A stretch of DNA of 64,000 bases from a virus. Its lineage: Duplodnaviria > Caudoviricetes. Of the stretch, positions 1 through 64,000 are shown in pieces; the first letter of the stretch is position 1, and every line of letters begins with the position of its first letter. Made by a program: the position numbers and the translations under genes. The notes beneath the pieces were generated by a model that searched no databases, had not been told where the DNA came from, and saw nothing but the letters and a program-made list of their open reading frames with translations. Where the stretch lies: positions 1 to 64,000 of IMG/VR virus record IMGVR_UViG_3300005439_000018. One strand, written 5' to 3'.

Positions 1-231
1 GAGCCGGGGCAGCCCCGGGTGCCGCTTCTTGAGCTGGATCCACGGGTACCGCCGGGCCAGCTTGTACGCGTACGCCAGGTCGTTGACCTGGTTGTCGTCG
101 GTGTTGAGGAACAGCCAGTACTCGTCGATCAGCCCGCGCTCGACATCGCGCCGGATGTACTCGACCAGGATGGACACGGTCTGTTCGCGTCCGTAAGGCG
201 TCCAAGCTACCACACGCTTGTTACCTATCAA
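1..231 (-). CDS. Glycosyltransferase-like protein (runs off the window edge)
   Basis: Hand translation: TTG start overlapping the HNH stop, MIGNKRVVAWTPYGREQTVSILVEYIRRDVERGLIDEYWLFLNTD; resembles GT-A N-termini and sits in a GT cluster; not in the ORF track. Confidence 0.6.
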   Translation of the reverse strand, partial: MIGNKRVVAWTPYGREQTVSILVEYIRRDVERGLIDEYWLFLNTDDNQVNDLAYAYKLARRYPWIQLKKRHPGLPRL

Positions 232-697
232 CCGCGTGCCTCTCTACGTAATCGGCCATCCCTCGCAGGCGGCTCGGGTCGTCTCGGTAATGCCCGAGTC
301 CTTGATTGCACCCGGGGCACAGGAGTCCTCTCACGCATTTCCCGCATGATGTACGACCGGGGCAGCACGACCGGTCGTGGTCTACGTGGGAGGACGCCAA
401 CGTGATCGGGTCTCGGCACCCTTGATTGGCGCATTCGTGCAACTGATCTTCCAGCATCTGGGACAGCTCGGCGTCCGTCTTTCCATACCGGGCCAGCCGG
501 TACGCCGCGCGTCTCTTCTCCTGGTTGTTGGCTATGTAGTTTTGATTGTACTCTGCTGTGCGTCTCTTGTTGTCAGGGTCGTCTCGGTACTCCTTGACAC
601 ACGACTTGCAGTATGGGTGCAGCCCGTCTTTGCGGCTTCTGCTGCGGCTGAACTCAGACTCGTCTTTGGGGTCCTTGCACCGGACGCATTCTTTCAC
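221..697 (-). CDS. Endonuclease VII-like HNH homing endonuclease
   Basis: N-terminal CxxC...CKSC zinc motifs and C-terminal HVDHD...CGKCVRGLLCPGCNQGLG...DD motif; lower GC than its neighbours. Confidence 0.85.
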   Translation of the reverse strand: MKECVRCKDPKDESEFSRSRSRKDGLHPYCKSCVKEYRDDPDNKRRTAEYNQNYIANNQEKRRAAYRLARYGKTDAELSQMLEDQLHECANQGCRDPITLASSHVDHDRSCCPGRTSCGKCVRGLLCPGCNQGLGHYRDDPSRLRGMADYVERHAVDR

Positions 698-720
698 TGG
701 ACGATTATACTACGTCCAGA

Positions 721-1737
721 TCATTTCTTGCCTCCGAACAGCAGCGGCGCCCACTTGTCGGCCGCGATCTTCTCGATGGTGTAGCGGCTGGCCTCCGCGC
801 GGGCGGCCTCGCCCATCCGGCGCCGGGTGGCCGGATGCCGTACCAGGTCCTCGACCGCCTCGGTCCAGCTGTCCCCCGGGCCGATCAGGTACCCGGTCAC
901 CCCGTCGATGACGAAGTCCCGGTAGGGGGTGGTGTTGCTGGCCACGATCGGGATTCCCAGGAACGCGGCCTCCAGCGCCTTGGTGGGGAACTTGGCCTGG
1001 TTGTACAGAGTGTCCCGGTACGGAGCCACCCAGACGTCGAAGTCGACCGTGTCCAGGTACTGCTCGCTGCCGTGGACCCAGCCGGTGATCCTGTATCCGG
1101 GCTGGGCCATCCCCAACTGCTTCATGACCGGGTACGGCACGCCGACCGTATGCACCACTCCCCCCATGTCCGGCACCCGGCTCAGTGCGCTCTTGACCCG
1201 GTCGCCCAGCTCCCACTGGGTGAACGAGGACCCAGCCCAGCCGACCACCGGCCGGTCGACGCCGAACCCCGACCGCTCCCACGGCCCGGGCCGGTCCAGG
1301 TAGCGCTTGGGCAGCCCGTTCGGCACCACCACCGTGTTGTTGCAGTACACTGAGAACAGCTCGGCGATGCGGGCGGTCGCGCACGCGGTGTACGAGCTGG
1401 AGAACGCGTTGGCCAGCAGCCGGGCCTGGATGCGGCTCTGCCCGTACTCGAACGCCGACTGGCCGAACTCCGGGTGCTCCGACAGGTGGAAGTAGTCGTC
1501 GTCGGCGTCGAACACCGTGGTCTTTGCCCCGGCGAAGTTCCACCCGGCCCACTGGGTGGTCGGGCCGGGGGTGCAGACCCGCTGGCCCAGGACCGCGTCG
1601 GCGTCGGCGTAGGACGGGTCGTACTCCACCCCCTGGCCCACGTCGTGCCCGAGACCGCGCAGGGCCTCCGCCACGATCCGGGTCCGGTACCAGCCGCAGC
1701 CGCCCTCATCGGCGGCCCACAGCCACGCCTTACCCAC
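721..1737 (-). CDS. Glycosyltransferase, GT4/GT-B family
   Basis: GCGWYR N-terminus, FDADD, KFPTKALEAAFLGIPIVAS...GVTGYL; GTG start overlapping the epimerase stop. Confidence 0.85.
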   Translation of the reverse strand: MGKAWLWAADEGGCGWYRTRIVAEALRGLGHDVGQGVEYDPSYADADAVLGQRVCTPGPTTQWAGWNFAGAKTTVFDADDDYFHLSEHPEFGQSAFEYGQSRIQARLLANAFSSSYTACATARIAELFSVYCNNTVVVPNGLPKRYLDRPGPWERSGFGVDRPVVGWAGSSFTQWELGDRVKSALSRVPDMGGVVHTVGVPYPVMKQLGMAQPGYRITGWVHGSEQYLDTVDFDVWVAPYRDTLYNQAKFPTKALEAAFLGIPIVASNTTPYRDFVIDGVTGYLIGPGDSWTEAVEDLVRHPATRRRMGEAARAEASRYTIEKIAADKWAPLLFGGKK

Positions 1738-2734
1738 GGGGGCGCGGGCTGACCATGCCCGGCGTCCACGCGTCGCCCAGCTCCTGCTGCGCCCGCCAGA
1801 CCGGCAGCCAGTTGTCCTCGAACCAGACGACCGTCTGGCTGACACCGGCCTCCAGGCTGAACAGGTCGGCCGGGTCCATGCCGATCAGATGCATGGTGTG
1901 GTTCCGGGCCGTGATCCGAGCGCCCGGGGTCTCGCCCGGCCGCATCGGCAGGTGGACCAGCTCCGGCTGCTCCTGCCCGGTCAGATTGTGGGTGACCGTC
2001 CGGACCAGGTCGGCCACCTCGTTGACCGTGCGGTGCTCGGTCGGCCCGATCTCGATCACTTCGTCGAACAGCTTGTTCTCGGCCGCGAACAGCAGCGCAT
2101 TGACCAGGCCCTTCGCCACGTCGCCGACGTAGACGCAGTCGGAGACCTGCTCGCCGTCGCCGTAGATCTCGATCGGGGCGCCGGTCAGCGCCCGCGCCAC
2201 GAAGGCAGGCATGATCTTGCGGACCTTGCCGGGGCCGTACGGGCTGGCCATCAGCTGGCGGGGGCCGTAGGCGTTCACCACCCGCACCTGGTTGATCCGG
2301 GTGCCCCGGTCGCGCCGGTACATGTGGCCCAGCGATTCGACGCAGGTCTTGCTGGCCGAGTACGGGTTCGACATGCCCGCGTTGCCGACGCAGATGTTGA
2401 CCACCGGGATACCGTACTGGGTGGCGGCCTCCATGACGTTCATGCCCGACTGCACGTTGGTCATCACGGCCGGGCGCGGGTTGTACACGGTCTCCTGCGT
2501 CCCGAGCACCGACGCCAGGTGGATGATGCCGTCCACGTGCGCGGCCAGCTCGGTGACCGCCACCTCGTCCCGCGTGTCGCCCAGCATCGACGGAAGGTAC
2601 TTCAGCGGGTCGCCGGGGAACGTGTGGTGCTTGGCCCGGTGGTCGAAGATCACGGGCTCGTGCCCGCGCCTGGCCAGCTCGTCCACCACGTGGCCGCCGA
2701 TGAATCCGGCACCGCCCGTCACTGCGATCTTCAA
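1730..2734 (-). CDS. NAD-dependent nucleotide-sugar epimerase/dehydratase
   Basis: TGGAGFIG Rossmann motif, YSASK catalytic motif, NAYGP, GDGEQ; TTG start with AGGAG RBS. Confidence 0.92.
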   Translation of the reverse strand: MKIAVTGGAGFIGGHVVDELARRGHEPVIFDHRAKHHTFPGDPLKYLPSMLGDTRDEVAVTELAAHVDGIIHLASVLGTQETVYNPRPAVMTNVQSGMNVMEAATQYGIPVVNICVGNAGMSNPYSASKTCVESLGHMYRRDRGTRINQVRVVNAYGPRQLMASPYGPGKVRKIMPAFVARALTGAPIEIYGDGEQVSDCVYVGDVAKGLVNALLFAAENKLFDEVIEIGPTEHRTVNEVADLVRTVTHNLTGQEQPELVHLPMRPGETPGARITARNHTMHLIGMDPADLFSLEAGVSQTVVWFEDNWLPVWRAQQELGDAWTPGMVSPRPRG

Positions 2735-2815
2735 TTGACTCTCCTGCCTTCGGGACTGTCGACCGGGCGAGCCTAGCATACGCAGTCTCACGTAATCCAA
2801 TGGTAGGATTCCGGC

Positions 2816-3097
2816 ATGTCCCGCATACACTTCGAAGACCCTCCGGAGCACGACCCGGGCAGGCGCTACGACAACCAGCAGAACCAGGACCGGGAGCAGA
2901 TCCTGCGCGCCCTGCGGGCCACGGCTCCCGGCCGCTGGGCCATCGTGTCCTACCACCGGTCCAGGGCCCGGTCCGCCCAGGTGGCCCGCGAGCTGCGGGG
3001 GCGCCACCCCGACTTCGAGTTCCGGTCGGGCCGGTCACCGCAGTGGGGGGAGGTGGTGTATGGCCGCCACATGGCGGCGAACGTTAAACTTGAGTGA
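2816..3097 (+). CDS. Hypothetical protein
   Basis: 93-aa ORF with coding-like GC3. Confidence 0.6.
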   Translation: MSRIHFEDPPEHDPGRRYDNQQNQDREQILRALRATAPGRWAIVSYHRSRARSAQVARELRGRHPDFEFRSGRSPQWGEVVYGRHMAANVKLE

Positions 3098-3169
3098 GTG
3101 GCCGTCGCGCCAGGACGACCGGCCCCCGTCGCGGGAGAGTCGTTTGTCCATAAACAGGGGGGATGACCG

Positions 3170-3493
3170 ATGGCGTCGCTAGTCTTCCAACAGGCGGGCC
3201 CCTGGGGTATCGTGGCCATAGTGGTGGGTGCCGTAGTCTTCGGTTACCTGGTGCCTCGCCCGGTACTCAAGGAGACCCGCAAGGTCGCCGAGATCTGGAG
3301 AGAGGCGTATGAGCACGAACGAGCAGGCCGCGTCGCTGCCGAGGCGCAGCGCGACAGGCTTCAGTTCGAGTACGCGGAGACAGCCAACCGCGTACTCGGT
3401 GCCCTCCCTGTCGCCGCCAGCCGAAGTATCGGGCCGGGCCGAACCCCCGACAGCGGAGGAGATCCCGATGTGGCTGTGGCCGCTAAGGGCTAG
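3170..3493 (+). CDS. Holin-like membrane protein
   Basis: N-terminal TM helix (GPWGIVAIVVGAVVFGYLVP) followed by W..AY coiled segment typical of actinophage lysis-region membrane proteins. Confidence 0.6.
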   Translation: MASLVFQQAGPWGIVAIVVGAVVFGYLVPRPVLKETRKVAEIWREAYEHERAGRVAAEAQRDRLQFEYAETANRVLGALPVAASRSIGPGRTPDSGGDPDVAVAAKG

Positions 3494-3674
3494 GAAGCGT
3501 ATCCGGGCCGAGCTGCAAGAGGCCGAGGCCGCCCGTACTGCGGCCCGCCAGCAGGCCGCCCAGACAAAGGACCGCGCACCCGCCGTGCGCCAGCTCACGC
3601 GTGAGCTCCAGCAGAAGCGGGAACTGCCCCTGGAGGCCCTGTTCCAGGCTGGCGTAAGGCATCGCCGCCCCTAG
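3468..3674 (+). CDS. Small lysis-region protein
   Basis: MWLWPLRARKR... coiled coil; overlaps the holin-like gene, a usual actinophage pairing. Confidence 0.55.
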   Translation: MWLWPLRARKRIRAELQEAEAARTAARQQAAQTKDRAPAVRQLTRELQQKRELPLEALFQAGVRHRRP

Positions 3675-3707
3675 CCACCGCGACAATCCCTGTGGTACCC
3701 TGGGGGT

Positions 3708-3995
3708 ATGGACAGCCCCATGGAACCCGTCAGCAACGCCCAATTCGGGCGCGCGGTCGGCGTGCATTTCACCACGGCATCCCGATACCGCAACGGGGAT
3801 CGGGTGCCGTCCACCGGTGTGGCTCTGAAGATCGCGGAGTCGTACAACCTCGACCCCGGAGACATCCTCCGGGCCATCTCGGCCGGACGCGAGGCGTTCG
3901 GCCACTTCATGCGCATGTACGTGTTCGGCCCGGAACCCGACGTGGACCTGAACGCGGACGGCACCGAGAAACGATCCTGGAAGAAGGCAGCGTGA
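3708..3995 (+). CDS. XRE-family HTH DNA-binding protein
   Basis: NAQFGRAVGVHFTTASRYRNGDRVPS HTH pattern. Confidence 0.8.
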   Translation: MDSPMEPVSNAQFGRAVGVHFTTASRYRNGDRVPSTGVALKIAESYNLDPGDILRAISAGREAFGHFMRMYVFGPEPDVDLNADGTEKRSWKKAA

Positions 3996-4273
3996 CCAAG
4001 ACCAACGGCGGCATATCCCCGGCCGCCGCAGCCGAGATCGCCCGCGCCATGCTCACCGATGCGGTCGGGCTCCTGCGGGAGTCCGGGTTCGCCAACATCC
4101 GGTTCGACCAGTGGGAGCACCCGACGACCAAGGTCATGGTCGAGACCGGGTACACCTACGGGGAGACCCGGCTGACCGTCCACGACGGCGGCGAGGTCAG
4201 CGACCTGCGGCTCACCGGCCGGAGCAGCCGGGAGTTCAACCGGTTCCGGCGGCTGGCGCTGGCGGGCATGTAG
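3992..4273 (+). CDS. Hypothetical protein
   Basis: GTGA overlap with the upstream gene, high GC3. Confidence 0.7.
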   Translation: MTKTNGGISPAAAAEIARAMLTDAVGLLRESGFANIRFDQWEHPTTKVMVETGYTYGETRLTVHDGGEVSDLRLTGRSSREFNRFRRLALAGM

Positions 4274-4338
4274 CGCACGCGGAGGGGGGTGGTGTGGGGT
4301 TTCGCCTGCACCACCCCCCTCCGCTTGTGTCGGGATAC

Positions 4339-4368
4339 TTGACAGCCGGACATCCCCCCGTGTAGGAT
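4339..4368 (+). promoter_or_regulatory. Sigma70/HrdB-type promoter with operator variant
   Basis: TTGACA-N18-TAGGAT; TTGAC-AGCCG-GACAT. Confidence 0.7.
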
Positions 4369-4408
4369 GGACCCGTCCGCACCGAACACCGAGCTGGAGG
4401 TTCCCGAG

Positions 4409-4936
4409 ATGCCCGCCCTGACCGCCCCGCACAAGACCCACACCGCCCCCGCCCTGGCCAGCGAGGCCGCCCGCGAGTTCGCCCTGAAGCTCATAGCCCA
4501 GCGCAGCACGGCCGGTATCAGCCCGCGCATGACCGGCTGGGTCGCCCTGATGGAGCACGGGTACAACATCCCGGCCCGCAACTGCTCGATGTTGATAGAC
4601 TCGCTGAAAAAGCAGCCCTACAAGCCGGGATCCGCCCCCAAGCCCCAGGTCGAGGAGGGCTTCTTCTGGCGGGAGGGCCAGTACTACCGGGCGCAGCTGA
4701 ACCGCGAGGGGACGCGGATGTACGCCAAGGTGTGGGACGGCTCCGGCTGGGGGTACGCGGCGGGCGCGCTGTCCAAGCTCACCGAGGACATGCGGCTGTC
4801 GGCCGAGGAGGCCAAGGCGTTCGGCGACCAGTTCCACCGGTGCATCTTCTGCGGCCAGGGGCTGACCGACGACCGGAGCATCACGGCCGGGTACGGCCCC
4901 ACCTGCGCCGACAGCCACGGGCTGCCCTGGGGGTAG
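4409..4936 (+). CDS. DUF6011-domain zinc-binding protein
   Basis: CIFCGQGLTDDRSITAGYGPTCA motif; GGAGG RBS. Confidence 0.8.
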   Translation: MPALTAPHKTHTAPALASEAAREFALKLIAQRSTAGISPRMTGWVALMEHGYNIPARNCSMLIDSLKKQPYKPGSAPKPQVEEGFFWREGQYYRAQLNREGTRMYAKVWDGSGWGYAAGALSKLTEDMRLSAEEAKAFGDQFHRCIFCGQGLTDDRSITAGYGPTCADSHGLPWG

Positions 4937-4991
4937 CCGCACAGACCGCCGGGTGCCGTCCTCCGCCCCTCGCTGGACGGCACCCGGCCCC

Positions 4992-5060
4992 GGGCCGCAC
5001 TGGTTGTGGCGGGGGCTTCCCCGATACCCCGCAAGGCAGGTTCGATCCCTGCCCGGCCCA
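4992..5060 (+). ncRNA. Degenerate tRNA-like element
   Basis: Acceptor GGGCCG/CGGCCC+A, canonical T-arm GCAGG-TTCGATC-CCTGC, 3-bp D-like arm, abnormal anticodon arm, no CCA. Confidence 0.5.
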
Positions 5061-5099
5061 CTCTGCACCACCCGCCCCGACTCACACGAAGGACCCGAA

Positions 5100-5849
5100 G
5101 TGACCGACGAGACCAGCACCACCCCCGCCCTGGACGCCGTGAAGTCGGTGGAGGCCGACATCACGCAGGTCCTGACCGATGCCGCCGTCCCGGCCCCCGA
5201 GCCGACTCCGGCGCCCACCCCGCCCGCCCGGTACGTCACCGTCTGGCCGCACACGCTGGGCGACTTCGAGAAGTTCCCCGACGCGGTGGCCACCGTCCTG
5301 CCCAACGGCACCCTGCTCATACACAAGTTCGGTGCCCCCGCCTCCCTGCCTCCCATCAAGGGCTACGCCCCCGGCTCCTGGATCACCTTCGAGCACGTGG
5401 GCGACTACTCGCCCCCGGCGCCCCCGCGCCCGGCCCTGGCCTCCCACCGGGGCGCCCCGGCCCCGGCGGCCAAGGTCGAGACCACGAATTACGCCGTCCA
5501 GGAGCGGGCCTCCGTCGACGTCGTGCGCAGCGCTTCTCCCGCCCCCACCGCCGCCCCCGGGACGCGTCTGCGGCAGCCCGACGAGCGGCCCCGGTTCTAC
5601 GACGGCCGGGACAAGGACGTCCCGCCGCCCGGCACGACCGCCCGGCCCCGCACCGCCCCGGTGCCCGAAGGGAGTGACGACGACGCCCCAAAAGCCTCTA
5701 CGGGCGGCACCACGCCGCCCATCGAGCACCTGGCCGAGCCCGCGTTCTGGGAGGACGACGAGCGGGCCGTTCGCCCGAGCTTCTGGCGCCGGGTGTGGGC
5801 CGGGCTGATCGACGGCCCGTTCCCCGACCCGTCGAAGACCGGGGAGTGA
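5100..5849 (+). CDS. Pro/Ala-rich hypothetical protein
   Basis: GTG start with GAAGGA RBS; coding-like GC3. Confidence 0.7.
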   Translation: MTDETSTTPALDAVKSVEADITQVLTDAAVPAPEPTPAPTPPARYVTVWPHTLGDFEKFPDAVATVLPNGTLLIHKFGAPASLPPIKGYAPGSWITFEHVGDYSPPAPPRPALASHRGAPAPAAKVETTNYAVQERASVDVVRSASPAPTAAPGTRLRQPDERPRFYDGRDKDVPPPGTTARPRTAPVPEGSDDDAPKASTGGTTPPIEHLAEPAFWEDDERAVRPSFWRRVWAGLIDGPFPDPSKTGE

Positions 5850-5971
5850 CCAGCCCCGCCTGGGTCAACAGCCTCATCGGGCTCCCGCCACAGGCCCGCA
5901 GCTTCACCACCCGCGCCGGAGACACCGAGGTCCGGGTCCGCACCGCCCAGCTTGTCATACCCGCCCGCTAG
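5846..5971 (+). CDS. Small hypothetical protein (41 aa)
   Basis: GTGA overlap; hand translation MTSPAWVNSLIGLPPQARSF... Confidence 0.5.
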   Translation: MTSPAWVNSLIGLPPQARSFTTRAGDTEVRVRTAQLVIPAR

Positions 5972-5983
5972 ACTGTCCGAAGG

Positions 5984-6706
5984 ATGCACACTGTGACCAA
6001 CACGATCGTCGAGACCCCCGGCCACCTGGCTGGCGACACCTTCAGCGAGGGGGGGAGGTGGTGCACGCCCTGCGAGTGCGGGCGGCGGTTCACGTCGGAC
6101 ACCGAGGCCAAGGCCCAGGCCCGCTGGCGCAGCCACGCCAAGCAGTCCTCCCCGCCGCAGACGGTGGGCGCCCCCGTCCCGGCCCGCGCCACGGAGTGCG
6201 GATGCGGGTGCGGCGAGCCGCTGGCGCCCAAGGCCGGGGGCCTGTTCCGTTCCGGGCATGACGCCCGGTACAAGGCGATCCTCACCCGGGCCCACGCCGC
6301 CCACGAGCAGGTCCGGCACCCCTGGACCGGCGAGCAGGCCGACCCGATGGCCGTGGCGGACTGGCTGGACGAGCGGCGGGGCGGCGGCACCTTCTGGCGT
6401 GACCGCGTCGCGGCCGGTCACAAGCCCCAGCCGGAGCGCAGGGTCCCGGCCCCGCGCGCCGGGTCGCCGGACGCCGCTGCGGCCAGCATCCTGCGGGTCG
6501 ACAGCCTGATGGCCGCGATGACGGCGCGCCGTCCGGTCCCGGGCGACGTCGGCAAGGTGGCCCTGAAGTCCGGGACCTTCGGCGCCCGCGTCCAGCGCCG
6601 GAACAACGAGACCAGCCTGGTGGTCCGGCTCCTGGAGGGCCAGGCCATCAACACCGAGATAGTGATATCGGACGACAAGTTCACCAAGGCCAAGGCTCCC
6701 CGGTGA
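5984..6706 (+). CDS. Zinc-binding hypothetical protein
   Basis: CECG..H and CGCGCG...FRSGHDARYK motifs; the GHDA motif recurs in 31959..32606. Confidence 0.7.
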   Translation: MHTVTNTIVETPGHLAGDTFSEGGRWCTPCECGRRFTSDTEAKAQARWRSHAKQSSPPQTVGAPVPARATECGCGCGEPLAPKAGGLFRSGHDARYKAILTRAHAAHEQVRHPWTGEQADPMAVADWLDERRGGGTFWRDRVAAGHKPQPERRVPAPRAGSPDAAAASILRVDSLMAAMTARRPVPGDVGKVALKSGTFGARVQRRNNETSLVVRLLEGQAINTEIVISDDKFTKAKAPR

Positions 6707-6999
6707 CCCGAGACATCACGCGCGAAGAGTGGGCCGCCATGGTGGCGGCCACCATCGCCGACCACCCCAACTGGATGGCCGCCACCATGGCGGCGGTCCA
6801 GTCGGGGGCGGCGGAGGCGATCGAGCGGCAGAAGGACCGGATCGCGGACCTGAGCCTGGGCCTGCTCGAGGCCCTGAAGGACCGGCGCAGCCCGCGCCGG
6901 GACAGCGCCCGTGTCGTGCGGGCGATCCAGGTGTCCCAGTTCTACCCGACCCAGTGGTCGGCCCGCCAGATCGCCCGAGAGGAACGAAAGCAGAGTTGA
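6703..6999 (+). CDS. Hypothetical protein
   Basis: Coupled by overlaps on both sides. Confidence 0.65.
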   Translation: MTRDITREEWAAMVAATIADHPNWMAATMAAVQSGAAEAIERQKDRIADLSLGLLEALKDRRSPRRDSARVVRAIQVSQFYPTQWSARQIAREERKQS

Positions 7000-7862
7000 C
7001 CAGTAAGATAACGATCTCTTGGTCGGAGATCGACACGTACAGGCAGTGCCCCCACAAGCACGACCTGACGTACAAGGAACGGTGGGTGGGGCCGACCACC
7101 TCGCCCACCCTCCAGAAGGGGACCCTGTGGCACAAGGTGCTGGAGGGCCACTACCGCTCCCTCATGGAGCAGCCGGGCAACCTGATCGCCGCCCAGAATG
7201 CGGCCCGCGCCTGGTGGCTCGAGTGGGCCCGGGGCATCGACGAGGAGCTGGCCGAACTCGTCTGGTGGATGTATGAGGGCTACGTCGACATGTGGGGTGC
7301 CGATGACGACTGGGACATAAGGGGCGTCGAGCAGAAGCTGGAGGTCCCGCTGCTGACCGCGCACGGCCAGCGGTCCCGGTTCAACCTCAAGATGCAGGTC
7401 GACCTGGTGGTACGCGTCCGGTCGATGGGCAACAAGCTGTTCATAGTCGACCACAAGTCCGGGGCCGAGCTGCCCAAGCGAAAGAACCTGGATATGGCCG
7501 ACCAGTTCAGCTTCTACCTGTGGGGCATGCGCCAGCTCGGGTATCCGGTGTTCGGCGCCATGTGGAACGCCGCCCGGGCCAAGCGCCTGAAGACCGTGGT
7601 CACCCCCCTGCCCGACCGGTTCGCCCGCCCCATGCTGTCGCGGACCGACCACGAGCTCACCACGGTGGCCACCGAGGCATACGCCACCGCCCGCAAGGCA
7701 TACGCCGCCGGTGCGATCGCCGAGCGCCACCCGGACGCCGATACCTGTTCCTGGAAGTGCGGCTTCCTGGAGGCGTGCCTGCTCGGCCGCAAGACCGACG
7801 GGGTCCGGGAGCGCCAGTTCCTGCTCGACTCCGGATTCATCACCGACGGCACCCGCCACTAG
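6996..7862 (+). CDS. Cas4/RecB-like PD-(D/E)XK exonuclease
   Basis: SWSEIDTYRQCP, KGTLWH, VDL...IVDHKS, Q..FY, C..KCGFLEAC. Confidence 0.88.
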   Translation: MTSKITISWSEIDTYRQCPHKHDLTYKERWVGPTTSPTLQKGTLWHKVLEGHYRSLMEQPGNLIAAQNAARAWWLEWARGIDEELAELVWWMYEGYVDMWGADDDWDIRGVEQKLEVPLLTAHGQRSRFNLKMQVDLVVRVRSMGNKLFIVDHKSGAELPKRKNLDMADQFSFYLWGMRQLGYPVFGAMWNAARAKRLKTVVTPLPDRFARPMLSRTDHELTTVATEAYATARKAYAAGAIAERHPDADTCSWKCGFLEACLLGRKTDGVRERQFLLDSGFITDGTRH

Positions 7863-7871
7863 GAGGCAGCC

Positions 7872-8045
7872 ATGGCCAGGCACCCGCACTCGATCGGGGG
7901 AGGGGTGGTGTACGTGCTGTTCGCGGGGCCCGTCCTGTTCGCCTACTGGGTGTGGGTGCTGGCCTGGCGCCTGGAGCGGCGCGCCACGCGGACCGGCATG
8001 CACTACCTGCACAAGGCGTATCTCTGGCTTGAGCGCCGCAAGTAG
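7872..8045 (+). CDS. Small membrane protein
   Basis: AGGAGG RBS; hydrophobic VVYVLFAGPVLFAYWVWVLAW. Confidence 0.6.
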   Translation: MARHPHSIGGGVVYVLFAGPVLFAYWVWVLAWRLERRATRTGMHYLHKAYLWLERRK

Positions 8046-8362
8046 GTGGACAGACCACCCCCCGGCATGGCAGACTGATCCGGTCGTACCAACGGCGATC
8101 TCGGACCGGTTCGGTCTGCGGATTGGTCTTCTTCGGGATGGCCGGGGTGGTGGCAGAGGGTCTCCCGTATTGACAGAGGCGGGCGGCACCTGGCACAGGC
8201 GCGTACACGATCGGACGGGGCGTGGGTCGAGCAGTTGCTGCTGCTCCCTCGCCCCAGCCGCGCACCTTCCGCGTCGCTAAGCTGGCTGGATTCCAGCTGC
8301 CACCCCGGCAACACACGCAGACAGAATCCAGAGAGACAGCCAGAAGCCAGAGAGAGACCACA

Positions 8363-9256
8363 TTGAGCATAGCCAACCGGTACGCCGCGTCCCTGGACGA
8401 GGCGGCCGAGTACCTGAACGTGCTTTACTACGGCGAGCCCGGGTGCGGAAAGACCACCGCCGCCGCTGGCCTGGCCCGGCTGGGCACCGTCTACCTGGTG
8501 GACGTGGAATCCGGCGCCAAGCCCTCCGCCCTGCGCAAGAGGGGTATTCCCACCAGCCACATCCGGCCGGTCCCCGTCGAGACGTACAAGGACCTCGACG
8601 ACTTCTACTGGTACCTGAAGCAGGAGATCGAGGACACCGAGCCCGGCACGGTCGCCGGTGTCGTGTTCGACTCCATCTCGGAGATCCACGACCAGCTGAT
8701 CCGGGGCCAGGTCGACAAGCGCCACGACAAGGCCGTGCGCAAGGCGTCCAACCCCCGCACCGGCGAGCTGCTCACCGAAGTCGAGGACAACGAGTTCCTG
8801 GTGGAGCTCGGCGACCGGGGCATCGTCACCGAGCAGCTGCGCATCATCGCCCGGCGGTTCCGCGACCTGAAGTGCCACACGGTATTCGTGGCGCTGGCCA
8901 AGCGCGAGGTCGAGTCCGAGGGCCAGGTCTACCTGCCCCAGCTTCCGCCCAAGTTCGGCGGCAACCTGCGAGGATTCGTCGACCAGGTGTGCTTCCTGGT
9001 CAAGGCCGACGGCGCCGAGGACGACAGCGGGTACCTGGGCGTCTTCCGGGACACCGGCCGCTACAAGGGCAAGGACCGCCTGGACGCGACCCCGCCCGTC
9101 ATGGCCAACCCGTCCATGGACCGCCTCATCAGCCTGACGTTCGGAGACCTCGACCTGTCCCGGGACGAAGCCCAGAACGGCTACCTGTCGCGCGTCCTGT
9201 CGCGGCGCCCGGCCGAGGACGGCCAGGACTCCGAAGCTTCGGGTTCGGGCGAATAG
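8363..9256 (+). CDS. AAA/RecA-like ATPase (Sak4-like recombinase)
   Basis: Walker A YGEPGCGKTT, YLVDVESG, VVFDSISE; lies between exonuclease and SSB. Confidence 0.85.
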   Translation: MSIANRYAASLDEAAEYLNVLYYGEPGCGKTTAAAGLARLGTVYLVDVESGAKPSALRKRGIPTSHIRPVPVETYKDLDDFYWYLKQEIEDTEPGTVAGVVFDSISEIHDQLIRGQVDKRHDKAVRKASNPRTGELLTEVEDNEFLVELGDRGIVTEQLRIIARRFRDLKCHTVFVALAKREVESEGQVYLPQLPPKFGGNLRGFVDQVCFLVKADGAEDDSGYLGVFRDTGRYKGKDRLDATPPVMANPSMDRLISLTFGDLDLSRDEAQNGYLSRVLSRRPAEDGQDSEASGSGE

Positions 9257-9258
9257 GC

Positions 9259-9288
9259 TTGCCCGGGGGTCAACCCCCACAGTAGAGT
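9259..9288 (+). promoter_or_regulatory. Promoter with palindromic operator
   Basis: TTGCCC-N18-TAGAGT; TTGCC-CGGGG-GTCAA. Confidence 0.65.
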
Positions 9289-9326
9289 CGTCCCAGACGA
9301 GATCACAACACAGCACGCAGAAAGCG

Positions 9327-9806
9327 GTGAGTACCATTCCTCAGCTCAGCAACTCCACGGCGAAGGCGGTCGAAGAGGCCGAGTCCCTGGACTTCACCCC
9401 CCTTCCCGAGGACGTGTACGTCCTGGTCCTGAAGGAGGAGGTGGAGGCCAAGGAGGGCCCGAACGGCGTCTACTGGAAGTGGGCGTTCGAGGTCGTCTCC
9501 ACCGGGTCCGGCGACGAGACCCACAAGGGCCGCAAGCTCTGGACCAACACCTCGCTCGGCGAGTCGGCGATGTGGAAGCTCAAGGAGGTGTTCTCCGGCT
9601 TCGGCGTCCCGGCCACCACCAACACCGACGACCTGATCGGGTGCAAGGTCAAGGCCCTGGTCGTCCAGCGCCCGATCGAGAAGGGCAGCCGGGCGGGCGA
9701 GATGGGCAACGACATCAAGCAGATCCTCCCGGCCGAAGGTGCCGACGCCGCCCCGGCGCGCGGGTCCCGCAACGGCAAGAAGGACGACGATCTCCCGCTG
9801 TTCTGA
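9327..9806 (+). CDS. DUF669-like single-stranded DNA-binding protein
   Basis: FTPLPEDVY...W.FEV...GRKLWTN...WKLKE..., acidic DDDLPLF tail. Confidence 0.8.
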   Translation: MSTIPQLSNSTAKAVEEAESLDFTPLPEDVYVLVLKEEVEAKEGPNGVYWKWAFEVVSTGSGDETHKGRKLWTNTSLGESAMWKLKEVFSGFGVPATTNTDDLIGCKVKALVVQRPIEKGSRAGEMGNDIKQILPAEGADAAPARGSRNGKKDDDLPLF

Positions 9807-9906
9807 CCGGCCTCCGGCCATAGCGAAACCCGGCCCCGCCGTCCCGATCCGGGACGGCGGGGCCTGCTGTCGGTGTACACTCGGATTCTCGGTCTCTTTG
9901 TGAAGG

Positions 9907-12402
9907 ATGAACGGATGCCGCATGCACGAGCACGTTGAGAAGCAGTGGCGGGAGCTGGCCGAGCAGGGGGTATTCGTCTTCCCCCTGGCGGCCGGGGGAA
10001 AGAACCCCGGCGATCTTGGCGTGAAGTGGCAGAAGACCTGGGTGGACAAGCAGCGCAACCCCTGGCCCCAGCTGGCCAGCGCGTACGACGAGGCCGAGGG
10101 CCTGTGGATGGCGACCGGCCGCGTGTCGATGCGGGTGGTGCTCGACATCGACAAGCCCGAGGCCGGGGACTACTGGCGCGACAAGATCGGCGCCGACCTG
10201 TTCGACCGCGCCCTCCGGGTCAGCACCGGCAAGGGGTACCACCTGCACTTCCGGATCCCGCCGGAGGACGACCGGCCGTGGGAGTCCCACTCGGACAACG
10301 ACCTCGGGTACGACTTCCGGGGCGACGGGGGAGGGGTGGTGATCCCTCCCAGCGTGCACGCCAGCGGCCGGGTGTACGAGTGGGCGGGCGGCGAGCTGCT
10401 CGACGTGCCGGAGGCCCTACGCCACCCCGCCCACACCAAGCCGTCCAACGTGAAGTCGCTGGACAGGGCGCGCGAGAAGAAGACCCCCGGGTCGACCCTG
10501 TCCGGGCTGCTGTCCGACCCGCCGGAGGAGGGCGGCCGGAACAACTGGCTCACCAAAGTCGCCGGTCACCTGGCCCGGCTGTGGCCCGCCCCGATGGCGG
10601 ACGCCTACACCGAGCTGGTCCGGTACATCGGGGCCACCCTCCCCGACCCGCTGGAGGATGCCGAGTCCCTCAAGACGGCCGAGTCCGTCTGGTCCCGCGA
10701 GAAGACCCACACCGAGGGCCTGGCCTGCCCGCCCGAGGCCGGATTCCTGTCGGCCCACAACGGCAAGATGTACACCCGGTGCAAGGGCGAGGACGGCAAC
10801 ATATACGCCAAGGAATGGGCCAACTTCGACCTGGCTGCCCGCCGCGTGGTCCAGGAGCACGACGAGCGCGTGTTCTACGTCGACATCGTGGCCGAGCACA
10901 CCACCTACGCCAACGAGCCCCTGCGGGCCGACGTGCTCGGCAACATCAACCGCCTGAACGTCTGGCTGGCGGCCCACCACATCGTGATCATCGGGCAGCC
11001 CACCGACCTGTGCAAGATGTCCTACGGGTCCCGCCTGATCCAGTATCTGCTGCACCAGAATCCGCCGATGGCCCAGATCGCAGAATTCTACGGCCACCAG
11101 GACGACGGGTCGTTCATCACTCCCGACGGGATCGTGGAGGGGGGTGGTGTAGCGCCCTTCCGCTCCGTGATCCCCGCCGCCTATCTGTCCGGGTGGGTCG
11201 GGTACCGCTACGGCACCTGCCCGCCCGAGGAGGCGCTGTCCGTGCTGCGCGAGGTGCTGACCTTCCAGGAGGAGACCACCGCATCGGTGTTCGGATCCTG
11301 GTGGGCGATGGCCCTGCTCAAGGGCAGATTCAGCAGCTCGCTGTTCCCGTTCATGCTGCTGGAAGCCGGGTCGGAGTCCGGCAAGACGACCGGATTCTTC
11401 GCCCAGATGGTCGCGCTGGCCGGGTCCAAGGACGGGGCGGGGCAGCACACCGCCGCCTCCTTCCGGGACGCGCTGGCCGCCCACCGCAACGGCATCGCCT
11501 GGCTGGACGACATGACCGAGGTGTCCACCGGCCAGGTGGTCGACATGATCCGCCAGGCCACCGGCGAGAGCACCCGGGGCAAGAAGGGCCTGGACAACAA
11601 GTTGACCGAGCGGGTCGCCCTGCGGTCCCCGATCCTGGTCTCGGGCGAGGGATCGGGCACGATGATGTCCGAGAAGGCCATGTCCGACCGTGCTGTGAAG
11701 CTGACGTTCTCCAGCCCGAAGGGCCGGATGAGCCTGCGCGACCCCGAACGCCCGCAGTGGGACGACGTGGTAGCGCTCCAGGAACGGTACGGAGGCACCA
11801 CGGGAGGGCTCACGGCGGTCTCCGGGACCCTGGTGGCCATGGTGCTGGCCCGGGCGTCCCTCCTGTCGTCCCTGGCGTCTCTCCGGCCGCCGGGTGCGGG
11901 CCGCCACGCGGACAAGATGGCCATCCTCCGCATGGGCGCTCGCGTCCTGGCGGACCTGACCGGCGACCAGTCCCACGTGGCCCGCGTCGACGCCTGGGTG
12001 GAGGCCCAGGTGGACACTGGGGCGGCCAACCTGATGGTCAACGAGATCGTGCCCTGGGTGCTGAGGCAGGGCGGGGGTGGTGTGCCCACCATGGCCAAGG
12101 GCTGGGTGCCCGCGTTCTACAGCCCGCAGTCGGGCACCGTCTGGGTCCACTCTGGCCAGCTGGCGGACCGCTGGCACGAGCGCAGCAACCTGTCCGCCCG
12201 GGAGCGCCAGCTGGGCACCCAGGCCGCGATCGACACCGAGCTGGCCGCCCTGGGTGCAGCCAGCGCCCGCAAGACCGTCGAGTTCCACGGCAAGAGCGAA
12301 GGGGGCAACGTCCAGAAGCGCTACCGCGAGATCCCCCGCGAGTGGACGGCCCACATCCTGGACCGGGCCGGTGTGGATCTCGGGACGGCCGCCGCCCTAT
12401 GA
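9907..12402 (+). CDS. Bifunctional primase-polymerase / helicase
   Basis: VFPLAAGGKNP, VLDIDK, STGKGYHLHF, DFRGDGGGVVIPPSVH prim-pol motifs; PriCT-like GGRNNWL; C-terminal ESGKTT Walker A. Confidence 0.9.
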   Translation: MNGCRMHEHVEKQWRELAEQGVFVFPLAAGGKNPGDLGVKWQKTWVDKQRNPWPQLASAYDEAEGLWMATGRVSMRVVLDIDKPEAGDYWRDKIGADLFDRALRVSTGKGYHLHFRIPPEDDRPWESHSDNDLGYDFRGDGGGVVIPPSVHASGRVYEWAGGELLDVPEALRHPAHTKPSNVKSLDRAREKKTPGSTLSGLLSDPPEEGGRNNWLTKVAGHLARLWPAPMADAYTELVRYIGATLPDPLEDAESLKTAESVWSREKTHTEGLACPPEAGFLSAHNGKMYTRCKGEDGNIYAKEWANFDLAARRVVQEHDERVFYVDIVAEHTTYANEPLRADVLGNINRLNVWLAAHHIVIIGQPTDLCKMSYGSRLIQYLLHQNPPMAQIAEFYGHQDDGSFITPDGIVEGGGVAPFRSVIPAAYLSGWVGYRYGTCPPEEALSVLREVLTFQEETTASVFGSWWAMALLKGRFSSSLFPFMLLEAGSESGKTTGFFAQMVALAGSKDGAGQHTAASFRDALAAHRNGIAWLDDMTEVSTGQVVDMIRQATGESTRGKKGLDNKLTERVALRSPILVSGEGSGTMMSEKAMSDRAVKLTFSSPKGRMSLRDPERPQWDDVVALQERYGGTTGGLTAVSGTLVAMVLARASLLSSLASLRPPGAGRHADKMAILRMGARVLADLTGDQSHVARVDAWVEAQVDTGAANLMVNEIVPWVLRQGGGGVPTMAKGWVPAFYSPQSGTVWVHSGQLADRWHERSNLSARERQLGTQAAIDTELAALGAASARKTVEFHGKSEGGNVQKRYREIPREWTAHILDRAGVDLGTAAAL

Positions 12403-12690
12403 CGGCGCCCGGGTGTCATAGCGTATGACCCCAGGCGTCATACTAACGCCCCGCCACTAGATTGTGACGGGGCGTTACTGTGCCCAGGCCCCACTCACTT
12501 CCTTACCCGTCACATGACGTCATATCTCTCCTAAAAAATGTCATATTATTATATGGGCCTCGGCCTGCGGTGGGCGTCTCTTATATGACGGCATGACGGT
12601 ATGACTGCGGTATAGCGCTTATGTGTGCGTGTGTATGCGTGTGTATACGCGCCCGACCCCCCTTTCTCCGGACGGCGTCATACCGGCCGG
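12398..12690. other. Putative replication origin
   Basis: Non-coding, AT-rich core 12521-12555, about 11 ATGAC/GTCAT iterons in both orientations directly after the primase-helicase. Confidence 0.65.
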
Positions 12691-12716
12691 GGTGCGGATT
12701 TCGGTCGGGGGTGCGC

Positions 12717-12746
12717 TTGACAGCCTAGCAACCGCTGGCATAGACT
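12717..12746 (+). promoter_or_regulatory. Promoter of the Y RNA/Ro60 operon
   Basis: TTGACA-N18-TAGACT; operator variant TTGAC-AGCCT-AGCAA. Confidence 0.8.
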
Positions 12747-12747
12747 G

Positions 12748-12828
12748 GGTACCAGATCGAGACGAACGGCAGCGGGTTACCTGGCACGGACTATCCCGCC
12801 GCCGAACCCCCTATCCCGATCGCGTACT
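12748..12828 (+). ncRNA. Y-RNA-like element 1 (short form)
   Basis: Paired ends, GACGAAC Ro-binding-type motif, stem CGGCAGCGGG/CCCGCCGCCG, TTAC, C-rich bulge. Confidence 0.6.
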
Positions 12829-12857
12829 GCCCGGCCCCACAGCCGGGAATGCACCAC

Positions 12858-12947
12858 CCGCTGGTCCCGAGCCGAAACGCAATGGGTTACCTTTTGTATC
12901 GGACGAAACCAGTTCCCGTAGCGGAGTCATTCGCCCGGGGCCAGCGG
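12858..12947 (+). ncRNA. Y-RNA-like element 2 (short form)
   Basis: 15-bp terminal stem, GCCGAAAC motif, stem CGCAATGGG/CCCGTAGCG, TTAC. Confidence 0.65.
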
Positions 12948-12966
12948 CAGCAACACCCCCGGGCGC

Positions 12967-13067
12967 CCTGTCGCCCGGGGTCCCGAGAGCGAGCAGCAAG
13001 GATGAGGCGCCAACCAACCGGGGCGCCGGAGTCCCGGCCCATCTCTCTCGGGGCCCCGGGCGACAGG
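12967..13067 (+). ncRNA. Structured RNA in the Y array (class 2)
   Basis: 23-bp terminal stem; internal GAGCAGCAAG and GGCGCC stem with a CCAACCA-containing loop. Confidence 0.45.
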
Positions 13068-13071
13068 AACC

Positions 13072-13203
13072 GGGCGGGCCGAAGGACATCGGTTATGGAC
13101 TCTTAATCCCCGGGTTGCGGGTTCGAATCCCGCCGCCGCCCCAGGGCGGCGTAGCTCAATTGGCAGAGCAGGTAAACGCCGGTGTCCACCCTCTCGCCCG
13201 CCC
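13072..13203 (+). ncRNA. yrlA: YrlA-type Y RNA (permuted tRNA mimic) 1
   Basis: GCCGAAGG motif; T-arm GCGGG-TTCGAAT-CCCGC, then closed acceptor CGCCGCC/GGCGGCG, then D-arm GCTC-AATTGGCA-GAGC; ends GGGCGGGC/GCCCGCCC pair. Confidence 0.85.
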
Positions 13204-13217
13204 GACTCCGACAGTCC

Positions 13218-13350
13218 GGGGCCGGTCGAAGGCAGTTCGGTTATCTTTTGGGAAGAAAGAACGCGGGTTCGAATCCCGCCGCCGGGTCCGTCCCGGTGTA
13301 GTGTAGCGGCCTAACACATTAACCCGGACAGCCGCCCCCTCACCGGCCCT
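13218..13350 (+). ncRNA. yrlA: YrlA-type Y RNA (permuted tRNA mimic) 2
   Basis: GGTCGAAG motif; T-arm GCGGG-TTCGAAT-CCCGC, acceptor CGCCGGG/CCCGGTG, D-arm GTGT-AGCGGCCTA-ACAC; paired ends. Confidence 0.85.
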
Positions 13351-13354
13351 CCAA

Positions 13355-13432
13355 GGTCCTGTAGCTCAGCGCGGTTAGAGCATCCGCCCGTCAAGCGGAA
13401 GGTCGCCGGTTCAACCCCGGTCAGGATCGCCA
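13355..13432 (+). tRNA. tRNA-Asp(GTC)
   Basis: Full cloverleaf, loop CCGTCAA (C33), discriminator G, encoded CCA. Confidence 0.88.
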
Positions 13433-13553
13433 GCCCCCCGGAAGAGCAGAAGCGCACCCCGCCCAACCACTTGCCCGGGGTTATCCTCGTTCAACCGGGG
13501 GGCTGCACCGCCCCAAGATCGCCCGTGCACCACACGAGCCGAAAGGCAGTACC

Positions 13554-15239
13554 ATGGACGCCCTGAGCGCGTACCACTCGTTCGCCCGCAACACCCCGCA
13601 GTCCCACCCGATCCCGGGCCGCGAGACCGAGATGGCCCGCAACGGCGCCGGTGGCTTCTCCTTCACCAAGGACGTGTGGACCCGGCTGGGGGACTTCCTG
13701 ATCCTGGGCACTGAGGGCGGCACCTACTACGCCGACGAGCGCAGCCACACCATCTCGAACGTCGCGGTGGTCCGCCAGGCCCTGGAGCTGGACGGATCCC
13801 GCGCCGTCGCCCTGGCCGTCGAGATCTCCACCGCCCGCCCGGCCCGCGCCCCCAAGCCGTACCCGGCCCTGTACCTGGTCGCCGCCGCCCTGGCCACCGG
13901 CGACCTGGACGCCCGCCGGGCCGCCGCCGACGCCGTCCCCCGGGTCGCCCGCACCACCGATCACCTGTCCCACCTGTTCGGCTACTACAAGACCCTGAAG
14001 GGTCGGCCGGGCAGGGGTGGTGTGGGTCTGGCCGCGCCGTCCAGCGTGGTCGTCCGCCGGGCCTGGGCCAACTGGTTCACCCAGGCGCCCCCGGACACGG
14101 TGGCCCACAAGATCCTGAAGGCCGGTCAGCGCAAGACCGGCGACGGCGAGGCGTTCACGCCCGGCGACCTGCTGCGCATCGCCCACCCGCGTCCGGCCAA
14201 CCCGGTCCAGGAGGCGGTGTTCCAGCTGGCCCTGGGCCGCAAGACGCCCATGGAGGTCTCGGGATTCCTGGCCTCGGCCAAGGCGTTCTACGAGGCCAAC
14301 CGCGTCACCACCACGGCCGAGGCGGTCCGCGCCATCAACGCCTACCACGTCCCGTGGGAGTTCCTGCCGGACGCGGTGCTGAAGTCCCCCGACGTGTGGG
14401 AGGCCCTGGTGCCCCACCTGGGCATGACCGCCCTGATCCGCAACCTGTCCCGCATGACCACCATCGGTACCCTCGGCCCCTTCCGCCAGTCCAACGGCCG
14501 GGTGGCCAAGCGCCTGCGCAACCCGTCCGAGCTGGCCCAGGGCCGGATCCACCCGTTCGACCTGCTGCTGGCCCACCGGGTCTACTCGTCCGGCCGGGCC
14601 CAGCCCCACCCGAACGCCCCGGTGCGCACCTGGAGCCCGGTGGGGGAGGTGGTGCGCGCGCTGTCCGACGCCTACTCGCTGGCGTTTGCCAGCGCCGAGC
14701 GCACCGACGCCCGGATGGTGATCGCCGTCGACGGGTCCGGGTCCATGATGAACTACCGGATCCAGCACGGCGGGTCGTCCCTCGGGTCGGCCTACCACGT
14801 CTGCTCGGCGGTCGCGGCGATGCTGGCGGGCACCTGCTCGGACCAGACCTGGCTGATGGAGTTCGACAGCCGCCCGCGCCCGTCCCAGGTCCACCCCGGG
14901 ATGTCGCTGTCGGAGGTCTTCTCCAAGCGGTGCGGCGGCGGCGCCACCGACCTGGCGGCCCCGGTCGGGTGGGCGCTGGCCAACGGGGTGGTCACCGACC
15001 TGTTCGTGCTGCTGACCGACGGGGAGACCTGGGCCGGTCAGCGCCACGCCTCCCAGGTGCTGGCCGAGTACCGGGCCCGGTACAACCCGAACGCCCGGCT
15101 GGTGATCGCCTCGACCACTGCCGCCGGTTACTCGGTCGGCGACCCGCGCGACCCCGGCGTCCTGAACATCGCCGGGTTCGACTCGGCGGTCCCCACCCTG
15201 GTCAACGGGTTCGCCCGCGCCTCCCGGGCCGCCCTGTGA
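13554..15239 (+). CDS. rsr: Ro60/TROVE-domain RNA-binding protein
   Basis: RNGAGGFSF...RLGDFLILGTEGGTYYA, PRVARTTDHL, VPWE, GMTALIRNLSRM, vWA DGSGSM and GGGATD, LLTDGETW, NIAGFDS. Confidence 0.95.
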   Translation: MDALSAYHSFARNTPQSHPIPGRETEMARNGAGGFSFTKDVWTRLGDFLILGTEGGTYYADERSHTISNVAVVRQALELDGSRAVALAVEISTARPARAPKPYPALYLVAAALATGDLDARRAAADAVPRVARTTDHLSHLFGYYKTLKGRPGRGGVGLAAPSSVVVRRAWANWFTQAPPDTVAHKILKAGQRKTGDGEAFTPGDLLRIAHPRPANPVQEAVFQLALGRKTPMEVSGFLASAKAFYEANRVTTTAEAVRAINAYHVPWEFLPDAVLKSPDVWEALVPHLGMTALIRNLSRMTTIGTLGPFRQSNGRVAKRLRNPSELAQGRIHPFDLLLAHRVYSSGRAQPHPNAPVRTWSPVGEVVRALSDAYSLAFASAERTDARMVIAVDGSGSMMNYRIQHGGSSLGSAYHVCSAVAAMLAGTCSDQTWLMEFDSRPRPSQVHPGMSLSEVFSKRCGGGATDLAAPVGWALANGVVTDLFVLLTDGETWAGQRHASQVLAEYRARYNPNARLVIASTTAAGYSVGDPRDPGVLNIAGFDSAVPTLVNGFARASRAAL

Positions 15240-15604
15240 CCCGCCGCACCAGGTACGAGTACGCCGACCCGGACGACTGGTCGACCCGCCGCACGGTCGA
15301 GATCGACCAGTGGGAGGGCAACTGGTCCGGCCAGGGCCCGGTCGACATGACCGGCCGCCCGATCCAGCCTGGCGACTGGGTGGCCAAGGTCTACCAGTCG
15401 GGACGCTCCGCCAACATGGAGGTCCGGCAGGTCCGCGAGGTGCGTCCCGCCCGTCCCCGCAAGGACTGGCGGGGGGAGGTGGTGCAGGACCCCACTCCCC
15501 GGGTGTACCTGTCCGACAGCAAGACCCCCGTCGACTACCCCGGCCGCATGCTGGTGGTCCCGTGGGACCCGGCCGGTGGCCGGGTCCCGGGCCTGAACCC
15601 CTGA
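15236..15604 (+). CDS. Hypothetical protein (SH3-like beta fold)
   Basis: GTGA overlap with Ro60; DMTGRPIQPGDWVA. Confidence 0.7.
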   Translation: MTRRTRYEYADPDDWSTRRTVEIDQWEGNWSGQGPVDMTGRPIQPGDWVAKVYQSGRSANMEVRQVREVRPARPRKDWRGEVVQDPTPRVYLSDSKTPVDYPGRMLVVPWDPAGGRVPGLNP

Positions 15605-15779
15605 ACCACACGGGCCGCCGACTTCGGACGGGCGGCGGCCCCGACCCGCTGCGGTGGCGCCTTGGCCGGGAGCCCGCAGCGGGGGCGCAGGGGTTCCAGC
15701 CCCTGCGCCCGCCGACCCCGCCCCGACTGATCCGGGGCGGGGTCGGCCCCTGTCCGACGCCGAGTTCCCCCTCGCCCGC

Positions 15780-15809
15780 TTGACAGCCGGGCAAGCTCCC
15801 GGCTAGACT
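15780..15809 (+). promoter_or_regulatory. Promoter (leaderless dinG transcript) with operator
   Basis: TTGACA-N18-TAGACT, ATG 6 nt downstream; TTGAC-AGCCG-GGCAA. Confidence 0.8.
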
Positions 15810-15815
15810 CGTCCC

Positions 15816-17771
15816 ATGACGATAAAGACCTGGGACGAGGCGGAGGCCAAGTTCGCAGCCGCCTGGCCCACCTTCCAGCCCCGCCCCCAGCAGCGCCTGA
15901 TGGCCCAGTCGGTGGCCCGCTGCTGGTCCGGCAACGCCAACCACCCCCGGCTGCTGGCCCAGGCCGGGTGCGGTGTCGGCAAGTCGGTCGGCTACCTGGT
16001 CCCCACCATCGCCTCCGGCCGCCGGGCCGTGGTCGCGGTCTCGACCAAGGCCCTCCAGGACCAGGTGTACCTCAAGGACCTCCCCATGCTGAAGCAGGTC
16101 CTGTTCCCGGACCTGACCTTCGCGGTCCTAAAGGGCCGGTCCAACTACGTGTGCGCCCGGGCCTGCGACAAGAACTCGATACCCTACCAGGTCCAGCCCG
16201 GCTCGAACGGGGAGCGCGGCGACCTGGTGACGCCGGTGACCGACGACCAGTGGCGCAGCATGTCGGTGGACGCCGACGGCTGCATCGGCCGCAAGCAGTG
16301 CCCCTTTGCCGACCAGTGCTTCAGCGAGCGCGCCAAGCGCCTCGCGGCCGAGGCCCAGGTCGTGGTGGTCAACACCTCGCTGCTGACCCAGCACCTGAAG
16401 CTGGCCCTCACCACCTCCGGCAACGCCTCGATGCTGGGCGACGTCCAGGCCGTGGTGGTCGACGAGGCCCACGAGATGCCCGACATCGTGGCCTCCGGCC
16501 TGTCCACCCGCGTCACGATGCACCGCCTGACCGACACCCTGTCCAGGCTGGCCTACCACCTGACCGCCAAGGACGTCCCGGTGCGGGTCGCCCGCGCCAC
16601 CGAGCTGGCCGCCAGCTTCTTCAACGGGGCCGCCGCCTGGTTCCAGGCCCAGGACGAGGACCTGCGCACGGCCGACCTGGCCGACGACGACCGCAAGGCC
16701 CTGGGCCCCCTGATCGACGAGCTGGCCTACCTGTCGGCCCAGTCCGGCAAGGCGATGTGCAGCTGCGAGCCGGTGTTCGACAACGACACCGGTGAGGAGC
16801 GCCTGCTGTGCGAGTACGCGCGCCGCACCTCGTCGCTGCTGTCCGACGTCGCCGACTTCGCCGACGACACCCCCGGCCACAGCGTGGTGTGGATGGAGTA
16901 CAACGGGCGCCAGGTCGCCCTGTGCGCCGCCCCCGCCGAGGTCGGCGGCTTCCTGGACTCGGCCCTGTGGAACCCCGACTGGCAGCGCCAGCCCACCAAG
17001 GCCGTCCTGTGCTCGGCCACCCTGGCCGTCGGCGGCGACGCCTCCTACCTGGCCTCCCGGCTCGGGATCTCCGGCTACGACTGGGAGGACGTCGGCACCC
17101 CGTTCGACTACAAGACCCAGGCCCGCCTGTACCTGGCCCCGGCCTCCGCCCCCAACCCCGCCAAGCAGTACGCGGACTGGAAGCGCTGGGCGCAGGACGA
17201 GATGTACGGCCTGATAGACGCGGCGGGGGGTGGTGCGCTGCTGCTGTTCACCAGCTCCGCCGCCATGAGGGAGGCCCACCAGGCCCTGGCGCCGCGTCTG
17301 CGGCGGCGCCGACTGGGTGCCTACCTCCAGGGCGACGGCCTGGACAACCGCCAGCTTGCGGCCCGGTTCGCGGCCGACACCGACGGCGTCCTGTTCGCCA
17401 CCCGCTCGTTCATGACCGGCGTCGACTTCGCCGGTAGCACCTGCCGCCTGGTGGTGGTCGACAAGATGCCGTTCCCGGTCCCCACCGAGCCCGTGTTCAA
17501 GGCCCGGTGCGAGGCCGCCGACAGGCGCTGGGGCGAGAAGGCCTCCTTCCGCAAGGTCTCGGTGCCCGACATGTCGATGGTCCTCATGCAGGCCGCCGGG
17601 CGCCTGATCCGCACCGTCGAGGACCGGGGCGTGGTCGCCATACTGGACCCCCGCCTGCGCGCGGGCTGGGCCCTGTCCATCCGCCGCTCCCTGCCCCCGG
17701 CGCCCCTGGTGGGCGCCGTGGACGACGTCCGCGACTTCTTCGCGGCGCTCCCGGCGGGAGTGGCCGCGTGA
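15816..17771 (+). CDS. dinG: DinG/YoaA-family DNA helicase
   Basis: QAGCGVGKS, TKALQDQ, KGRSNY.C, VVDEAH, CSATL, LLFTS, GVDF, KMPFP.P, QAAGRLIR. Confidence 0.93.
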   Translation: MTIKTWDEAEAKFAAAWPTFQPRPQQRLMAQSVARCWSGNANHPRLLAQAGCGVGKSVGYLVPTIASGRRAVVAVSTKALQDQVYLKDLPMLKQVLFPDLTFAVLKGRSNYVCARACDKNSIPYQVQPGSNGERGDLVTPVTDDQWRSMSVDADGCIGRKQCPFADQCFSERAKRLAAEAQVVVVNTSLLTQHLKLALTTSGNASMLGDVQAVVVDEAHEMPDIVASGLSTRVTMHRLTDTLSRLAYHLTAKDVPVRVARATELAASFFNGAAAWFQAQDEDLRTADLADDDRKALGPLIDELAYLSAQSGKAMCSCEPVFDNDTGEERLLCEYARRTSSLLSDVADFADDTPGHSVVWMEYNGRQVALCAAPAEVGGFLDSALWNPDWQRQPTKAVLCSATLAVGGDASYLASRLGISGYDWEDVGTPFDYKTQARLYLAPASAPNPAKQYADWKRWAQDEMYGLIDAAGGGALLLFTSSAAMREAHQALAPRLRRRRLGAYLQGDGLDNRQLAARFAADTDGVLFATRSFMTGVDFAGSTCRLVVVDKMPFPVPTEPVFKARCEAADRRWGEKASFRKVSVPDMSMVLMQAAGRLIRTVEDRGVVAILDPRLRAGWALSIRRSLPPAPLVGAVDDVRDFFAALPAGVAA

Positions 17772-18067
17772 GCACCCTCATACCCCCGTCGTTCCCGGCG
17801 CGATTCCAGTGCGTCGGGGGCGCGGTGGTCACCACCACAGCCGCCCCCGGCCCCGTCGGCCGGGACTTCTCCCTGTCCTGCAACGGCTGCGGCCTGACCT
17901 ACTCCTGCTCGACCGCCGCCACCTGCCGCAACTGGCGCCGCACCCGGGGCCGCCGCCACCTGATGAGCCCCGCCGAGGTCGCCCACTTCGAGGGCCTGTC
18001 CTGGAACGTGGTCCACACCGTCGCCAACCAGCACGCGGCCCAGTGCCGACAGACCCCCATCACCTGA
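17768..18067 (+). CDS. Hypothetical zinc-binding protein
   Basis: CNGC...H...C; GTGA overlap. Confidence 0.65.
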   Translation: MSTLIPPSFPARFQCVGGAVVTTTAAPGPVGRDFSLSCNGCGLTYSCSTAATCRNWRRTRGRRHLMSPAEVAHFEGLSWNVVHTVANQHAAQCRQTPIT

Positions 18068-18078
18068 CCGGAGGAACG

Positions 18079-18351
18079 ATGACCGACCTTCTCGAACTGT
18101 CCCAGATGATCTTCCTGTCGGCCTCCGGCGAGCCCGCCGACCTGGACCACGGCGGTATCTCGGTCATCCGGGCCCAGACGGCCCAGCGGTATCCCGACCG
18201 CAACAACATGCTGTGGGACGTGGCCAAGCGCTGGCACCGCGACCCCGACGGATCGGCCGCCCGCATGCGCGACTGCCTGACCGTGGCCATCGGCTACCTG
18301 GACGACCAGCAGCTGGCCGACACCGTCTGGCGCCACCTGTTCAATGGCTGA
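18079..18351 (+). CDS. Hypothetical protein
   Basis: GGAGG RBS, high GC3. Confidence 0.65.
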   Translation: MTDLLELSQMIFLSASGEPADLDHGGISVIRAQTAQRYPDRNNMLWDVAKRWHRDPDGSAARMRDCLTVAIGYLDDQQLADTVWRHLFNG

Positions 18352-19171
18352 CCGGGGGGAGGGTGGTGCAGCCGACCACGGCGACGTCCGGCGGTTCTTT
18401 ACCGGGTGCCGGTGCCTGCGGTGCCGGGCGGCCAACGCCGACTACCGGCAGGACGTCGCCCGCCGGAAGGCGTACGGTACCTGGAACCCGTTCGTCGACG
18501 CGGGGCCGGTCCGGGACCACGTGCGCAGGATGATGGATACCTACGGCTGCGGCACCTACCTGATATCCACCCTGGCCGGGGTGTCCTCGTCCCAGGTCCA
18601 GCACCTGCTGGGCATGGGGCAGCGGGACGGCACCCGGACGGCCGCCAAGATCCGGACCGAGACCGCTGCCCGGCTGCTGTCGGTCCGGGTCAGCCTGGAC
18701 GTGCTGCCCCCCGCCCAGCCGGTCAGCCCGCTGGGGTCCCGCCGCCGCCTGCATGCGCTGATCGCGGTCGGCTGGCCGCGCAAGCACCTGGCCACCCGGT
18801 ATGGCTTGGACGACAACCGGTTCTTTATGCTGGAGCGCAGGCCCAGCACCCTGGCCGACACCGCTCGCTGGGTCCGCCGCATGTACCTGGACCTCCAGGG
18901 CCTGGTGCCCGAGCACAACGGGGTGAGACTGCAGACCGCCGTTACCGCCCGCAGCCTGGCCGCCGACCGTGGCTGGCCGCCGCCCCACTGCTGGGACGAC
19001 GACACCATCGACTTCGCGGAGACCATCCCGGACTGGACCGGCCTGTGCGGTACCTGGCAGGGCGCCGAGCTGCACCGGAAGCGGGGGATCCTGCCCAAGT
19101 GCCCGCCCTGCGTCGGCGCGGCCCGCGAGCACCGGGCCGAGCTTCGCGCGGCCCGAAACGCGGTGGTGTGA
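18344..19171 (+). CDS. Actinophage HTH/zinc DNA-binding protein
   Basis: HG...GCRCLRC, HTH-like YLISTLAGVSSSQVQHL, RRLHALIAVGWP, WDDDTID. Confidence 0.75.
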   Translation: MADRGEGGAADHGDVRRFFTGCRCLRCRAANADYRQDVARRKAYGTWNPFVDAGPVRDHVRRMMDTYGCGTYLISTLAGVSSSQVQHLLGMGQRDGTRTAAKIRTETAARLLSVRVSLDVLPPAQPVSPLGSRRRLHALIAVGWPRKHLATRYGLDDNRFFMLERRPSTLADTARWVRRMYLDLQGLVPEHNGVRLQTAVTARSLAADRGWPPPHCWDDDTIDFAETIPDWTGLCGTWQGAELHRKRGILPKCPPCVGAAREHRAELRAARNAVV

Positions 19172-19791
19172 TGTCCCCCATGAGGATCCACTACGACTGC
19201 GAGTTCCGGGAGAACGGGCGCGTCATCGACCTGATCTCGATCGGCCTGGTCCGCGACGACGGTACCAGCTACTACGCGGTCAGCAGCGAGTTCGACCTGT
19301 TGGGGCTGGCGCGCGATCCCTGGCTGTCCGAGTACGTCTGGCCGCAGCTGCCCAAGGTCGGCGGCGACCAGCGCATGTACGCCCTGGCCAGCGTCCCGCT
19401 GCGGGCCCGCTGGTCCCGCCGCGAGTACCTGCACCGCTACCACACCATGCGCGCGGTCTTCGACTGGGAGAGCCCCCTGGTGAAGGACCGCGCCGCCATC
19501 CGCAACGGCGTCCTGGAGTTCGTCCGGGCCACCCCCTCGCCCGAGCTGTGGTCCTGGTACGGCGCCTATGACCACGTCGCCCTGGCCCAGCTGTGGGGCC
19601 GGATGGTCGACCTGCCCCCGGGCGTCCCGATGTTCACCCACGAGCTCCAGCAGCGCGCCGACGCCCTGGGGTGGTCCGTGCCGGACCAGCCCCGGCACGG
19701 CCAGCACCACGCACTGACCGACGCCCACTACCACAGGAAGGTGGCCCACATGATGGACGAGTACGAGGCCCGGCGGGGAGGGGTGGTGTGA
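19171..19791 (+). CDS. DEDDh 3'-5' exoribonuclease (RNase AS/DUF5051-like)
   Basis: YDCEF.ENG..IDLISIG.V...YYAVS, WYGAYDHV.L.QLWG.M..LP, HHALTDA. Confidence 0.88.
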   Translation: MSPMRIHYDCEFRENGRVIDLISIGLVRDDGTSYYAVSSEFDLLGLARDPWLSEYVWPQLPKVGGDQRMYALASVPLRARWSRREYLHRYHTMRAVFDWESPLVKDRAAIRNGVLEFVRATPSPELWSWYGAYDHVALAQLWGRMVDLPPGVPMFTHELQQRADALGWSVPDQPRHGQHHALTDAHYHRKVAHMMDEYEARRGGVV

Positions 19792-20147
19792 TGCGCGACG
19801 AGCCGCGCGGCCCCAACCCGGCCGTCCGGGTGTACTTCCACTACCCGGCCGCGCCCGGCGAGACGGACGAGGAGTACGGCACCCCGGTCGCCACCCACCG
19901 GCTGTACGTCAACGGCCCGCAGATGGACGGCACCTGGGAGACCGCCCACCCGCCGCAGGTGGGGGACGAGATCGTCCTGCACGACCAGCAGAAGCGCACC
20001 ACCCACATCCTGTGGCGGGTCGTGCGGCGCCAGTGGATGCCCGCCTCGTTCCTGTCGGTGAACTGGCCGGTCCTGGAGCCCCACCAGAAGACGCCCCTGT
20101 GGCTCAACGTCCTGCTGGAGCCGGTCGAGGACGGGGGTATCCTGTGA
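19791..20147 (+). CDS. Hypothetical protein
   Basis: Coupled start; HPPQVGDEIVL. Confidence 0.65.
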   Translation: MRDEPRGPNPAVRVYFHYPAAPGETDEEYGTPVATHRLYVNGPQMDGTWETAHPPQVGDEIVLHDQQKRTTHILWRVVRRQWMPASFLSVNWPVLEPHQKTPLWLNVLLEPVEDGGIL

Positions 20148-21145
20148 CCCGCCTCGGTACCGACATCTCCAGCTACCAGGACGGCCTGGACTTGGCCGAC
20201 CTGAAGTTCGCCAAGTTCGTGATCGCCAAGTGCAGCCAGGGCACCGGCTACACCGACGCGAACTACAGGGGCTGGCGGGCCCAGGCCCGGCAGCTCCGGC
20301 TGCCGTTCGGCTGGTACCACTTCCTGGAGAAGGGCAACACCGGCGCCCAGGTCGCCCACACCCTGGCCTGTGTCGGCGGGGCCGACGCCGGACTGCCCGG
20401 CATGCTGGACGTCGAGCCCTACAACGACAGCCGTCCCGGTGTTGCTGACGTGCTGGACTACGCCCTCGCCGCCGAGAAGGCGGGCCTGAACCTGAAGCTG
20501 GTCTACTTCCCGCACTGGTACTGGGCCGAGCTGGGCAGCCCCGACCTGTCCGCTCTGACCAAGTTCGGCCTGACCCTGGTGGCCAGCTCCTACCCGGGCG
20601 GGGTCAACGATCCGGCCAGCCTCTACCCGGGCGACCGGTTCTCCGGCTGGAACAGCTACGGCGGTGCGGCCCCCGGCGTGCTCCAGTACACCAGCACCGC
20701 CAGCGACGGCGGCTACAGGCTCGACTACAACGCGATCCGCGACGACAGCGTGTTCAACGCCATATTCACCCAAGGAGCTCCCGACATGACCCTGGCCCCC
20801 GACGAGCGCGACTGGCTCAACAACCTGTACTCCGCCGCCTTCCGGGGCGGCCCGTCCTGCGGGCGGCCCGTCCCGTCCGGGCACGCGGGCGCCTCCGAGG
20901 GCGGCGGCAACAGCATCTTCGCCCACCTGGACTACCTGACCGAGCTGCTGGAGTCCCTGGCGGCCCGCCCGGCGGGTGCCCCGGTGGATGTCCCGGCGCT
21001 GGCTGCCGCCCTGGTCTCCAAGCTCGACGTGGCCAACCTGGCGGCCCAGATCGCCACCCACATCGACACGTCCCCGGGCTACACCGCCGAGTCCCTGGCC
21101 GACGTCGCCATCAAGGCGTTCGCCGCCCAGCTGGCCAAGCCGTGA
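20144..21145 (+). CDS. Endolysin, GH25 muramidase
   Basis: GTDISSYQ, FVIAKCSQGTGY, YHF, LDVE, LQYTS. Confidence 0.9.
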   Translation: MTRLGTDISSYQDGLDLADLKFAKFVIAKCSQGTGYTDANYRGWRAQARQLRLPFGWYHFLEKGNTGAQVAHTLACVGGADAGLPGMLDVEPYNDSRPGVADVLDYALAAEKAGLNLKLVYFPHWYWAELGSPDLSALTKFGLTLVASSYPGGVNDPASLYPGDRFSGWNSYGGAAPGVLQYTSTASDGGYRLDYNAIRDDSVFNAIFTQGAPDMTLAPDERDWLNNLYSAAFRGGPSCGRPVPSGHAGASEGGGNSIFAHLDYLTELLESLAARPAGAPVDVPALAAALVSKLDVANLAAQIATHIDTSPGYTAESLADVAIKAFAAQLAKP

Positions 21146-21780
21146 CCCCCGCGATCGAGAAGGGGGCCCGGGTCCGGGGTACCCACCCCTCCCGTGCCGG
21201 TCGTCTGGGCACCGTCCAGGACGCCGAGACCGGGCGCGGGCACGAGCTGTTCCACGTCCGCTGGGACGACCCCGGCATGGACGACGAGTGGGTCGAGCGC
21301 ATCTTCCTGTCGGCCGACGGTGTCCCCGCCGAGACCCTGTCTCGGCAGCCCGACCCGCTGCCCGAGCGCCCCGGCCTTCCCCACGTCGCCGACCTGGTGG
21401 TCGACCGCATCCGGGCGCGCAAGGCCGCAGGCCTGCGCGAGTACGGCGTCCCGCTCCAGCCGCACAACGGGCGGGACGCCCTGGGCGACCTGCTCGACGA
21501 GCTGCTGGACGGCGCCCACTACCTCACCCAGGCCATCTACGAGCGCGACAACCCCCGCCGCATCACCGACGGGCAGATGGCCCGCCTGCGGGCGATCGGC
21601 GACCGCCAGGCCGAGTTCGACCTGCGCCCCGCCCTCGCGCAGGGTGTCAACCGGGTGGAGCTGCACCGCGACATCCGGTTCCTGCTCGACCTGGTCTGGG
21701 GCGCCCTGCTCCCGCACCTGGAACCCGTCTGGGGCGACAGTGTGCCGGGAGAGCCCTCCGTGGCCCCTCGGAGGCGCTGA
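21142..21780 (+). CDS. SH3-like domain plus all-alpha NTP pyrophosphohydrolase-like domain
   Basis: RKAAGLREYG.PL...NGRDAL.D..DELLDGAHYL MazG-like pattern. Confidence 0.55.
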   Translation: MTPAIEKGARVRGTHPSRAGRLGTVQDAETGRGHELFHVRWDDPGMDDEWVERIFLSADGVPAETLSRQPDPLPERPGLPHVADLVVDRIRARKAAGLREYGVPLQPHNGRDALGDLLDELLDGAHYLTQAIYERDNPRRITDGQMARLRAIGDRQAEFDLRPALAQGVNRVELHRDIRFLLDLVWGALLPHLEPVWGDSVPGEPSVAPRRR

Positions 21781-21908
21781 GAGACCGACCACGGGCGCGG
21801 GGCCCCGGCCCCCGCCGCGAGAGACCGGAAGGCCCCTGCGGGGGCCTTCTGCGTGTGTTACGCTCGGTGTACGCCTGACCCGCTCCCGACGGCGACCCGG
21901 AGAACCCC

Positions 21909-23099
21909 ATGCCCCTGCCCCCCAGCGTCGACACATTCATACTCGTGGGCCGCTATCCCGGGCTGGACGGGCAGTCGGCCACCGGCTCGGTCACCTTCAC
22001 CCCCAACGTCACCCCCCTGACCGACACGGCCGACCCCGCCATGATCGTCGGCCCGGCCACCGTCCGCCTGGTGGACGGCCGGTTCTCGGCCCGCCTGCCC
22101 TACACCGACAACTCCAGCCTGTCCCCCTCGGGCTGGGCCATCGAGGTCGCCGAGTCGATCGACGGTATCTCCAACCGCGCCCCCTTCCTGATCCAGGTGG
22201 TCCGCCCCCAGGGCCCCACGGTCGACCTGGCCACGGTGGCGCCGGTGTCGCCCCCGCCTGCGGCGGTGTCGACCGTGTACGGGGTGCTGGCCCAGCCCAA
22301 CACCTGGTCGGGCCTGAACAACTTCACCGGCGGCCTGGCCATCGGCGGGGTGCGTATCTCCACCCCACCGGCCAGCTCGGCCCAGTTCCTGTCCGGCGAC
22401 GGCAGCTGGCGGCTCCCGCCCTCGGGCGCGGTGCTGTCGGTCAACGGCCTGCTGGGCGACGTGGTCCTGACCCCCTCGATCATCGGGGCCCTGCCCACCA
22501 GCGCCTTCACCGCCCGGGGCAGCCTCCTGGTGGGCAGCGGGGCCAGCGCCTACGTGGTCCTGCCCAGCGGGTCGGACGGCTATGTGCTCACGTCGAGCGC
22601 GGCGGCACCGGGAGGGGTGGTGTGGGCGCCCTCGTCCGGCGGCGGGGGCGGGACCACCGTCCGGGTTAGGTTCGGGTACGTAACCAGCGGCGACCAGACG
22701 CTGAACGCGGACGCGTCCTGGTCCGCTTACCCGCTGGTCACCCTGTCGGTCCCGGCGTCGGTCGGCGATGTGGTGTCGCTGTTCGTCAAGGCAATGTGGC
22801 AGAAGGGCTCCGGCGACCAGATCGACTGGGCCACCCACACCACGGCGGGCGGCCTGGTCCACTTCGCCAGCAACGGCACCGGCACCCCCGCCGTCCAGGG
22901 CGACCCGGGCTGGTACCCGGACGGCGCGTTCCCGCGCAACGGCTCCCCGTGGACCTTCCGGGTCCAGGCCGCCGACATCGAGACCGACGGCAGCGTCCAC
23001 GTGGTGCTGGCCCACCTGGGCGGAAGCGGCGGCACCTTCTTCTCCAGCACCAACTACCCGGCCGAGCTGACCATGGTCAACTGGGGACCCCAGACCTAG
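21909..23099 (+). CDS. Virion structural / minor tail protein
   Basis: GSVTFTP...GRFSARLP..D...PSGW..EV N-terminal module common in actinophage minor tail proteins; Gly/Ser-rich. Confidence 0.7.
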   Translation: MPLPPSVDTFILVGRYPGLDGQSATGSVTFTPNVTPLTDTADPAMIVGPATVRLVDGRFSARLPYTDNSSLSPSGWAIEVAESIDGISNRAPFLIQVVRPQGPTVDLATVAPVSPPPAAVSTVYGVLAQPNTWSGLNNFTGGLAIGGVRISTPPASSAQFLSGDGSWRLPPSGAVLSVNGLLGDVVLTPSIIGALPTSAFTARGSLLVGSGASAYVVLPSGSDGYVLTSSAAAPGGVVWAPSSGGGGGTTVRVRFGYVTSGDQTLNADASWSAYPLVTLSVPASVGDVVSLFVKAMWQKGSGDQIDWATHTTAGGLVHFASNGTGTPAVQGDPGWYPDGAFPRNGSPWTFRVQAADIETDGSVHVVLAHLGGSGGTFFSSTNYPAELTMVNWGPQT

Positions 23100-23152
23100 G
23101 GGTTGACAAAATGGCAACTTAGGGTGTTTACTCAGTGGTGAGAGGAGGAGCC

Positions 23153-23347
23153 ATGGAAACCGCAAGCCACATGGGCATACAGCCCACCGACGGTACCGCC
23201 CCCGCAGTCCTGGGCATGATCGGGATCTTCTTCCTGGTGTCGTACCCGTTCGTGCAGTTCTGGGTCATGGAGCGGATCGGCAGAAGGTCGGCGGAGCGGC
23301 GTCCCGCCTCCGAATCGCCCACCATGCGAGTCCGTCCCCGCCACTAG
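23153..23347 (+). CDS. Small membrane protein
   Basis: GAGGAGG RBS; one TM segment; upstream TTGAC-AAAAT-GGCAA operator at 23103. Confidence 0.55.
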   Translation: METASHMGIQPTDGTAPAVLGMIGIFFLVSYPFVQFWVMERIGRRSAERRPASESPTMRVRPRH

Positions 23348-23356
23348 AAGGTCGAG

Positions 23357-23695
23357 TTGCTCTACAACAGCCTGATCGCCCTGTCCACCGCCGCCGCCGC
23401 AACCGGCGCCTTCGTCTGGTCGGTGGTCCACTTCGCCCACCACGAGGACGCCTACTACGGCGGGTGGCTCATCGTGTCCGGGTCGGCGTGGTTCCTGGCC
23501 CTGGCGTTCGCCGCCAGCGTCCTGTTCCATGCCGGTCGGGCGGCTGCCGCCCGGCAGCCCGTCGCGGCCCCCGCACCCGCCCAGGTCCTGGCCTGGCCGC
23601 AGCGCGAGGCCCCCGCCGGTTACGTCCCCATGTCCCAGCGCCCCGACCCGGTCACCCGGATCGACCTGGAGAAGTGGACCCCCCCGGTCGTCTGA
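23357..23695 (+). CDS. Two-TM membrane protein
   Basis: Two hydrophobic segments. Confidence 0.65.
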   Translation: MLYNSLIALSTAAAATGAFVWSVVHFAHHEDAYYGGWLIVSGSAWFLALAFAASVLFHAGRAAAARQPVAAPAPAQVLAWPQREAPAGYVPMSQRPDPVTRIDLEKWTPPVV

Positions 23696-23775
23696 ACTGG
23701 CTTGCCCCCCGGGAAAACCGGGGGGTAAGCTGTATCCGGCCGGGGGAGACCGGCCGCGACGAGGGGACATCGATT

Positions 23776-26022
23776 GTGAGCATAGGACCCGTGAGGGTCG
23801 GCAGCGTGTGGCTGCCCGACCTGCCCCCGGGCGTCCAGGTGGCATTCGACACCGAGACCTTCGGGCTGTATCCCGACGGCGACCCGGGCGGCGACAGCGG
23901 CGACCCGGGCAGCCCCCCTTCCTGGATCAGCGCCGCGAGCATCGCCTACCGCGACCCGGACACCGGCCACATCGCCAGCCACGCCTGGGGGTTCGATCAG
24001 GGCCCCTGCCCGGACAAGCCCGGACGGGTGCGCAGGCCCCGGGAGGGGGGTGGCGTGGAGCAGTTCGATCCTGCCAAGATGTTGGCCACCCTGGCCAAGT
24101 ACGGGTACGGGTCGCGCGAATTCACCGGCGCCGACTTCCAGTACGAGATGAATAAGAAGGGCACCAAGGTCCGGAAGACCACGGTGACCAACGTGCAGCG
24201 CTGGGTGCCCTGGACCTGGCAGGAAGCGTACCGGTCCGAGAGCCTGGAGTCCTGGCTCAACCTGGTCCGGTGGCTGCGGGACCGTCCTCAGCTGGTGATG
24301 CACAACGCCAAGTTCGACATGACCACCACCCGGCTCGGGCTGCGCCCCGAGGTGGTCGCCCGGAACATCGCGGCCGACCCGGAGCTGTATCTCGGCATCG
24401 ACCCGGGCGACCCGGCCCGGTTCAGCCTGGACCTGGACCGGCTGGCCGACGGCACCCTGCGCCCCGTCCGGGGCGTATGGGACACCATGCTGGTCCAGTC
24501 ATTCTTCGACCCCAGGCACCCGGTGGCCCTGAAGAAGACCGGCAAGCGCCTGTGGGGCGACCGGTCGGAGGCGGAGCAGCAGACGCTGCTGGACGCCATG
24601 AAGCGCCAGGGCGTCGGCCTGACCAAGCGGTACGACCTGACCCCGTGGCCGGTCATGGAGCCGTACGCCGCCAAGGATACGGTCCTGACGCTGCTGCTGG
24701 AGGAGCACCAGCGGGCCCGCATCGCCTCCGGCGACCACCCGCCGTGCCTGTGGGAGCAGATCGACAAGGAGTTCGGCCTCATGCGGGTGCTGTACCGCAT
24801 GGAGGGCAGGGGGGTGGCGTACGACGTCGCGGGTTCGGAGTCCGGGGCGCGGCTGCTGCGGGAGTCGATGTCCGGGATCGAGGCCCGGCTGCCGTTCGAC
24901 CCCAGCAAGCTGGCCTCGGTCAAGCAGTTCTACTTCGCCCCCGAGTACGAGGGCGGGCTGGGCATCGTCCCGCTGAAGACCACTGAGAAGACCGGCCAGC
25001 CGTGCCTGGACGAGGCCCAGGTGCGCATCCTGGTCAACCAGGGGCGGCCCTGGGCGGCCGAGTACGACGAGTGGTCCCACTGCCGCAGCGCACTGGGCAA
25101 GTGGTATGACGGGTGGGCCAAGCGGACCGGCGCCGACGGCCGGTTGCGGACGGTGTTCAAGCAGTGCGTCGTGGCCGAGGAGCGCGCGGGTGCCCGTACC
25201 GGCGGCACCATCAGCGGGCGGCTGGCCGTGGGCCGGGTCCAGCTCCAGGCGATCCCCCACAACCACCAGCTGCCCGAGCCCGTACGGCACCTGCCCGTAC
25301 GGTCGCTGATCGGGGCCCGGCCGGGGCACTGCCTGTACGAGATGGACCTGCCGCAGGGAGAGGTGCGGATCGCCACGGTGGTGGTCAACTGCTCGGCGAT
25401 GTGGGACGTCATCGACTCGGGCGCCGACCTGCACGGGGAGAACGCCAAGCGCATCTTCGGGATCGGCGAGGACGACGAGCGCTACGAGGCGTACCGGGGC
25501 GTGGCCAAGCGCATCGTGTTCGGCACGCTGTACGGCGCCGGGGTCCGCACCCTGCGCCAGCAGATCCTGGAGTTCACCGGCCTGGACTACAGCGAGGACG
25601 AGACGCGCGAGGCCAAGCAGGCATTCGAGCGTACGTTCCCGGAGTTCCCCCGGGTGGCCCGCCAGATCCAGCGCAAGGCCGACCGGGCGCTGGGCGGCCC
25701 CGGCTACGTGCGGCTGATCGACGGGCGGCGGCGGTGGTTCGGCCCCGAGGAGTACAGCCACAAGGCGTTCAACGCGGTGATCCAGGGCGGCCTGGCCCAG
25801 ACCGGCAAGACCTGGATGATCGAGGTCGAGCAGCAGCTGCCCGGCATCCAGGTACTGGCCATCCACGACTCGATCGTGGTCGAGGTCCCCGACAGCGACT
25901 ACGGGGAGCACCTGGCCCGCCAGGTCGCCGCGATCGGCAAGGAGGTCTACGAGCGCGATTACGGCGTCCGTGGCCGCACCATGTATTTCGACATCGTCCC
26001 CAAGCGCTGGGGCCATAAGTGA
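23776..26022 (+). CDS. Family A DNA polymerase (candidate DpoZ)
   Basis: Exo I AFDTET, HNAKFD, YAAKD; GRL...QLQAIP, DLPQGEVR, DLH, KRIVFGTLYGAG, HKAFNAVIQG, IHDSIV. Confidence 0.93.
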   Translation: MSIGPVRVGSVWLPDLPPGVQVAFDTETFGLYPDGDPGGDSGDPGSPPSWISAASIAYRDPDTGHIASHAWGFDQGPCPDKPGRVRRPREGGGVEQFDPAKMLATLAKYGYGSREFTGADFQYEMNKKGTKVRKTTVTNVQRWVPWTWQEAYRSESLESWLNLVRWLRDRPQLVMHNAKFDMTTTRLGLRPEVVARNIAADPELYLGIDPGDPARFSLDLDRLADGTLRPVRGVWDTMLVQSFFDPRHPVALKKTGKRLWGDRSEAEQQTLLDAMKRQGVGLTKRYDLTPWPVMEPYAAKDTVLTLLLEEHQRARIASGDHPPCLWEQIDKEFGLMRVLYRMEGRGVAYDVAGSESGARLLRESMSGIEARLPFDPSKLASVKQFYFAPEYEGGLGIVPLKTTEKTGQPCLDEAQVRILVNQGRPWAAEYDEWSHCRSALGKWYDGWAKRTGADGRLRTVFKQCVVAEERAGARTGGTISGRLAVGRVQLQAIPHNHQLPEPVRHLPVRSLIGARPGHCLYEMDLPQGEVRIATVVVNCSAMWDVIDSGADLHGENAKRIFGIGEDDERYEAYRGVAKRIVFGTLYGAGVRTLRQQILEFTGLDYSEDETREAKQAFERTFPEFPRVARQIQRKADRALGGPGYVRLIDGRRRWFGPEEYSHKAFNAVIQGGLAQTGKTWMIEVEQQLPGIQVLAIHDSIVVEVPDSDYGEHLARQVAAIGKEVYERDYGVRGRTMYFDIVPKRWGHK

Positions 26023-26033
26023 AGGGGGGCGCC

Positions 26034-26276
26034 ATGGGCGCCTATCAGGAGATGAAGCACGCCATCCAGGGCGGGGTGGACGAGGGTATCGCTCAGTCCC
26101 TCGGGGAGGGCGAGAGCCACAAGATCACCGACGCGGTGGCCGTCGAGCTGCTGTGCGTCAGCCCCAGCAACGAGCAGATGGGCTGGCTGATCTTCGGGGG
26201 CGAGGTCCGTGCCGTCCGCAAGGTCGGCAACATCGCCCCCGACATCTGGCACGTCCACACCCGGAAGGACAACTGA
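26034..26276 (+). CDS. Tandem paralog 1 of a small unknown family
   Basis: ...QMGWLIFGGEVRAV...W.VHT. Confidence 0.7.
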   Translation: MGAYQEMKHAIQGGVDEGIAQSLGEGESHKITDAVAVELLCVSPSNEQMGWLIFGGEVRAVRKVGNIAPDIWHVHTRKDN

Positions 26277-26533
26277 TGGCCGACGCCAGGGAGGAGATGC
26301 GGGACGCGATCCGGCGCGGGCTGCGGGACGCCAGCGCGATCGGCGACCCCGACCAGATCGAAGACTACGTCGACAGCGTCATGGCCCAGCTCATGGAGAC
26401 GCGACGCGACGAGCTCGGATGGCTGGTCCTGGGCAATCTGGAGCACGTGTACCGGGTCGAGCAGGCCAGCATGACCGACGCCACGTGGGCCGACTACAGC
26501 CGGTGGGCCGTCAGAACCCGGCACGACCAGTGA
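26276..26533 (+). CDS. Tandem paralog 2
   Basis: DAREEMR...SAIGDPD...LGWLVLG...WAVRT. Confidence 0.7.
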   Translation: MADAREEMRDAIRRGLRDASAIGDPDQIEDYVDSVMAQLMETRRDELGWLVLGNLEHVYRVEQASMTDATWADYSRWAVRTRHDQ

Positions 26534-26787
26534 GCGCCCGCGACGAGATCCTCGAGGGTCTGCGCGAGCACCTGAGCACCTCGACCACGTACGACGGTCC
26601 CGAGTTCTACGCCGAGACCGTGGTCGAGTACCTGGAGACGCTGGCCCGGACCGGCGGCTACCTGATCATGAACGGCCACATCCGCACGGTGTTGCAGGCT
26701 GACGTGTTCGGGCCCAGCAGCTGGGAGATCACGACCGAGACCTGTGGCGGCGACCAGGACCGATGGAAGAGGAGCTACTACTCATGA
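26530..26787 (+). CDS. Tandem paralog 3
   Basis: ARDEI...GGYLIMNGHIRTV...WEITT. Confidence 0.7.
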   Translation: MSARDEILEGLREHLSTSTTYDGPEFYAETVVEYLETLARTGGYLIMNGHIRTVLQADVFGPSSWEITTETCGGDQDRWKRSYYS

Positions 26788-27050
26788 GCGACGCACGGGA
26801 GCAGTTCGAGGCGCGGCTGCGGGGGCTGCTGGGCACCGCGCCCCGCAAGCTGATCGAGGTGGAGAGCTTCGTGCAGCACCTGGCCGACGGCCTGCTGGCC
26901 GAGGATCCGGGCGACCACCGCTACGGCTGGCTGATCGCCTACGGCAAGGTGCGGCCGGTCACCGAGACCGAGTTCATGGACAGCGACGGCGGCGGCGGGC
27001 GGACCTGGACGGTCTGGACCACCGGCGAGGTCGAGGAGGACGACGAGTGA
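26784..27050 (+). CDS. Tandem paralog 4
   Basis: DAREQF...YGWLIAYGKVRPV...WTVWT. Confidence 0.7.
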   Translation: MSDAREQFEARLRGLLGTAPRKLIEVESFVQHLADGLLAEDPGDHRYGWLIAYGKVRPVTETEFMDSDGGGGRTWTVWTTGEVEEDDE

Positions 27051-27313
27051 ACCGCGACAGCGGCAGGACCCTACCCCCGCTGGCCGCCCTGGTGCGGCGG
27101 GCACTGGTGGGAGAGAGCGCGATCGGTGACCCCGACGACCTGGACCGGCTGGCGGAGGGGGTGGTGTCCGCCCTGATGGAGGTCACCTCCGAGCACGCTG
27201 GATGGCTGCTGGACGGCCGGACCGAGCAGGCCGTGCGGGTGGTCAGCGCCGACCGGGTTGACACCGGGTACTACGAGAGCTGGGACGTGATCGCTGACGG
27301 GAGCATGCGGTGA
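27047..27313 (+). CDS. Tandem paralog 5
   Basis: SAIGDPDD...AGWLLDG...VRVV...WDVIA. Confidence 0.7.
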   Translation: MNRDSGRTLPPLAALVRRALVGESAIGDPDDLDRLAEGVVSALMEVTSEHAGWLLDGRTEQAVRVVSADRVDTGYYESWDVIADGSMR

Positions 27314-27525
27314 CTGCGGAGTGGGTGGCGTGGTCGGTGTCCGGCGGATACTTCGCCGGGTGGGGGTACGTGCTGGCGCTGGCCAACGACCACGGGTCGG
27401 ACGGCTGGGGGGACACGGTGCTCAACCTGGCGCTGGCTACGCTGTGGCCGCTGCTGGCGCTGGCGCGCGGGGCGCTGGGGGTGCACGACTGGATGCGGTC
27501 GCCCTACCGCAGGTGGAACCGGTGA
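27310..27525 (+). CDS. Small membrane protein
   Basis: Trp-rich hydrophobic ORF with overlaps on both sides. Confidence 0.6.
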   Translation: MTAEWVAWSVSGGYFAGWGYVLALANDHGSDGWGDTVLNLALATLWPLLALARGALGVHDWMRSPYRRWNR

Positions 27526-27716
27526 CCGGGGTCCAGGTGACCTCGTCGCCCCTCGGCGGCGGGGTGCGGTTGCAGGTCGACGCCGAGGGCGTCCAGGTGT
27601 GCCTCGACCTGGACACGGTCGAGGCCCTGGCCCTGATAGGTAAGATCGCCGAGCGGGCGGGGGAGGTGGTGCAGGCGACCGAGCGGCAGCTCCAGTCGTG
27701 GGTCCGCAGCGGGTGA
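27522..27716 (+). CDS. Hypothetical protein
   Basis: GTGA overlap. Confidence 0.6.
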   Translation: MTGVQVTSSPLGGGVRLQVDAEGVQVCLDLDTVEALALIGKIAERAGEVVQATERQLQSWVRSG

Positions 27717-27738
27717 ACCCGACTGATACCCTTGGCGC

Positions 27739-28239
27739 GTGGCCATAGACTGGAGCACCGATCTGTTCTGGAGCATCGACCCCGGTGAATCGAAGTGTGG
27801 TGTTGCCATCTTCCACCGGGGCCGGTGCGTGCAGGCGTTGCAGAGCACGCCCGACGTGTGCCTGGACAAGCTGTGGGAGCACCTGGGCTTCGGGGCGCCG
27901 GTAGCGCGCCCCGCCGGTCTGGTCATCGAGCGGTTCGCCCTGAGGCCCGACCTGGCCCACCAGCAGACGGGCTCGGAGATGGGGACCAGCCAGATGATCG
28001 GGGCCGTACGCTGGATGGCCCGCCACCGCAGTACCCCGCTGGTGGTGCAGACCCCCTCCCAGGCCCACAGCCTGGAGAAGTCGGCCGCGTGGAAGGACCG
28101 CCCCCTGCGCTGGTGGGCCAGCTACGGGCACGGGCGCGACGCCAAGATGGCCGAGCTGCACGGATACTTCCGCATCTCGACCTCGATGAGCGGCGCGTCC
28201 GAACGTGCACGTTGGCTGGCCGCCCTTGGCACGGAGTGA
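27739..28239 (+). CDS. RuvC-like Holliday junction resolvase
   Basis: SIDPGESKCGVA, LVIERF, IG.V, H.RDA..H. Confidence 0.78.
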   Translation: MAIDWSTDLFWSIDPGESKCGVAIFHRGRCVQALQSTPDVCLDKLWEHLGFGAPVARPAGLVIERFALRPDLAHQQTGSEMGTSQMIGAVRWMARHRSTPLVVQTPSQAHSLEKSAAWKDRPLRWWASYGHGRDAKMAELHGYFRISTSMSGASERARWLAALGTE

Positions 28240-28261
28240 AGCCCGGGAGTAGGGTACGGGT

Positions 28262-28774
28262 ATGGCAGAAAAACCCGTACTGGCGTGGCTGGCCGCGCTG
28301 ATCGACGGTGAGGGGTCCGTGATGCTGAACAAGCGGACCTACTCGGGCAATACTGCCTCGACCATGGAGCGCGGGGGCATCCATTACCGGGCCGTGGTGG
28401 TGGTGGCGTGCAACACGGACTACAGGCTGATGGAGGCCATCGGCGACCGGATGGGCGTCGGCCAGATCTACCAGCACCGGATCAACGGGGACCCGAGAAC
28501 CCCGCGCAAGCGGGCGCAGTGGACGTACAGGCTTAACGCCGGACAGATCAGGGAGTGGCTTCCCGAGATCCGTCCGTGGCTGGTTCTCAAAGGAGAACAG
28601 GCCGACCTGCTCATGGAGTCGCTGGACATCAAGACCCAGCTGACACCGGGCAACGCGGGTTTCCTACCGGCGAACCGGCCGCCTCTGCTGGAGCGGCTCG
28701 ACGCCATCTACACCGAGATTCGCCGCCTGAACACCAGGGGGCGCGAGACACAGGAAGCGGGTGATGCCAAGTGA
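28262..28774 (+). CDS. LAGLIDADG homing endonuclease
   Basis: LAWLAALIDGEGSV motif, PWLVLKGEQA; lower GC3; stop overlaps the purZ GTG. Confidence 0.9.
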   Translation: MAEKPVLAWLAALIDGEGSVMLNKRTYSGNTASTMERGGIHYRAVVVVACNTDYRLMEAIGDRMGVGQIYQHRINGDPRTPRKRAQWTYRLNAGQIREWLPEIRPWLVLKGEQADLLMESLDIKTQLTPGNAGFLPANRPPLLERLDAIYTEIRRLNTRGRETQEAGDAK

Positions 28775-29899
28775 GCGGGAAGGTCTACGTTGTTGTGGGT
28801 GGACAGTACGGCTCCGAATTACGAGGGCAAGGGAGCTGTGGCAGGTAGAATCTGCCGAGACCTGGCCGAGCGCGGGCAGCAGGTGATCGGGGTCCGGATC
28901 GGCGGGCCCAACGCGGGGCACACGGTGCTGGGCCGCTGCCCGGCCGACTGCGGCGACGCGGGCGCCCACGGCGCCGGGCCCCGTCCGGCCCACCCGTGGC
29001 GGCTGCGGCAGGTCCCGGTGTCGGTGGTGACGGCGCCGGGGTCGTGGGCCGTGATCGCGGCCGGGTCCGAGGTCGACCAGCGGGTGCTGGAGCGGGAGAT
29101 CGTCGAGCTGGACAGCGCCGGGTACAACGCCTCCGGGCGTCTGGCCGTCGACCGGTCGGCGACCATCCTGCACGACGGGAACATCCTGGAGGAGCAGGCT
29201 CTGGAGCTCCAGGCCAGCATCGGCTCGACGGCCAAGGGCATCGGGTCGGCGCGGGCCGCCCGCATCTGGCGGATGGCCAGCACCTGGGGCCAGGCCACCG
29301 GCGGCGGGTGGGACACGGCGGCCGAGCTGCGGGCCCGGCTGTATGAGGACGACGTGGCCGTGGTCGTCGAGGGCACCCAGGGGTACGGGCTGGGGCTGCA
29401 CACCGAGAACTACCCCCGGGTCACCAGCGGCGACTGCCGGGCCGTGGACTTCCTGGCCCAGGCCGGGGTCAGCCCCTGGCAGCAGGGGGTCGGCCTGCGG
29501 GTGCTGGTCTGCCTGCGCCCCTACCCGATACGGGTCGCGGGCAACAGCGGGCCGATGAAGGACGAGACCACCTGGGAGGCGCTGGGGCTGCCCGCCGAGC
29601 ACACCACCGTCACCCAGAAGGTCCGGCGGGTCGGCGCCTGGGATCCCGAGCTCGCCCGGGCCGCGATGCTGGCCAACGGGGGCCCGAGCAGGGGGGTGGT
29701 GTGGGCCGCGCTGACCATGATGGACAGCGTCGACCCGGAGCTGGCCGGGGCCGACGGGCACGTTCCGGCGTGGTCCGAGTCGACCGCCCCCAAGTGCACC
29801 CGGGACTACCTGCACTCGTTCGGCTGGAACGCCGGGCACCTGGCCTACGTCGGCACCGGCCCCGACACCGCGCTCGTGAACGAGAGGATCTACCGCTGA
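28771..29899 (+). CDS. purZ: PurZ/PurZ0-type aminodeoxyadenylosuccinate synthase, interrupted by a 7-nt insertion (candidate recoding)
   Basis: VVGGQYGS|EGKG (Ser at the PurA Asp position) split across two frames at 28816-28825; GGPNAGHT, IGSTAKGIG, EGTQGYGL, YPRVTS, RPYPIRVAGNSGP, TTVTQKVRRVG, GTGP. Confidence 0.88.
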
Positions 29900-30360
29900 T
29901 GACCGACCAGACCAGCACCAGCCCGTACCCGGACGGCGGCGGCCCCGAGGGCCTGGGCGGACCGGCCGGAAGAGGGGCCGTGACGCCGGACCAGCTGACG
30001 ATGGGCGACCCGTACGTGGTGGCTGAGAACCCGCTCCCGGGCCCGGCCCTGCCGCCGGGATTCGCCGAGTGGGCCGACCGCTGGTTCGCCCGGGTGATAC
30101 CGGAGACCCAGCGCAAGGCCGCCGAGTACGGCAGCAACAGCCTGAGCAAGAAGGGGTGGCGGCTGGCCCAGGTCCAGGGGCGCCTGGTTGACGGCCCGGG
30201 GGCGCTGCGGCTGGGCGTGGCGCAGTACGCGGTCGAGAAGGCCGACCGGGCCGAGGACGCGATGCTGCGGGGCACTGAGGCCAGCGCCGACACCTGGTCG
30301 GACCTCGCGGTCTACGCCCTGATGCACCTGTACATCTCCGACACCGGGGTGTGGCCGTGA
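29899..30360 (+). CDS. All-alpha nucleotide-modification-associated protein (putative dNTP pyrophosphohydrolase)
   Basis: KAAEYG...EK..R...DTWSDLAVYALM pattern; immediately after purZ. Confidence 0.6.
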   Translation: MTDQTSTSPYPDGGGPEGLGGPAGRGAVTPDQLTMGDPYVVAENPLPGPALPPGFAEWADRWFARVIPETQRKAAEYGSNSLSKKGWRLAQVQGRLVDGPGALRLGVAQYAVEKADRAEDAMLRGTEASADTWSDLAVYALMHLYISDTGVWP

Positions 30361-30396
30361 CCCTGGCGCACCGCGCGCCCGTGGAGCTCTAGCTCC

Positions 30397-30720
30397 GTGG
30401 CGCGCAAGACGGGCGGGAATCCGGCAGCCCACCGGGTCCGGATCCCGCCCACCCCCGGTACCCAGCTGTCCACCGGGCTGCACTGGCTGGCCCTGTCCAG
30501 CCGGGGGCGGCTGTCCAACGACGTGATCGCGGCGGCGATCCGGCACCAGCACGAGCGCGACACCGACCCGTCGGTGCTGATCGCGGCGGCGGTGCAGTAC
30601 CTGGTGTCCGGGTGCGACTCCGCCGAGGACCGCGTCAACCGGTATTGGCACATAGCCGACCAGGTGTCGGCCCGCGCGAGGGCGCGGTATCTCAACATCG
30701 AAGAGGGTGAGCTCATATGA
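30397..30720 (+). CDS. Hypothetical protein
   Basis: High GC3; ATGA overlap with the next gene; start uncertain. Confidence 0.65.
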   Translation: MARKTGGNPAAHRVRIPPTPGTQLSTGLHWLALSSRGRLSNDVIAAAIRHQHERDTDPSVLIAAAVQYLVSGCDSAEDRVNRYWHIADQVSARARARYLNIEEGELI

Positions 30721-31640
30721 GGATGGCGTACCTGGCCGGTCCGATAGACCAGGTGTTCAACCAGTCCCGGGAGTCGGCGCGGGTCTGGGACGAGCTGCGG
30801 TCGCGGGTGGTCCACGACCTGACCGGTGCCGGGTTCGAGGTGTTCCGGCCGGACCGGGCGTTCCACACCGCCAGCCAGTCGGCCGCCATCCAGCGGGTCA
30901 ACAACGCCGTGATCGACATGTGCCAGGCGGGGGTGGTGTTCCTGCCCTCGGGCGTCCCGACGCTGGGCACGCCGGTTGAGGTCGAGCGCATGCTGGCCCG
31001 CCGGATGCCGGTGCTGGTGGTCAGCGACGTGCTGTTCTCGGTGCAGCTGGCCGACTGGGCCGACCGGGGGGCGGTGGTGTGCGCCCCGGACCTGGTGGCC
31101 GAGAACCTGATGGTGCTGGCCCGCGCGGTCACCGAGGCCCAGAACCGGCCGACGCTGCGGCGTGCGGCCGAGCAGCTGGCCTCCCAGCTGCGGCAGGGGA
31201 ACCCGGCGTTCGGGCCCCGGCCGCTGGTGTTCGAGGCGATGCGGGAGGGGGCGGTGCTGCCCAGCCGGGGCTACGAGGACGACGCGGGGCTGGACCTGTA
31301 CGTCAGCGAGGGGGTCGTGATCGAGCCCCACTCGTTCAAGGACGTGCCGTGCGGCGTCTCGGTCGACATCCCGGACGGGTACTGGGGGATGATCACCGGC
31401 CGCAGCTCGACCCTGCGGCGCCACGGCCTGCTGGTCTCCCAGGGGGTGATCGACGCGGGCTGGACCGGCGAGCTGTTCGCCGGGGTGCAGAACCTGACCG
31501 ACCGTACGGTGGGGATCGGGGCGGGCGACCGGCTGGCCCAGCTGATCCTGCTCCCGGCGCCGGTGCGGGACCGGGCCCCCGAGTGGGGACGGGTGCCCGC
31601 CAAGGCCCGGGGGACCAACGGGTTCGGGAGCACCGGGTGA
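30717..31640 (+). CDS. dut: Nucleoside deoxyribosyltransferase-like domain fused to trimeric dUTPase
   Basis: N-term YLAGPID...GT..E; C-term DAGLDL, GRSS, GVIDAGWTGEL, GDRLAQL, RGTNGFGSTG. Confidence 0.88.
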   Translation: MRMAYLAGPIDQVFNQSRESARVWDELRSRVVHDLTGAGFEVFRPDRAFHTASQSAAIQRVNNAVIDMCQAGVVFLPSGVPTLGTPVEVERMLARRMPVLVVSDVLFSVQLADWADRGAVVCAPDLVAENLMVLARAVTEAQNRPTLRRAAEQLASQLRQGNPAFGPRPLVFEAMREGAVLPSRGYEDDAGLDLYVSEGVVIEPHSFKDVPCGVSVDIPDGYWGMITGRSSTLRRHGLLVSQGVIDAGWTGELFAGVQNLTDRTVGIGAGDRLAQLILLPAPVRDRAPEWGRVPAKARGTNGFGSTG

Positions 31641-31858
31641 TCGCTCCGGACGGCGGGAGCCGCCGGGACCCGGACGCGGCCCGCCCGGCCCCCATGTGGG
31701 GCCGGGACCCGGTGGTTACCGACGTCCTGTGCAAGGGGTGCGCGTCCCAGCCCGACGGCACCGAGCGGCGGCACTTCCTGCACCGGGTCTACGCGGGCAA
31801 GACGCTGGTGCTGGTGTGCAGCCGCTGCGACGGCGGGCGGCTCAACGGGGTGAAGTGA
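31637..31858 (+). CDS. Small zinc-finger protein
   Basis: CKGC...CSRCD. Confidence 0.55.
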   Translation: MIAPDGGSRRDPDAARPAPMWGRDPVVTDVLCKGCASQPDGTERRHFLHRVYAGKTLVLVCSRCDGGRLNGVK

Positions 31859-31877
31859 GGCGCGGGGACAGGTTGGC

Positions 31878-31907
31878 TTGACAGACAGGCAATCCCTATG
31901 GTAGAAT
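31878..31907 (+). promoter_or_regulatory. Strong promoter with operator
   Basis: TTGACA-N18-TAGAAT; TTGAC-AGACA-GGCAA. Confidence 0.85.
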
Positions 31908-31958
31908 TTCATTCAGAGGGGCCGACAGGCGGCCCCGCCCGATAGGGAGGCACCCGAG

Positions 31959-32606
31959 ATGGCCAAGTCCACCACCGCCCCGAAGACCGAGACGGTCGTC
32001 GAGGAGATCGAGCTCAAGCCGTGCCTGTGCCAGTTCATCGAGATCGAGACGTGGACCGGCGACGTCCCGGACGGCGGCGACCCGAACGACTACGTCGAGT
32101 ACATCGGCACCGGATGCAAGGGACGGCTCACCAGCCGGACGTTCGCGCCGGGCCACGACGCCAAGCTCAAGAGCCTGCTGATCCGGGCGGGGGCGATGGG
32201 CGCCGGGGTCCGCCAGCAGCTCGGCGGCCTGGCCACCGTCGGCGGTGCCCAGAAGGTCGCCGACCAGTTCGGGTTCGGCCACCAGGTCGCCCACGGCATC
32301 GAGCGGGCGCTGGTCGCGGCCGATGCCAAGGCCAACGACAAGGCGGCCAAGGAGCAGGCGAAGGCCGAGGCCAAGGCCGCGAAGAAGGCCGAGGCCGACG
32401 CGGCCAAGGCGGCCTCCCTGGAGGCCGCCAAGCCCAAGAAGGCGGCCAAGGCCGAGCCCGGCCCGGTCAAGGTCCGCATCAAGGTCGGGCCGCGCTGGCA
32501 GTACGACGCGGTGGTCGACACCAAGACCGGCATCGCGACCTACACCACGGCCAAGGGCGAGGTCAAGACGGCCACCGAGGACAAGTGGTCGCTGGTCACC
32601 ACGTGA
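31959..32606 (+). CDS. Putative DNA-binding protein with Lys/Ala-rich linker
   Basis: CLC...C...FAPGHDAKLK motif; KAEAKAAKKA low-complexity tract; GGGAGG RBS. Confidence 0.75.
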   Translation: MAKSTTAPKTETVVEEIELKPCLCQFIEIETWTGDVPDGGDPNDYVEYIGTGCKGRLTSRTFAPGHDAKLKSLLIRAGAMGAGVRQQLGGLATVGGAQKVADQFGFGHQVAHGIERALVAADAKANDKAAKEQAKAEAKAAKKAEADAAKAASLEAAKPKKAAKAEPGPVKVRIKVGPRWQYDAVVDTKTGIATYTTAKGEVKTATEDKWSLVTT

Positions 32607-32764
32607 GACCGCACCGCCGCCGGACCCCGCCGCGACCACCGGGCGGGGTCCGTCCGTGTCCGGCGGGTACTCCGCCGGGGGGATTGACCACGGGTCAATC
32701 CGGTGGTATGGTGGAGGGGAGGGGGTCGGCGTCCGCCGGTCCCACCGACCGGAGGGTGTTCGAC

Positions 32765-32998
32765 ATGATGGCCATCACCGAGGCGCTGGAGAAGCTGGGG
32801 ATCCACGACCCGGCCGCTCTGCGGACCCTGCGCACCGTGTTCGCGGTGCTCACCGAGACCGCAGAGTCCGGCGACGAGACGATCGACCTGCTCGGGCCGC
32901 TGGCCCTGTTCGGGTCCCGGACGGCGATCCGGCTGCACCAGCTGCGCGGGGACGCCGAGGCGGTCGCCGGGGTGCTGCTGGACAACCTGGGGGCCTGA
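32765..32998 (+). CDS. Hypothetical protein
   Basis: GGAGG RBS; promoter TTGACC-N17-TATGGT with operator at 32684. Confidence 0.65.
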   Translation: MMAITEALEKLGIHDPAALRTLRTVFAVLTETAESGDETIDLLGPLALFGSRTAIRLHQLRGDAEAVAGVLLDNLGA

Positions 32999-33048
32999 CC
33001 CCCGGCCAGGGTATTGACACAGAGGCAATACCCTGGTAGGATGTACAT

Positions 33049-33252
33049 ATGGGAAGCAGACATCAGGCAGTGTTGGAGCTGGTACGTGAGATGCGCCAGC
33101 TGGGCTGCGAGGTCCGGCAGGCGAAAAACGGCCACAAGGTCACGCTGCGGGGGGCGTTCGTAGGCACCATCCCGGTCCTGCCGGGGGACCACCGGACCAT
33201 GGAGAACGTCCGCCACCAACTGATCAAGAAGATACCGCAGATCCGCGCGTAG
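33049..33252 (+). CDS. HicA-like small protein
   Basis: G.EV...KNGHKV......TIP..PGD.R...N pattern; leaderless from TTGACA-N17-TAGGAT at 33014. Confidence 0.55.
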   Translation: MGSRHQAVLELVREMRQLGCEVRQAKNGHKVTLRGAFVGTIPVLPGDHRTMENVRHQLIKKIPQIRA

Positions 33253-33330
33253 TGCGCCCCGACCGAACAGCCCCCGGCCCGACGGCCGGGGGCGTTTGCG
33301 TGCCCGGGGGCCCGGCGGTACGCTGGCCCC

Positions 33331-33762
33331 ATGAGCGAAGGTGGCACGCGGCCGGTGGCCGCCCGGCTGTACCAGAGTCCGGCGGACTCCGGCGCGGCCC
33401 CCCAGTCCGACTACACCCCGCCGGGACGGCCCGCCCCGCGCGACCCGGCACAGTCCCTCGGACTGCGGCGGAACAGCCCCGAGGAGGCCTCCGACAGCCA
33501 CCGGACGGACCCCACCCCATCCGTGGGCGCCCAGGTGTCCCACAGGCTCTCCGGAGCCCGGGGAGAGGTTGTCGGGCACCAGCACCACGGATACGGCCCC
33601 GCCCTCCCCACCGTCAGGTGGGAGGGCGAGGAAGCCAGCTGGCCCCAGGGTGTCTCGGCCAACGCGCTGCGGGTCGAGGGCAGCACCCCCAACGACCTGT
33701 ACCGGTACGACCAGGACGCCACCTCCAGCCGCCCGCTGAACCGGAACACGGGGGCCCAGTGA
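33331..33762 (+). CDS. SH3-like paralog A
   Basis: VGAQVSHRLSGARGEVV...PTVRW. Confidence 0.65.
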   Translation: MSEGGTRPVAARLYQSPADSGAAPQSDYTPPGRPAPRDPAQSLGLRRNSPEEASDSHRTDPTPSVGAQVSHRLSGARGEVVGHQHHGYGPALPTVRWEGEEASWPQGVSANALRVEGSTPNDLYRYDQDATSSRPLNRNTGAQ

Positions 33763-34031
33763 TGGCCAACAGGGCCTACACCCCCGGCGACCCCGCCGGT
33801 CTGCGCAGTACCCGCGACGCCATCCCGCAGGCCGCCGACGGCACCGGCGAGACCGCGCGGCTGGCGATCGGGGACAGGGTCCGGCACGTCCTTAGCGGAG
33901 CTCAGGGCGAGGTGGTGGACCTGCACGCCGACCCGTTCGTGAAGGACGTCACCCACGGTATCGTGAACTGGACCGGCGACGGCGACGGGTTCGGCCAGGG
34001 CTACAGCAGCACGAGCCTGACCAAGTTCTAA
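33762..34031 (+). CDS. SH3-like paralog B
   Basis: IGDRVRHVLSGAQGEVV...IVNW...GYSSTSL. Confidence 0.65.
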   Translation: MANRAYTPGDPAGLRSTRDAIPQAADGTGETARLAIGDRVRHVLSGAQGEVVDLHADPFVKDVTHGIVNWTGDGDGFGQGYSSTSLTKF

Positions 34032-34086
34032 CCGGACGGGGTAGACTGGGGGGCGCGATCCCGCCCCCGACAGACTGGAGTACCCC

Positions 34087-34311
34087 GTGGCTGTGGAAGC
34101 CCGATTCAACTGCGACGTCAAGAACGTCATCGACCAGGTGTCCTGCGACGTCCGGCTGTCCGCCTCGATCTCGGGCCGCGACAACACCGAGTGGGCCCCG
34201 TACACCCCGTCCGGCCAGATCACCATGGTTATCAACGGCGCGGCCGGTGCCGAGTTCGTGCAGGGCGGCCGGTACCGCGTCACCTTCGAGCGGCTCGAGG
34301 ACGGCCAGTGA
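34087..34311 (+). CDS. Conserved hypothetical phage protein
   Basis: NTEWAPYTPSGQITM.I...A...F..G..Y.VTF. Confidence 0.75.
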   Translation: MAVEARFNCDVKNVIDQVSCDVRLSASISGRDNTEWAPYTPSGQITMVINGAAGAEFVQGGRYRVTFERLEDGQ

Positions 34312-34574
34312 GGCGGCCGGTGGTCGGCGAGACCGTCCACTACGTCAGCCACGGCACCCCGACGCGCACCGACGGTACCCGGGCCTTCGAGTCGGTGTGC
34401 CGGGCTGCGATCGTCACCGAGACCAGCCAGGACCCGGACGGCCCCGGCCGGGGGTGGTTCGCCAGCCTGGCCGTGCTGAACCCGTCCGGCATGTTCTTTC
34501 AGGAGGGCCTGGCCCTGGACGCCGACGGCCCCTATTACGCGCCGGGTACCTGGCACCCGGTCCACCCGTCGTGA
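34308..34574 (+). CDS. Conserved actinophage protein
   Basis: PVVGETVHYVSHGTP...CRAAIVTE...LAVLNPSGMFF...GTWH. Confidence 0.75.
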   Translation: MRRPVVGETVHYVSHGTPTRTDGTRAFESVCRAAIVTETSQDPDGPGRGWFASLAVLNPSGMFFQEGLALDADGPYYAPGTWHPVHPS

Positions 34575-34822
34575 GCGAGTCGATCGGGGACGCCATCTCC
34601 CAGCGGATGGTCGAGGTCAGCGGCGAGGACGGCGTCCTGACCGAGTGGCTGTGCATCGGCGTCCGCCAGACGCTGGACGAGGACGGCACCCCGCAGACGG
34701 GCGTCGGTGTCCTGATGTCGGACGAGTCGATGCCGCTGTTCAAGGTGCTGGGCATGCTGGACTACGCCCAGACCGCCTACCGGGCCCGCCTGGCCCGGTT
34801 CACGCAGGGGGACGACGAGTGA
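34571..34822 (+). CDS. Hypothetical protein
   Basis: VLTEWL.I...GMLDYA pattern, similar to 41303..41578. Confidence 0.7.
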   Translation: MSESIGDAISQRMVEVSGEDGVLTEWLCIGVRQTLDEDGTPQTGVGVLMSDESMPLFKVLGMLDYAQTAYRARLARFTQGDDE

Positions 34823-35220
34823 CCCTCCGGCTGCCCGTCACCATGCTGGCCGACATCATCCGCCACGTCGACCGAGAGCACCCGAACGAGGCGTGCGGCG
34901 TGATCGGCGGGTCGCCCAACGGGACCCTGGTCGAGGTGATCCCGATGACCAACGCCGACGCGTCGCCGGACTGGTTCCGGCTGGACCCCGAGCAGCAGAT
35001 GCTGGTCTGGCAGGACCTGGAGTACCGGGGGCTGCGGCCGGTGGTGCTGTACCACAGCCACACCGCCACCCCCGCCGTCCCCAGCCGGACGGACGAGGCG
35101 TTCGCGGCCGACCACCCCGACTCGGTGTTCCTGATCGTGTCGGCCCGGGACGGCATGGCCCGGTGCTTCCGGACCGAGGGCGGGCGGCTGGTCGAGGAAG
35201 ACGTCGATCTGGTCGTCTGA
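34819..35220 (+). CDS. JAB/MPN (M67, Mec-like) metalloprotease
   Basis: HPNEACGVIGG, YHSHTATPAVPSRTD JAMM motif. Confidence 0.92.
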   Translation: MTLRLPVTMLADIIRHVDREHPNEACGVIGGSPNGTLVEVIPMTNADASPDWFRLDPEQQMLVWQDLEYRGLRPVVLYHSHTATPAVPSRTDEAFAADHPDSVFLIVSARDGMARCFRTEGGRLVEEDVDLVV

Positions 35221-35235
35221 CGCGGCCCGGCGCAC

Positions 35236-35282
35236 ACATGCCACTCCCCCCGACCGGATGCCCGGCGGGGGGAGTGGTGTAG
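35236..35282. terminator. Hairpin between convergent gene blocks
   Basis: CCACTCCCCCCG / CGGGGGGAGTGG inverted repeat. Confidence 0.6.
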
Positions 35283-35295
35283 GGGGGCGGGCGGG

Positions 35296-35727
35296 TCACC
35301 AGTCGGGGTGGACCGCCTTGCGCAGCTCGCCCAGCGCGTGCTCGGCCCCGGCCTCGTAGGCCATCGCCCAGGTGGCGAACTGAACCGACCGGAACCCGCA
35401 CGCGCAGGTGGACCGCATCGTGTGGGGGCTGTCCTTGGCCACCTTGAAGTGATGCAGCGCCGGGTTGCTGCCGGGCGGGGGGACCGGGCTGCGGAACCAC
35501 AGCCGGACGCCCTGCCAGCGCACGGCCCCCAGGCTGTCGATGCTGGCCTGCGCCAGCGCCTGGTCGCCCTCGCGCACCATCGTGATGAACTTGTCCCGGC
35601 CGAACGGCTGGGTGGCCTTGACCGACCAGTTGCCGCTCATCGGCAGCATCTCTCCGTCGTGGATCGGCTCGACCGAATCGCCGACCTGGGGGGTGACGTG
35701 CCCGATCTGCATCTCGTATTCGTCCAT
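35296..35727 (-). CDS. Hypothetical protein with zinc finger
   Basis: AGGAGG RBS; CACG...H. Confidence 0.7.
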   Translation of the reverse strand: MDEYEMQIGHVTPQVGDSVEPIHDGEMLPMSGNWSVKATQPFGRDKFITMVREGDQALAQASIDSLGAVRWQGVRLWFRSPVPPPGSNPALHHFKVAKDSPHTMRSTCACGFRSVQFATWAMAYEAGAEHALGELRKAVHPDW

Positions 35728-35827
35728 CGGGTTCCTCCTGTCGCGGGGCCGCCCCTCGGCCCCCGGTTCCATCCTAGCATGGAATTGCCCCCCTGTCAAT
35801 ATCGACAGGGGGGCGCCCCGCCGCCGG

Positions 35828-36241
35828 TCAGGCGGCCTGCGGGACCCCGGCCAGCAGGTCCCGGCACTGCGGGCAGTACACGGTGCCCTCGGGCAGGTGC
35901 CGCTCCAGCGCGGCCCGGTCCTGTCGGCACTGGGCCCCGACCCGCTTGCCGCACTCGGAGACCCCGTACCCGTTGAACGACATGGCGTGGTGCACCAGGT
36001 TGCGCGGGGTGCACGGCGCCCAGGTGGGCTCGTACCCGCCGACCTGCTGGACCGAGGCCAGCTTCACGCCGACGCAGTAGGTGTAGGCCGGGTCCGGGTT
36101 GATGTCGACCTCGACCAGTGTCCCGTGGGACGGGTGGCCCGTCAGGCGGGTCCCCACGAACCGGCCGCCGTACCAGCGCCCGCCGACCGTCTGGCCGACG
36201 ACCCACTGCCCGTATGCTATCTCCGTCACTTCCTCAACCAT
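35828..36241 (-). CDS. Hypothetical zinc-binding protein
   Basis: ECG...CPQC. Confidence 0.65.
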   Translation of the reverse strand: MVEEVTEIAYGQWVVGQTVGGRWYGGRFVGTRLTGHPSHGTLVEVDINPDPAYTYCVGVKLASVQQVGGYEPTWAPCTPRNLVHHAMSFNGYGVSECGKRVGAQCRQDRAALERHLPEGTVYCPQCRDLLAGVPQAA

Positions 36242-36363
36242 TCCCGAAACGCCTCCGCCCTCTTCCGGTCCCGCCAGCGGGACACCGTGTACCCGAGCCA
36301 CATGGCCCCGTAGGCGACCGGACCAGCCAGCGCCACCGTCAGGAGCCTTACCAGAGCGATCAT
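36226..36363 (-). CDS. Small membrane protein
   Basis: GGAGG RBS; one TM segment. Confidence 0.55.
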   Translation of the reverse strand: MIALVRLLTVALAGPVAYGAMWLGYTVSRWRDRKRAEAFREWLRK

Positions 36364-36416
36364 TCCCGACCTCCGTCGGACTGGGGCGGGGGGTGGTGTG
36401 CCCCCCGCCCGCCGGA

Positions 36417-36677
36417 CTAGCCCTTCCTGAGCTTCCGGGCGGCCTCCGCCTGGCTGCGGTAGTGGGTGCGGTCCCACTCGCCGCCGGGCTCCCGGAAGGT
36501 CCAGGAGGGCCGGGAGTTGGGCTGCCCGTTCCCCCTGTCGTCCCCCTGCCCGCCGTTGGCGCGGCGCCCGATCCGACCGGCCCGGACCTCGCCGATCTCC
36601 TCCCCGGTATCCCCGTCGGTCACCACGTAGGTGTCGTCGGCCCGGCCGGGTATCTTCTTGAACCGGTCCCGGCTCAC
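36417..36677 (-). CDS. Hypothetical protein
   Basis: GTGA overlap with the upstream mini-gene. Confidence 0.6.
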   Translation of the reverse strand: MSRDRFKKIPGRADDTYVVTDGDTGEEIGEVRAGRIGRRANGGQGDDRGNGQPNSRPSWTFREPGGEWDRTHYRSQAEAARKLRKG

Positions 36678-36754
36678 CGGCGGTCCAGCCACAGGACCAG
36701 CGCGACCGATGCGACCACGACGACCGAGAGCCAGACGATCCCCGATGTGCTCAT
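36674..36754 (-). CDS. 26-aa membrane peptide
   Basis: MSTSGIVWLSVVVVASVALVLWLDRR after promoter, hairpin and GAGGAGG RBS. Confidence 0.55.
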   Translation of the reverse strand: MSTSGIVWLSVVVVASVALVLWLDRR

Positions 36755-36802
36755 TGCCCCTCCTCGCGGGGCGGCCCCTCCGCCCCTTCAACCCCCATTC
36801 TA

Positions 36803-37033
36803 TCAGGGGGTTGTCTCCCTGTCAAGCATTTTGGCGACCGGCCACCCCGTGTGCGGGTCGAGCTCGTCGGGGGAGTACCCCTCGTCCAGGTAGTACGCGG
36901 CCCTCATGTCGTTCATCGACGTGGCCATGTCGGCCAGCTCGGCCGAGTACCGGGGCAGCCCGACCATCCGGCCCGCCAGCATCACCATGCGCAGCCAGGG
37001 TATCGACACGTCGGCCGACGTGCGGTGGCTCAC
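36803..37033 (-). CDS. Hypothetical protein
   Basis: GTGA overlap; 3' end runs into the next promoter. Confidence 0.55.
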   Translation of the reverse strand: MSHRTSADVSIPWLRMVMLAGRMVGLPRYSAELADMATSMNDMRAAYYLDEGYSPDELDPHTGWPVAKMLDRETTP

Positions 37034-37128
37034 CGGCCCGTCCACCTGTCGTAGTCGTCCTGGCCCTGCCGGAACCCGGCGGCCAGCGCCTGGAACACCG
37101 ACTCCCACCATATTCTGAACCTCAACAT
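37030..37128 (-). CDS. Small hypothetical protein
   Basis: AGGAGGG RBS. Confidence 0.5.
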   Translation of the reverse strand: MLRFRIWWESVFQALAAGFRQGQDDYDRWTGR

Positions 37129-37138
37129 CGTTCCCCTC

Positions 37139-37330
37139 CTAGTAGGTCGTGTTCCAGTCGGTCGCGGCCAGGTCCTCGGCCGTGGGCTCGTACGGGTGCA
37201 GGCACACGGTGTCCGTGAACAGGTACGTCTTGCCCAGGCGGTCACCGATCCAGAAGTCCTCGGCCAGCCACGGGTCGCGCCAGGCGGTCTCGCCCTCGGC
37301 TATCCGCTCGGTAACCTTCGCGTAGTCCAT
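37139..37330 (-). CDS. Hypothetical protein (DUF2829-like)
   Basis: W...PYEPTAEDLAATDW pattern. Confidence 0.65.
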   Translation of the reverse strand: MDYAKVTERIAEGETAWRDPWLAEDFWIGDRLGKTYLFTDTVCLHPYEPTAEDLAATDWNTTY

Positions 37331-37386
37331 CGGGGCCCTCCTATGCTTGGGGGCGGGGGTGGTGTACCCCCGCCCCTGGCGGTGTG

Positions 37387-37626
37387 CTACTGGACGATCT
37401 TGGTGATCCAGGCAGCCAGCGCCTGGACCTGCGGGTTCTGCTCGTCGGCCCGCGTGACGTGCCGGGCCAGGTGCATCGGGTCGTGGGCGGCCGGGTTCTG
37501 GGCCAGCTCCACCAGGCTCTCGGCCAGCGTGTCGCCGTCGTACCCGTGGGCGCGGGCGACCCGGTGGATCTCCTCGCCCTGGTCTCCGATGTGGCGGGCG
37601 GCTTCCTCGGGGGTGCGTCGTGTCAC
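37387..37626 (-). CDS. Hypothetical protein
   Basis: AAGGAG RBS after a promoter cassette. Confidence 0.65.
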   Translation of the reverse strand: MTRRTPEEAARHIGDQGEEIHRVARAHGYDGDTLAESLVELAQNPAAHDPMHLARHVTRADEQNPQVQALAAWITKIVQ

Positions 37627-37709
37627 TTCGTGCTCCTTCGGCCGGGGCGGTCCGGGATGGACCGCCTCCAACCTCCATTCTACCACGGACTTGACACGCT
37701 GTCAAGGGG

Positions 37710-38207
37710 CTAGTTCTGGCACTCCAGGTTGGCCGGGGCCGGGGTCACCACCCTGTCGATCTTGATGATGTTGGGGTACCAGGACATCCACGGGACACGC
37801 CACCCCCGGGACACGAACTCGACCACCGACCCCGGGCACAGCTCGTTCGTGAAGTCGCTACTGTTCCGCTTGCCCGCCAGCAGGCTGTCGTTGTTGGCGA
37901 ACACCCCGTCGCTGGTGTACACCAGCGTCTGGCACGAGTAGCTCTTGCCGGTGCCGGAGCAGTGGTCGGCCACCCGGTTGATGTGGGCCGTGTGCGTACT
38001 GGTGGACCTCCGGTAGTCGGCGACCCCCCACACGGCCAGGCCCGCCAGGCCCGCCGCCAGCACCAGCCCGCACCCGATCGCGATGTTCCGGGCGCGGTTC
38101 TGGCGCTCCTGCTCCCGGCGCCGGGATTCGGCCAGCCTCTCGCGGGCGGTCGGCGGGGAGACGATCAGCGGGGTGCGGTCGTCGTCGAACCGGTACTTGT
38201 ACTCCAT
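37710..38207 (-). CDS. Membrane-anchored extracytoplasmic protein
   Basis: One TM, then Y.VYTSDGVF.N.DS...GWRVPWMSWYPNI beta domain. Confidence 0.72.
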   Translation of the reverse strand: MEYKYRFDDDRTPLIVSPPTARERLAESRRREQERQNRARNIAIGCGLVLAAGLAGLAVWGVADYRRSTSTHTAHINRVADHCSGTGKSYSCQTLVYTSDGVFANNDSLLAGKRNSSDFTNELCPGSVVEFVSRGWRVPWMSWYPNIIKIDRVVTPAPANLECQN

Positions 38208-38260
38208 GTTGCCCTCCCTCAGGCGGGGGCGCCGGACTGCCCGGCGCCCCGGATGGTGCG

Positions 38261-38782
38261 TCAGTGCGGGTGGTGGTGCAGCTCGCCGACCGTGACCAGG
38301 CAGACGGACTGGCCACCGGCCAGGCACCACTCCCCCTGTGCCGTGTGGTGGCGCGGCACCTTGTTCGAGCCCCACCGGATCTTGGTCCGGCGGGTGCACT
38401 TGTGGCAGTCGTACTCGGTCGGCGGCTGGGCGGGGGTGGTGTCCGGCTTCCGGAACTTGTCCAGCAGGTGTGCCGGGGCGCCTTTGGCCGTGTACACGCT
38501 GATGTGGACGCGGTAGCTCACGCCCTCGCCGGAGTCGTGCCGCTCGTAGATCCACCCCTTCTTCCTCAGTACGTCCTCGGTCTCGTCCGCCAGCTCGCGC
38601 CGGAGCTTGGGCGACCAGACCTCGAACGTCAGGAACGCGTACGGCTTCAGCCCGTAGCGCGCGTTGGCCACCCTGACCCCGCGCGGCCTGTCCCCGACCC
38701 GGTTCGACCAGCGCGCCACCGGCACGCCGTTCTCCCGCAGCGCCCGGGAGACGTTGCTGCACCACCCGCTGCCGCCCGCCAT
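38261..38782 (-). CDS. Hypothetical protein with C-terminal zinc finger
   Basis: AGGAGG RBS; CHKC...H...C. Confidence 0.65.
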   Translation of the reverse strand: MAGGSGWCSNVSRALRENGVPVARWSNRVGDRPRGVRVANARYGLKPYAFLTFEVWSPKLRRELADETEDVLRKKGWIYERHDSGEGVSYRVHISVYTAKGAPAHLLDKFRKPDTTPAQPPTEYDCHKCTRRTKIRWGSNKVPRHHTAQGEWCLAGGQSVCLVTVGELHHHPH

Positions 38783-38999
38783 GCTGCCACCTCCTGTCCG
38801 GGGGCGGCTCAGACGGCCACCCGCACGGCCCATCCAACCACCGGCTTGCCTCGGAGTCAAGTACGGGAGGCGTGGTGCCGGTGAAACCGCGTGTGGTAGA
38901 GTCGTCTCCATACCGCCGCCGCACCAAGGCTCTGCGGAGCACAGGGCAGCTGGTAAGACTGACCCCGGTGATCGTAACCAGGTACGGCGGCGGAGGCAA

Positions 39000-39076
39000 A
39001 GCGGCGTGGAGCAGTTCGGTAGCTCGCTTGGCTCATAACCAAGAGGTCTCGGGTTCAAATCCCGACGCCGCCACCA
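39000..39076 (+). tRNA. tRNA-Met(CAT), initiator-like
   Basis: Cloverleaf, loop CTCATAA, A1:C72 mismatch, encoded CCA. Confidence 0.9.
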
Positions 39077-39213
39077 CCCACCGACGATGTTGGTAAGCTC
39101 GACCGCTCCCCCTGGGCGCCCAGGGACCGGAGCGCGCGGCCTAAGACACCGGGTCGCGGGTGCTGCGGGCCGCCGGTCCCCGAATTCCGGCCAGTGCGGC
39201 CCCCTCAGTGCCC

Positions 39214-39238
39214 TCAGGCAGACGAGGGGGCCGCACTT
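39214..39238 (+). terminator. GC-rich hairpin after tRNA-Met (3' arm; stem spans about 39192-39238)
   Basis: AGTGCGGCCCCCTC / GAGGGGGCCGCACT. Confidence 0.45.
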
Positions 39239-39271
39239 GTGTCTGCGGGCGGCCGGGCGTAGCCTGGTCGC

Positions 39272-39562
39272 ATGGACACCGCCGACAGCCGCGCCCTGGA
39301 CGTGTACGAGGGCGGTACTGTGAACTCCGGCCCGCACTACGGCAACCAGCCCAACGTGAAGCCCGCCGACGACAGCACGGGCGTACCCGCTGAGGGCAGC
39401 CGCGTGCGGCACCTCCGGTCCGGTGAGACCGGCACCGTAACCGGCGTCCACGTCCACGGCCATTCGGGCGAACGGATGCCCACCGTACGCTGGGACAGCC
39501 AGCCCGCCACCGGGTTCACCTCCGACCAGGGCTACTCGCTGGACAGCCTCACAAACCCGTAG
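39272..39562 (+). CDS. SH3-like paralog C
   Basis: EGSRVRHLRSGETGTVT...PTVRWD...GYSLDSL; start could be GTG 39320. Confidence 0.65.
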   Translation: MDTADSRALDVYEGGTVNSGPHYGNQPNVKPADDSTGVPAEGSRVRHLRSGETGTVTGVHVHGHSGERMPTVRWDSQPATGFTSDQGYSLDSLTNP

Positions 39563-39745
39563 GTAGACTGATCCTCTCGTCCGACAAAGCCGTGTCCGGG
39601 CTACCGGGGAGGGCGACACAGGTCGACCTCGCAGCTGCCTCCGGTCCTGGGCCGACCCAGGCTCGACGGAGCCAGGACGAGCGCGGGCGGTCGTGCCGCC
39701 AAGTCGGGACCCACGGTGGCCGAAAGCACGTGGGACCCGGCGCCC

Positions 39746-39821
39746 TGGCCCGTAGCTCAGTAGGCAGAGCGCCGCACTGTTAATGCGGACGTCGCAGGTT
39801 CGACCCCTGCCGGGCCAGCCA
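39746..39821 (+). tRNA. tRNA-Asn(GTT)
   Basis: Cloverleaf, loop CTGTTAA, discriminator G, encoded CCA. Confidence 0.92.
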
Positions 39822-39839
39822 GCAAAACCCCTGTGGTAC

Positions 39840-40213
39840 CGTGGTATCACGCGCCGCAGGGACCACCCGAGGGACGACCCCACGAAGGGTGAGCCGCTTA
39901 GTCAGCGGATACCGCTGCGGTTAAGAGCACCAGGGAAGACCGTGCGCACGGGCCGGGCATGGTACCGGCGGACCTGGTGTGGAGCTGGACGGCGGTTGCG
40001 GATTGGGGGTGTCGCCCCCGTGAGTCGACCGCCGAGCCAGCCACCCCCGAGCCGGTGTCCGTAAATGCACCGTGGCGGGGTTTGCACAGCGGCGGGAACA
40101 ACCCGGCACCGGCCTAAGGTGGATTGGGCAGGGGCAGCCTCAACCCGTAAGCACCCGTGTGAAGCCGTACCTTCTTAGGGCGAGGGACGAAGCTGGTGCC
40201 GGGCCCGCCGCAC
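39840..40213 (+). ncRNA. Candidate large structured ncRNA
   Basis: About 370 nt without a plausible CDS, nested long-range helices (see findings). Confidence 0.5.
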
Positions 40214-40231
40214 GCATGTTAGTCTGGGCGC

Positions 40232-40513
40232 ATGACTTCCGTACACGCCACGCCGCCGGTCGCGGGTACGCCGCCTGTGTACCCGTTCGCCGAGTGGCTT
40301 GACGGCCAGCGGTGGACGCTGAACCGGGGGCGCGACTTCTGGGGCCCGCCCCGCGACTTCGCCCGCCGCATCCAGGCCAGCGCCCGAGCCCGCCGCCTGG
40401 TCCTATTCATGCGCTACGAGCCGGACGGCCAATACATCGAGCTGTGCGCCACCCCCCGCCCCTCGGCCGAGTCCGCCGTCCCCGTGGTAAAGATCGAGGA
40501 CGCCGATGCCTAG
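40232..40513 (+). CDS. Hypothetical protein
   Basis: YPFAEWLDG..W.L..G.DF pattern. Confidence 0.7.
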   Translation: MTSVHATPPVAGTPPVYPFAEWLDGQRWTLNRGRDFWGPPRDFARRIQASARARRLVLFMRYEPDGQYIELCATPRPSAESAVPVVKIEDADA

Positions 40514-40754
40514 GATGACCGCCGCCCAGCGGTACCTGCACCGCAAGTATCGGCAGGCCGTGCGCGCCCGCCAGCAGGCCGAGCAGCTGGAGCAGCGCAG
40601 GCTGCTGGACGAGCGGTACCGACAGATCGGTGACCACCCCAACGACTGGGTGCTGACCGTCGAGAGGCACAACGTCGCTCCCAAGACCACTCTCGGACGC
40701 GTCGTCGAAGAGCGCGGACGGCCGGGCGGGGGTGGTGTAGATGGCCACGGGTGA
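40506..40754 (+). CDS. Hypothetical protein
   Basis: Overlaps both neighbours. Confidence 0.55.
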   Translation: MPRMTAAQRYLHRKYRQAVRARQQAEQLEQRRLLDERYRQIGDHPNDWVLTVERHNVAPKTTLGRVVEERGRPGGGGVDGHG

Positions 40755-41292
40755 GCCGCGCACCCCGGCGGCCATCGCCCGGTTCGAGCGGGAGAAGGCT
40801 AACCAGAGGAAGCTCCAGCGCGAAGTGCTGGAGCTGCGCAAGGCCGGATACTCCTACTACCGGATCGCCCAGGTCCAGGGATGCTCGACCCGCACCGCCC
40901 TGAACCGGTACAAGCGCGCGATCGCCCGGGACATCCCGGAGGAGGAGATCATCGAGGCGCGCAAGCTGGAGCTGGACCGGTACGACGAGATCACCGTCAT
41001 GAACATGGCGCTGCTGGCCCGCGCGTTCGAGGCCGGGGACGTCGAGACGTTCTGCAAGATCCAGGACCGTATCAACGGCGTGCACGACCGGCGCCGGATG
41101 ATGATCCCGATCCAGGTAAACCCCAAACTGGTCATCGAGCAGGAGACCACGCTGCGGACGGCCCAGGACAGCGAGCTCGCCGACCTGCTGGGCAAGGCTG
41201 CCAACGACGTCGAGGACAAGGTCCGGTGGCTCACCGAGCAGTACGGCGGGGTTGGGCCCGACCCCATCGTGCCCGGTGAACCGATGGGGTAG
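40741..41292 (+). CDS. Terminase small subunit-like HTH protein
   Basis: VLELRKAGYSYYRIAQVQG, RKLELDRYD pattern of actinophage TerS. Confidence 0.72.
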   Translation: MATGEPRTPAAIARFEREKANQRKLQREVLELRKAGYSYYRIAQVQGCSTRTALNRYKRAIARDIPEEEIIEARKLELDRYDEITVMNMALLARAFEAGDVETFCKIQDRINGVHDRRRMMIPIQVNPKLVIEQETTLRTAQDSELADLLGKAANDVEDKVRWLTEQYGGVGPDPIVPGEPMG

Positions 41293-41302
41293 GGTAGGCC
41301 GC

Positions 41303-41578
41303 ATGACCGAGGCCGACCAGGAGCTGACCGACGCGGTGGACAGGTATCTGCACCGCGCCGGTCTGATCTTCGACGATTCAGACCAGACCGGACTGACACT
41401 GACCGATGTGATGTTGGTGACCGTCCGGTGCGGATTCGACCAGCTGGGCAGCAAGTCCCAGACGTCAGTCATCACCCCTACAGACTCGTCCGTCCCCATC
41501 CTCATTGGCATGGCGAGGTACGCCTCGATCCGGTTCGAGAGCATGGCGGAGGGGTCGTTCCCGAAAGAGGGCGGCTGA
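41303..41578 (+). CDS. Hypothetical protein
   Basis: LTDVMLV...GMARYA. Confidence 0.7.
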   Translation: MTEADQELTDAVDRYLHRAGLIFDDSDQTGLTLTDVMLVTVRCGFDQLGSKSQTSVITPTDSSVPILIGMARYASIRFESMAEGSFPKEGG

Positions 41579-41964
41579 TGACCGCCACCACGGCCGCCCG
41601 GCTGGACCCCGAGGTGCCGCTGTTCAGATACCGCACCGGCCAGGTGTGGGAGCAGACCCGCATGCAGCTGGCCAGCCCCCGGCCCGACGGCGCCGTTGCC
41701 TACTACCAGGACAGCCTATCCCGCCTGCACCCGGTCTCCTGGCGCCCCCGGTTCGACGACGAGTCGGCCCGCGCCCTGTGCCAGTACGTCCGGGCGCTGG
41801 CCGACAAGGCCGGGCTGGAGGTCGTCGAGGGCCCGTTCCTCCAGGTGCTGGAGGACGACGGTGCGACCCCGCCCGGCTACGCCATGTTGCGCGCCATCGT
41901 CTGGGTCGAGGAATACGACCTGGTGGTGCCGGTCGACGGGGGGGCGGCCGATGGCCCAGCATGA
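41578..41964 (+). CDS. Hypothetical protein
   Basis: Coupled start. Confidence 0.65.
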   Translation: MTATTAARLDPEVPLFRYRTGQVWEQTRMQLASPRPDGAVAYYQDSLSRLHPVSWRPRFDDESARALCQYVRALADKAGLEVVEGPFLQVLEDDGATPPGYAMLRAIVWVEEYDLVVPVDGGAADGPA

Positions 41965-42166
41965 GGGCGTGCTCCGCCAGTTCGCCATCTCGGCCGACGG
42001 AGACGTCGACCCCGATACCGGCCACATCCAGGTGTGGGCCGTGCTCACCCACCTGCCGTGCGGCGCCCCTCTGTGGGGCGACGGCGGCGACCAGCTCGTC
42101 ATGCGGGCCGACCAGCTGTTCCAGTTGATGTATGACCACAGGTGCAAGGAGACCACTAATGGCTGA
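41951..42166 (+). CDS. Small metal-binding protein
   Basis: H..C...H.C. Confidence 0.62.
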   Translation: MAQHEGVLRQFAISADGDVDPDTGHIQVWAVLTHLPCGAPLWGDGGDQLVMRADQLFQLMYDHRCKETTNG

Positions 42167-42374
42167 GCGTCTGACCGCACCGGCCGCGCACCTGGTCACC
42201 GTCGAATGTGCGGAGGGAGGGGGTGGTGTACTGGTCGCGCACGCGCTGTGCAACGACCCGGCCGTGTTCGTGCCGAACCGCCCCAACAGCCGTGCCGTGC
42301 TGGCCATCGACATCATCCAGGCCGTGCTCGGCCACCGCTGCCCGCCCGGCCAGGGCGACGACCCCGAGAGATGA
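42159..42374 (+). CDS. Small metal-binding protein
   Basis: H..C...H.C, similar to the previous gene. Confidence 0.62.
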   Translation: MAERLTAPAAHLVTVECAEGGGGVLVAHALCNDPAVFVPNRPNSRAVLAIDIIQAVLGHRCPPGQGDDPER

Positions 42375-42378
42375 CCCG

Positions 42379-43095
42379 GTGATCTACGACCCCGACCCGG
42401 GACCGATGTCGGTCGGCCCCACTCCAACCGACCTTACCGACATGCTCGACCAGATGGGTACCGACCCCCGGACGCAGAATGAGGTCACCCGCGAGGTCAA
42501 CAAGCTGGCCGCGATCATGGGCAGGGGCCACATGGACGCGGTCGCCGACTGGGCGGCAAAGTGGGCCGACCGGTCCCGGGCCGCCTTCGGGCACCCGTCC
42601 ACGTTCGACCCTCACGCCAACGTTCCCATCTATCTGCACCTGGATGTCTCGGTCGGCATCCGGGTGCAGCTGGAGGGAGCGGTGTGGCAGTACCGCCAGG
42701 ACGTCGACCCGTGGATGTGGACCATGGAGTTCACAGACCCGGTCCAGCGGGAGAGCTTCCTCCAGCATTTCATCAAGACCGCACTCGGTGCGCTGGCCGC
42801 CCACGACGACAAGGCGCTGCGCTTCTTCCTGAAGCGCGTGTTCGTGGTGACGCCCGAGGATGCCCACGACACCCCCGTGTGCCGCGAGAGCCACGCGGAG
42901 GGCTTCTCGGAATGGCCCCGGTGCCTGGACGGGGTGGTGCTGTCCGAGCTTCCCGGAGTGTCTCCCGTGCCCGGCGCGGGTGCCTCCGCGCACCAGCGGT
43001 TCCGCGATATCGCCCGGGGGGTCTGCCCCTGCCGCTGCCACCCGTTCCCCGCCCAGCGGAAGCGCCTGGTCCCCGGGCTGGGGTGGTATCGGTGA
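42379..43095 (+). CDS. Hypothetical protein
   Basis: High GC3; C-terminal CPCRCH. Confidence 0.65.
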   Translation: MIYDPDPGPMSVGPTPTDLTDMLDQMGTDPRTQNEVTREVNKLAAIMGRGHMDAVADWAAKWADRSRAAFGHPSTFDPHANVPIYLHLDVSVGIRVQLEGAVWQYRQDVDPWMWTMEFTDPVQRESFLQHFIKTALGALAAHDDKALRFFLKRVFVVTPEDAHDTPVCRESHAEGFSEWPRCLDGVVLSELPGVSPVPGAGASAHQRFRDIARGVCPCRCHPFPAQRKRLVPGLGWYR

Positions 43096-43568
43096 GGCGC
43101 GACCGGTTCACCGACCCCGGCATGAACGGCGATTTCCTGCGGCTGGTGGCCGAGCGCGTCTGTGTCCGGTTGCAGATCGACCGGGATTTCATCCACAGTA
43201 TCGAGATGACGGAGCTCCCCAACCTGCTGGGCGACCGGCTGGCCGTGCTGCTGGAGGCCCGGATCTACGGGGAGAAGCTGCCACCGGTTACCAAGACCCA
43301 CACCATCGAGATCCCGGCCGACTGGCGCCAGCACTGGAAGCGCGATCACGCCGATGTCTGGTGGGCCCGGTGGTGGGTCCGGCGCCACCCGCCCCGGCTG
43401 TGCAAGGAGACCCTGAGCACCACCTGGGACGCCCGGGCCAGCTACCCGTGGCTGCGGGCACGGACCCAGCCGGTGCCGTCCGACTTCGGACAGGCCGTGT
43501 TCGTCCACCTGCCGCCCCAGTCCAGCTACACCAGCGAGTACCTGGGCGTGAGGGACCAGAACCTGTGA
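43092..43568 (+). CDS. Hypothetical protein
   Basis: GTGA overlap; P.DW.QHWK. Confidence 0.68.
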   Translation: MRRDRFTDPGMNGDFLRLVAERVCVRLQIDRDFIHSIEMTELPNLLGDRLAVLLEARIYGEKLPPVTKTHTIEIPADWRQHWKRDHADVWWARWWVRRHPPRLCKETLSTTWDARASYPWLRARTQPVPSDFGQAVFVHLPPQSSYTSEYLGVRDQNL

Positions 43569-43712
43569 ACGCCCGCGACTTGGGTCAGGGCCGACTGCGG
43601 CGCAGCCTGGACCCCGGCGCCCCCACACCACCCTCCCCCTATTCGCCGTTTCCGCCGGGCGTCGAATGGGGGAGGGTGGTATACGGGCCCCGCCGACGTG
43701 TACCCTGGTGGC

Positions 43713-44186
43713 GTGACCGGATCCGCCGACGCCGCAGGTGGCGATAACCTCAACGCCACCCGCCGCGACCGCATGTCCAAGGGCTGGCCGTCGGACGTGG
43801 GGTCGGCCAAGGACGACCCGTCGGCGGCCCAGGGCGTCAACCAGTGGCCGGGAGCCAACCGGACGACCAACAGGCAGCCCAGCGCTCTGGAGTACCAGAC
43901 CTATGAGACGGTCCCCGGCCAGCAGCAGCACGTCACCCACGACAACCGCGTCGTGGGCTATGTCCAGAAGTACGCAGACCCCGGCCACGGGCCCCTGTGG
44001 TCGGGCGTCCTGCACCCCGACGTGCACGCCCTCAACCCTACCCACTCCGCCAATCAGCGCGGTTTCGTCCACGCGGCCGACGCCGCCCACTGGGTTATGG
44101 ACCGCCACCGCGACGTGGCCCAGATCGAGAACGTCGGCAACTGGCGCCCCGCCCCGGGCGGGGGACCGAATCTTCCGGGACATTGA
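43713..44186 (+). CDS. Hypothetical protein
   Basis: Possible leaderless GTG after TACCCT. Confidence 0.62.
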   Translation: MTGSADAAGGDNLNATRRDRMSKGWPSDVGSAKDDPSAAQGVNQWPGANRTTNRQPSALEYQTYETVPGQQQHVTHDNRVVGYVQKYADPGHGPLWSGVLHPDVHALNPTHSANQRGFVHAADAAHWVMDRHRDVAQIENVGNWRPAPGGGPNLPGH

Positions 44187-44187
44187 C

Positions 44188-44400
44188 GTGGACCACCCCG
44201 ACGGCTTCCTGACCGCCGAGCAGTTCTACCGGTCGATCGAGGCGGTGGAGCGCCAGCCAACGAACCCCGCACAGTACCTGATGCTGCCCGACTGGTTTCC
44301 CGCCGCCCAGCGCGACTTTGCCGACGAATGGGCGAAGCAGCACGGCTGGGCGGGGGTGGCGTACCACACCCGGACCAAGAGAGGCCGCCCCTGTGTCTGA
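44188..44400 (+). CDS. Hypothetical protein
   Basis: High GC3. Confidence 0.55.
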   Translation: MDHPDGFLTAEQFYRSIEAVERQPTNPAQYLMLPDWFPAAQRDFADEWAKQHGWAGVAYHTRTKRGRPCV

Positions 44401-44815
44401 GAGTCCAGAGGAGAGGCGCCGGAAGGCCCGCGACCGCCAGCGAGATAAGCGGTCTACCCCGGAAGGCCGCCGTGCTTGGAATGATCGACATAATGAGCGC
44501 ACTCGTGAGGCACGCCGCAAGTTGCGCCTGTTGGTTCTGGATTACTATGGTGGGGCGTGTGCGTGCTGCGGCGAGAGTCGAGAGCCGTTTCTGGTCATCG
44601 ACCACATGGACGGTGGCGGAAACGACCACCGCGAGGAGATCAAGCCGTCTGCCACGCACGGCAGGGGCGGCGGTGGAGCGCACATGTATAAGTGGCTCGT
44701 GGCGAACGACTTCCCGCCCGGGTTTCAAGTGCTGTGCGCAAACTGCAACATGGCCAAGGATCGTCCGGGCGGATGCCCGCATACCTGGAAGGAGGACCAA
44801 CACCACTATGACTGA
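44393..44815 (+). CDS. HNH homing endonuclease
   Basis: YGGACACCGE...L.IDH..G.G..HR...QVLCANCN.AK; lower GC. Confidence 0.85.
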   Translation: MSESPEERRRKARDRQRDKRSTPEGRRAWNDRHNERTREARRKLRLLVLDYYGGACACCGESREPFLVIDHMDGGGNDHREEIKPSATHGRGGGGAHMYKWLVANDFPPGFQVLCANCNMAKDRPGGCPHTWKEDQHHYD

Positions 44816-45004
44816 CAAGGGCAAGAGCGGCGAAGGGCACAAGAGCCCCGGGCCGATGCACTCGAAGGCGCAGTGGCGACAATAGGCTTCCTGTTCGCCA
44901 CCAAGAAGCCGTTCGCCCACAAGTGGGCCGAACAGGTCGTGGCCGAGCGCGGGCCCAAGACCGGCTACCGCAGCCTTCCCGAGCGCAAGGGCGCACACAG
45001 GTGA
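44808..45004 (+). pseudogene. Small conserved phage gene split by an 8-nt insertion (pseudogene or recoded)
   Basis: HSKAQWR | FLFATKKPFAHKWAE in two frames around CGACAATAGGC (44877-44887); the distal frame ends in a GTGA overlap with the next gene. Confidence 0.65.
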
Positions 45005-45540
45005 CCCTCCCACTGTCCGGATCCATCGGCCTAGTCAACGTCAAGGGCCTGGTCGGCGACCTCATAACCGTCGGCGAGCGCCTCGACGGCAGCTCCGCCG
45101 CCGCCGCAGCGTACGACCATGCTTTCGTGCTGGTGTCCGACAACGCCCCCGAGCGCGGGGGATCCTCCGTCATCCAGGCCGAGCCTGGGGGCGCGAAGCT
45201 GTCCCCGTTGTCCCAGTACAGCGGCCGGGAGGTCTTGTGGCTCCCGTGCCCCCCGGAGAACTCCCGGGCCGTCGTACAGGCCGCCGTCTCCTACACGGGC
45301 ATCCCCTACGCCTACGCGGACTATTTCGCGATCGCCGCCCACCGCCTCGGGTTCAACCCCCGCCGACTGATAGCCCAGATCACCGTGTCCCGGCACATGA
45401 TCTGCAGTCAGCTGGCGACCGCCGCAGCCACCAAGGGCGACTGGGTCCTGTTCCCGAGCAACCCGTGGACCGGCTACATCACCCCGGCGATGCTGGCTGC
45501 CCTCGACGTGCCGGGCAAGTTCACCGAGGTGCTGCCGTGA
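45001..45540 (+). CDS. Permuted papain-like (NlpC/P60, YiiX-type) amidase
   Basis: YDHAFV...IQAEPGG, G.PY, MICSQLA. Confidence 0.8.
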   Translation: MTLPLSGSIGLVNVKGLVGDLITVGERLDGSSAAAAAYDHAFVLVSDNAPERGGSSVIQAEPGGAKLSPLSQYSGREVLWLPCPPENSRAVVQAAVSYTGIPYAYADYFAIAAHRLGFNPRRLIAQITVSRHMICSQLATAAATKGDWVLFPSNPWTGYITPAMLAALDVPGKFTEVLP

Positions 45541-47237
45541 CCGGGCAGGGGGGTGGTGTGGGCGCTGCTGGCGCGGCCCCCGGGCCGGGGGACCGGCCTG
45601 CCGACCGGCTGCACTACCTGGAGGGCCAGACCTCCGAGACCTTTGACCCGCTGGAGTACATCAAGAGCAAGAACCTGGTATGGAAGGACCAGAGCCTGCT
45701 GGCCAGCCCCGACCCCGAGGGCACCCTGTGGCGCACGGCCCAGACCAAGCTCGACCCGATGCTGTTCGCCCTGGTGTACCTGCGCCACCACCTGCGGGCT
45801 CCGGCCACCCGGAACCAGATCACGTTCTGTGACGCCCACCTGGATTGGTGCCGGGAGGCGCTGGGGTGGGTGGTGCCCCCCACCGGCCCCCGGGAGAACC
45901 GGGATGTCTACGTGGCCCCCCGCGAGCTGGGCAAGTCCACGTGGTTCTTTCTGGTCCTGCCCCTGTGGGCCGCCGCTCACGGCCACAAGCGGTTCATCGC
46001 GGCATTCGCCGACGCCGGTACCCAGGCCGAGATGCACCTGTCGACGTTCAAGAACGAGCTCGAGAACAACACGCTGCTACAGCGGGACTTCCCGGACCTG
46101 TGCGAACCGGCGACCCGGTACCGTGGCGCCACCCAGTCCGACACCAAGGGCCTGACAATCCGCAAGAGCGGGTTCGTGTTCGGCGCGCGCGGCGCCGACT
46201 CCAAGACCCTGGGCATGAAGGTCGGCGAACGCCGCCCCGACATGCTGATCCTGGACGACATCGAGCCCGGTGAGGACCAGTACAGCGAATACCAGGTCGC
46301 GGGGCGCCTCACCACCATCACCGACGTCATCTTCCCGCTGTCCGAATACGCACAGGTGGTGCTGGCGGGCACCGTGACCCTGCCCGGGTCGATCGTCCAC
46401 CAGCTGGTCAAGTCCGTGACCGAGCCGGAGGAGGACCACCCGGAGTGGATCGAAGAGCAGAACATGCGGGTGCACTACTACCCGCCGATCATTCAGAACG
46501 AGGACGGCACCGAGCGCTCGATCTGGCCCGCCAAATGGCCCATCGAGTACCTCAACGCCATCCGGCACACCCGCAGCTTCCTCAAGAACTTCGCCAACAG
46601 CCCGCTGGGTCTGGACGGCGACTACTGGACCAAGGACGACTTCGTCTACGGCGAGCTCACCGGAAAGACCCGGGTGATGCTGTCGATCGACCCGGCCGAC
46701 AAGACCAAGAAGACCAGCGACTGGACCGGGATGGCCGTCGTGGGCTGGACACCACCCCTCGCCCCGGCCGACCCGCGCAAGAAGGCGATCGACGTCGGCG
46801 ATCTCCAGGCCGCGATCAACGGCGGTCTGGGTATGTGCGAGGTGATGTACGCCCGTGCTGTCAAGCTGGTCGGCGAGAACCTGCGGGCCGAGGTGCTGCG
46901 CGTCCTGGAGATGTTCCCGGAGATCGGGCTGGTGCTTATCGAGGTCAACAAGGGCGGCGAGCACTGGCTCGACATCCTGCACCACCTGCCCTGCAAGATC
47001 CAGATGATCGACCAGGTTACCGACAAGCGGACCCGGGCGTCCCACGCGCTGGCGCACTACCAGCGGGGGAGGGTGGTGCACAGCAAGCGCCACGGCACGG
47101 CCGAGGAGCAGATGGTCAGCTTCCCGCGCGGGCCTAACGACGACCTGGTGGACGCCGTCGGCTCGGCGGTCACCCGCCTGCTCAAGCGGAAGGCCCCGAC
47201 GGGGATCCGGGGCCAGAACGTGGGCACATACGCGTGA
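45537..47237 (+). CDS. terL: Terminase large subunit
   Basis: APRELGKST, ILDDIE, GT, SIDPA, DWTG, IEVNKGG, FPRGPNDDLVDA. Confidence 0.93.
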   Translation: MTGQGGGVGAAGAAPGPGDRPADRLHYLEGQTSETFDPLEYIKSKNLVWKDQSLLASPDPEGTLWRTAQTKLDPMLFALVYLRHHLRAPATRNQITFCDAHLDWCREALGWVVPPTGPRENRDVYVAPRELGKSTWFFLVLPLWAAAHGHKRFIAAFADAGTQAEMHLSTFKNELENNTLLQRDFPDLCEPATRYRGATQSDTKGLTIRKSGFVFGARGADSKTLGMKVGERRPDMLILDDIEPGEDQYSEYQVAGRLTTITDVIFPLSEYAQVVLAGTVTLPGSIVHQLVKSVTEPEEDHPEWIEEQNMRVHYYPPIIQNEDGTERSIWPAKWPIEYLNAIRHTRSFLKNFANSPLGLDGDYWTKDDFVYGELTGKTRVMLSIDPADKTKKTSDWTGMAVVGWTPPLAPADPRKKAIDVGDLQAAINGGLGMCEVMYARAVKLVGENLRAEVLRVLEMFPEIGLVLIEVNKGGEHWLDILHHLPCKIQMIDQVTDKRTRASHALAHYQRGRVVHSKRHGTAEEQMVSFPRGPNDDLVDAVGSAVTRLLKRKAPTGIRGQNVGTYA

Positions 47238-47264
47238 GGCCCGGCCGGTCGGCCGGGCCCCGGG

Positions 47265-47537
47265 TCAGTTCACCCCGTGGTACCTCATCGATTTGGCGAT
47301 GTTGTCCAGGGTGTTCTCGTCGCTCAGGTCCTGCTGCCCGGAAGTGTAGCCCTGGTAGTTGGGCAGGTATTTCTTGACGTTGGGCTTCTCTCCGCCGGTG
47401 ACCCACAGCCCCCACACCTCGGAGTCCGCCACGTAGTGGATGCGGTACAGGCCCCACCATCCTTTGGCTACCTTGACCCCGCATACCAGGCCCCCCAGCA
47501 CCCGGTCGTCCGTGTACATGTTGATGGAGATCTTCAT
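47265..47537 (-). CDS. Hypothetical protein
   Basis: AGGAGG RBS. Confidence 0.65.
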   Translation of the reverse strand: MKISINMYTDDRVLGGLVCGVKVAKGWWGLYRIHYVADSEVWGLWVTGGEKPNVKKYLPNYQGYTSGQQDLSDENTLDNIAKSMRYHGVN

Positions 47538-47695
47538 CTCTGGCTGTCCTCCTGTTCCCAGATCGTGGAGTAGTGCTTGCAGTGGGCGTGGGTGCCCGGG
47601 GTCGGGCAGTCCGGGTGGTTGCACGGCACCTGGTGGTCCGGCAGGCTCGACTCGAGGTGCTCGGTCAGGCAGTGGTAGCAGAATATCCTCTTCAC
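47534..47695 (-). CDS. Small Cys/His-rich protein
   Basis: MKRIFCYHCLTEHLESSLPDHQVPCNHPDCPTPGTHAHCKH; GGAGG RBS; ATGA overlap. Confidence 0.62.
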   Translation of the reverse strand: MKRIFCYHCLTEHLESSLPDHQVPCNHPDCPTPGTHAHCKHYSTIWEQEDSQR

Positions 47696-47752
47696 GGCGG
47701 CTCCTCCGGGAGACAGGGTGGGGGCGGCCGACCGGCCGCCCCCGGTGCTGCG

Positions 47753-47941
47753 TCAGACCGTGCGGACCGCCTTCGACAGCGCACCCAGCAGCTGGTCCAG
47801 AACCAGGTCGCAGAACAGCCGTTCGTCGTCGTCCTCCGCGCCGTGGCTGTACGAGCTGTAGGCCCGCTCGGCCTGCTCCGCCAGCACCCGCAGCTCGGCG
47901 GTCGGGACGTTCAGCACGATCTGCGTGGTCTCGTTGTCCAT
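47753..47941 (-). CDS. Hypothetical protein
   Basis: AAGGAG RBS after a promoter cassette. Confidence 0.68.
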   Translation of the reverse strand: MDNETTQIVLNVPTAELRVLAEQAERAYSSYSHGAEDDDERLFCDLVLDQLLGALSKAVRTV

Positions 47942-48078
47942 TTCGGGCTCCTTCAGTTCGGGGAGCGCCCCTCGCTCCCTGTTAAGACCATTCTACCATG
48001 GGGTTGCCTCCCTGTCAATACCCCCGACACGGGGGCGGCCCGTCCCCGGGCTGGGGACGGGCCGCCGGACGGTCCCGG

Positions 48079-48408
48079 TCAGCAGTTGGTCTCGACCGTG
48101 ATCCGGAACGACTCCCCGCCGACCCCGGCCGTGTCCTGGATCCCGCCCTCGGTCACCAGCGCCACCAGCCGGTCGATGTTGAGCGGGATCAGCCACTCGC
48201 CGGGGGCGTCGGCCTGCGACCAGGCGTCGTTAACCAGGGTGGTCCACGGGGTGTCGGACATCGCCGTCTCGCCCAGCCCCAGGAACTCCTGGACCACCTT
48301 GCACGCCAGGTCCCAGTCGGTGACCGGCTGGAACTCGCCGCCGTTGTTGACCTCGATCTTGGCCTGCCACCCCAGCGCCAGCTCGCGACCGCCCGCGTTG
48401 TGCGTCAT
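48079..48408 (-). CDS. Hypothetical protein
   Basis: AAGGAG RBS after a promoter cassette. Confidence 0.68.
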   Translation of the reverse strand: MTHNAGGRELALGWQAKIEVNNGGEFQPVTDWDLACKVVQEFLGLGETAMSDTPWTTLVNDAWSQADAPGEWLIPLNIDRLVALVTEGGIQDTAGVGGESFRITVETNC

Positions 48409-48541
48409 CTCGGTTCTCCTTCTTCCGAGGGCCGGGCCCCTCCCGGCCCCTCTGAATAAAATTCTATCATAGGTTTGTCTCGCTGTCAAGTTAACATGCC
48501 GATGCCCCCGACCTGTCCGGCCGGGGGCATCGGAGGCGGGA

Positions 48542-49090
48542 CTACTGGGGCCAGGACCCGGTGTTCAGCCAGGTCGCCAGCAGCCACGCGGCGCTCATCC
48601 CCGTGGGGTTGTCGACGCCCGCGAACACCTCGCGGTCCCGCAGGTACACCGGGCCGTCGTGGTCGCGGGCCGCCTGCACCAGCTGCTGGACCTCCTCGCT
48701 GCCGACCACCCAGGACATGACCTGGTACCGGTAGGCGGGCAGGTAGATCGCCCGCCGGGCCGCGCCGACGTCCTCGATCAGGTCGGCGGCCGGACCGGCC
48801 CAGGCTCCGCGCGGCACCCGGCCGTGGCCCCGGCGCCAGTCGCCCGCCATCGCCAGCTCGTCCGGCCCGCTGACCGGCCCGTGGACCTTGGTGCCCTGCC
48901 ACAGCGCGGCGACGCTGACCGCCGTGCAGCCGTGGTACCGGTGGCTGTACTTCCGGTTGCTCGGGTTGGCCCAGATCCACTGGAAGCTGTCGCCCGCCAG
49001 GTCGGTGTCGTCGCCCGTGCAGATCGCCACGTTCCACGCGTTGTCGCCGGGCATGTCGTCCTTGATGCCCGCCGCGATGAACTCGCCCAT
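48542..49090 (-). CDS. DUF6939-like protein
   Basis: AVSV..LWQGTKV...WRRG...ARRAIYLPAY...LRD pattern. Confidence 0.6.
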   Translation of the reverse strand: MGEFIAAGIKDDMPGDNAWNVAICTGDDTDLAGDSFQWIWANPSNRKYSHRYHGCTAVSVAALWQGTKVHGPVSGPDELAMAGDWRRGHGRVPRGAWAGPAADLIEDVGAARRAIYLPAYRYQVMSWVVGSEEVQQLVQAARDHDGPVYLRDREVFAGVDNPTGMSAAWLLATWLNTGSWPQ

Positions 49091-49210
49091 CTCTACCACC
49101 TTCGACCGGGGGCCGCAGTCGGCCCCGATTACCAAAATCCTATCACATCCTTGTCCCGCTGTCAATCCCCCTGAGCGGGGCGCCCGCTTGGTCGGCGGGC
49201 GCCCCGGCGG

Positions 49211-49471
49211 TCACGCGCCCGGGTGTCCCTCGGGCCGCGCGGCCGGGTGCGTCGCGGCGATCCCGATCTCGTCGGCGAGCCACGTCCGCATCTCCGGGTC
49301 GGCGACGTGGTGCTTGAGCGCGTCGGCGATCCGGCACGCCTCGGCCTCGGTGTTCCCGCCCGCGCGGAGCGCGTCGATGGCGGCGGTGATCTGCTCGGTC
49401 GGGATCCCGTACCCCTCGGCGATGTTTCGCTCGATCGCCGTGGCCTGGCGGGCGGGGGTGGTGTTCGGCAT
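49211..49471 (-). CDS. Hypothetical protein
   Basis: GAGGAG RBS after a promoter cassette. Confidence 0.65.
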   Translation of the reverse strand: MPNTTPARQATAIERNIAEGYGIPTEQITAAIDALRAGGNTEAEACRIADALKHHVADPEMRTWLADEIGIAATHPAARPEGHPGA

Positions 49472-49547
49472 CTCTGTCTCCTCTGGTTCGGGCGGCCCCT
49501 CCGCCCTGTTGGGACAAGTCAACCATCCCCTTGTCTCGCTGTCAAGA

Positions 49548-49916
49548 TCAGCGCAGACTGCGCACCATGATGTCGGCGATCTCGCGCAGGTCGTCGGACG
49601 TCTGGCTGTCCTTCGACCCCGCGTGCGCCAGCAGCATCCCCATCGCTAGCGCGGCCTGGTACTTGGTCAGCCGGAACTCCACCGTGTCGTCGACCGGCTT
49701 GTTGAACCCGGCCTGGATCACGGCCAGGTCGGCCCCGAGCCACTTGACCCACAGCCGCAGGTCGGACAGCTTGGGCGACACTCGGCCGCTCTCGTAGCTG
49801 CTGAGCATGGACTGGCTGAACCCGATCTCGCGGGCGGCGTCCACCTGCTTGGTGCTGCCCCGCATGTCCCGCAGGACGGATATCAGCGGGTCGATCTCGT
49901 GCTGCTGTTCAGCCAC
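49548..49916 (-). CDS. XRE-family HTH regulator
   Basis: LRDMRG.TKQVDAAREIGFSQSMLSSYESGRVSP; AAGGAG RBS. Confidence 0.85.
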   Translation of the reverse strand: MAEQQHEIDPLISVLRDMRGSTKQVDAAREIGFSQSMLSSYESGRVSPKLSDLRLWVKWLGADLAVIQAGFNKPVDDTVEFRLTKYQAALAMGMLLAHAGSKDSQTSDDLREIADIMVRSLR

Positions 49917-50034
49917 CTTGGCTCCTTGGTCGGCCGGATACCCCCGGCGTGGTCTGTGGGGACATCCCACCACGCGGGTTTCCAGACAGACAAGCTCCCG
50001 CCGGTGTCCGGCGGGAGCTGGCAGGGCGCGTGGG

Positions 50035-50208
50035 TCAGTCCCACTCGTACATCTCCGTCTTGTTGTTGCGGTAGTAGGTACCCCAGTGCCTGCCCGGGTG
50101 CTTGCCGGTCGGCCCGACCATCACTGTGCACACCAGCGGAACCCCCGGAACCGCCGCTGTGTTGACGCTGCCGCACTCTGTCTCGGGCCTGTGGCCGTTG
50201 ACCTTCAT
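50035..50208 (-). CDS. Small hypothetical protein
   Basis: GGAGGG RBS; C...C...H.G.H. Confidence 0.55.
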   Translation of the reverse strand: MKVNGHRPETECGSVNTAAVPGVPLVCTVMVGPTGKHPGRHWGTYYRNNKTEMYEWD

Positions 50209-50261
50209 TTCCCCTCCCAAAAACGGGCCGGGCCGCCCCGTGTGGGGCGGCCCGGTCAGCA

Positions 50262-50612
50262 CTACTTGCGGATGGTGACCCCCGGGTCGTCCGGTCCCAT
50301 CGACCAGATCTCATTCCCCGGCTCGGTGATATCCTCGATCTCCGCCCAGGTCGCCCGGATGTCGACGACCTGGATCCGCGCCCCGGGGTCCGGGTCGTTG
50401 TACCCGATCGCGTACCCCTGCCGGTCGCCGACCGGGTGGGCCTCGATCCACTCGCGGAGCTGGGGGACCCCGACCGGGGTGGCCAGCTCGCCCTCGGTGC
50501 TGGTCGGGGCGACGAACCCGTCCTCTATCGGCTCCCCGTCCGCGCCGACCAGGGCGCAGAACTCCATCCGCATCCCCTCGTCGATCCGCTCCGCGATCTT
50601 TTCGGTGTTCAT
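50262..50612 (-). CDS. Hypothetical protein
   Basis: Follows a promoter cassette. Confidence 0.68.
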   Translation of the reverse strand: MNTEKIAERIDEGMRMEFCALVGADGEPIEDGFVAPTSTEGELATPVGVPQLREWIEAHPVGDRQGYAIGYNDPDPGARIQVVDIRATWAEIEDITEPGNEIWSMGPDDPGVTIRK

Positions 50613-50750
50613 CCTGGTTCCCTTCCCGGGGCGGCCCCTCCGCCCCCTCTGAATAAAATTCTATCATAGGGGTTGCCTATTTGTCAATATCCCCGACACG
50701 AGCCCGCCCGGCCGCAGGGTGCGCGGCCGGGCGGGGGGTGGTGTAGCGGG

Positions 50751-50879
50751 TCAGCGGGCCTTGGGGTGCGCCCGGCTGGTGTGGGCGTCCAGCGCGGCCT
50801 GCGCGCCCGCCTGGGTGTTCATCTTCGCCTTGAACGTGCAGTGCGGGCAGCTCAGCTCGACGTCGCGGGTCTCGGCCAT
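50751..50879 (-). CDS. C2H2-type zinc-finger peptide
   Basis: CPHC...H...H; AAGGAG RBS. Confidence 0.6.
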   Translation of the reverse strand: MAETRDVELSCPHCTFKAKMNTQAGAQAALDAHTSRAHPKAR

Positions 50880-50938
50880 CTCGGTTCTCCTTCGGTGGGT
50901 GGGGGCCGGACCCCGGGCGGGGTCCGGCCGGTGGTGCG

Positions 50939-51223
50939 TCAGACCCGGCGGCAGCGCTGCTGGTGGACCGCCAGCGCCTCGGCGGCGGCCATCCGGGTCC
51001 CGTACCAGTTGGTCGTGAACCCGCAGACGCACTGGGCGTGGAACATCGAGCTGACCTGGGTGGGCGACCCGATCACCCCGTCCGGGCTGACCTCGACGTA
51101 CTGCGTGGTCAGCCCGGACCGGTTGGCCTCGGACTGCGCGGCGTCGGCCGCCGCCCAGCTGTTGCCGTGCTCCGAGACGAACACCCCGCGCCCGTTCCGG
51201 ACCTGCCACTTCGTGTCGGCCAT
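50939..51223 (-). CDS. Hypothetical protein with zinc finger
   Basis: CVCG...H...C; GGGAGG RBS. Confidence 0.65.
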   Translation of the reverse strand: MADTKWQVRNGRGVFVSEHGNSWAAADAAQSEANRSGLTTQYVEVSPDGVIGSPTQVSSMFHAQCVCGFTTNWYGTRMAAAEALAVHQQRCRRV

Positions 51224-51383
51224 CTCTGGCCTCCCTTCCTGACGGGGCGCCCCTCGCCCCTTCAACCTCCATTCTATCATGGACTTGCCCGTCTGTCAAT
51301 ATCTCCGCGTCCGTGGTCGGCAACCCTCCGGGGGTGATTCAATAGACTGCAGTACCCCCGACCCGACGCGAAGGAGCCCCCTG

Positions 51384-53000
51384 GTGAGCGACACCGAGGA
51401 GGTGCTGGCCAGCAACCCCGACCTGATGGAGGGGCTACAGGCCCTTGCCAACGGGCTGCCGGACTACCACCGGGCCGAGATGTACTACGAGGCGACCAAC
51501 CCGGAATTCTTCGCGTCGATCCGGCTGCGCCGCGCGCTGGAGCGCACCGGCATCACCTTCCGGTTCAACCTGGCCAAGACCCCGGTCGACGTGATGGCCG
51601 ACCGCCTGGAGATCAACTCGGTGATGGTGGTCGGCGATAAGAAGGCTGACCAGATACTCCAGTCCATCTGGGAACGCAACCTGATGGAGCTGGAGTCGAC
51701 CAACATCCACCGCCGGGCCGGTGAGTTCGGCGACGCGTACCTGATCGTCTGGCCGACGGCCGACGAGGACCCCGAGGACGACCCGGACGGCGGGCAGGAC
51801 GAGGAGGAGCTGGACTTCCAGCAGGTCGACCTGTTCTACAACAGCCCCAAGACCACCCGTGTCGTGTACGACGTCGAGAACCCGCACCGCAAGAAGTTCG
51901 CCATCAAGAAGTGGACGCTCCCGGCGCAGCTCGGGGTGAAGGCCAAGCCCCCCACGCGGGTCAACCTGTACTACCCCGACCGTATCGAGCGGTACGTCAG
52001 CGTCCCCAACTCCAAGGGCAACACCCGCCGCGACTGGATCCGGTTCACCGACGAGGAGAGCCCGGAGTGGCCGATCGAGAATCCGTACGGAGAGGTCCCG
52101 GTCTTCCACTTCCGGACCGGGACCCCGTACGGAGACCCCGAGCACCGCGCTGCGTACGGCCCCCAGGACGCCATCAACAAGCTGATCATCACGCACGCCG
52201 CGACGATCGACTACCACGGGTTCCCGCAGCGGTACTTCCTGGCCAACCCGGACTCCGGCAGCGACGAGCTGGCCGACTTCGACACCAGCGACGACATCAA
52301 CCGGTTCGAGGACACCGGCCACGACAGCGCGCTGCGGGCCGGGCCCGGCGAGGTGTGGTGGCTGAACGGCGTCCGGCAGGCGGGCCAGTTCGACCCCCCG
52401 AACCCCGACGTGTTCCTCCAACCGCTCGACGTGTACATCCGCATGATGGCCCAGGTCACCAGCACCCCCCTGCACTACTTCGACCCCCAGACGTACAGCC
52501 GCCTGCCCCCGTCCGGCGAGTCCATCCGCGCGGCCGAGGTCCCGCTGCTCAAGAAGGTCCGCCGCCGCCAGATCACCTACGGCCACGGCTGGAAGAGCGC
52601 CATGGCGTTCGCCCTGAAGGTGGCCACCTGGGACGACGAATCCGGGCAGGGGGAGGTGGTGAGCCCCGACATCGAGGTGCGCTGGATCCCCAGCGCCACG
52701 GTGGACGACGCGGCGGGCTGGACGATGCTTGGCCTGAAGCGGGCCAACGGCGTCCCCAACCGGCAGATCCTGCTGGAGGCCGGGTACTCGCAGGAGCAGG
52801 TCGACGAGTGGCTGCCCATGGGCGGCGAAGACCTCGACCAGCGCATCGACCAGCTGACCAAGGTCGCCACCGCCGCACAGGCGCTGGGCGCGGCGGTCGG
52901 CCTGGGCGTGCTGGACGGTGCGCAGGTCGGCCAGATCATCATGAATATGCTCAACATGCCCGTGGAGAAGTCCACCCAATTCGACGAGGGAACGTCATGA
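51384..53000 (+). CDS. Portal protein (SPP1 gp6-like)
   Basis: NLAKTPVD, FGDAYLIVW, NPYGEVPVFHF, FPQRY, SGESIR. Confidence 0.92.
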   Translation: MSDTEEVLASNPDLMEGLQALANGLPDYHRAEMYYEATNPEFFASIRLRRALERTGITFRFNLAKTPVDVMADRLEINSVMVVGDKKADQILQSIWERNLMELESTNIHRRAGEFGDAYLIVWPTADEDPEDDPDGGQDEEELDFQQVDLFYNSPKTTRVVYDVENPHRKKFAIKKWTLPAQLGVKAKPPTRVNLYYPDRIERYVSVPNSKGNTRRDWIRFTDEESPEWPIENPYGEVPVFHFRTGTPYGDPEHRAAYGPQDAINKLIITHAATIDYHGFPQRYFLANPDSGSDELADFDTSDDINRFEDTGHDSALRAGPGEVWWLNGVRQAGQFDPPNPDVFLQPLDVYIRMMAQVTSTPLHYFDPQTYSRLPPSGESIRAAEVPLLKKVRRRQITYGHGWKSAMAFALKVATWDDESGQGEVVSPDIEVRWIPSATVDDAAGWTMLGLKRANGVPNRQILLEAGYSQEQVDEWLPMGGEDLDQRIDQLTKVATAAQALGAAVGLGVLDGAQVGQIIMNMLNMPVEKSTQFDEGTS

Positions 53001-53275
53001 GCGGATACAGCAAGGCCGCCCCGTCCGACGCCGACCTGCTGCACGGTGCGGGCCAGGGCGGCCAGGTCCTGCACGACAGCAGCCGCCACGCCGACATCAC
53101 CGGCGCCACCAAGAAGGGCCCGGATGCGGGCATGCGTGCTACCCTGGGTCGTCCGCGTGCGGGCAGCGACTACCCGGGGCCCACGCCCGAGGACGTCAAC
53201 ACCGCCCCCGGCCAGCGCACAACCAAGATCTTCGGCTCCGGCCGCCGCCTGCCGAACAACCCCAACAACCCCTGA
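52997..53275 (+). CDS. Low-complexity hypothetical protein (possible internal virion protein)
   Basis: ATGA overlap with the portal. Confidence 0.65.
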   Translation: MSGYSKAAPSDADLLHGAGQGGQVLHDSSRHADITGATKKGPDAGMRATLGRPRAGSDYPGPTPEDVNTAPGQRTTKIFGSGRRLPNNPNNP

Positions 53276-53296
53276 CCCAGAGAGGCCGCCCGACTG

Positions 53297-54793
53297 ATGA
53301 GCTGGGCAAAGTGGGACCTCGAACACCGAAGCAACAACGTTCGGGTGTCCAAGAGCGCCACGGGCGGCCTCAAGGTGATGTCTGGGGGCAAGCACCTGGG
53401 GAACATCGAGCACCGAAACGGCAGGCACGTATCGGTGATCAAGAAGTCCGGTGACCTGAAGTCCGCCGAGCACGCCTCGGCCCAGGATGCCCTGGATCAC
53501 ATCCGACAGGCCCACGGACTCCCCAAGGGCGGAGCCCTGGATTCTGAGAACCTGCTCGCCGGTCTGGGAAAGCCCGGCACCCCCCGGTCGTCAGCCCAGT
53601 CTCTTGCCGAGCAGATCCGGAGGGCGCTGGCCCACCCCGGTCCGTCTAAGACACCCGAGGTCAGCTCGACCCGGTCCCGCACCAGCGGGTCCACCATATC
53701 GCGGGCCGAGGGGTCCCGGTCTGTGGCTCGGCACAACCTCAAGGCAGACTTCAAGCGACCGGCGCCGGTGAAGGGTGAAAAGGACCGGGCCGACTCGGTG
53801 CGCACCACCATCCGCATGGCCGAGTACAACCGCAAGAAGCGGGCAGGGGGCGGTGTACGGTCGGCGGACAAGGTAGCTGCCAGTGTCAACAAGGCCGGTC
53901 CGGGGGAGTTCAGCTCTCCGCATGAGCCCGGGACCCTGGAGCACGCGGTGGACAAGGCCAACCACGCTTCGAGGATGGCTGAGGCCAACCCCACGCCCGA
54001 GACCCACGAAGCGGCTCGCACGGCCCACGCCGACGCGGCCTGGAAGGCCACCAAGGCCAAGAACGACCCCGCGAACACGTATCATTTGCTGATGGCTCGG
54101 CACCACGGTTACGCGGCCAAGGGCGAGCCGACCCGGGGGTCTCTGGGTGAGTCCCACTCCGACGCCCAGGGTGCCCTGTTCAACAACGACCCCCACCATC
54201 TGATGTCCCTGTTCTCGGACACCGAGGCCCGGCGCCAGGCGGACCAGCATTACGACTCCATCCGCAACGCAGCAGACAGCGGGCTGACCAAGACCCAGCT
54301 GTCTGCCGTCAAGACCTACACCGGAAACGCGTTCAGCAAGATCAACGACCACCTGCGGGGGTCCAAGACGATCACGGACCCTGCGGCCCGCAGCAAGGTC
54401 GAGAAGACCGTGTCCGACCTGGATGCAGCCATGTCCAAGCAGGAGCCGCTGGCGCACGATATGGTAACATATCGAGGTGTCAAGAACGCCGATCAGGTAT
54501 TCGGAAGTCTCGGCAGCCACGTGGGAGGAGAGTTTGCGGACCATGCGTTCACCAGCACCACCACCCACGGTGCAGTATCCAACGAGTTCAGCCACGAGGC
54601 CGTGGTCAGGGTGCTGAACCGCCAGGGGCAGGTGGTGTTGAAGCCCCACGACGCTGGAGCGTTCGGAAACGCCAGCGCCGACTTCAGAGAGCTGACCGTC
54701 CCCCGAGACACCAGGTACCACGTTGCTGCCGACCGCATGGTGACGCTGCACGACGGTACGTCTCGCAGGGTCATCGACCTGGTCCGCAAGTAG
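53297..54793 (+). CDS. VIP2-like ADP-ribosyltransferase 1 (head-associated)
   Basis: YTG....IN.HLRG, TYRG, FTSTT, FRE R-S-E motifs; N-terminus shared with the next gene. Confidence 0.85.
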   Translation: MSWAKWDLEHRSNNVRVSKSATGGLKVMSGGKHLGNIEHRNGRHVSVIKKSGDLKSAEHASAQDALDHIRQAHGLPKGGALDSENLLAGLGKPGTPRSSAQSLAEQIRRALAHPGPSKTPEVSSTRSRTSGSTISRAEGSRSVARHNLKADFKRPAPVKGEKDRADSVRTTIRMAEYNRKKRAGGGVRSADKVAASVNKAGPGEFSSPHEPGTLEHAVDKANHASRMAEANPTPETHEAARTAHADAAWKATKAKNDPANTYHLLMARHHGYAAKGEPTRGSLGESHSDAQGALFNNDPHHLMSLFSDTEARRQADQHYDSIRNAADSGLTKTQLSAVKTYTGNAFSKINDHLRGSKTITDPAARSKVEKTVSDLDAAMSKQEPLAHDMVTYRGVKNADQVFGSLGSHVGGEFADHAFTSTTTHGAVSNEFSHEAVVRVLNRQGQVVLKPHDAGAFGNASADFRELTVPRDTRYHVAADRMVTLHDGTSRRVIDLVRK

Positions 54794-54816
54794 AGTCAGA
54801 CAGGAGAGTCGAACCT

Positions 54817-57336
54817 GTGAGCTGGGCAAAGTGGGACGCCGAGCACCGGGGCCTCAATGTCCATATCGGAAAGAGCGCCACCGGCGGCCTCCGCGTGGTC
54901 TCGGGCGGCAAGCACCTGGGCAACATCGAGCACAGGGGCGGCAAGCACATCGCCGTCGTCAAGAAGGGGGGCGTCCTCGAACACACCGAGCACGACACCC
55001 ACGAGGACGCCCTCAACCACATCCGCCAGGCTCACGGCCTGTCCAAGGGCGGAGCGTCGATGAATGCCGAGGCCGAGGCGCTGGTCAAGCAGCACTCGGC
55101 CAAGAAGACGTCGTCGGCCGAGCAGCTCGCGGCCCAGATCAAGGCGTCGCTGGGGCACACCACCCCCGCCCCCCATGCGGTCACCGAGTCCAAGGCCAAG
55201 AAGAGCACCTCGACCGTCGTCACCGCCGACAAGAGCTCGGCGTCAGTGGTCCACGGCCTGGGCAAGCCCAAGAGCAAGGCCCTGGAGAAGGGCAAGAAGT
55301 ACCACAGCGACTCGATCAAGACCAAGATCCACATCGCCGCCTGGAAGGACAAGAAGGCGGCGGGAGGGGGTGGTGTATCCGCCCCCAAGGCCGCCGCAGT
55401 CCCCAAGGCCGACCCGAAGAAGGCGGCTGAGGAGCACGCCCAGAAGCTCCAGGACGCCGCTCACGCCGCATCGGCCAAGGCCGACAAGTCCGGTACGGTG
55501 GGCGACCACAAGGCCGCCGCCGCCGCGCACAACAAGGCGGCCGATGCCTCCCACGACGTCGGTATGTCCAGTCTGGCCGACCTGCACGACGCACAGGCCC
55601 AGGTGCACGGGCACAAGGCCCAGAAGGCCCAGCTCGGCGAGGAGCAGCAGGCCGCTTTTGACAAGGCGCTGGCGGCCACCACCAAGGCATCCAGTGAGAA
55701 GACCCCCGAGGCCCACAAGGCCGCCCAGGCTGCCCACGAGGCGGCGCTGAAGAAGATCAAGGGCGACGGTACCGACGTCCACGGCCGGTCGGTGTACCAC
55801 CTGAAGTGGGCCGGGTACCACGACGACGAGGCCCAGAAGCTCACGCCGTCGGGTATCCAGCTGCCTCCGCAGCAGGGCGTGTACGGCAACCTGTCGAACA
55901 TGGCCTACAAGGCCACGGCACAGGCCAACAAGGAGAACACGTACGAGGCCCACGAGACCGCCCACAAGGTGCACCTCCAGGCATCCAAGTCGGCGAAGCT
56001 GTCCAAGAACGACAAGATGGCGCAGATTCATGCCGACGCGGCACAGCAGCACAAGGCCGAGGCCGAAAAGTTGCACGCCGCGCCGAGCACCAGCTCGGCG
56101 GCGAAGATCGCGGCCACCGTCACCACTCCCCACTTCGCCTCTCCGCCGACCCAGAAGGACCTGGCCACCCAGGCGGGCAAGTCCAAGAAGGCGGCCGAGG
56201 CAGCGTCGGCCAAGGCCAACAAGACCAACACGGCGGCCGACCACCAGGCGGCCTACGAGGCCCACCTCCAGGCGTACAAGGACGCGAAGGCGGCCGGGTT
56301 CGACTCGTGGGCCAAGGTCCACATGAACAAGCAGGACGAGCACTACAAGGCCAAGAACAAGGTGCTGACGGCCGGGCTGCCCCCCGCCCCGGCGGCCAAG
56401 AAGACCACGGCGGCCCCCGCCAAGAAGGTGGCGGCCCCGGCCGCTGCGGCGCCCACCCCGTCCGGCGGCACAAAGTCCAAGTTGGAGACGGCGGCCGATG
56501 CCGCCGACAGGGCGTCCCGGGAGGCAGAGGCCGAACCGACCAAGGAGAACCACCTGGCGGCGGCCGAGGCCCACAAGGCGGCGCTGTCCGCGTCGTACTA
56601 CGACACCCACGCCAAGGCGGCGAACTACCACCAGATGATGCAGTCGTACCACGCGGCGGCGGCGTCGAACCCGGCCGGGCTGAAGAAGCCCGAGGTGCTG
56701 AAGGAGCACAAGGACGAGAAGGCCGACCTGTTCCCCCCGGAGACCCACGGGCTGCACGTCGGGTTCCAGGACACGGCCAGCCGCCGCAAGGGCCAGCAGG
56801 CGTACGACTCGGTCACCAAGGCGTCCGCCACCGGCCTGTCGCCGTCTGAGCGGTCGTCGGTCCACGCCTACACCGGGTCCTGGTACAAGAGCATCAACCG
56901 CTACCTGCGCAAGCAGGACAGCGGCACCGCCACCGTGAAGGGTCACGTCCAGCAGCTGGACTCCGCGTTCGACAAGCAGCCCCCTCTGAAGGACGACCTG
57001 ATCACCTACCGGGGCATCAGCGACGCTTCCGAGCTGTTCGGAGACGTCGGCAGCCACGTGGGCGGCGAGTTCCAGGACCACGGGTACGGCAGCAGCGCGT
57101 CCAATGCCGCAGTCACCCACGGGTTCAGCTCCAGCGGCGTGAGCGGCGCCCTGGTCCGTATCCTGCACCCGGCCGGGACCAAGGTCCTGAAGCCGTCGGA
57201 CGTGGGCTCGTTCGGAGACTCCGAACGCGAGCTGCTGATACCCCGGGGGACGAAGTTCCACGTGGCCGCCGACCGGCTGGTGACCGACCAGAACGGCAAG
57301 ACCCGCCGACTGATCGACCTGGTGCGTAAGGACTGA
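54817..57336 (+). CDS. VIP2-like ADP-ribosyltransferase 2 (head-associated)
   Basis: YTGSWYKSINRYLR, TYRG, YGSSA, ERELLIPRG; long Ala/Lys/His repeat region. Confidence 0.9.
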   Translation: MSWAKWDAEHRGLNVHIGKSATGGLRVVSGGKHLGNIEHRGGKHIAVVKKGGVLEHTEHDTHEDALNHIRQAHGLSKGGASMNAEAEALVKQHSAKKTSSAEQLAAQIKASLGHTTPAPHAVTESKAKKSTSTVVTADKSSASVVHGLGKPKSKALEKGKKYHSDSIKTKIHIAAWKDKKAAGGGGVSAPKAAAVPKADPKKAAEEHAQKLQDAAHAASAKADKSGTVGDHKAAAAAHNKAADASHDVGMSSLADLHDAQAQVHGHKAQKAQLGEEQQAAFDKALAATTKASSEKTPEAHKAAQAAHEAALKKIKGDGTDVHGRSVYHLKWAGYHDDEAQKLTPSGIQLPPQQGVYGNLSNMAYKATAQANKENTYEAHETAHKVHLQASKSAKLSKNDKMAQIHADAAQQHKAEAEKLHAAPSTSSAAKIAATVTTPHFASPPTQKDLATQAGKSKKAAEAASAKANKTNTAADHQAAYEAHLQAYKDAKAAGFDSWAKVHMNKQDEHYKAKNKVLTAGLPPAPAAKKTTAAPAKKVAAPAAAAPTPSGGTKSKLETAADAADRASREAEAEPTKENHLAAAEAHKAALSASYYDTHAKAANYHQMMQSYHAAAASNPAGLKKPEVLKEHKDEKADLFPPETHGLHVGFQDTASRRKGQQAYDSVTKASATGLSPSERSSVHAYTGSWYKSINRYLRKQDSGTATVKGHVQQLDSAFDKQPPLKDDLITYRGISDASELFGDVGSHVGGEFQDHGYGSSASNAAVTHGFSSSGVSGALVRILHPAGTKVLKPSDVGSFGDSERELLIPRGTKFHVAADRLVTDQNGKTRRLIDLVRKD

Positions 57337-57395
57337 CCTTTGCCCGGCCGTCATACCCCCATGGTACAATGGAAAGAGAGCAAGGAGGCACCACC

Positions 57396-57575
57396 ATGGC
57401 CAAGGACCCGCGCCAGCCGCACGGCGGCGACGACCCGGAGGACTCCGGCAGCGCCGACAAGTTCACATGGAGGCCGGGGGAGGTGGTGTGGACCCGTAAG
57501 CCCACATCGGCCCAGCAGCTCGCCGGGCGCCTGAAGGCCAACGAGGGCCCGGGCCGCCCGGTCAAGAAGCGGTGA
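57396..57575 (+). CDS. Small protein downstream of the ARTs (possible immunity factor)
   Basis: AAGGAGG RBS; DKFTWRPGEV; own promoter TTGCCC-N19-TACAAT at 57340. Confidence 0.65.
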   Translation: MAKDPRQPHGGDDPEDSGSADKFTWRPGEVVWTRKPTSAQQLAGRLKANEGPGRPVKKR

Positions 57576-57581
57576 CCGGCG

Positions 57582-58712
57582 GTGGCGGCCGACAGCTCCG
57601 GTAACACACCGGCCGAGCAGCAGGCCGTCACCTCCACCAAGCTGGAGAACGTGGCGGCGGTCGCTGCCATGCTTGCCCTGGAGCGCGAGGCCGTCAGTGC
57701 GGCCTCCGCCCCCCTGCGTACCGCGATCGCCAACATATTCCGCCTGATGGCCGGGCGGTACGTCATCCTCGCCGGTGCCCTGGACCGCCCGGCCACGCCC
57801 GAGGTCACCCGCCAGCTGTCCGAGACTCTGGCCCTGGAGCTGGAGACCCTGCGGGCGATCGACCCCACCCCCGCACTGGAGAAGGCCGCCACCGACGCCA
57901 GCCGCCTGGGGCTGGAATATGCAAACAGGCGCATGACAGACGCCTTCCCGGACACCACCCCCCACCCGCCCGAGGACACGGTCCGGTCCCCCGAGGTCGA
58001 GCAGCTGGTCCGGGAGGCCCCCGGCCGCATCTCCAAGGCGGTGGACGACGCCCAGGAGTTCGCCGAGGCGGTCCCGGCAGCCGACTGGGCGGGGGTGGTG
58101 CAGCAGGTGGGCAAGGCGGCCCAGGCCGCGACCAGCCTGGAGAAGACCACCGCGCAGGTGGTGGCCACGGCCCACAACGACAGCATCCAGTCGGTGGCCG
58201 CCGCCAAGGGGGCCCGCCTGCTGTGGGTGGCCGAGCCCGATGCGTGCGTGGTCTGCCTGGCCCTGTCCGGGCATCTGGCCGACCCGAACACCGGCGAGTG
58301 GTTCGACGAGGAGGCCACCTTCGGCAAGCCGGGGTCGGCCATGCGGGTGTGGCCCCCCGGCCAGCCGCTGAAGGGCCCGCCGCGCCACCCCCACTGCCGG
58401 TGCGTCCCCGAGCTGTGGTTCGGGGCGTCCCTGCCGGTGGGCCACCCCGGCGAGACCTCGCTGTACAACGCCCCGGACCTCGCAGCACAGGTCGACCTGC
58501 CCGCCGCCCTGCGCCGCGAGGCCAAGCGGTCGGTCCTGTACGGCTGGTCCCTGCCGTCCGAGTCCGGCACTGTCCGGCTGAAGGCGGCCGAGCGGCTGCT
58601 GGCCAAGGGTGCCGGGCTGCCCAAGTCGGTCGAGGAGCGGGCCCGGAAGGCGGTCAAGGCCGGGAAGTTCGACAACCGGATACACCCGTCCAAGAGGACT
58701 GCGAAGCGGTAG
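57582..58712 (+). CDS. MuF-like minor head / capsid maturation protein
   Basis: WVAEPDACVVCLALSG...PPRHPHCRC. Confidence 0.85.
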   Translation: MAADSSGNTPAEQQAVTSTKLENVAAVAAMLALEREAVSAASAPLRTAIANIFRLMAGRYVILAGALDRPATPEVTRQLSETLALELETLRAIDPTPALEKAATDASRLGLEYANRRMTDAFPDTTPHPPEDTVRSPEVEQLVREAPGRISKAVDDAQEFAEAVPAADWAGVVQQVGKAAQAATSLEKTTAQVVATAHNDSIQSVAAAKGARLLWVAEPDACVVCLALSGHLADPNTGEWFDEEATFGKPGSAMRVWPPGQPLKGPPRHPHCRCVPELWFGASLPVGHPGETSLYNAPDLAAQVDLPAALRREAKRSVLYGWSLPSESGTVRLKAAERLLAKGAGLPKSVEERARKAVKAGKFDNRIHPSKRTAKR

Positions 58713-58781
58713 TGTCGATGTTAAACTGGGTGCCAGTCCGTGGATGCGGGCAGTAAAGGTCCCAGTTGGGAGACACACGAC

Positions 58782-59621
58782 GTGAATCACCCCCGCCTGA
58801 CGCCCGTTCCGGGCACCCCCATCGGCTACCTCGCCTCGGGACAGCCGGTGTATCCCTTTGCCGGGGCGTCCCCGGACGACGACACCCTGGAGGTCGGCCC
58901 CGACGACGAGCCGGACGACGTCGAAGACGAGCTCGAGGAGGACGACCCCTCGGACGATGAGAGGGAGTACCGGCCTCCGTCCCGCGCCGAGTGGGTCAAG
59001 GTGCAGGCGTCCCTGGTCAAGGCCAACGGGTCGGCCAAGCAGCGCCGGGAAGCCATGGCCGCCCTCCAGAAGCAGGTCGACGAGCTGCTGGCCGAGAAGG
59101 CCGAGCGCGAGACCGACGAGGAGCGCCGGGCCCTGGCGAAGGGGGCAGTGAAGCCCGGCGACAAGAAGAAGGCGGCGGGGGGTGGTGCAGCCCCGGTCCT
59201 GCCGGACGGCGTGTTTACCAAGACCCAGGTCCGCCAGCAGCTGGCCGCCGCCACCAAGGAGGCCGAGGAGCGCGTCGAGGGCAAGTACCGGGACATCGCC
59301 GTGAAGTCGGCGGCCCGGGCGGCCCTGTCCGAGGCCGGTGTCCAGGGCGGTGGTGTCTCCCGGCTGGTCAAGCTGCTGGACCTGCACGCGGTCGAGCTGG
59401 ACGAGGACGGCGACGTGTCCGCCGGGCTCGACGAGCAGATCGAGGAGCTGAAGCAGGAGTTCCCCCAGCTGTTCAAGGAGCCCGAGCCGGTGCGCCCGGT
59501 GCGGCGGAGGGCCGCCGCGCCCCGGGGTGCGAACGGCGCCGGTCGCGAGGCGCTGCCGGAGGACACCGTCCGCCTGTCGACCGCTGAGAAGATCGCGCGC
59601 CAGGCGTTGGGCAGCAGGTAG
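58782..59621 (+). CDS. Scaffolding protein
   Basis: Acidic N-terminus, coiled coil, IE.LK..FPQLF; precedes the capsid gene. Confidence 0.85.
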   Translation: MNHPRLTPVPGTPIGYLASGQPVYPFAGASPDDDTLEVGPDDEPDDVEDELEEDDPSDDEREYRPPSRAEWVKVQASLVKANGSAKQRREAMAALQKQVDELLAEKAERETDEERRALAKGAVKPGDKKKAAGGGAAPVLPDGVFTKTQVRQQLAAATKEAEERVEGKYRDIAVKSAARAALSEAGVQGGGVSRLVKLLDLHAVELDEDGDVSAGLDEQIEELKQEFPQLFKEPEPVRPVRRRAAAPRGANGAGREALPEDTVRLSTAEKIARQALGSR

Positions 59622-59734
59622 TGGCACCCCAGATGTTGACGTGGTAACATAGTACCAGCCTGCGGATGCGGGTGGATTGACCTGGATCGGTCAAAGAAAC
59701 AGACAATCCACCCACACCCCAGGAGGGACGCGGA

Positions 59735-60784
59735 ATGTTCCGCATCAACCTGCTGGCGTCCGGACCGGCTGTCGCGCCCAAGACGCTGATCGGTTACCTG
59801 GACTCCGGCGCGCCGGTCTTCGCACTCGCGGGTGGCGCCCGCGACACGATGGAAGCGTGGATCCCCGAGGAGTTCGACTCCCAGGTGATCATGCGCGTGA
59901 ACCAGATCTCCGGCGTCGAGGCGCTCGGATCCCCGGTTCCGATGAACTCCGAGACCCGCTCCGTGCCGCGTTCGGCCGGTGTCGGCGTGGCTCTGGTCGC
60001 CAAGGGCGGCACCTACAGCGAGGACCAGTCGGTCAACGACTCGGTCATCCTGTCGGCCCAGAAGTTCGGCCAGGCCGTCCGCATCGCGGAAGAGGACATC
60101 GACGACTCAATCGCCGACGTCATCGCCACGAAGCAGAAGGACTGGGCGACCTCGTACGGCAAGATGTTCGACAACGCCTGCCTGGCCACGTCGGCCGCTG
60201 CGGGCGCGGGCGTCCCGTTCAACAGCGTGTACTACTCGCTGACCCAGTCGAACTCGAACACCGGCTACACGGCCAACTCGAACCTGACCCAGACGGGTAG
60301 CGCGGGCACCACCTACGCCACCCTGTCCCAGTCCCTGGGCAACGTCGAGCGCGGCAACTACTTCGACATCTCGGAGATGGTCTGCCTCGCGCACCCGGCG
60401 TACCGCAACCTGCTGCGGAACATCAAGGACTCCAACCAGCGCCCGATCTTCCAGGAGTCGAGCGCGGGCTTCCCCGGCGGCGGCATGGCCGCCAGCCCGG
60501 ACACGATCTTCGGTATCCCGATCCACTGGTCCCTGGGCGCGATGACCTCCGCCACGGCGACGCCGACCCCGACCGGCAACCCGCTGCTGATCTGGGCGAA
60601 CCGGAACTACATGATCGTCGGCCGCCGCTCCGGCCCGGAGTCGGTGTTCATCGACGGCCGCAACGGTCTGTCGGCCCTCACCGACGAGTCGATCCTGAAG
60701 ATGCGCGCCCGGCGCGCCTTCGCGGTCGGCCACGAGGCCGCGTTCTCGGTCCACGAGGACAACTCCGGCAACATCAACCTCTGA
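59735..60784 (+). CDS. Major capsid protein (HK97 fold)
   Basis: WIPEEF, KFG..V.IAEEDIDDS, HP.Y..LR..KDSNQRPIF, RARRAF. Confidence 0.92.
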   Translation: MFRINLLASGPAVAPKTLIGYLDSGAPVFALAGGARDTMEAWIPEEFDSQVIMRVNQISGVEALGSPVPMNSETRSVPRSAGVGVALVAKGGTYSEDQSVNDSVILSAQKFGQAVRIAEEDIDDSIADVIATKQKDWATSYGKMFDNACLATSAAAGAGVPFNSVYYSLTQSNSNTGYTANSNLTQTGSAGTTYATLSQSLGNVERGNYFDISEMVCLAHPAYRNLLRNIKDSNQRPIFQESSAGFPGGGMAASPDTIFGIPIHWSLGAMTSATATPTPTGNPLLIWANRNYMIVGRRSGPESVFIDGRNGLSALTDESILKMRARRAFAVGHEAAFSVHEDNSGNINL

Positions 60785-60864
60785 TCGGGGCCGTCCTAGA
60801 CGGCGGGCGGCGCCTTCAGGCGGGTCGCCGCCCGCTCCCCGGTCCTCCAGAAACGGAGACCCTC

Positions 60865-61317
60865 ATGGCAGATTTCACCGGCGGGCAGTTCCCCTCTCTC
60901 GACGGCAATCCCGAAGCCGAAGTGGCCCAGCGCACCGAGCTGCCGACCGAGGGCAGCTGGTTCCGCAAGCAGTTCGTCGTGCACAACCGGTCCCACACCC
61001 GGGACCTGTCGGAGGACCACGAGGTCCATCTGGCCAACCTCGGGTCGGTCCTCCAGGATGCGCTCCAGCGCGGGCTGCACCCCAAGGACGCCCCGGAGCT
61101 GGAATCCGAGGACGACCACGACTGGGAGAAGGACACCACCGTCCTGACCTACCGGGTCCCCGTGGTCCCGGCGGTCGCCGACGACCACCCGGAGACCACC
61201 GTCACGCCCTCGGTGCTGGCCTGGGCGCTGGCCCAGCGGGCCGGTCACGACCAGGACGAGCCGGTCATCGCCCCGGTCCCCGAGCCCAAGGCTTCCGCTG
61301 AGGAGCCGACGGAGTGA
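60865..61317 (+). CDS. Hypothetical head-region protein
   Basis: ALQRGLHP...LTYRVPV; follows the capsid terminator. Confidence 0.7.
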   Translation: MADFTGGQFPSLDGNPEAEVAQRTELPTEGSWFRKQFVVHNRSHTRDLSEDHEVHLANLGSVLQDALQRGLHPKDAPELESEDDHDWEKDTTVLTYRVPVVPAVADDHPETTVTPSVLAWALAQRAGHDQDEPVIAPVPEPKASAEEPTE

Positions 61318-62153
61318 CCCTCTCGACCAACCAGGGTGCGACGGCGGTCGTCCAGTCCTCCTGGTCGGTCGGCGGCGTCCCCACCGACGTCAGCAACCTG
61401 ACCGTGGCCGTGTCGGCCGTGTCCGACGGGTCCCCGGTCGTCTCTCCCACCGCCTCAGGCATCTACCACGCCAGCACCGGCGAGTACACCTTCAGCTGGG
61501 CCGTGCCCACCACCCAGGCGGTCGGCGACTATCTGGCCACCTGGTCCGGGACGCTGGCGGGGGTAGCGTCCACCCAGCAGGTGGTGGTCACGGTCCAGGA
61601 TACGAACTTCGGGTTCCCCAGCTTCCTGACCTGGTGCGACATCTCCCTGACCGAGGGCCCCATGGACAACCGGGGCACGATCCACGCGGTCGACCCGGTG
61701 GCCTGGGTCAAGTCCGTCACCGGCCAGACCCTGACGATGGACAGCATCAACCAGGGGCAGCAGGTCCTGAACCTGTACAGCAACTATACCCCGGAGTCCA
61801 GCGGGTTCAACATGCAGCCGTTCGACCTGCTGTGGCTGCGGTACGGGCTGGCCTATCAGTCCACCTGGATGACCCAGCAGCCGGGCCTGCTGTACCGTGC
61901 CGGGGTTACCTCGATCTCCCAGGACGGGCTGTCCACCAACTTCGCCGACGCGCGGGCCATCATGCTGGCCCCGTTGGCGGTCCGCGCCCTCAAGCAGCTG
62001 TCCTGGCAGAAGTCCCGCTCCCTGCGGGTGCGCGTCCCGTTCATCGACGACCAGACGCCGATGTCCTCCGACCCGGACGCCGAGGCCAACGACCTGTACG
62101 AGCGCTGGGTGGACATGTACAACTTCGGGTATCGCGGATCGTCGGTCCCGTAA
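61314..62153 (+). CDS. Head-to-tail adaptor
   Basis: Ig-like N-terminus; Q..W...SISQDGLS...LAPLA.RALK.LSW. Confidence 0.75.
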   Translation: MTLSTNQGATAVVQSSWSVGGVPTDVSNLTVAVSAVSDGSPVVSPTASGIYHASTGEYTFSWAVPTTQAVGDYLATWSGTLAGVASTQQVVVTVQDTNFGFPSFLTWCDISLTEGPMDNRGTIHAVDPVAWVKSVTGQTLTMDSINQGQQVLNLYSNYTPESSGFNMQPFDLLWLRYGLAYQSTWMTQQPGLLYRAGVTSISQDGLSTNFADARAIMLAPLAVRALKQLSWQKSRSLRVRVPFIDDQTPMSSDPDAEANDLYERWVDMYNFGYRGSSVP

Positions 62154-62560
62154 TGGGCCGCTCCGCCGACGCCATCGCCCTGCGCGAGCAGGTCTACCAG
62201 CAGATGCTCCGCAAGTTCCCGCCGGACTCGATCGCCTGGGTCCGGCAGGTCCGCTGGTCCGGTCCCGCCCAGGTCCCGCTGTCCGATATCGACAGCACCG
62301 GCCGGGACAGCTGGCGTGCCAGCCACGAGCCCGCCGGGGTCGAGGAGCACCGCCGCAAGGAGGCGTCCGGCACCGCCCGCCCGATCGTCCTGGTACAGCC
62401 CCCCGGCGGCCGGAAGACGATCGTGGACGGCCATCACCGGTTCCTGGGGGCCGAGCAGAACGGGCAGTCCGCCATCCTGGCCTGGACGGCCTCGGTGCCT
62501 GCCGCGACCGGCCCGTGGACCGAGACCCACTCGTCCCAGAAGGGCGGCCCGAGCAACTGA
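62153..62560 (+). CDS. ParB/Srx-like domain protein
   Basis: PIVLV...TIVDGHHRF.A. Confidence 0.75.
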   Translation: MGRSADAIALREQVYQQMLRKFPPDSIAWVRQVRWSGPAQVPLSDIDSTGRDSWRASHEPAGVEEHRRKEASGTARPIVLVQPPGGRKTIVDGHHRFLGAEQNGQSAILAWTASVPAATGPWTETHSSQKGGPSN

Positions 62561-62889
62561 TGCAGGCAATCCCCACCACCACGGTCAGCATCCTGCGCGG
62601 TACCACCGAGACCGACGCGGGCGACATCGTGGACAGCCTCACCCCCAGGTACACCGGCATCCCGGCCTCGATCATGGAGCGGACCCGGAACGGCATCGAC
62701 TCGGTCAGCTTCGAACCCCGGGTGTACCGCTACACCACCTGCCGCCTCCCGTCGGGCACCGACGTCCTGGACACCGACCTGATCCTGGACGAGCGAACCG
62801 GCAAGCAGTACTCCATCTCGGCCGTCTCCCGGCTGGGGTCGTTCGTGCACGTCCCGGACCTGCGGCTGGACCTCCAGTACGTCAACTGA
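62560..62889 (+). CDS. Head-to-tail stopper
   Basis: TVSILRGT...GIPASI...D.I.DERTG..Y.I..V. Confidence 0.75.
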   Translation: MQAIPTTTVSILRGTTETDAGDIVDSLTPRYTGIPASIMERTRNGIDSVSFEPRVYRYTTCRLPSGTDVLDTDLILDERTGKQYSISAVSRLGSFVHVPDLRLDLQYVN

Positions 62890-62948
62890 CACCACCCCCC
62901 TCTCCGGTGTACAATTAACCTGAACTTCACCGACCGAGGGAGACCCCG

Positions 62949-63173
62949 ATGGCCAGCATCCCGAACCTGGGTACCCGCGACCCCCTGAACGCCGACCGCA
63001 AGGCGGGCAACGCCAGCAACGGCGTGACCCCCGGCTCGTCGGCCAAACTCCTGAAGGGCGGCGGCTCGATCGGCGGCGCCCAGGAGGCGGGCCACCAGCC
63101 GTCGAAGAAGGCCCACCCCCAGGGCCCGTTCGTCGACCGCGACGGCAACCGCTTCCGGATGCCGAGCTGCTGA
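62949..63173 (+). CDS. Small hypothetical protein flanked by inverted repeats
   Basis: GAGGGAG RBS; TACAAT -10 upstream. Confidence 0.6.
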   Translation: MASIPNLGTRDPLNADRKAGNASNGVTPGSSAKLLKGGGSIGGAQEAGHQPSKKAHPQGPFVDRDGNRFRMPSC

Positions 63174-63273
63174 GCGACGCCCGCACCACAACTGAACCGC
63201 ACTGCTGCGCCGCCCCCGTTCGACCGGAGTAGATCCGGGAGGGGGGTGGTGTAGCCACCCGACGTAGAGGAGG

Positions 63274-63645
63274 GTGTGGCAGGTGGCCACCGAGCTGCAC
63301 TTTGAGGATGACTGGTTTGACCAGTTCGCCATGCCCGCGATCAACCAGGCGGTCATGAAGGTCACCGTCGCTGTCCGCGACGACGCTCGGAAGGTCTGCC
63401 CCGTCGACACCGGCGCCCTGAAGGCGTCGCTGGTCGCCCTCAACTCCGGGATCGGCCAGGGACGCGTCGCGTCCCATATGCCGTATGCCGCCGCCGTCGA
63501 GCTCGGGTTCAACGGCGTGGTGACGGTGCGGGCCCACATGCGCAACGGCCACCCGGTGCGCGAGCACACGGCCCACATGAACACCCCGGCCCAGCCGTAC
63601 CTGCGCCCGTCGCTGTACCGCAAGCGCGACCTCGGGGACCTGTGA
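63274..63645 (+). CDS. HK97 gp10-like tail completion protein
   Basis: CPVDTGALKAS...YAAAVELG...TPAQPYLRPSL. Confidence 0.85.
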   Translation: MWQVATELHFEDDWFDQFAMPAINQAVMKVTVAVRDDARKVCPVDTGALKASLVALNSGIGQGRVASHMPYAAAVELGFNGVVTVRAHMRNGHPVREHTAHMNTPAQPYLRPSLYRKRDLGDL

Positions 63646-64000
63646 TGGCCACCCGCCGAGCGAACACCGACCTGGTTGCCGGTCTATGGCTGGCCAGCCT
63701 GCCCGGCCTGAGCGCCAGCATGGTCGGCACTGTCGTCCCCGAAGGCGCCGAGAAGAATCCGGACCTGATCGCCAGCGGGTTCGTCGAATACTTCACCGTG
63801 GGCGGCACCCCCGACATGTACGTGCCCGAGCGCCAGCCGGTGCTCCAGGTCAAGACCTACGGGTTCCCCGTCAAGACCGGCTCCCGGCGCCCGCAGCGGG
63901 CCCTGGCCAACGACCTGGCCGAGGCCATCGTGCACGCGTGCCAGGACCCGGCCAGCTTCAACGCCCGGCTGATCCTGCCCAACGACCGGTTCCCGGCCCG
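63645..64000 (+). CDS. Tail terminator-like protein (truncated by the window)
   Basis: Hand translation MATRRANTDLVAGLWLASLPGL...GTPDMYVP.RQPVLQVKTYG. Confidence 0.7.
   Translation, partial: MATRRANTDLVAGLWLASLPGLSASMVGTVVPEGAEKNPDLIASGFVEYFTVGGTPDMYVPERQPVLQVKTYGFPVKTGSRRPQRALANDLAEAIVHACQDPASFNARLILPNDRFPA

Follow-up and report, generated by a model that had tools for sequence, protein, structure and literature searches.

Primase recognition sites known so far are 3-8 nt long, and Cluster A mycobacteriophages carry arrays of asymmetric 13-14 bp stoperators. In AEP PrimPols, such as ORF904 of pRN1 and the enzyme of phage NrS-1, the helix-bundle domain reads the template sequence 5'-GTG-3' or 5'-GTGG-3', and the primer begins just upstream of the recognised site (PMC8718748, PMC2965215). 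Site-specific single-strand interruptions occur in T5, phiKMV-like and tf/LUZ24-like phages; in phage tf a 9-nt consensus occurs 14 times, always on the top strand, through two convergent transcription units, and every occurrence is nicked, and the nick consensus of phiKMV-like phages is 19 nt long with five free positions (PMC3517423). In the Chi-rich phages LLS (20:3) and MD8 (32:0), Chi occurs about once per 1.3-1.9 kb (PMC12315714).

The window analyzed here is the first 64 kb of the circularly assembled 77,296-bp (77.3 kb) genome of an uncultured phage resembling Streptomyces phages, with genes for PurZ, PolA, PrimPol and Ro60. It contains a word of 16-17 nt, GGnnGGGGGTGGTGYR(S), which was refined from its copies as a PWM and has unconserved flanks. 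At a PWM score of at least 14, the window holds 40 copies on the + strand and 11 on the - strand, and the whole genome holds 45 and 16 (binomial P = 3e-4), with a + density of about one per 1.7 kb. The initial annotation described about 40 + sites through the genome, and 34 of its 35 listed positions lie within 8 nt of a + copy; at the other, 43668, there is only a degenerate + copy ending in GGTGGTA. Six further + copies were found in the window (921, 31066, 31243, 44348, 53842 and 54624). The + copies of the window are:

921..936, +, antisense inside leftward glycosyltransferase gene 721-1737; PWM 22.0; kept in relative G002
3045..3060, +, in + gene 2816-3097; PWM 20.1
4281..4296, +, intergenic, 5' hairpin arm with reverse copy 4307; PWM 23.1
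6050..6065, +, in + gene 5984-6706; PWM 21.1
7897..7912, +, start of + gene 7872-8045; PWM 24.9
10328..10343, +, in PrimPol gene; PWM 19.1; kept in G002 with a 4-nt slip
11136..11151, +, in PrimPol gene; PWM 25.3; kept in G002
12069..12084, +, in PrimPol gene; PWM 20.4; kept in G002
14009..14024, +, in Ro60/TROVE gene; PWM 22.3
14641..14656, +, in Ro60/TROVE gene; PWM 19.8
15471..15486, +, in + gene 15236-15604; PWM 26.3
17222..17237, +, in DinG-like helicase gene; PWM 20.8
18355..18370, +, start of + gene 18344-19171; PWM 19.8
19775..19790, +, end of RNase H-like gene, next start 13 nt on; PWM 19.2
22609..22624, +, in + gene 21909-23099; PWM 19.3
27153..27168, +, in + gene 27047-27313; PWM 19.7
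27658..27673, +, in + gene 27513-27716; PWM 22.9
29688..29703, +, in PurZ-like gene; PWM 18.8; kept in G002
30925..30940, +, in + gene 30717-31640; PWM 22.6
31066..31081, +, in + gene 30717-31640; PWM 19.2
31243..31258, +, variant with GGCGGTG core, in + gene 30717-31640; PWM 18.6
35266..35281, +, degenerate, between convergent genes, 3' hairpin arm with complement at about 35240; PWM 18.0
36385..36400, +, intergenic in leftward block, G-run pairs with C-run just downstream; PWM 23.6
37351..37366, +, intergenic in leftward block, G-run pairs with C-run just downstream; PWM 25.9
38428..38443, +, antisense inside leftward gene 38261-38782; PWM 22.7
40724..40739, +, end of + gene, ATG at 40741 directly after; PWM 25.6
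42215..42230, +, in + gene 42159-42374, shared with relative G001 at this site, flanks near-identical; PWM 25.2
44348..44363, +, weak, sister core GGTGGCG; PWM 14.1
45545..45560, +, start of large terminase gene; PWM 20.0
47065..47080, +, in large terminase gene; PWM 19.8
49450..49465, +, antisense inside leftward gene 49211-49471; PWM 25.3
50730..50745, +, intergenic in leftward block; PWM 22.6
52648..52663, +, in portal gene; PWM 16.9
53842..53857, +, variant with GGCGGTG core, in + gene 53297-54793; PWM 18.7
54624..54639, +, in + gene 53297-54793; PWM 18.9
55362..55377, +, in + gene 54817-57336; PWM 25.3
57475..57490, +, in + gene 57396-57575; PWM 21.8
58087..58102, +, in + gene 57582-58712; PWM 20.0
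59174..59189, +, in + gene 58782-59621; PWM 24.2; kept in G002
63238..63253, +, intergenic, 21 nt ahead of start 63274; PWM 24.8; kept in G002

The excess of the word on the + strand persists against codon-aware nulls. Synonymous-codon shuffling gives 12.7 ± 2.2 (+) and 7.0 ± 1.7 (-) copies versus the 45 and 16 observed, and codon-order shuffling gives 8.5 and 4.6. The + copies thus lie about 15 sd above the codon-aware null, and the - copies are also somewhat enriched (16 versus 7). On its own, the heptamer GGTGGTG is in excess (98 versus 23.6 in dinucleotide shuffles) and is hardly polar in the genome (65:59); the polarity resides in the composite of the G-run and GGTGGTG. Coding sequence holds 33 of the 45 + copies, and those in + genes fall into different reading frames, as had been claimed (19, 13 and 1 in the third frame). 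The reported use of non-preferred codons was likewise recovered: the word makes up 0.9% of + coding DNA, yet 13% of the GGT codons and 13% of the GTA codons fall within it.

The + strand carries 86% of the coding DNA, and the orientation of the word is independent of it. Inside leftward gene blocks, + copies outnumber - copies by 7:1 in this genome and by 19:2 when it is pooled with three relatives, in agreement with the original description and with its distinction from L5 stoperators. The reverse copies, which had been thought mostly to form hairpins with a forward copy, are:

4307..4322, -, intergenic, 3' hairpin arm with 4281, probable terminator; PWM 20.8
4439..4454, -, inside + gene, codon-friendly ACC-ACC-CCC frame; PWM 17.3
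5115..5130, -, inside + gene, codon-friendly frame; PWM 22.7
16407..16422, -, inside + gene, not kept in G002; PWM 16.3
38758..38773, -, weak, sole reverse copy inside a leftward gene; PWM 16.4
43624..43639, -, weak, intergenic, pairs with degenerate + copy at 43668; PWM 13.3
46748..46763, -, in terminase gene, not kept in G002; PWM 16.1
53198..53213, -, inside + gene, not kept; PWM 17.9
55156..55171, -, inside + gene, codon-friendly frame; PWM 23.7
57951..57966, -, inside + gene, codon-friendly frame; PWM 18.8
62731..62746, -, inside + gene, not kept; PWM 20.3
62888..62903, -, at gene end, not kept; PWM 15.3

Hairpin pairing holds for the intergenic copies at 4307, 43624 and 75616 (the last also with a + copy) and for the degenerate complement at about 35240, but not for the 12 intragenic reverse copies, which are unpaired. 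Exact inverted pairs of the word, 26-45 nt apart, occur in this genome and in several relatives. The reverse copies may be chiefly chance or codon-driven; a few may have been taken over as second arms of terminator hairpins between genes.

The polarity recurs in three near-complete genomes, this one included (45:16, 50:17 and 29:7, the last two counted as the exact 9-mer). The + copies are evenly spaced in this genome (P = 0.0002), and even spacing is found in all three (CV 0.63, 0.68 and 0.53; all P <= 0.006). Between genomes of about 73% identity, 24 of 45 + copies are retained versus 1 of 20 - copies (Fisher P = 2e-4). A DNA-level polarity signal rather than a transcriptional one, as first suggested, is therefore supported by an orientation that ignores gene direction, by the retention of + copies only, and by the same polarity in relatives.

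A sister word, GGGGTGGCG, ending in GGTGGCG, is present in the more distant phages G013, G012 and the cultured Streptomyces phage Hiyaa (z = 8-13 on +), so that the two words represent a clean T-to-C switch between phage clades. Of these, G012 and Hiyaa have PrimPol, exonuclease, Sak4, PurZ and PolA in common with the phage studied here, whose terminase and portal have no match in either; the G013 sequence is a fragment that lacks the packaging region. The proposed role in packaging or ejection is weakened because the sister word occurs in phages with the same replication module but unrelated terminase and portal. The word is not in excess in any of five actinobacterial genomes, Streptomyces, Kitasatospora and Nocardia among them; therefore, it appears phage-specific, and its reader is probably a phage gene product with a link to replication or recombination. 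Other earlier suggestions lost ground. The KOPS consensus GGGNAGGG is non-polar here (19:18), and no FtsK-like gene was found in the phage. A Chi-like host cue is disfavored by the non-polar E. coli Chi (6:12) and by the absence of excess of the long word in the five genomes. A stoperator-like reading is weakened by the indifference of the word to transcription. Among the functions first listed, we favor a recombination or replication cue.

The mechanism that we rank first, as a possibility rather than an expectation, is that the PrimPol primase would start primers preferentially at the word on the template of the lagging strand. The candidate reader is the only primase recognised among about 40 proteins scanned:

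9907..12402, +, PrimPol primase-polymerase with PriCT-1 helix-bundle domain (Pfam PF09250 1e-17, PF08708 4e-7)

The reader would belong to the phage replication/recombination module, and not to the transcription, translation or packaging machinery. The + strand would be single-stranded as the lagging-strand template or as the strand displaced in rolling-circle replication. PrimPol would then bind the GTGGTG(TA) part of the word through its PriCT-1 domain and begin a primer copying the adjacent G-run, and the even array, with one copy per 1.7-2.3 kb, would set Okazaki-fragment starts on the + strand. Primer processing could fall to the RNase H-like and PolA enzymes of the phage. To our knowledge, the sole long site of a phage PrimPol is TTTGGTTA of NrS-1, which occurs once in the NrS-1 genome, in contrast to the array here, and we know of no precedent for a dispersed 16-nt priming word. 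A search for an origin or a cluster of iterons gave none, and GC skew, measured at four-fold sites, has opposite signs in two relatives and gives no replication direction. By its association with the replication module, the word points to the exonuclease, Sak4, the DinG-like helicase, a conserved HTH protein and several unknown proteins as readily as to PrimPol, and its orientation suits Chi-like and other polar signals equally well.

It is doubtful, though conceivable, that the word is an array for another DNA-binding protein of the shared early/replication module; such a protein would coat the genome, organise it or act as a polar block, and directional assembly or one-way roadblocks would account for the orientation bias. 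In length and in information content (about 14 fixed positions), the word is what a sequence-specific duplex-binding protein typically recognises; it is phage-specific, and its form follows the phage clade. The candidates, a 95-aa HTH_3 protein (3708-3995) and several unknown proteins, are conserved in all word-bearing genomes that include this region, Hiyaa among them, and the stoperator arrays of Cluster A mycobacteriophages are a precedent. However, coding sequence contains 33 of the 45 copies, orientation is indifferent to transcription, and a simple operator array needs neither even spacing nor strict one-strandedness. A prophage-silencing role is unlikely because no integrase turned up among the scanned proteins and the leftward ORFs are at most 197 aa long. 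A Chi-like brake is unlikely. Here the word on the 3'-ended + strand would attenuate or switch a helicase-nuclease entering from an exposed right-hand DNA end, possibly a concatemer or rolling-circle tail; either host AdnAB/RecBCD or an exonuclease-helicase pair of the phage might be the enzyme involved. If true, the genome would be protected and recombination-dependent replication fed. The + strand is the top strand of the usual phage map, as set by the terminase gene:

45537..47237, +, large terminase gene (PHROG 38, 1e-58)

With this gene read left to right, a word on the top strand has the active orientation of Chi-rich phages, and its density resembles that of Chi in LLS and MD8. It is also over-represented, one-stranded, transcription-independent and genome-wide, and its GGTGGTG core agrees with GCTGGTGG at 6 of 8 positions. 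Conversely, the word has about 14 informative positions versus 5-8 in every known Chi, differs between sister phage clades, and is evenly spread with no pile-up near one end. Neither it nor the sister word is in excess in Streptomyces, Kitasatospora, Nocardia, Actinoplanes or a Micrococcales MAG, E. coli Chi itself is non-polar here, and the phage carries its own Sak4 and exonuclease module, which Chi-rich phages typically lack (PMC12315714).

Cutting of the + strand by a phage nickase at a fixed bond in the word is quite improbable. The word shares the nick-site signature, being phage-specific, one-stranded, transcription-independent and kept in relatives, and a LAGLIDADG-like endonuclease is encoded (weak match). 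Against this, tf has no copies on the other strand whereas reverse copies here exceed the null, nicks at both members of the exact inverted pairs would break the duplex, and 33-45 nicks per genome is far above any known case. Very improbable is an RNA-level signal, in which a G-rich, Shine-Dalgarno-like word in mRNA would pause ribosomes, aid reinitiation or bind an RNA-binding protein. GGAGG-like stretches within the word, the proximity of about 8 of the 45 copies to a start codon (25 nt or less; about 1.7 expected) and the 86% of coding DNA on + agree with it. However, this reading is close to refuted by the leftward blocks, where the sense orientation is nearly missing and antisense copies are as dense as in rightward genes (0.42 versus 0.55 per kb); the antisense copies at 921 and 75992 are, moreover, kept in G002.

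The word is a real, selected, strand-specific direction signal at the DNA level, and its most likely connection is with the replication genes of the phage itself.

All but one of the 35 positions listed in the initial annotation are + copies of a single word. The PWM derived from the copies has 16-17 informative columns, GGnnGGGGGTGGTGYR(S), with about 14 informative positions and unconserved flanks. When a copy is defined by a PWM score of at least 14, there are 40 + and 11 - copies in the window and 45 + and 16 - copies in the whole genome. The over-representation holds against a codon-aware null: a synonymous-codon shuffle within genes, which keeps the proteins and the codon usage, leaves 12.7 ± 2.2 (+) and 7.0 ± 1.7 (-) copies, and a codon-order shuffle leaves 8.5 (+) and 4.6 (-). 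The - copies therefore also exceed their null (16 vs 7.0). The heptamer GGTGGTG by itself is enriched and not polar (65:59), whereas the composite word is both enriched and polar. Gaps between neighboring + copies are more uniform than chance would give (CV 0.63 vs 0.97, P = 0.0002), with 3 gaps below 500 bp against 11 expected. Most copies are intragenic. Those on the + strand in + genes use two frames, and copies antisense to a gene are always in the frame reading ACC-ACC-CCC. The suggestion that the sites force non-preferred codons is borne out, as the word makes up 0.9% of + coding DNA yet contains 13% each of the GGT and GTA codons.

The contig behind the window is a single sequence of 77,296 bp with 69.5% G+C. 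Its first 80 bases are repeated exactly at the contig end (1-80 = 77217-77296), and the assembly is therefore a circularly closed metagenomic genome with an arbitrary start; coordinate 1 lies inside a leftward gene. The genome is that of a tailed phage. Our own codon-likelihood gene caller assigned 86% of the coding DNA to the + strand, with four leftward blocks at 1-2734, 35296-38782, 47265-51223 and 75780-77177. Among cultured phages, the Hiyaa group of Streptomyces phages is closest, with a PolA identity of only 36-38%, and the window has no megablast match among cultured phages. The proteins scanned, which cover part of the ORFs, gave no integrase match and one small HTH_3 protein, and no leftward ORF is of integrase size.

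Genes of the phage genome referred to in the text
9907-12402, PrimPol primase-polymerase with a PriCT-1 domain (PF09250, 1e-17; PF08708 PriCT-1, 4e-7)
13554-15239, Ro60/TROVE plus vWA protein
23776-26022, PolA
28799-29899, PurA/PurZ-like adenylosuccinate synthetase
45537-47237, + strand, large terminase (TerL)
51384-53000, portal
encoded in the genome, DinG-like helicase
encoded in the genome, Sak4-like annealing protein
encoded in the genome, exonuclease

Several other features of the gene content were observed. The PurA-like gene adjoins PolA and a dUTPase/dCTP-deaminase-like fusion (30717-31640), and the homologue in Hiyaa, with 49% identity, carries the annotation 2-aminooxy adenylosuccinate synthetase; together, the three genes suggest a pathway for a 2-aminoadenine (Z-base) genome. 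A weak LAGLIDADG-like ORF lies at 28262-28774, just 5' of the PurA-like gene. Ahead of the Ro60/TROVE gene lie a tRNA-Asp (13355-13432) and some 950 nt without a called gene (region 12402-15239). This gap could hold Y-RNA-like genes; Rfam at the gathering score found just the tRNA in the region searched for them. Downstream of the portal, 53297-57336 encodes two large proteins, both with a C-terminal ADP-ribosyltransferase exoenzyme domain (PF03496), which resemble MuF-type head proteins carrying toxin-like cargo. The glycosyltransferase and nucleotide-sugar epimerase pair at 721-2734 (-) could target the cell envelope or serve DNA modification. A tRNA-Met (39000-39076) and a tRNA-Asn (39746-39821) are located in a gene-poor stretch past the second leftward block, and a tRNA-Pro called by ARAGORN inside PolA (24808-24897) has no Rfam support.

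The polarity of the word does not depend on transcription, as the initial annotation had proposed. The leftward blocks contain 7 + copies vs 1 weak - copy (19:2 when pooled with three relatives), and the density of + copies is about the same there as in rightward genes. The 19:2 ratio all but rules out a signal that acts in mRNA or in the manner of a stoperator. The stoperators of Cluster A mycobacteriophages, sites of the L5 gp71 repressor, are asymmetric, 13-14 bp long and present in 20-36 copies genome-wide. They are mainly intergenic, their orientation follows transcription and they serve prophage silencing, whereas here the orientation ignores transcription and most copies are intragenic. 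Relative to the terminase and the packaging direction, the word is on the top strand, with TerL on + and the word 45:16 on +.

The reverse copies had been described as mostly hairpin arms. This is correct for the intergenic - copies, where a + copy supplies the other arm; overall, hairpin arms are limited to a few intergenic copies. The intergenic inverted pairs are probable terminators, and the inverted pairs, some of them exact, are 26-45 nt apart.

Intergenic inverted pairs of the word
4281/4307
35240/35266
43624/43668
75616/75643

A general hairpin or ssi-like structure was rejected, since the folding energy and G-run pairing at + copies are the same as at other G-runs. Rfam at the gathering score returned tRNAs only and no match at word copies. 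Reverse copies are concentrated in the structural module (tail and structural genes, 53-76 kb of the genome) in this phage and in its relative G002, and not in a second relative, G011. These copies are in the Thr-Thr-Pro frame and show no retention, so their concentration is probably an effect of amino-acid composition.

Conservation in relatives, another check proposed at the outset, supports selection on one strand. G002, from IMG/VR, is a complete and collinear genome of 77,480 bp with about 73% nucleotide identity across about 40 kb. It has 50 forward and 17 reverse copies of the 9-mer GGGGTGGTG, while the reversed-word control occurs twice in each direction. The counts are 29:7 in G011 (74.6 kb, 97% complete) and 11:3, 9:4 and 7:0 in the fragments G001, G015 and L267, respectively, and even spacing of the + copies is seen in all three full genomes. 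Compared column by column, the word matches between genomes no better than its flanks, as the G-run often shifts by a few bases; retention was hence scored as a same-strand copy within 8 nt in the aligned DNA. By this measure, + copies have a same-strand partner in 24 of 45 pairwise cases, compared with 1 of 20 for - copies (Fisher P = 2e-4). The + copies are therefore kept by selection, with some turnover, and the - copies are transient, the intergenic hairpin arms excepted.

The word is specific to the phages. Five actinobacterial genomes were examined (Streptomyces, Kitasatospora, Nocardia, Actinoplanes and a Micrococcales MAG). The 11-mer core of either spelling has one occurrence per 70-500 kb in them, a density some 20 to 100 times below that of the phages, and shows no excess over the reversed-word control. 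This makes host-Chi mimicry somewhat less likely. The 16-mer, searched across all GTDB genomes, gave singletons only, which are single chance matches. E. coli Chi was also tried and is not polar here (6:12). KOPS/SRS are polar GGGNAGGG-type octamers for an FtsK-family (SpoIIIE) translocase, and resemble the word in their strand polarity along a replicon. The proposed KOPS cue fails, as the consensus GGGNAGGG is not polar in this genome (19:18) and a tblastn search with the Hiyaa FtsK-like protein found no FtsK/SpoIIIE homologue in this phage or G002.

The link to replication is illustrated by more distant phages. G013/G014, G012 and the cultured Streptomyces phage Hiyaa, whose PrimPols are 47-57% identical, bear GGG(G)TGGCG(G) instead of the word; in Hiyaa, which was cultured on S. 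lividans, the spelling is GGGTGGCGG on the + strand. This sister word is 8-13 sd over the synonymous-codon null on + and weak or absent on -, and its extended form is 6:0 in G013. The GGTGGTG and GGTGGCG spellings are mutually exclusive. PrimPol, the exonuclease, Sak4, PurZ, PolA and a small HTH protein are common to this phage, G012 and Hiyaa, while the terminase and portal of the latter two have no tblastn match to this phage. The proteins conserved in every word-bearing genome are PrimPol, the exonuclease, Sak4, the DinG-like helicase, the HTH protein and the products of the genes at 4367, 5984 and 9327. A shared replication module beside unrelated terminase and portal genes suggests that the reader belongs to the replication/recombination module, rather than to the packaging motor. 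The packaging cue initially envisaged is thus disfavored, the sister word being found in phages without a matching terminase or portal.

In G012 (IMGVR_UViG_3300037760_000038), two clusters of direct 9-10-nt repeats lie on one strand at about 64.9-66.2 kb, in PrimPol orientation. Each has five to six iteron-like copies within about 300 bp, a candidate replication origin. No counterpart, and no other iteron cluster or origin, was found in this phage, G002 or G011. The plus-strand component of GC skew at four-fold sites (-0.10 here, +0.06 in G002) is uninformative on fork direction.

Three known kinds of site have a comparable one-strand, genome-wide and gene-independent pattern: Chi arrays, nick motifs and primase recognition sites. 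We infer, tentatively, that the word provides priming sites for PrimPol, the sole primase recognized among the proteins scanned. AEP PrimPols use a helix-bundle domain to recognize GTG or GTGG and begin synthesis immediately 5' of it (PMC8718748, PMC2965215). The known sites (GTG for pRN1 ORF904; GTGG/GTGA and TTTGGTTA for NrS-1; PMC8718748, PMC2965215) resemble the word in being read on one strand of ssDNA by a helix-bundle domain of the family present in the phage's PrimPol, and in the GTG/GTGG core with a start just 5', which here would be the G-run; they differ in being 3-8 nt long and are not known as polar, evenly spaced arrays. The NrS-1 8-mer occurs a single time in its own genome and offers no precedent for a dispersed array. 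To our knowledge, no dispersed long primase site has been described. The invariant GGTGGTG includes GTGG and GTG, a short resemblance that could be due to chance, and the G-run is on the side where the primer would be copied. PrimPol would read the invariant GTGG/GTG part on one strand and begin the primer in the G-run. The spacing of 1.7-2.3 kb is Okazaki-like and even, and such an array would set lagging-strand start points. The word also co-varies with the replication module. A further proposal, about as tentative, is a 'priming code', in which a long primase word, even along one whole strand, sets the lagging-strand starts and co-evolves with the PrimPol of PurZ (2-aminoadenine) actinophages, in the variants GGTGGTG here and GGTGGCG in Hiyaa-like phages.

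A different, unnamed DNA-binding protein of the same module is a rather unlikely reader. A Chi-like brake is unlikely. Chi sites are 5-8 nt long, are enriched in the chromosome of the host with an orientation that follows replication, and change the activity of a helicase-nuclease (RecBCD/AddAB/AdnAB); the word, with about 14 informative positions over 16-17 nt, does not have that length. Its orientation agrees with phage Chi arrays: in the Chi-saturated phages LLS (E. coli, lambdoid) and MD8 (P. aeruginosa), Chi is over-represented, gene-independent and near-exclusively on the top strand with the terminase at left, at about one copy per 1.3-1.9 kb, and has been interpreted as a one-way signal to a DNA motor-nuclease (PMC12315714). 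However, those phages lack recombination genes, and their word is the 8-nt Chi of the host, which abounds in the host's own chromosome and in the phages clusters near the right end (PMC12315714), whereas the present word has about 14 fixed positions, is evenly spaced, varies by clade, shows no excess in the tested actinobacteria and accompanies Sak4 plus an exonuclease. Its length, phage specificity, even spread and the phage's own recombination module do not fit a brake.

Nick sites on the + strand are quite improbable, even though a one-strand consensus across convergent transcription units fits them well. The nick motifs of tf/LUZ24 (TACTRTGMC), phiKMV-like phages and T5 are likewise phage-specific one-strand consensus sequences of 9-19 nt, conserved in relatives and spanning oppositely transcribed regions (PMC3517423); the word is 19:2 in leftward blocks and recurs in G002, G011, G001, G015 and L267. 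The sites in those phages number 4-14, with the opposite strand free of them, in contrast to 33-45 sites plus 6-16 reverse copies here, including close inverted pairs. Confinement to one strand is thus absent, reverse copies being above the null (16 vs 7.0 expected), but not retained in relatives, and nicking both members of a pair 26-45 nt apart would break the duplex. The USS of Pasteurellaceae and DUS of Neisseriaceae are also dispersed, even and frame-tolerated, with inverted pairs reused as terminators, but they lack strand polarity and are a feature of cellular genomes. A role at the RNA level is highly improbable.

Polar words in phage genomes are of a known kind. This word, its length, its two spellings and the link to PurZ and PrimPol are not described in the literature searched, which held nothing relevant on the word or on Hiyaa. 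One-strand, genome-wide words are rare handles on directed-DNA processes such as replication, end resection, nicking and translocation. The present one is unusually long, strongly selected and phage-specific, with two clade spellings, and it runs through protein-coding sequence at the expense of rare codons. Its second spelling occurs in the cultured Hiyaa, which opens the search for the reader to bench work and makes the question directly testable. Should PrimPol prove to be the reader, this would be the first known case of a genome organized around fixed sites of priming; a nuclease brake or a nickase would instead extend those systems to actinophages that carry genes of the 2-aminoadenine pathway. 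Either way, the word is a simple sequence marker by which this phage group can be recognized in metagenomes.

What the first reader, a model, noticed from the sequence alone, without database searches (positions are those of the whole stretch)
12717..15239. Phage Ro60 operon led by an array of at least four Y-RNA-like genes of two architectures
Seen: one promoter is followed by four elements sharing paired ends, a GNCGAA motif, an inner stem followed by GGTTA(C/T) and a mostly pyrimidine-rich opposing bulge. Two are short (12748-12828, 12858-12947). Two are full permuted tRNA mimics with T-arm, closed acceptor stem and D-arm (13072-13203, 13218-13350). tRNA-Asp and Ro60 follow. Known: bacterial YrlA RNAs have this motif and topology, tether Ro60 to effectors such as PNPase, and occur in a few mycobacteriophages. 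Inference: a multi-member array suggests a modular adaptor set that sends phage Ro60 to several partners, or acts as decoys for anticodon nucleases.
Basis: partly seen in the sequence, partly recalled or inferred. Interest (0 to 1): 0.85.

Follow-up and report, generated by a model that had tools for sequence, protein, structure and literature searches.

The report
Phage Ro60 operon with four Y RNAs
A complete uncultured soil phage carries a cassette of four small Y-type RNA genes, a tRNA and the ring protein Ro60. This is a larger version of a known RNA-protein system, and the Ro60 message carries a look-alike of the RNAs' docking site that may let Ro60 limit its own synthesis.

Summary
One sigma-70-type promoter (12717-12746) is followed by:
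- two short stem-loop RNAs (12748-12828, 12858-12947);
- a long GC hairpin;
- two permuted tRNA mimics of the YrlA type (13071-13204, 13218-13350);
- tRNA-Asp and a second hairpin;
- Ro60 (13554-15239, TROVE + vWA);
- a coupled 122-aa gene of unknown function.

All four RNAs share one handle: outer stem, GNCGAA loop facing a pyrimidine-rich strand, 9-bp inner stem, then GG/UUAY.

Related phage contigs forming four further lineages (Ro60 56-58% identical) keep the layout. Three have all four elements; one has three. Covariation supports the stems. Two classes of tRNA-like element are conserved across lineages.

The kind is known: Rsr with YrlA/YrlB, mycobacteriophage YrlA, and Thermus phage phiLo Ro60 with two upstream Y-like RNAs. 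Arrays of two to six such elements turned out to be common beside unrelated Ro60 genes. Earlier notes of this scan report similar arrays in other phages.

The possibly new part is the Ro60 leader. In all five lineages it looks like a permuted copy of that lineage's own Y handle, placed at the ribosome-binding site. That suggests autoregulation by mimicry.

The adaptor-set and decoy functions remain untested.

The parts
12717..12746 (+). Sigma-70-type promoter (TTGACA, 18 nt, TAGACT). The predicted transcript start lies a few bases before the core stem of element 1.
   Evidence: It belongs to a promoter family of six sites in the window, against 0.12 expected. L001 and L002 have a TTGACA promoter at the same place.
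12748..12828 (+). Y element 1: short stem-loop Y RNA (YrlB-like). Motifs GACGAACG and GGGUUACC.
   Evidence: Fold. Model R1, built without this element, scores it 42.1 bits, E 5.8e-8. L002 element 1 is 84% identical.
12858..12947 (+). Y element 2: short stem-loop Y RNA with a small apical hairpin. Its 5' strand reads GGUCCCGAGCCGAAAC.
   Evidence: Fold z-score -3.0. In RNAalifold on five orthologues, 13 of 22 pairs show compensatory changes.
12967..13065 (+). Long, nearly perfect GC hairpin between elements 2 and 3. No U tract follows. Probably a processing site or attenuator.
   Evidence: Free energy -84.7 kcal/mol, z-score -7.7. No sequence relative in the other lineages, though L007 and L008 have unrelated hairpins between their elements.
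13071..13204 (+). Y element 3: YrlA-type permuted tRNA mimic, class A. It has the handle, a hairpin with loop CUCUUAA, a T-arm, a closed 7-bp acceptor stem and a D-arm.
   Evidence: Rfam YrlA 47.5 bits. Fold z-score -3.5. Class A orthologues in four lineages are 72-82% identical.
13218..13350 (+). Y element 4: YrlA-type permuted tRNA mimic, class B. Its D-arm differs from that of class A.
   Evidence: Rfam YrlA partial match, 20.4 bits. Same architecture in the fold. Class B orthologues are 71-79% identical.
13355..13432 (+). tRNA-Asp(GTC). Probably supplies RNase P and RNase Z cuts that release the array from the Ro60 message.
   Evidence: Rfam tRNA 60.9 bits and ARAGORN. A tRNA or tRNA-like gene sits at this position in L001, L005, L007 and L008.
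13429..13506 (+). GC-rich hairpin upstream of the Ro60 leader.
   Evidence: Free energy -43.3 kcal/mol, z-score -3.75. A GC hairpin of unrelated sequence sits at the same place in L001, L002 and L005.
13519..13549 (+). Ro60 leader that looks like a circularly permuted Y handle. Order: 3'-arm-like UCGCCCG, a small capping hairpin, then 5'-arm-like CGAGCCGAAAGGCA, which contains the ribosome-binding site.
   Evidence: Joint similarity to the lineage's own Y arms is 17.3, against 11.95 +/- 0.59 for shuffled leaders and 12.4 +/- 0.67 for random windows of the coding sequence. The pattern is seen in all five lineages.
13554..15239 (+). Ro60 (TROVE ring plus vWA domain), 561 aa.
   Evidence: Pfam, PHROG 850, and matches to solved Rsr and Ro60 structures.
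15236..15604 (+). Conserved 122-aa gene. Its GTG start overlaps the Ro60 stop codon (GTGA). Function unknown; predicted all-beta.
   Evidence: 45-61% identical copies follow Ro60 in L001, L004 and L006-L009. No Pfam or PHROG family. Absent from cultured phages. Model pLDDT 69, with no significant fold match.

Best explanation
This is an accessory cassette of about 2.9 kb (12717-15604) that makes a phage Ro60-Y RNA particle. It lies between the primase-polymerase gene and the DinG-like helicase gene of a complete 77-kb actinophage of the Hiyaa type.

Shown by sequence and comparison:
- One promoter precedes four non-coding genes, a tRNA and Ro60.
- The four RNAs share one handle: an outer stem, an asymmetric loop with GNCGAA on the 5' side and pyrimidines on the 3' side, and a 9-bp inner stem ending GG/UUAY.
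- The apical part differs. It is a plain loop or hairpin in elements 1 and 2, and a permuted tRNA (T-arm, closed 7-bp acceptor stem, D-arm) in elements 3 and 4.

Inferred from what is known of Rsr with YrlA, YrlB or Yrn1, and of phiLo Ro60:
- The region is transcribed as one precursor.
- The precursor is cut by RNase P and RNase Z at the tRNA, and perhaps at the 7-bp acceptor stems. It may also be cut at the long hairpin.
- Ro60 binds each handle on its outer surface, and the bound RNAs are stabilised.
- The apical modules bring Ro60 to different host partners. Host PNPase is the likeliest one, because the phage encodes no PNPase, RtcB or CCA-adding enzyme.
- The particle would then remodel or degrade structured RNA during infection.

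Inferred here:
- The Ro60 leader imitates the handle at the ribosome-binding site. Surplus Ro60 would then repress its own translation, and free Y RNAs would relieve that repression.
For: - Ro60 identity.
- YrlA matches. They score higher than those of the cultured phages scanned, at 26.7-36.6 bits. That set includes Catera and Tonenili, relatives of ET08, whose YrlA is published.
- The known YrlA marks, GNCGAA and YUAY, are present (definitions in PMC4201824).
- The array is kept in four other lineages.
- Inner stem: 89% standard pairs, against 30-44% in slid registers and 67 +/- 3% with permuted 3' arms.
- Outer stem of the long elements: 8 of 9 pairs show compensatory changes.
- Short family over 35 elements from Ro60 loci: 94.3% paired against 67.2% shuffled and 36-48% slid; 20 of 22 pairs covary.
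- All 42 hits of model R1 lie on the Ro60 strand. Only elements 1 and 2 are hit in the whole genome.
- No conserved reading frame crosses the array.
- Two classes of tRNA-like element are kept across lineages.
- The 5' strand of element 3 has the same CCGAAGG-N6-GUUAU spacing as mouse Y1 (PMC4597359). The published 5' end of human Y4 carries GGGUUAUC as well (PMC5763536).
- A phage precedent exists: phiLo Ro60 binds two upstream Y-like RNAs and host PNPase.
- Leader mimic.
Against: - There are no expression or binding data. The phage is uncultured.
- Both YrlA matches are below Rfam's gathering score. The second is a partial match at E 0.17.
- Rfam's metazoan Y_RNA model gave no hit at E <= 10.
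- Element 1 alone folds no better than shuffled sequence (z-score -0.78).
- Element 2 misses the strict GNCGAAN0-1G motif.
- The five lineages are related, so their agreement is not five independent observations.
- The alignment behind one search was fitted to the model's structure.
- The leader hairpins are not unusually stable.
- The leader motif is not enriched near Ro60 start codons in distant loci: 4 of 68, about as expected.
Confidence: 0.8

Rival explanations
1. Only the two tRNA-like elements are Ro60 ligands. The two short elements, the hairpins and the leader motif would be cis-acting parts of the transcript, such as attenuators, processing signals or stabilisers, or decayed copies of Y genes.
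For: - Element 1 folds no better than shuffles.
- Short GC-rich hairpins are common in actinophage leaders.
- The two long hairpins have no conserved sequence.
Against: - The short elements carry the same handle and the same GG/UUAY junction as the tRNA-like ones.
- They belong to a covarying family found next to Ro60 in many unrelated loci, always on the Ro60 strand.
- Short Y RNAs bound by Rsr are established: YrlB and Yrn2 (PMC4201824).
Confidence: 0.1
2. The tRNA-like elements act mainly as decoys or baits for host enzymes that cut or bind tRNA, such as anticodon nucleases. Ro60 would only stabilise them.
For: - Element 3 and its class A orthologues carry a hairpin with a 7-nt loop reading C-U-NUU-A-A. 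The middle triplet is CUU, GUU or UUU, that is, Lys- or Asn-like.
- 22 of 34 tRNA-like Y elements from diverse loci have a loop with the anticodon-loop marks (U at position 2, purine at position 6). Shuffled controls give 2.5 +/- 1.5.
- Both acceptor stems are 7 bp, the length at which M. smegmatis YrlA is cut by RNase P.
Against: - The hairpin stem is only 3-4 bp, against 5 bp in tRNA.
- In the solved Salmonella YrlA structure the Y stem occupies the anticodon-stem position and there is no anticodon loop (10.1101/312249).
- The class B elements and the two short elements have no such loop.
- No tRNA-targeting defence is known for the unknown host.
Confidence: 0.07
3. The elements are degenerate or permuted tRNA genes left by rearrangement of a phage tRNA cluster, with no function of their own.
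For: - The Rfam tRNA model joins the D-arm of element 3 to the T-arm of element 4 at 29.4 bits.
- ARAGORN calls a 'tRNA-Leu' over the 5' half of L007 element 3.
Against: - The permuted order, closed acceptor stems and handles are conserved with compensatory changes across lineages whose Ro60 is only 57% identical.
- ARAGORN calls no tRNA in the window's elements.
- The architecture is that of YrlA.
Confidence: 0.03

Closest known systems
Bacterial Rsr (Ro60) with YrlA and YrlB (S. Typhimurium, M. smegmatis; Chen et al. 2014, PMC4201824; Rfam RF02553)
   Same: - The RNAs lie on the Ro60 strand within 4 kb of the gene.
- The GNCGAA motif and the YUAY junction are present.
- One class has T-arm, closed acceptor stem and D-arm; the other is a plain hairpin.
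- In M. smegmatis both RNAs lie upstream of rsr and are cut from one precursor. Its YrlA has a 7-bp acceptor stem that RNase P cleaves.
   Different: - Four RNAs here instead of two, including two different tRNA-like classes in tandem.
- Scores are below the Rfam cut-off.
- There is no RtcB/RtcA neighbour.
- A tRNA gene, a leader that imitates the handle, and a coupled 122-aa gene belong to the cassette.
Mycobacteriophage Ro60 with YrlA (ET08, Bxz1 and Catera type; 22 phages in Chen et al. 2014)
   Same: A phage-borne Ro60 is preceded by a YrlA-type RNA on the same strand. Rfam scores are similarly below threshold, at 31-37 bits.
   Different: - Catera and Tonenili have the order short, YrlA, short: three elements and only one tRNA mimic.
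- Their Ro60 is only about 33% identical to the window's.
Thermus phage phiLo Ro60 with Yrl1 and Yrl2 (PMC12135203, 2025)
   Same: Two Y-like RNAs with a CGAA motif lie directly upstream of the phage Ro60 gene. Binding was shown. Host PNPase joins the complex, and the phage has no PNPase of its own. The window's phage also has none.
   Different: As far as the text read goes, phiLo has two RNAs and no tRNA-like modules are described. Nothing has been tested experimentally for the window's phage.
D. radiodurans Rsr-Yrn1-PNPase complex, and vertebrate Y1-Y5 RNAs
   Same: - The principle is the same: a handle binds Ro60 and a variable module recruits an effector.
- Each of these genomes has two to four Y RNAs.
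- The 5' strand CCGAAGG-N6-GUUAU of element 3 has the spacing of mouse Y1.
   Different: - Rfam's Y_RNA model does not match.
- Vertebrate Y RNAs are separate polymerase III genes rather than one operon.
- Vertebrate Y RNAs have no tRNA-like module.
Translational feedback by molecular mimicry (ribosomal-protein operons, threonyl-tRNA synthetase leader; from general knowledge)
   Same: In the leader, a copy of the protein's normal RNA target sits at the ribosome-binding site of the protein's own message.
   Different: I did not find this described for Ro60 in the papers searched. Here it rests on sequence resemblance alone.

Membership tests
YrlA (Rfam RF02553; Chen et al. 2014) | Encoded within 4 kb of a Ro60 orthologue, on the same strand | tested here: met
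   All four elements lie 200-800 nt upstream of Ro60 on the + strand.
YrlA (Rfam RF02553; Chen et al. 2014) | GNCGAAN0-1G motif near the 5' end | tested here: met
   Element 1 reads GACGAACG, element 3 GCCGAAG and element 4 GUCGAAG. Element 2 reads GCCGAAAC and misses by one base.
YrlA (Rfam RF02553; Chen et al. 2014) | Conserved YUAY where the V region begins | tested here: met
   UUAC, UUAC, UUAU and UUAU follow the inner stem in elements 1-4. The motif is invariant in all 19 elements of the clade.
YrlA (Rfam RF02553; Chen et al. 2014) | T-arm, closed acceptor-like stem and D-arm, in that order, enclosed by the stem | tested here: met
   Met for elements 3 and 4. Not met for elements 1 and 2, which are therefore YrlB-like and not YrlA.
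YrlA (Rfam RF02553; Chen et al. 2014) | Score at or above Rfam's gathering threshold (69 bits) | tested here: not met
   47.5 and 20.4 bits. The YrlA-type elements of seven cultured phages also score only 26.7-36.6 bits. The threshold therefore excludes this whole branch.
YrlA (Rfam RF02553; Chen et al. 2014) | Bound and stabilised by Ro60; carries tRNA-type modifications | not testable with these tools
   This needs RNA from infected or expressing cells.
Metazoan-type Y RNA (Rfam RF00019) | Match to the Y_RNA covariance model | tested here: not met
   No Y_RNA match at E <= 10 over 12600-13560. The resemblance of 5'-strand motifs to Y1 and Y4 is real but short.
Ro60 / TROVE protein | TROVE HEAT-repeat ring followed by a vWA domain, with full-length similarity to solved Ro60 structures | tested here: met
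   Pfam TROVE and vWA_Ro60. Matches to 2nvo at 3.1e-71 and 1yvp at 1.2e-61, both over nearly the full length.
Canonical or permuted tRNA gene | 5-bp anticodon stem with a 7-nt loop, open acceptor end, recognised by tRNA finders | tested here: not met
   ARAGORN calls nothing in 13071-13350. The acceptor stems are closed. The only anticodon-like hairpin has a 3-bp stem.

The most novel reading that the evidence does not exclude
The Ro60 message is controlled by a circularly permuted copy of the Y-RNA handle placed at its ribosome-binding site. Free Ro60 would shut off its own translation, and free Y RNAs would switch it back on. That would be ribosomal-protein-style feedback, not described for any Ro60 as far as the papers searched show.

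On the same reading, the conserved Y classes are non-redundant adaptors. That applies to the two tRNA-like classes and, less clearly, to the two short types. The class A tRNA mimic presents a Lys/Asn-type anticodon-loop look-alike to a tRNA-recognising host factor. The coupled 122-aa protein is a further partner.
Probability: 0.3. Interest if true: 0.65.

Novelty: new variant of a known kind. Interest (0 to 1): 0.42.

Why it matters
Ro60-Y RNA particles are known from animals to bacteria, but several things are still open. It is unclear why genomes keep several Y RNAs, what the tRNA-like module binds, and what phages gain from the system.

This cassette is compact, carries its own promoter and is conserved in several phage lineages. 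It holds two classes of tRNA-like Y RNA that are kept across lineages, two short Y RNAs, the protein, a small coupled gene of unknown function, and a leader that resembles the handle.

It can be synthesised and expressed in a laboratory actinobacterium. That would allow tests of which RNA recruits which partner, and of whether Ro60 sets its own level against its RNAs.

The survey made along the way also matters. It shows that arrays of two to six Y-type RNAs are the rule beside many uncharacterised Ro60 genes. It also shows that Rfam's YrlA threshold misses all the phage examples scanned.

Tried and rejected
- **Close relatives among cultured phages.** Megablast of the locus against 50,697 phage records found nothing. 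The best Ro60 match there is 35% identical.
- **RNAalifold on all nine short elements.** On a plain MAFFT alignment it recovered only the outer stem, because the 3' halves were misaligned. I replaced it with an analysis anchored on GGTTAY, a five-sequence alignment and an alignment made by the covariance model.
- **The two long hairpins as a second repeated RNA class.** Hairpins 12967-13065 and 13429-13506 do not align meaningfully. Only the position of the one before Ro60 is conserved.
- **Handle motif next to the start codon in distant Ro60 loci.** It occurs in 4 of 68, about the background rate. The leader mimic is therefore specific to this clade.
- **The 227-aa open frame over the array (12623-13306).** It is not conserved. 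In the relatives every frame is broken by 2-12 stops.
- **Phage-encoded partners.** No RtcB, no PNPase or RNase PH domain, and no CCA-adding enzyme in the complete genome.
- **The 122-aa downstream protein.** No Pfam or PHROG family. The model has pLDDT 69, and no fold match has E <= 0.001.
- **CCA in the acceptor loop of element 3.** It is not conserved in the class A orthologues, so I gave it no weight.
- **Reviews not held.** The two reviews of bacterial Y RNAs (PMC10870794, PMC6047535) are not in the library. My statements about what is undescribed are limited to the papers I could read.
Full report
**What the window is.** The window is the first 64 kb of a complete 77,296-bp virus record with direct terminal repeats. 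The primase-polymerase gene just upstream (9907-12402) is closest to Streptomyces phages Keanu, Galactica and Hiyaa, at 47% identity. The host is therefore probably a high-GC actinobacterium. Hiyaa keeps the order primase, short gap, helicase, with no Ro60 between them. The stretch 12717-15604 therefore behaves as an inserted accessory cassette. Its next neighbour is a DinG-like helicase gene (15816-17771), which has its own copy of the same promoter type at 15780-15809.

**The observation.** It holds almost to the base.
- Folding gives closed domains at 12748-12828, 12858-12947, 13071-13204 and 13218-13350.
- Rfam's YrlA model matches the third element end to end at 47.5 bits. It matches the T-arm-to-D-arm core of the fourth at 20.4 bits. 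Both are below the 69-bit cut-off.
- The tRNA-like Y RNAs of seven cultured phages also score only 26.7-36.6 bits. These include Catera and Tonenili, relatives of ET08, whose YrlA is published. The cut-off, not the RNA, is the limit.
- tRNA-Asp (13355-13432) and Ro60 (13554-15239) follow. Ro60 has the TROVE and vWA domains and matches D. radiodurans Rsr at 3e-71.
- The 227-aa open frame over the array is an artefact of GC content. In the relatives every frame is broken.

**The shared handle.** Every element has the same order of parts:
- an outer stem;
- a 5' loop strand with (Y)GAA(Y), which is the published GNCGAA motif;
- a 9-bp inner stem, often with one mismatch, ending in GG;
- the published conserved YUAY (here UUAC or UUAU);
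- on the return strand, a pyrimidine-rich loop of 6-12 nt.

The motif definitions come from PMC4201824.

The 5' strand of element 3, CCGAAGG-N6-GUUAU, has the spacing of mouse Y1. Its first element relatives resemble human Y4 (sequences in PMC4597359 and PMC5763536). Rfam's metazoan model does not match.

**Relatives.** Scans of virus and metagenome contigs found relatives whose Ro60 is 56-64% identical.
- L001/L006, L002/L010 and L008 carry a promoter, two short elements and two tRNA-like elements upstream of Ro60.
- L007 has one short and two tRNA-like elements.
- L004 and L009 have no upstream DNA. L005 has only 217 nt.

**Covariation.** Over the 19 elements of the clade:
- The inner stem forms standard pairs in 89% of cells. 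Slid registers give 30-44%, and exchanging 3' arms among elements gives 67 +/- 3%. G-C, C-G and A-U alternate at four positions.
- RNAalifold finds compensatory changes in 13 of 22 pairs of the short type.
- It finds them in 8 of 9 outer-stem pairs of the long type.

**Paralogue classes.** The tRNA-like elements fall into two classes that differ in D-arm and V hairpin. Identity is higher between lineages within a class (0.71-0.85) than between classes within one genome (0.65-0.72). L002 element 4 is the exception and is ambiguous. The order is A-B in the window and L002, and B-A in L001, L007 and L008. The two short types show a weaker version of the same pattern. Distinct paralogues kept across this divergence argue against redundancy. 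That is the only evidence here for the adaptor-set idea.

**How unusual the array is.**
- A covariance model of the short type (R1) finds only elements 1 and 2 in the whole phage genome. Element 1 was not in the seed.
- The same model finds 42 matches in 82 Ro60 loci, all on the Ro60 strand.
- Over 35 of these, 94.3% of cells pair and 20 of 22 pairs covary. Both controls are exceeded, with the caveat that the alignment was fitted to the model.
- Catera and Tonenili turn out to have the order short, YrlA, short. Sparky, BearBQ and FuzzBuster have two elements.
- Unrelated metagenomic loci, with Ro60 about 35% identical, have three to six handles in a row. L016 has six, checked by folding.
- Ro60 occurs in 371 cultured phage records.
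- Phage phiLo Ro60 has been shown to bind two upstream Y-like RNAs and host PNPase.
- Earlier notes of this scan report arrays of four to ten such RNAs in other phages. I did not re-test those.

The finding is therefore a solid and rather rich member of a known system, not a new kind.

**The tRNA-like modules.**
- Both have 7-bp closed acceptor stems. That is the length at which M. smegmatis YrlA is cut by RNase P and receives CCA.
- The hairpin between the handle and the T-arm, called V (variable arm) in the literature, has a 7-nt loop in class A. The loop reads CU-CUU-AA in the window and L002, CU-GUU-AA in L001, and CU-UUU-AA in L007 and L008.
- Across diverse loci, 22 of 34 tRNA-like Y elements have a hairpin with a 7-nt loop carrying U at position 2 and a purine at position 6. 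Shuffles give 2.5 +/- 1.5.
- These are the marks of an anticodon loop, and they fit the published idea that YrlA arose from a tRNA dimer.
- This is the only structural basis for the decoy hypothesis. The stem is only 3-4 bp, however, and in the solved YrlA the Y stem takes the anticodon-stem position.

**The Ro60 leader.** Between the GC hairpin (13429-13506) and the start codon the window has three parts in a row:
- a 3'-arm-like UCGCCCG;
- a small capping hairpin;
- CGAGCCGAAAGGCA, which matches the 5' arm of element 2 at 13 of 14 positions and contains the ribosome-binding site.

Each other lineage has the same design, built from its own variant of the handle:
- In L002 the two halves match element 1 at 10 of 10 and 11 of 11 positions.
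- L001 and L008 use their own CGAAUUGAA variant.
- L007 uses GACUGAGGA.
- L005 reads CGAGUUGAAGGAG.

The joint similarity score is 17.3. Shuffled leaders give 11.95 +/- 0.59, and random windows of the Ro60 coding sequence give 12.4 +/- 0.67.

The small hairpins form but are not unusually stable. The motif is not enriched at start codons of distant Ro60 genes.

My reading, at roughly even odds, is feedback by mimicry: Ro60 in excess of its RNAs binds the leader and blocks the ribosome-binding site. A decayed fifth Y gene is the alternative. I found no description of this for Ro60 in the papers I could search.

**Rest of the cassette.**
- A GC hairpin of unrelated sequence lies in front of the leader in the window, L001, L002 and L005. 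It may attenuate read-through or protect the 5' end of the message. This is inference.
- The very stable hairpin at 12967-13065 has no sequence relative elsewhere. It does not form a family with the other hairpin.
- Directly after Ro60, a 122-aa gene starts at a GTG that overlaps the stop codon. It follows Ro60 in six related contigs and is absent from cultured phages. It has no known family, and its moderate-confidence all-beta model has no clear fold match.
- The phage encodes no PNPase, RtcB or CCA-adding enzyme. Any nuclease partner must therefore come from the host, as in phiLo.

**Verdict.** It is a new variant of a known kind. Interest is moderate. It rests on the conserved classes of tRNA-like element, the leader that resembles the handle, and the anticodon-loop-like V hairpin. 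All of these can be tested by expressing the cassette.

Noticed in passing
L016:1468-2425; also L043, L053, L070, L082, L050, L033, L029: Unrelated metagenomic Ro60 loci (Ro60 about 35% identical to the window's) carry three to six handle-bearing RNAs in a row on the Ro60 strand. The consensus is GGGYCGAAG-N6-GGGUUAUC, and plain and T-arm-bearing types are mixed. L016 has six, checked by folding.
   Followed up: partly
window 13095-13109, and tRNA-like Y elements in 30 other loci: The V hairpin of tRNA-like Y RNAs usually has a 7-nt loop with U at position 2 and a purine at position 6, like an anticodon loop. This holds for 22 of 34 elements, against 2.5 +/- 1.5 in shuffles. The 'anticodon' triplet varies between elements. 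The papers I read call this arm a variable arm.
   Followed up: partly
L001:2857-2920 (same in L006): Where the window has tRNA-Asp, this relative has a tRNA-like gene of about 61-65 nt. It has an acceptor stem, D-arm and T-arm but no anticodon arm. Its third acceptor pair is G-U and it ends in ACCA. These are the marks of alanine identity, and they recall the tRNA-like domain of tmRNA. Rfam tRNA scores it 46 bits; ARAGORN calls nothing.
   Followed up: partly
window 12400-12700: The gap between the primase-polymerase gene and the cassette drops to 48-54% GC, against about 70% around it. It holds at least eight ATGAC/GTCAT motifs in both orientations. L001 has a different repeated word (ATGGAACA) at the same place. 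This may be an origin or an operator region.
   Followed up: partly
window 4339, 12717, 15780, 31878, 39540 (+) and 50658-50687 (-): There is a family of six promoter-like sites, TTGACAGCC..GCAA..TAGNMT, against 0.12 expected by chance. They probably mark the phage's early or middle transcription units.
   Followed up: no
window 15236-15604: A conserved 122-aa all-beta protein of unknown family is translationally coupled to Ro60. It is found only with this Ro60 clade and is a candidate partner of the particle.
   Followed up: partly
L090:1586-1946 (Tonenili), L086:2085-2444 (Catera): Cluster C mycobacteriophages have two short Y-type RNAs flanking their YrlA. In Tonenili the annotated hypothetical gene 253 (L090:1646-1786) lies over these RNAs and is probably not a real gene.
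   Followed up: partly
window 24808-24897; L007:2067-2156: ARAGORN calls a 90-nt tRNA-Pro in the window that Rfam does not support. It also calls a 'tRNA-Leu' that is really the 5' half of a tRNA-like Y element in L007. Both look like false calls.
   Followed up: no

Follow-up and report, generated by a model that had tools for sequence, protein, structure and literature searches.

A micro-insertion linked to homing endonuclease genes splits a small conserved gene in a high-GC actinophage and may be decoded by a short ribosomal hop

The DNA analysed here, referred to as the window, is a stretch of 64,000 nt from a metagenome-assembled tailed-phage record of 77,296 bp with direct terminal repeats and a GC content of 69.5%, for which a DNA similarity search among GenBank phages returned no match. 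Related loci and contigs are designated below by L numbers. The locus of interest lies on the plus strand and opens with a gene for a 70-residue protein (44188 to 44400, as called on the identical JGI contig L073), whose stop codon falls inside the start of the next gene and delimits the endonuclease insertion on its 5' side; homologs of this 70-residue gene adjoin the small gene described below directly in the endonuclease-less locus L007 and sit before the HNH gene in L020. The next gene (44393 to 44815) has a GTG start and encodes an intact, free-standing HNH endonuclease of 140 amino acids, and its end (TGA, 44813 to 44815) overlaps the beginning of a small gene (ATG, 44808). The small open reading frame reads MTDKGKSGEGHKSPGPMHSKAQWRQ; this N-terminal part (44808 to 44885) comprises 25 codons ending in SPGPMHSKAQWRQ, with the final codons CAG TGG CGA CAA and the stop codon TAG at 44883 to 44885. 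The C-terminal part (44888 to 45004) follows in the -1 frame as TTC (44888) CTG TTC GCC, and its 38 codons, from FLFATKKPFAHKWAEQ to ERKGAHR, end in a TGA at 45002 to 45004. Between the two parts lies a micro-insert of 8 nt, CAATAGGC (44880 to 44887), within which the in-frame TAG falls. Its placement is ambiguous by 2 nt, as the gap may equally be drawn as ACAATAGG at 44879 to 44886, or at 44878 to 44885. An inverted repeat, or RNA hairpin, surrounds the insert (44873 to 44901). Downstream, a conserved gene for 179 amino acids (45001 to 45540) starts with a GTG that overlaps the TGA of the small gene (GTGA) and is followed by the large terminase gene (45537 to 47237; phrog_38, 1e-58), and the order small gene, 179-residue gene, terminase is kept in all relatives. 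The sequence therefore reads as in the preliminary description of this DNA, which had reported an HNH gene followed by a gene split by 8 nt with its C-terminal part in another frame, an overlap at the start of the small gene and a GTGA overlap at its end. Annotation pipelines miss the N-terminal part, mis-call the C-terminal part and truncate the HNH gene, as happened on L073.

Since the genome is a metagenome assembly, the break could have been created by assembly or sequencing, an error that the preliminary description had itself allowed for. We find this hardly credible. The separate 50-kb JGI contig L073 carries the same break, with 0 mismatches over 5,294 nt, and the same C-terminal reading frame and the same HNH gene are called in the Logan assembly of SRR5456976, which together exclude an assembly error; in addition, independent samples contain eight other alleles with extra bases at this codon.

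The C-terminal part matches phrog_1375, a family of unknown function (5e-9, profile positions 23 to 59 of 70), and once the insert is removed the small gene is colinear with full-length members of this family. Uninterrupted members share the pattern S-K-x-Q-W-R-(F/W)-x-(F/Y)-A-T-K without a break, and such intact homologs are present in the Gordonia phages Pons and MScarn, in the Mycobacterium phage Vaticameos, in eight related viral contigs identified via the terminase and in about 40 database proteins. Eight residues are invariant in the family alignment, namely S, Q and W before the break and A, W, G, L and P after it. In L092, the closest relative without an endonuclease, the protein is uninterrupted and has 62 amino acids, the length that the preliminary description had obtained by deleting the insert; at 79% DNA identity, L092 differs from the window by a gap of exactly 8 nt, and the gap is likewise seen against seven TerL relatives. 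The C-terminal part is also 89% identical to that of L005. To judge from these alignments, the two parts are one 62-codon gene of the phrog_1375 family, cut after Gln-Trp-Arg. Genes of the family are intact in about 40 other phages. Pfam gave no match, even at E=10, for the small gene, its halves or the intact homologs, and a DUF3008 identity suggested by a protein-atlas lead (score 0.85) was set aside, as Pfam did not confirm it. For an intact homolog, an AlphaFold model (mean pLDDT 63) was used only to place the break site, which would lie, with modest confidence, inside the first of two predicted helices (residues 22 to 30, pLDDT about 80) and between invariant residues. If the model is right, in-frame inserts of two or three residues should also disturb the protein.

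The window HNH protein matched phrog_2255 (2.1e-8), together with eleven other PHROGs of the HNH or endonuclease-VII type; the Pfam HNH model did not match it. Its homologs in L020, L021, L070 and L072 share the CxxC...DH...N...CxxC motifs with it, all five proteins are intact, and the other four are 73 to 85% identical to that of the window. The distribution of the gene is patchy, the HNH being absent from nine related loci. In L008, L083 and L084/85, the position of the HNH gene is occupied by an Endonuclease_7 gene (PF02945, 1e-12), whose products are 55 to 69% identical to one another and have no detectable homology to the HNH proteins beyond the catalytic core. No relatives of the HNH were found in viral contigs searched with it singly or as an alignment. 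In metagenomes, 48 relatives were identified (32 to 63% identity), and only one of them (L023) is accompanied by the small gene, there without insert. A third endonuclease gene of the window (221 to 697, minus strand) has no broken neighbour.

At one and the same codon, after TGG CGA and before a TTC, TTT or TGG resume codon, we found nine distinct insert alleles of 5 to 10 nt. Five of them stand directly downstream of an HNH gene: CAATAGGC in the window (+8), CATTAGC in L072 (+7, on a contig that ends just after), CATTAACCGT in L070/71 (+10), and the two in-frame alleles CATAGT in L021 (+6) and AGACAACGC in L020 (+9). Three stand directly downstream of an Endonuclease_7 gene, namely ATAGA in L008 (+5), CAACCGA in L083 (+7) and CAACCGC in L084/85 (+7), which brings the alleles placed directly behind either type of nuclease to eight of nine. 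The remaining allele, CAACCGC (+7), belongs to the 88-kb phage L091, where no endonuclease lies upstream and neither nuclease is present anywhere in the record; its small gene has a strong RBS and is set among tail-like genes. The insert lengths are of the form 3n+1 in five alleles, 3n+2 in two and 3n in two, so that seven of the nine break the frame. Uninterrupted and nuclease-less are the nine loci L005/L011, L006, L007, L009, L010, L013, L016/17, L019 and L092. When only loci found independently of the insert were counted, via TerL, small-gene or endonuclease homology, the insert was present in all seven endonuclease-bearing loci (window, L020, L021, L070/71, L072, L008 and L083) and in none of eight endonuclease-less ones (Fisher p=1.6e-4); L092, the ninth uninterrupted locus, was added beyond this count.

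The preliminary description had proposed that the endonuclease carries a short AT-rich insert into its neighbour gene and had suggested a comparison with homologs lacking the HNH. The linkage above and the composition of the insert (37% GC versus 69.5% in the genome) support this proposal: no endonuclease-less relative reached via TerL or small-gene homology is interrupted, and the same break was not seen in HNH-less homologs, the allele of L091 being a different one of 7 nt. From these sequence comparisons, we consider it very probable that the 8 nt are an endonuclease-linked target-site micro-insert of a homing cassette. HNH-bearing alleles have either of two C-terminal tails, both also found in endonuclease-less genes, which indicates that the cassette entered different genomes; part of the selection signal on the C-terminal part described below may for this reason predate the insert.

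The inverted repeat around the insert consists of the outer arms GTGGCGA (44873 to 44879) and TCGCCAC (44895 to 44901) and of an inner stem, in which ATAGG (44882 to 44886) pairs with CCTGT (44890 to 44894); the fold of 44850 to 44960 reaches -52.8 kcal/mol (z=-3.4). The outer arms are also present in the uninterrupted L007, L017 and L019 with a spacer of 7 to 8 nt, the conserved QWR...AT codons giving rise to GTGGCGA-N7-TCGCCAC; with the insert, the arms stand about twice as far apart. The outer stem is absent in L070, L020 and L084. A take-off hairpin like that of gene 60 was not favoured, as the outer stem is coding sequence that is present without the insert, and the hairpin, strong in the window, does not recur in every allele. 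CGA accounts for 4.7% of the Arg codons of the phage, yet it is the Arg codon that ends the N-terminal part in all nine insert alleles; it is also present in four of eight uninterrupted relatives (p=3e-4), and it completes the inverted repeat. We infer that the inverted repeat is, or contains, the recognition site of the nuclease, and that the change in spacing may render the carrier genome immune to its own nuclease. A foreign block would have been inserted between the repeat arms about 70 nt into the gene, right after the Arg codon CGA, and the doubled spacing would protect the endonuclease-bearing genome from self-cleavage.

The codon that follows CGA is always a rare one (in this phage, CAA represents 4% of the Gln codons, and the corresponding values are 12% for CAT, 2% for AGA and 5% for ATA). 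Immediately ahead of the resume codon, every allele has NG(C/T/A), which is a fully cognate CGN (CGT, CGC or CGA) in five of the nine, namely L070, L020, L083, L084 and L091. Non-cognate codons are found at this position in L072 (AGC), L021 (AGT), L008 (AGA) and the window, where CGA CAA TAG GC/TTC opposes a landing GGC to a take-off CGA. The preliminary description had likewise seen no matching take-off and landing codons here. The second and third bases of GGC, AGC, AGT and AGA alone fit the tRNA that reads CGA, and the bases before the resume codon may be a remnant of the original Arg codon. Two groups of alleles can be distinguished. In CGA-CAA-C-CGN, a matched CGA/CGN pair is separated by the rare CAA plus one base, which is the geometry of a +7 hop. 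The second group, to which the window belongs, comprises CAA-TAG-GC, CAT-TAG-C, CAT-AGT, A-TAG-A and, with TAA, CAT-TAA-C-CGT; here the length differs in every lineage, and only L070 has a cognate landing codon. The window has the sense codon CAA directly after CGA and the TAG one codon later. Were take-off to occur at the CAA or CAT that precedes the stop, no in-frame matching codon would be available downstream. We also considered a compensating upstream frameshift in L070 and discarded it, since the ATG at L070:2913 puts the N-terminal part in frame as in the other alleles.

Under standard decoding, the protein of the window would end after 25 residues. The insert might then be a protective or repair scar at the cut site, in a gene that was broken recently or is dispensable and that has been spread by homing. 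The share of out-of-frame alleles, seven of nine, is near the two thirds expected without selection on the frame, and the alleles of the window type differ in length from lineage to lineage, that of the window having no cognate landing codon. Moreover, most inserts can be divided into a short filler and a 2- to 3-nt repeat of the preceding bases (CGA..CGA, CG..CG). Such a filler-plus-short-repeat pattern is a product of imprecise end-joining, and actinobacteria possess Ku and LigD. We nevertheless hold a tolerated knock-out to be rather unlikely, as the coding sequence on both sides of the break has kept its quality. Compared with the intact L092, the small gene of the window has a pN/pS of 0.20 at a pS of 0.47 (p=4.5e-6), and its C-terminal part alone a pN/pS of 0.16 (p=6e-5). 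A lineage dead since the L092 split would be expected to show about 30 nonsynonymous changes, against about 11 observed (a rough estimate), although the signal on the C-terminal part could predate the invasion. Placed between nuclease gene and insert, the N-terminal part has to move along with the cassette. Its versions in the window and in L072, which both have an in-frame stop one codon after CGA, show 0 amino-acid changes over 15 codons, with four codons differing synonymously and a fifth by a switch of Ser from AGC to TCC, despite the 25% difference of the linked HNH proteins (75% identity). No second lesion was found in either half of any of the nine alleles. As far as substitution patterns can tell, both halves are intact and under purifying selection.

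The 7-nt allele CGA-CAA-C-CGN of L083, L084/85 and L091 argues further against a knock-out, being conserved and kept in the endonuclease-free L091. Six of its seven insert bases are maintained in backgrounds whose flanking synonymous sites differ by 52 to 75% and whose C-terminal parts have a pN/pS of 0.16 to 0.43 (p 3e-6 to 8e-3), and the identity between L083 and L084 in the linked Endonuclease-VII proteins is only 63%. We roughly estimate a chance of about 1e-4 for a neutral 6-nt block to remain unchanged in three lineages of this kind. The presence of intact family members in some 40 other phages likewise speaks against a knock-out.

If the gene is expressed as a whole, the frames have to be joined. 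The preliminary description had left the choice between a -1 shift, another mechanism or no decoding. A programmed -1 ribosomal frameshift, for which the C-terminal part is in the appropriate frame in the window and in L008, is highly improbable. No X XXY YYZ slippery site is present between the QWR codons and the stop, five alleles would need a +1 shift instead, and any shift would add 2 to 3 residues inside the conserved helix. Insert lengths in all three classes modulo 3 exclude one fixed frameshift, and only a length-independent mechanism fits all alleles, which leaves a hop or the lack of decoding from the initial set of choices.

Alternatively, the 25-residue N-terminal peptide and the C-terminal part might be made separately and act together, the latter starting by termination-reinitiation at GTG 44873, a codon that is in the frame of the C-terminal part and lies 15 nt upstream of it. 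We regard two such pieces as improbable. In their favour, both halves are under selection, the two 3n+2 alleles, those of the window and L008, have a GTG in the C-terminal frame, and the GTG of the window is located 10 nt before the TAG, with GAAGG 4 nt upstream of it; homing-endonuclease splits that keep function are known from T4 gp39/gp60 and Aeh1 NrdA (10.1101/2022.08.31.505936). However, in the frame of the C-terminal part the 3n+1 alleles have no starts other than ATT or distant ones, L008 has no stop near its GTG, the break would fall inside the first predicted helix between invariant residues, and the conserved CAAC filler would be left unexplained.

We therefore consider that the window allele may be decoded by a short ribosomal hop from CGA that resumes at TTC, a reading to which we give somewhat less than even credence. 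With the rare CAA, and then TAG, in the A site, the peptidyl-tRNA-Arg would leave the rare CGA, to which it is held by a weak I:A wobble pair; the mRNA would slip by 8 nt, and translation would resume at TTC 44888. As the landing codon GGC is only near-cognate, the hop would probably be inefficient, and the window allele would represent a drifted relative of the better-formed 7-nt CGA-CAA-C-CGN version of other phages. Several observations weigh against such a hop. GGC mismatches the tRNA-Arg at the first position, as do the landing codons of L072, L021 and L008, and in T4 gene 60 landing-codon mismatches sharply reduce bypassing. CAA after CGA is a sense codon, so that normal decoding competes with take-off, and the nearest alleles (+5, +6, +7, +8 and +10) vary in length by lineage, as expected of unconstrained drift and not of a maintained signal. 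Neither a stimulatory hairpin nor a Shine-Dalgarno element proved to be conserved among the alleles. Finally, the C-terminal parts may come from recently invaded genomes, in which case their signal of purifying selection could be older than the insert. The explanation as a whole, in which an inherited micro-insert at a homing-endonuclease target is offset by a short hop that restores the gene, appears to us a possibility not far below even.

The same genome contains a second break of this kind, and the parallel with a purZ gene behind a LAGLIDADG gene, to which the preliminary description had drawn attention, is real. The purZ gene of the window is broken in its P-loop, behind the LAGLIDADG gene, as GAA-TTA-C-GAG, with the same +7 geometry as CGA-CAA-C-CGN; the break, at 28816 to 28826, contains a TTA. 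A second LAGLIDADG-linked purZ allele (L079/80) has a 7-nt insert with an in-frame TTA, and two other LAGLIDADG-linked purZ genes have no insert. A broader proposal, which we put forward tentatively and consider doubtful, is that the nine alleles form a natural family of 5- to 10-nt coding gaps, brought and diversified by homing cassettes and hopped from a weakly paired CGA with tolerance of a first-base mismatch on landing, purZ being a second such cassette.

To our knowledge, natural translational bypassing is limited to very few systems, namely T4 gene 60 and its homologs, Magnusiomyces mitochondria and, as a proposal, the phiHau3 terminase. The nine natural alleles at one codon, which are matched, mismatched or in frame and are distributed over two nuclease families and one nuclease-free phage, provide a compact series for testing. 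Should hopping prove true, the series would define the minimal sequence requirements for short hops and would show how selfish nucleases can break their own recognition sites inside conserved genes; should the family of hops be real, short hops would give selfish nucleases of high-GC actinophages a general means of destroying their target sites inside conserved genes while the genes survive. If there is no hopping, the locus shows that the spread of homing cassettes can go along with repeated inactivation of a phage gene that is widely conserved.

Several known systems resemble the locus in part. The T4 endonucleases SegF, SegG and MobE are said to perform intronless homing with protective polymorphisms at their target sites. 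As in those systems, a free-standing endonuclease adjoins a conserved target here, and the carrier would be protected by differences at the site; unlike in those systems, protection would come from a frame-breaking insertion and not from substitutions. Bonocora and colleagues reportedly described, in 2011, the T4 homing endonuclease MobA together with gene 60's translational bypass cassette of 50 nt. The present locus shares with MobA/gene 60 a free-standing HNH-type gene next to its target, a non-coding insert that is absent from endonuclease-less relatives, the replacement of the nuclease by an unrelated one, an insert that outlives the nuclease, and, less clearly, a stop or rare codon where the gap begins; this likeness is one of layout. 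In T4, the insert blocks nicking by MobA and travels with the nuclease, which is sometimes swapped for an unrelated one, and some T4-like phages have lost MobA but kept the bypass insert (10.1101/2022.08.31.505936); L091 resembles the latter. In contrast to the 50 nt of gene 60, the gap at the present locus measures 5 to 10 nt and varies by lineage, two of the nine alleles are simply in frame, and the window allele has no matched landing codon, nor is a conserved take-off stem-loop or nascent-peptide signal apparent. Unlike T4 MobA, the endonuclease here sits in front of its target and does not split it.

In the Streptomyces phage phiHau3 and two prophages, large terminase genes contain UUA-led gaps of 10 nt and 7 nt, and bypassing of gaps of this type has mass-spectrometric support in E. 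coli; the main text of that report mentions no endonuclease (Antonov et al. 2023, PMC10732093). Like phiHau3, the window derives from a high-GC actinophage and has a short frame-breaking insert, the flanks of which abut in homologs, with a proposed landing beside the resume codon. Unlike in phiHau3, there is no UUA (no TTA occurs in 44870 to 44890), its place being taken by the rare CGA and CAA followed by TAG, and the landing codon is non-cognate; the purZ break is closer to phiHau3 than that of the small gene. Short hops of +5, +6 and longer are also on record from E. coli reporters and from bypassing at hungry codons (Weiss et al. 1987; Gallant and Lindsley; both as cited in PMC10732093). 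As far as that summary goes, the likeness lies in a slowly decoded A-site codon, upon which the peptidyl-tRNA pairs anew a few nucleotides downstream; the hops in question were synthetic or low-level and used matched codons, whereas the hop site described here would be natural and inherited and, in the window allele, has mismatched codons. The locus would be a short-gap variant of the bypassing known from MobA/gene 60 and phiHau3 and not a member of either, because it has neither the matched codon pair of the one nor the UUA of the other.

The insert site of the phrog_1375-family small gene is flanked by an inverted repeat, GTGGCGA-N7-TCGCCAC (positions 44873-44901 of the window), which is also found in the uninterrupted small genes of the endonuclease-less relatives L007, L017, and L019. 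Of the 8 uninterrupted relatives, 4 have the rare Arg codon CGA, which completes this repeat (p=3e-4). The repeat may be regarded as a candidate nuclease recognition site. In the contig L023, a more distant HNH gene (positions 1096-1472; 63% identity) again precedes a distant small-gene homolog, which carries no insert and reads QWR-LFFA in place of QWR-FLFA; here, the substitution may provide protection in place of an insert.

An insert allele was also identified in the 88-kb phage IMGVR_UViG_3300005532_000007 (L091), whose small gene retains the 7-nt allele CGA-CAAC-CGC, while no HNH or Endonuclease-VII homologs were detected anywhere in the record. This small gene lies about 16.8 kb into the record in a different neighbourhood, amid tail-like genes. 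Upstream of the HNH gene of the window, the long ORF at 43738-44400 is not a single gene; two genes are called in this region (43713-44400) on the identical JGI contig, encoding products of 157 aa (43713-44186) and 70 aa (44188-44400), the latter being absent from L092, the closest endonuclease-less relative. The third endonuclease gene of the window, Endonuclease_7 (221-697, minus strand; 1.7e-18), adjoins an apparently intact glycosyltransferase gene (721-1845); no interruption of a reading frame was observed next to this endonuclease gene.

In purZ (28262-28860), located immediately 3' of a LAGLIDADG gene, the P-loop is split by 7 nt (TCC GAA TTA C GAG GGC). The four tRNA genes of the window, Asp-gtc (13355), Pro-cgg (24808), Met-cat (39000), and Asn-gtt (39746), include none reading CGA, CAA, or TTA, and therefore rare codons occur at both gene breaks without phage-supplied tRNAs. 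GSEGKG is unbroken in the purZ of relatives without the LAGLIDADG nuclease. Among LAGLIDADG-linked purZ genes elsewhere, those of L079 and L080 carry a different 7-nt insert with TTA in frame, that of L082 is unaltered, and that of L081 has a Glu-to-Val substitution and no insert.
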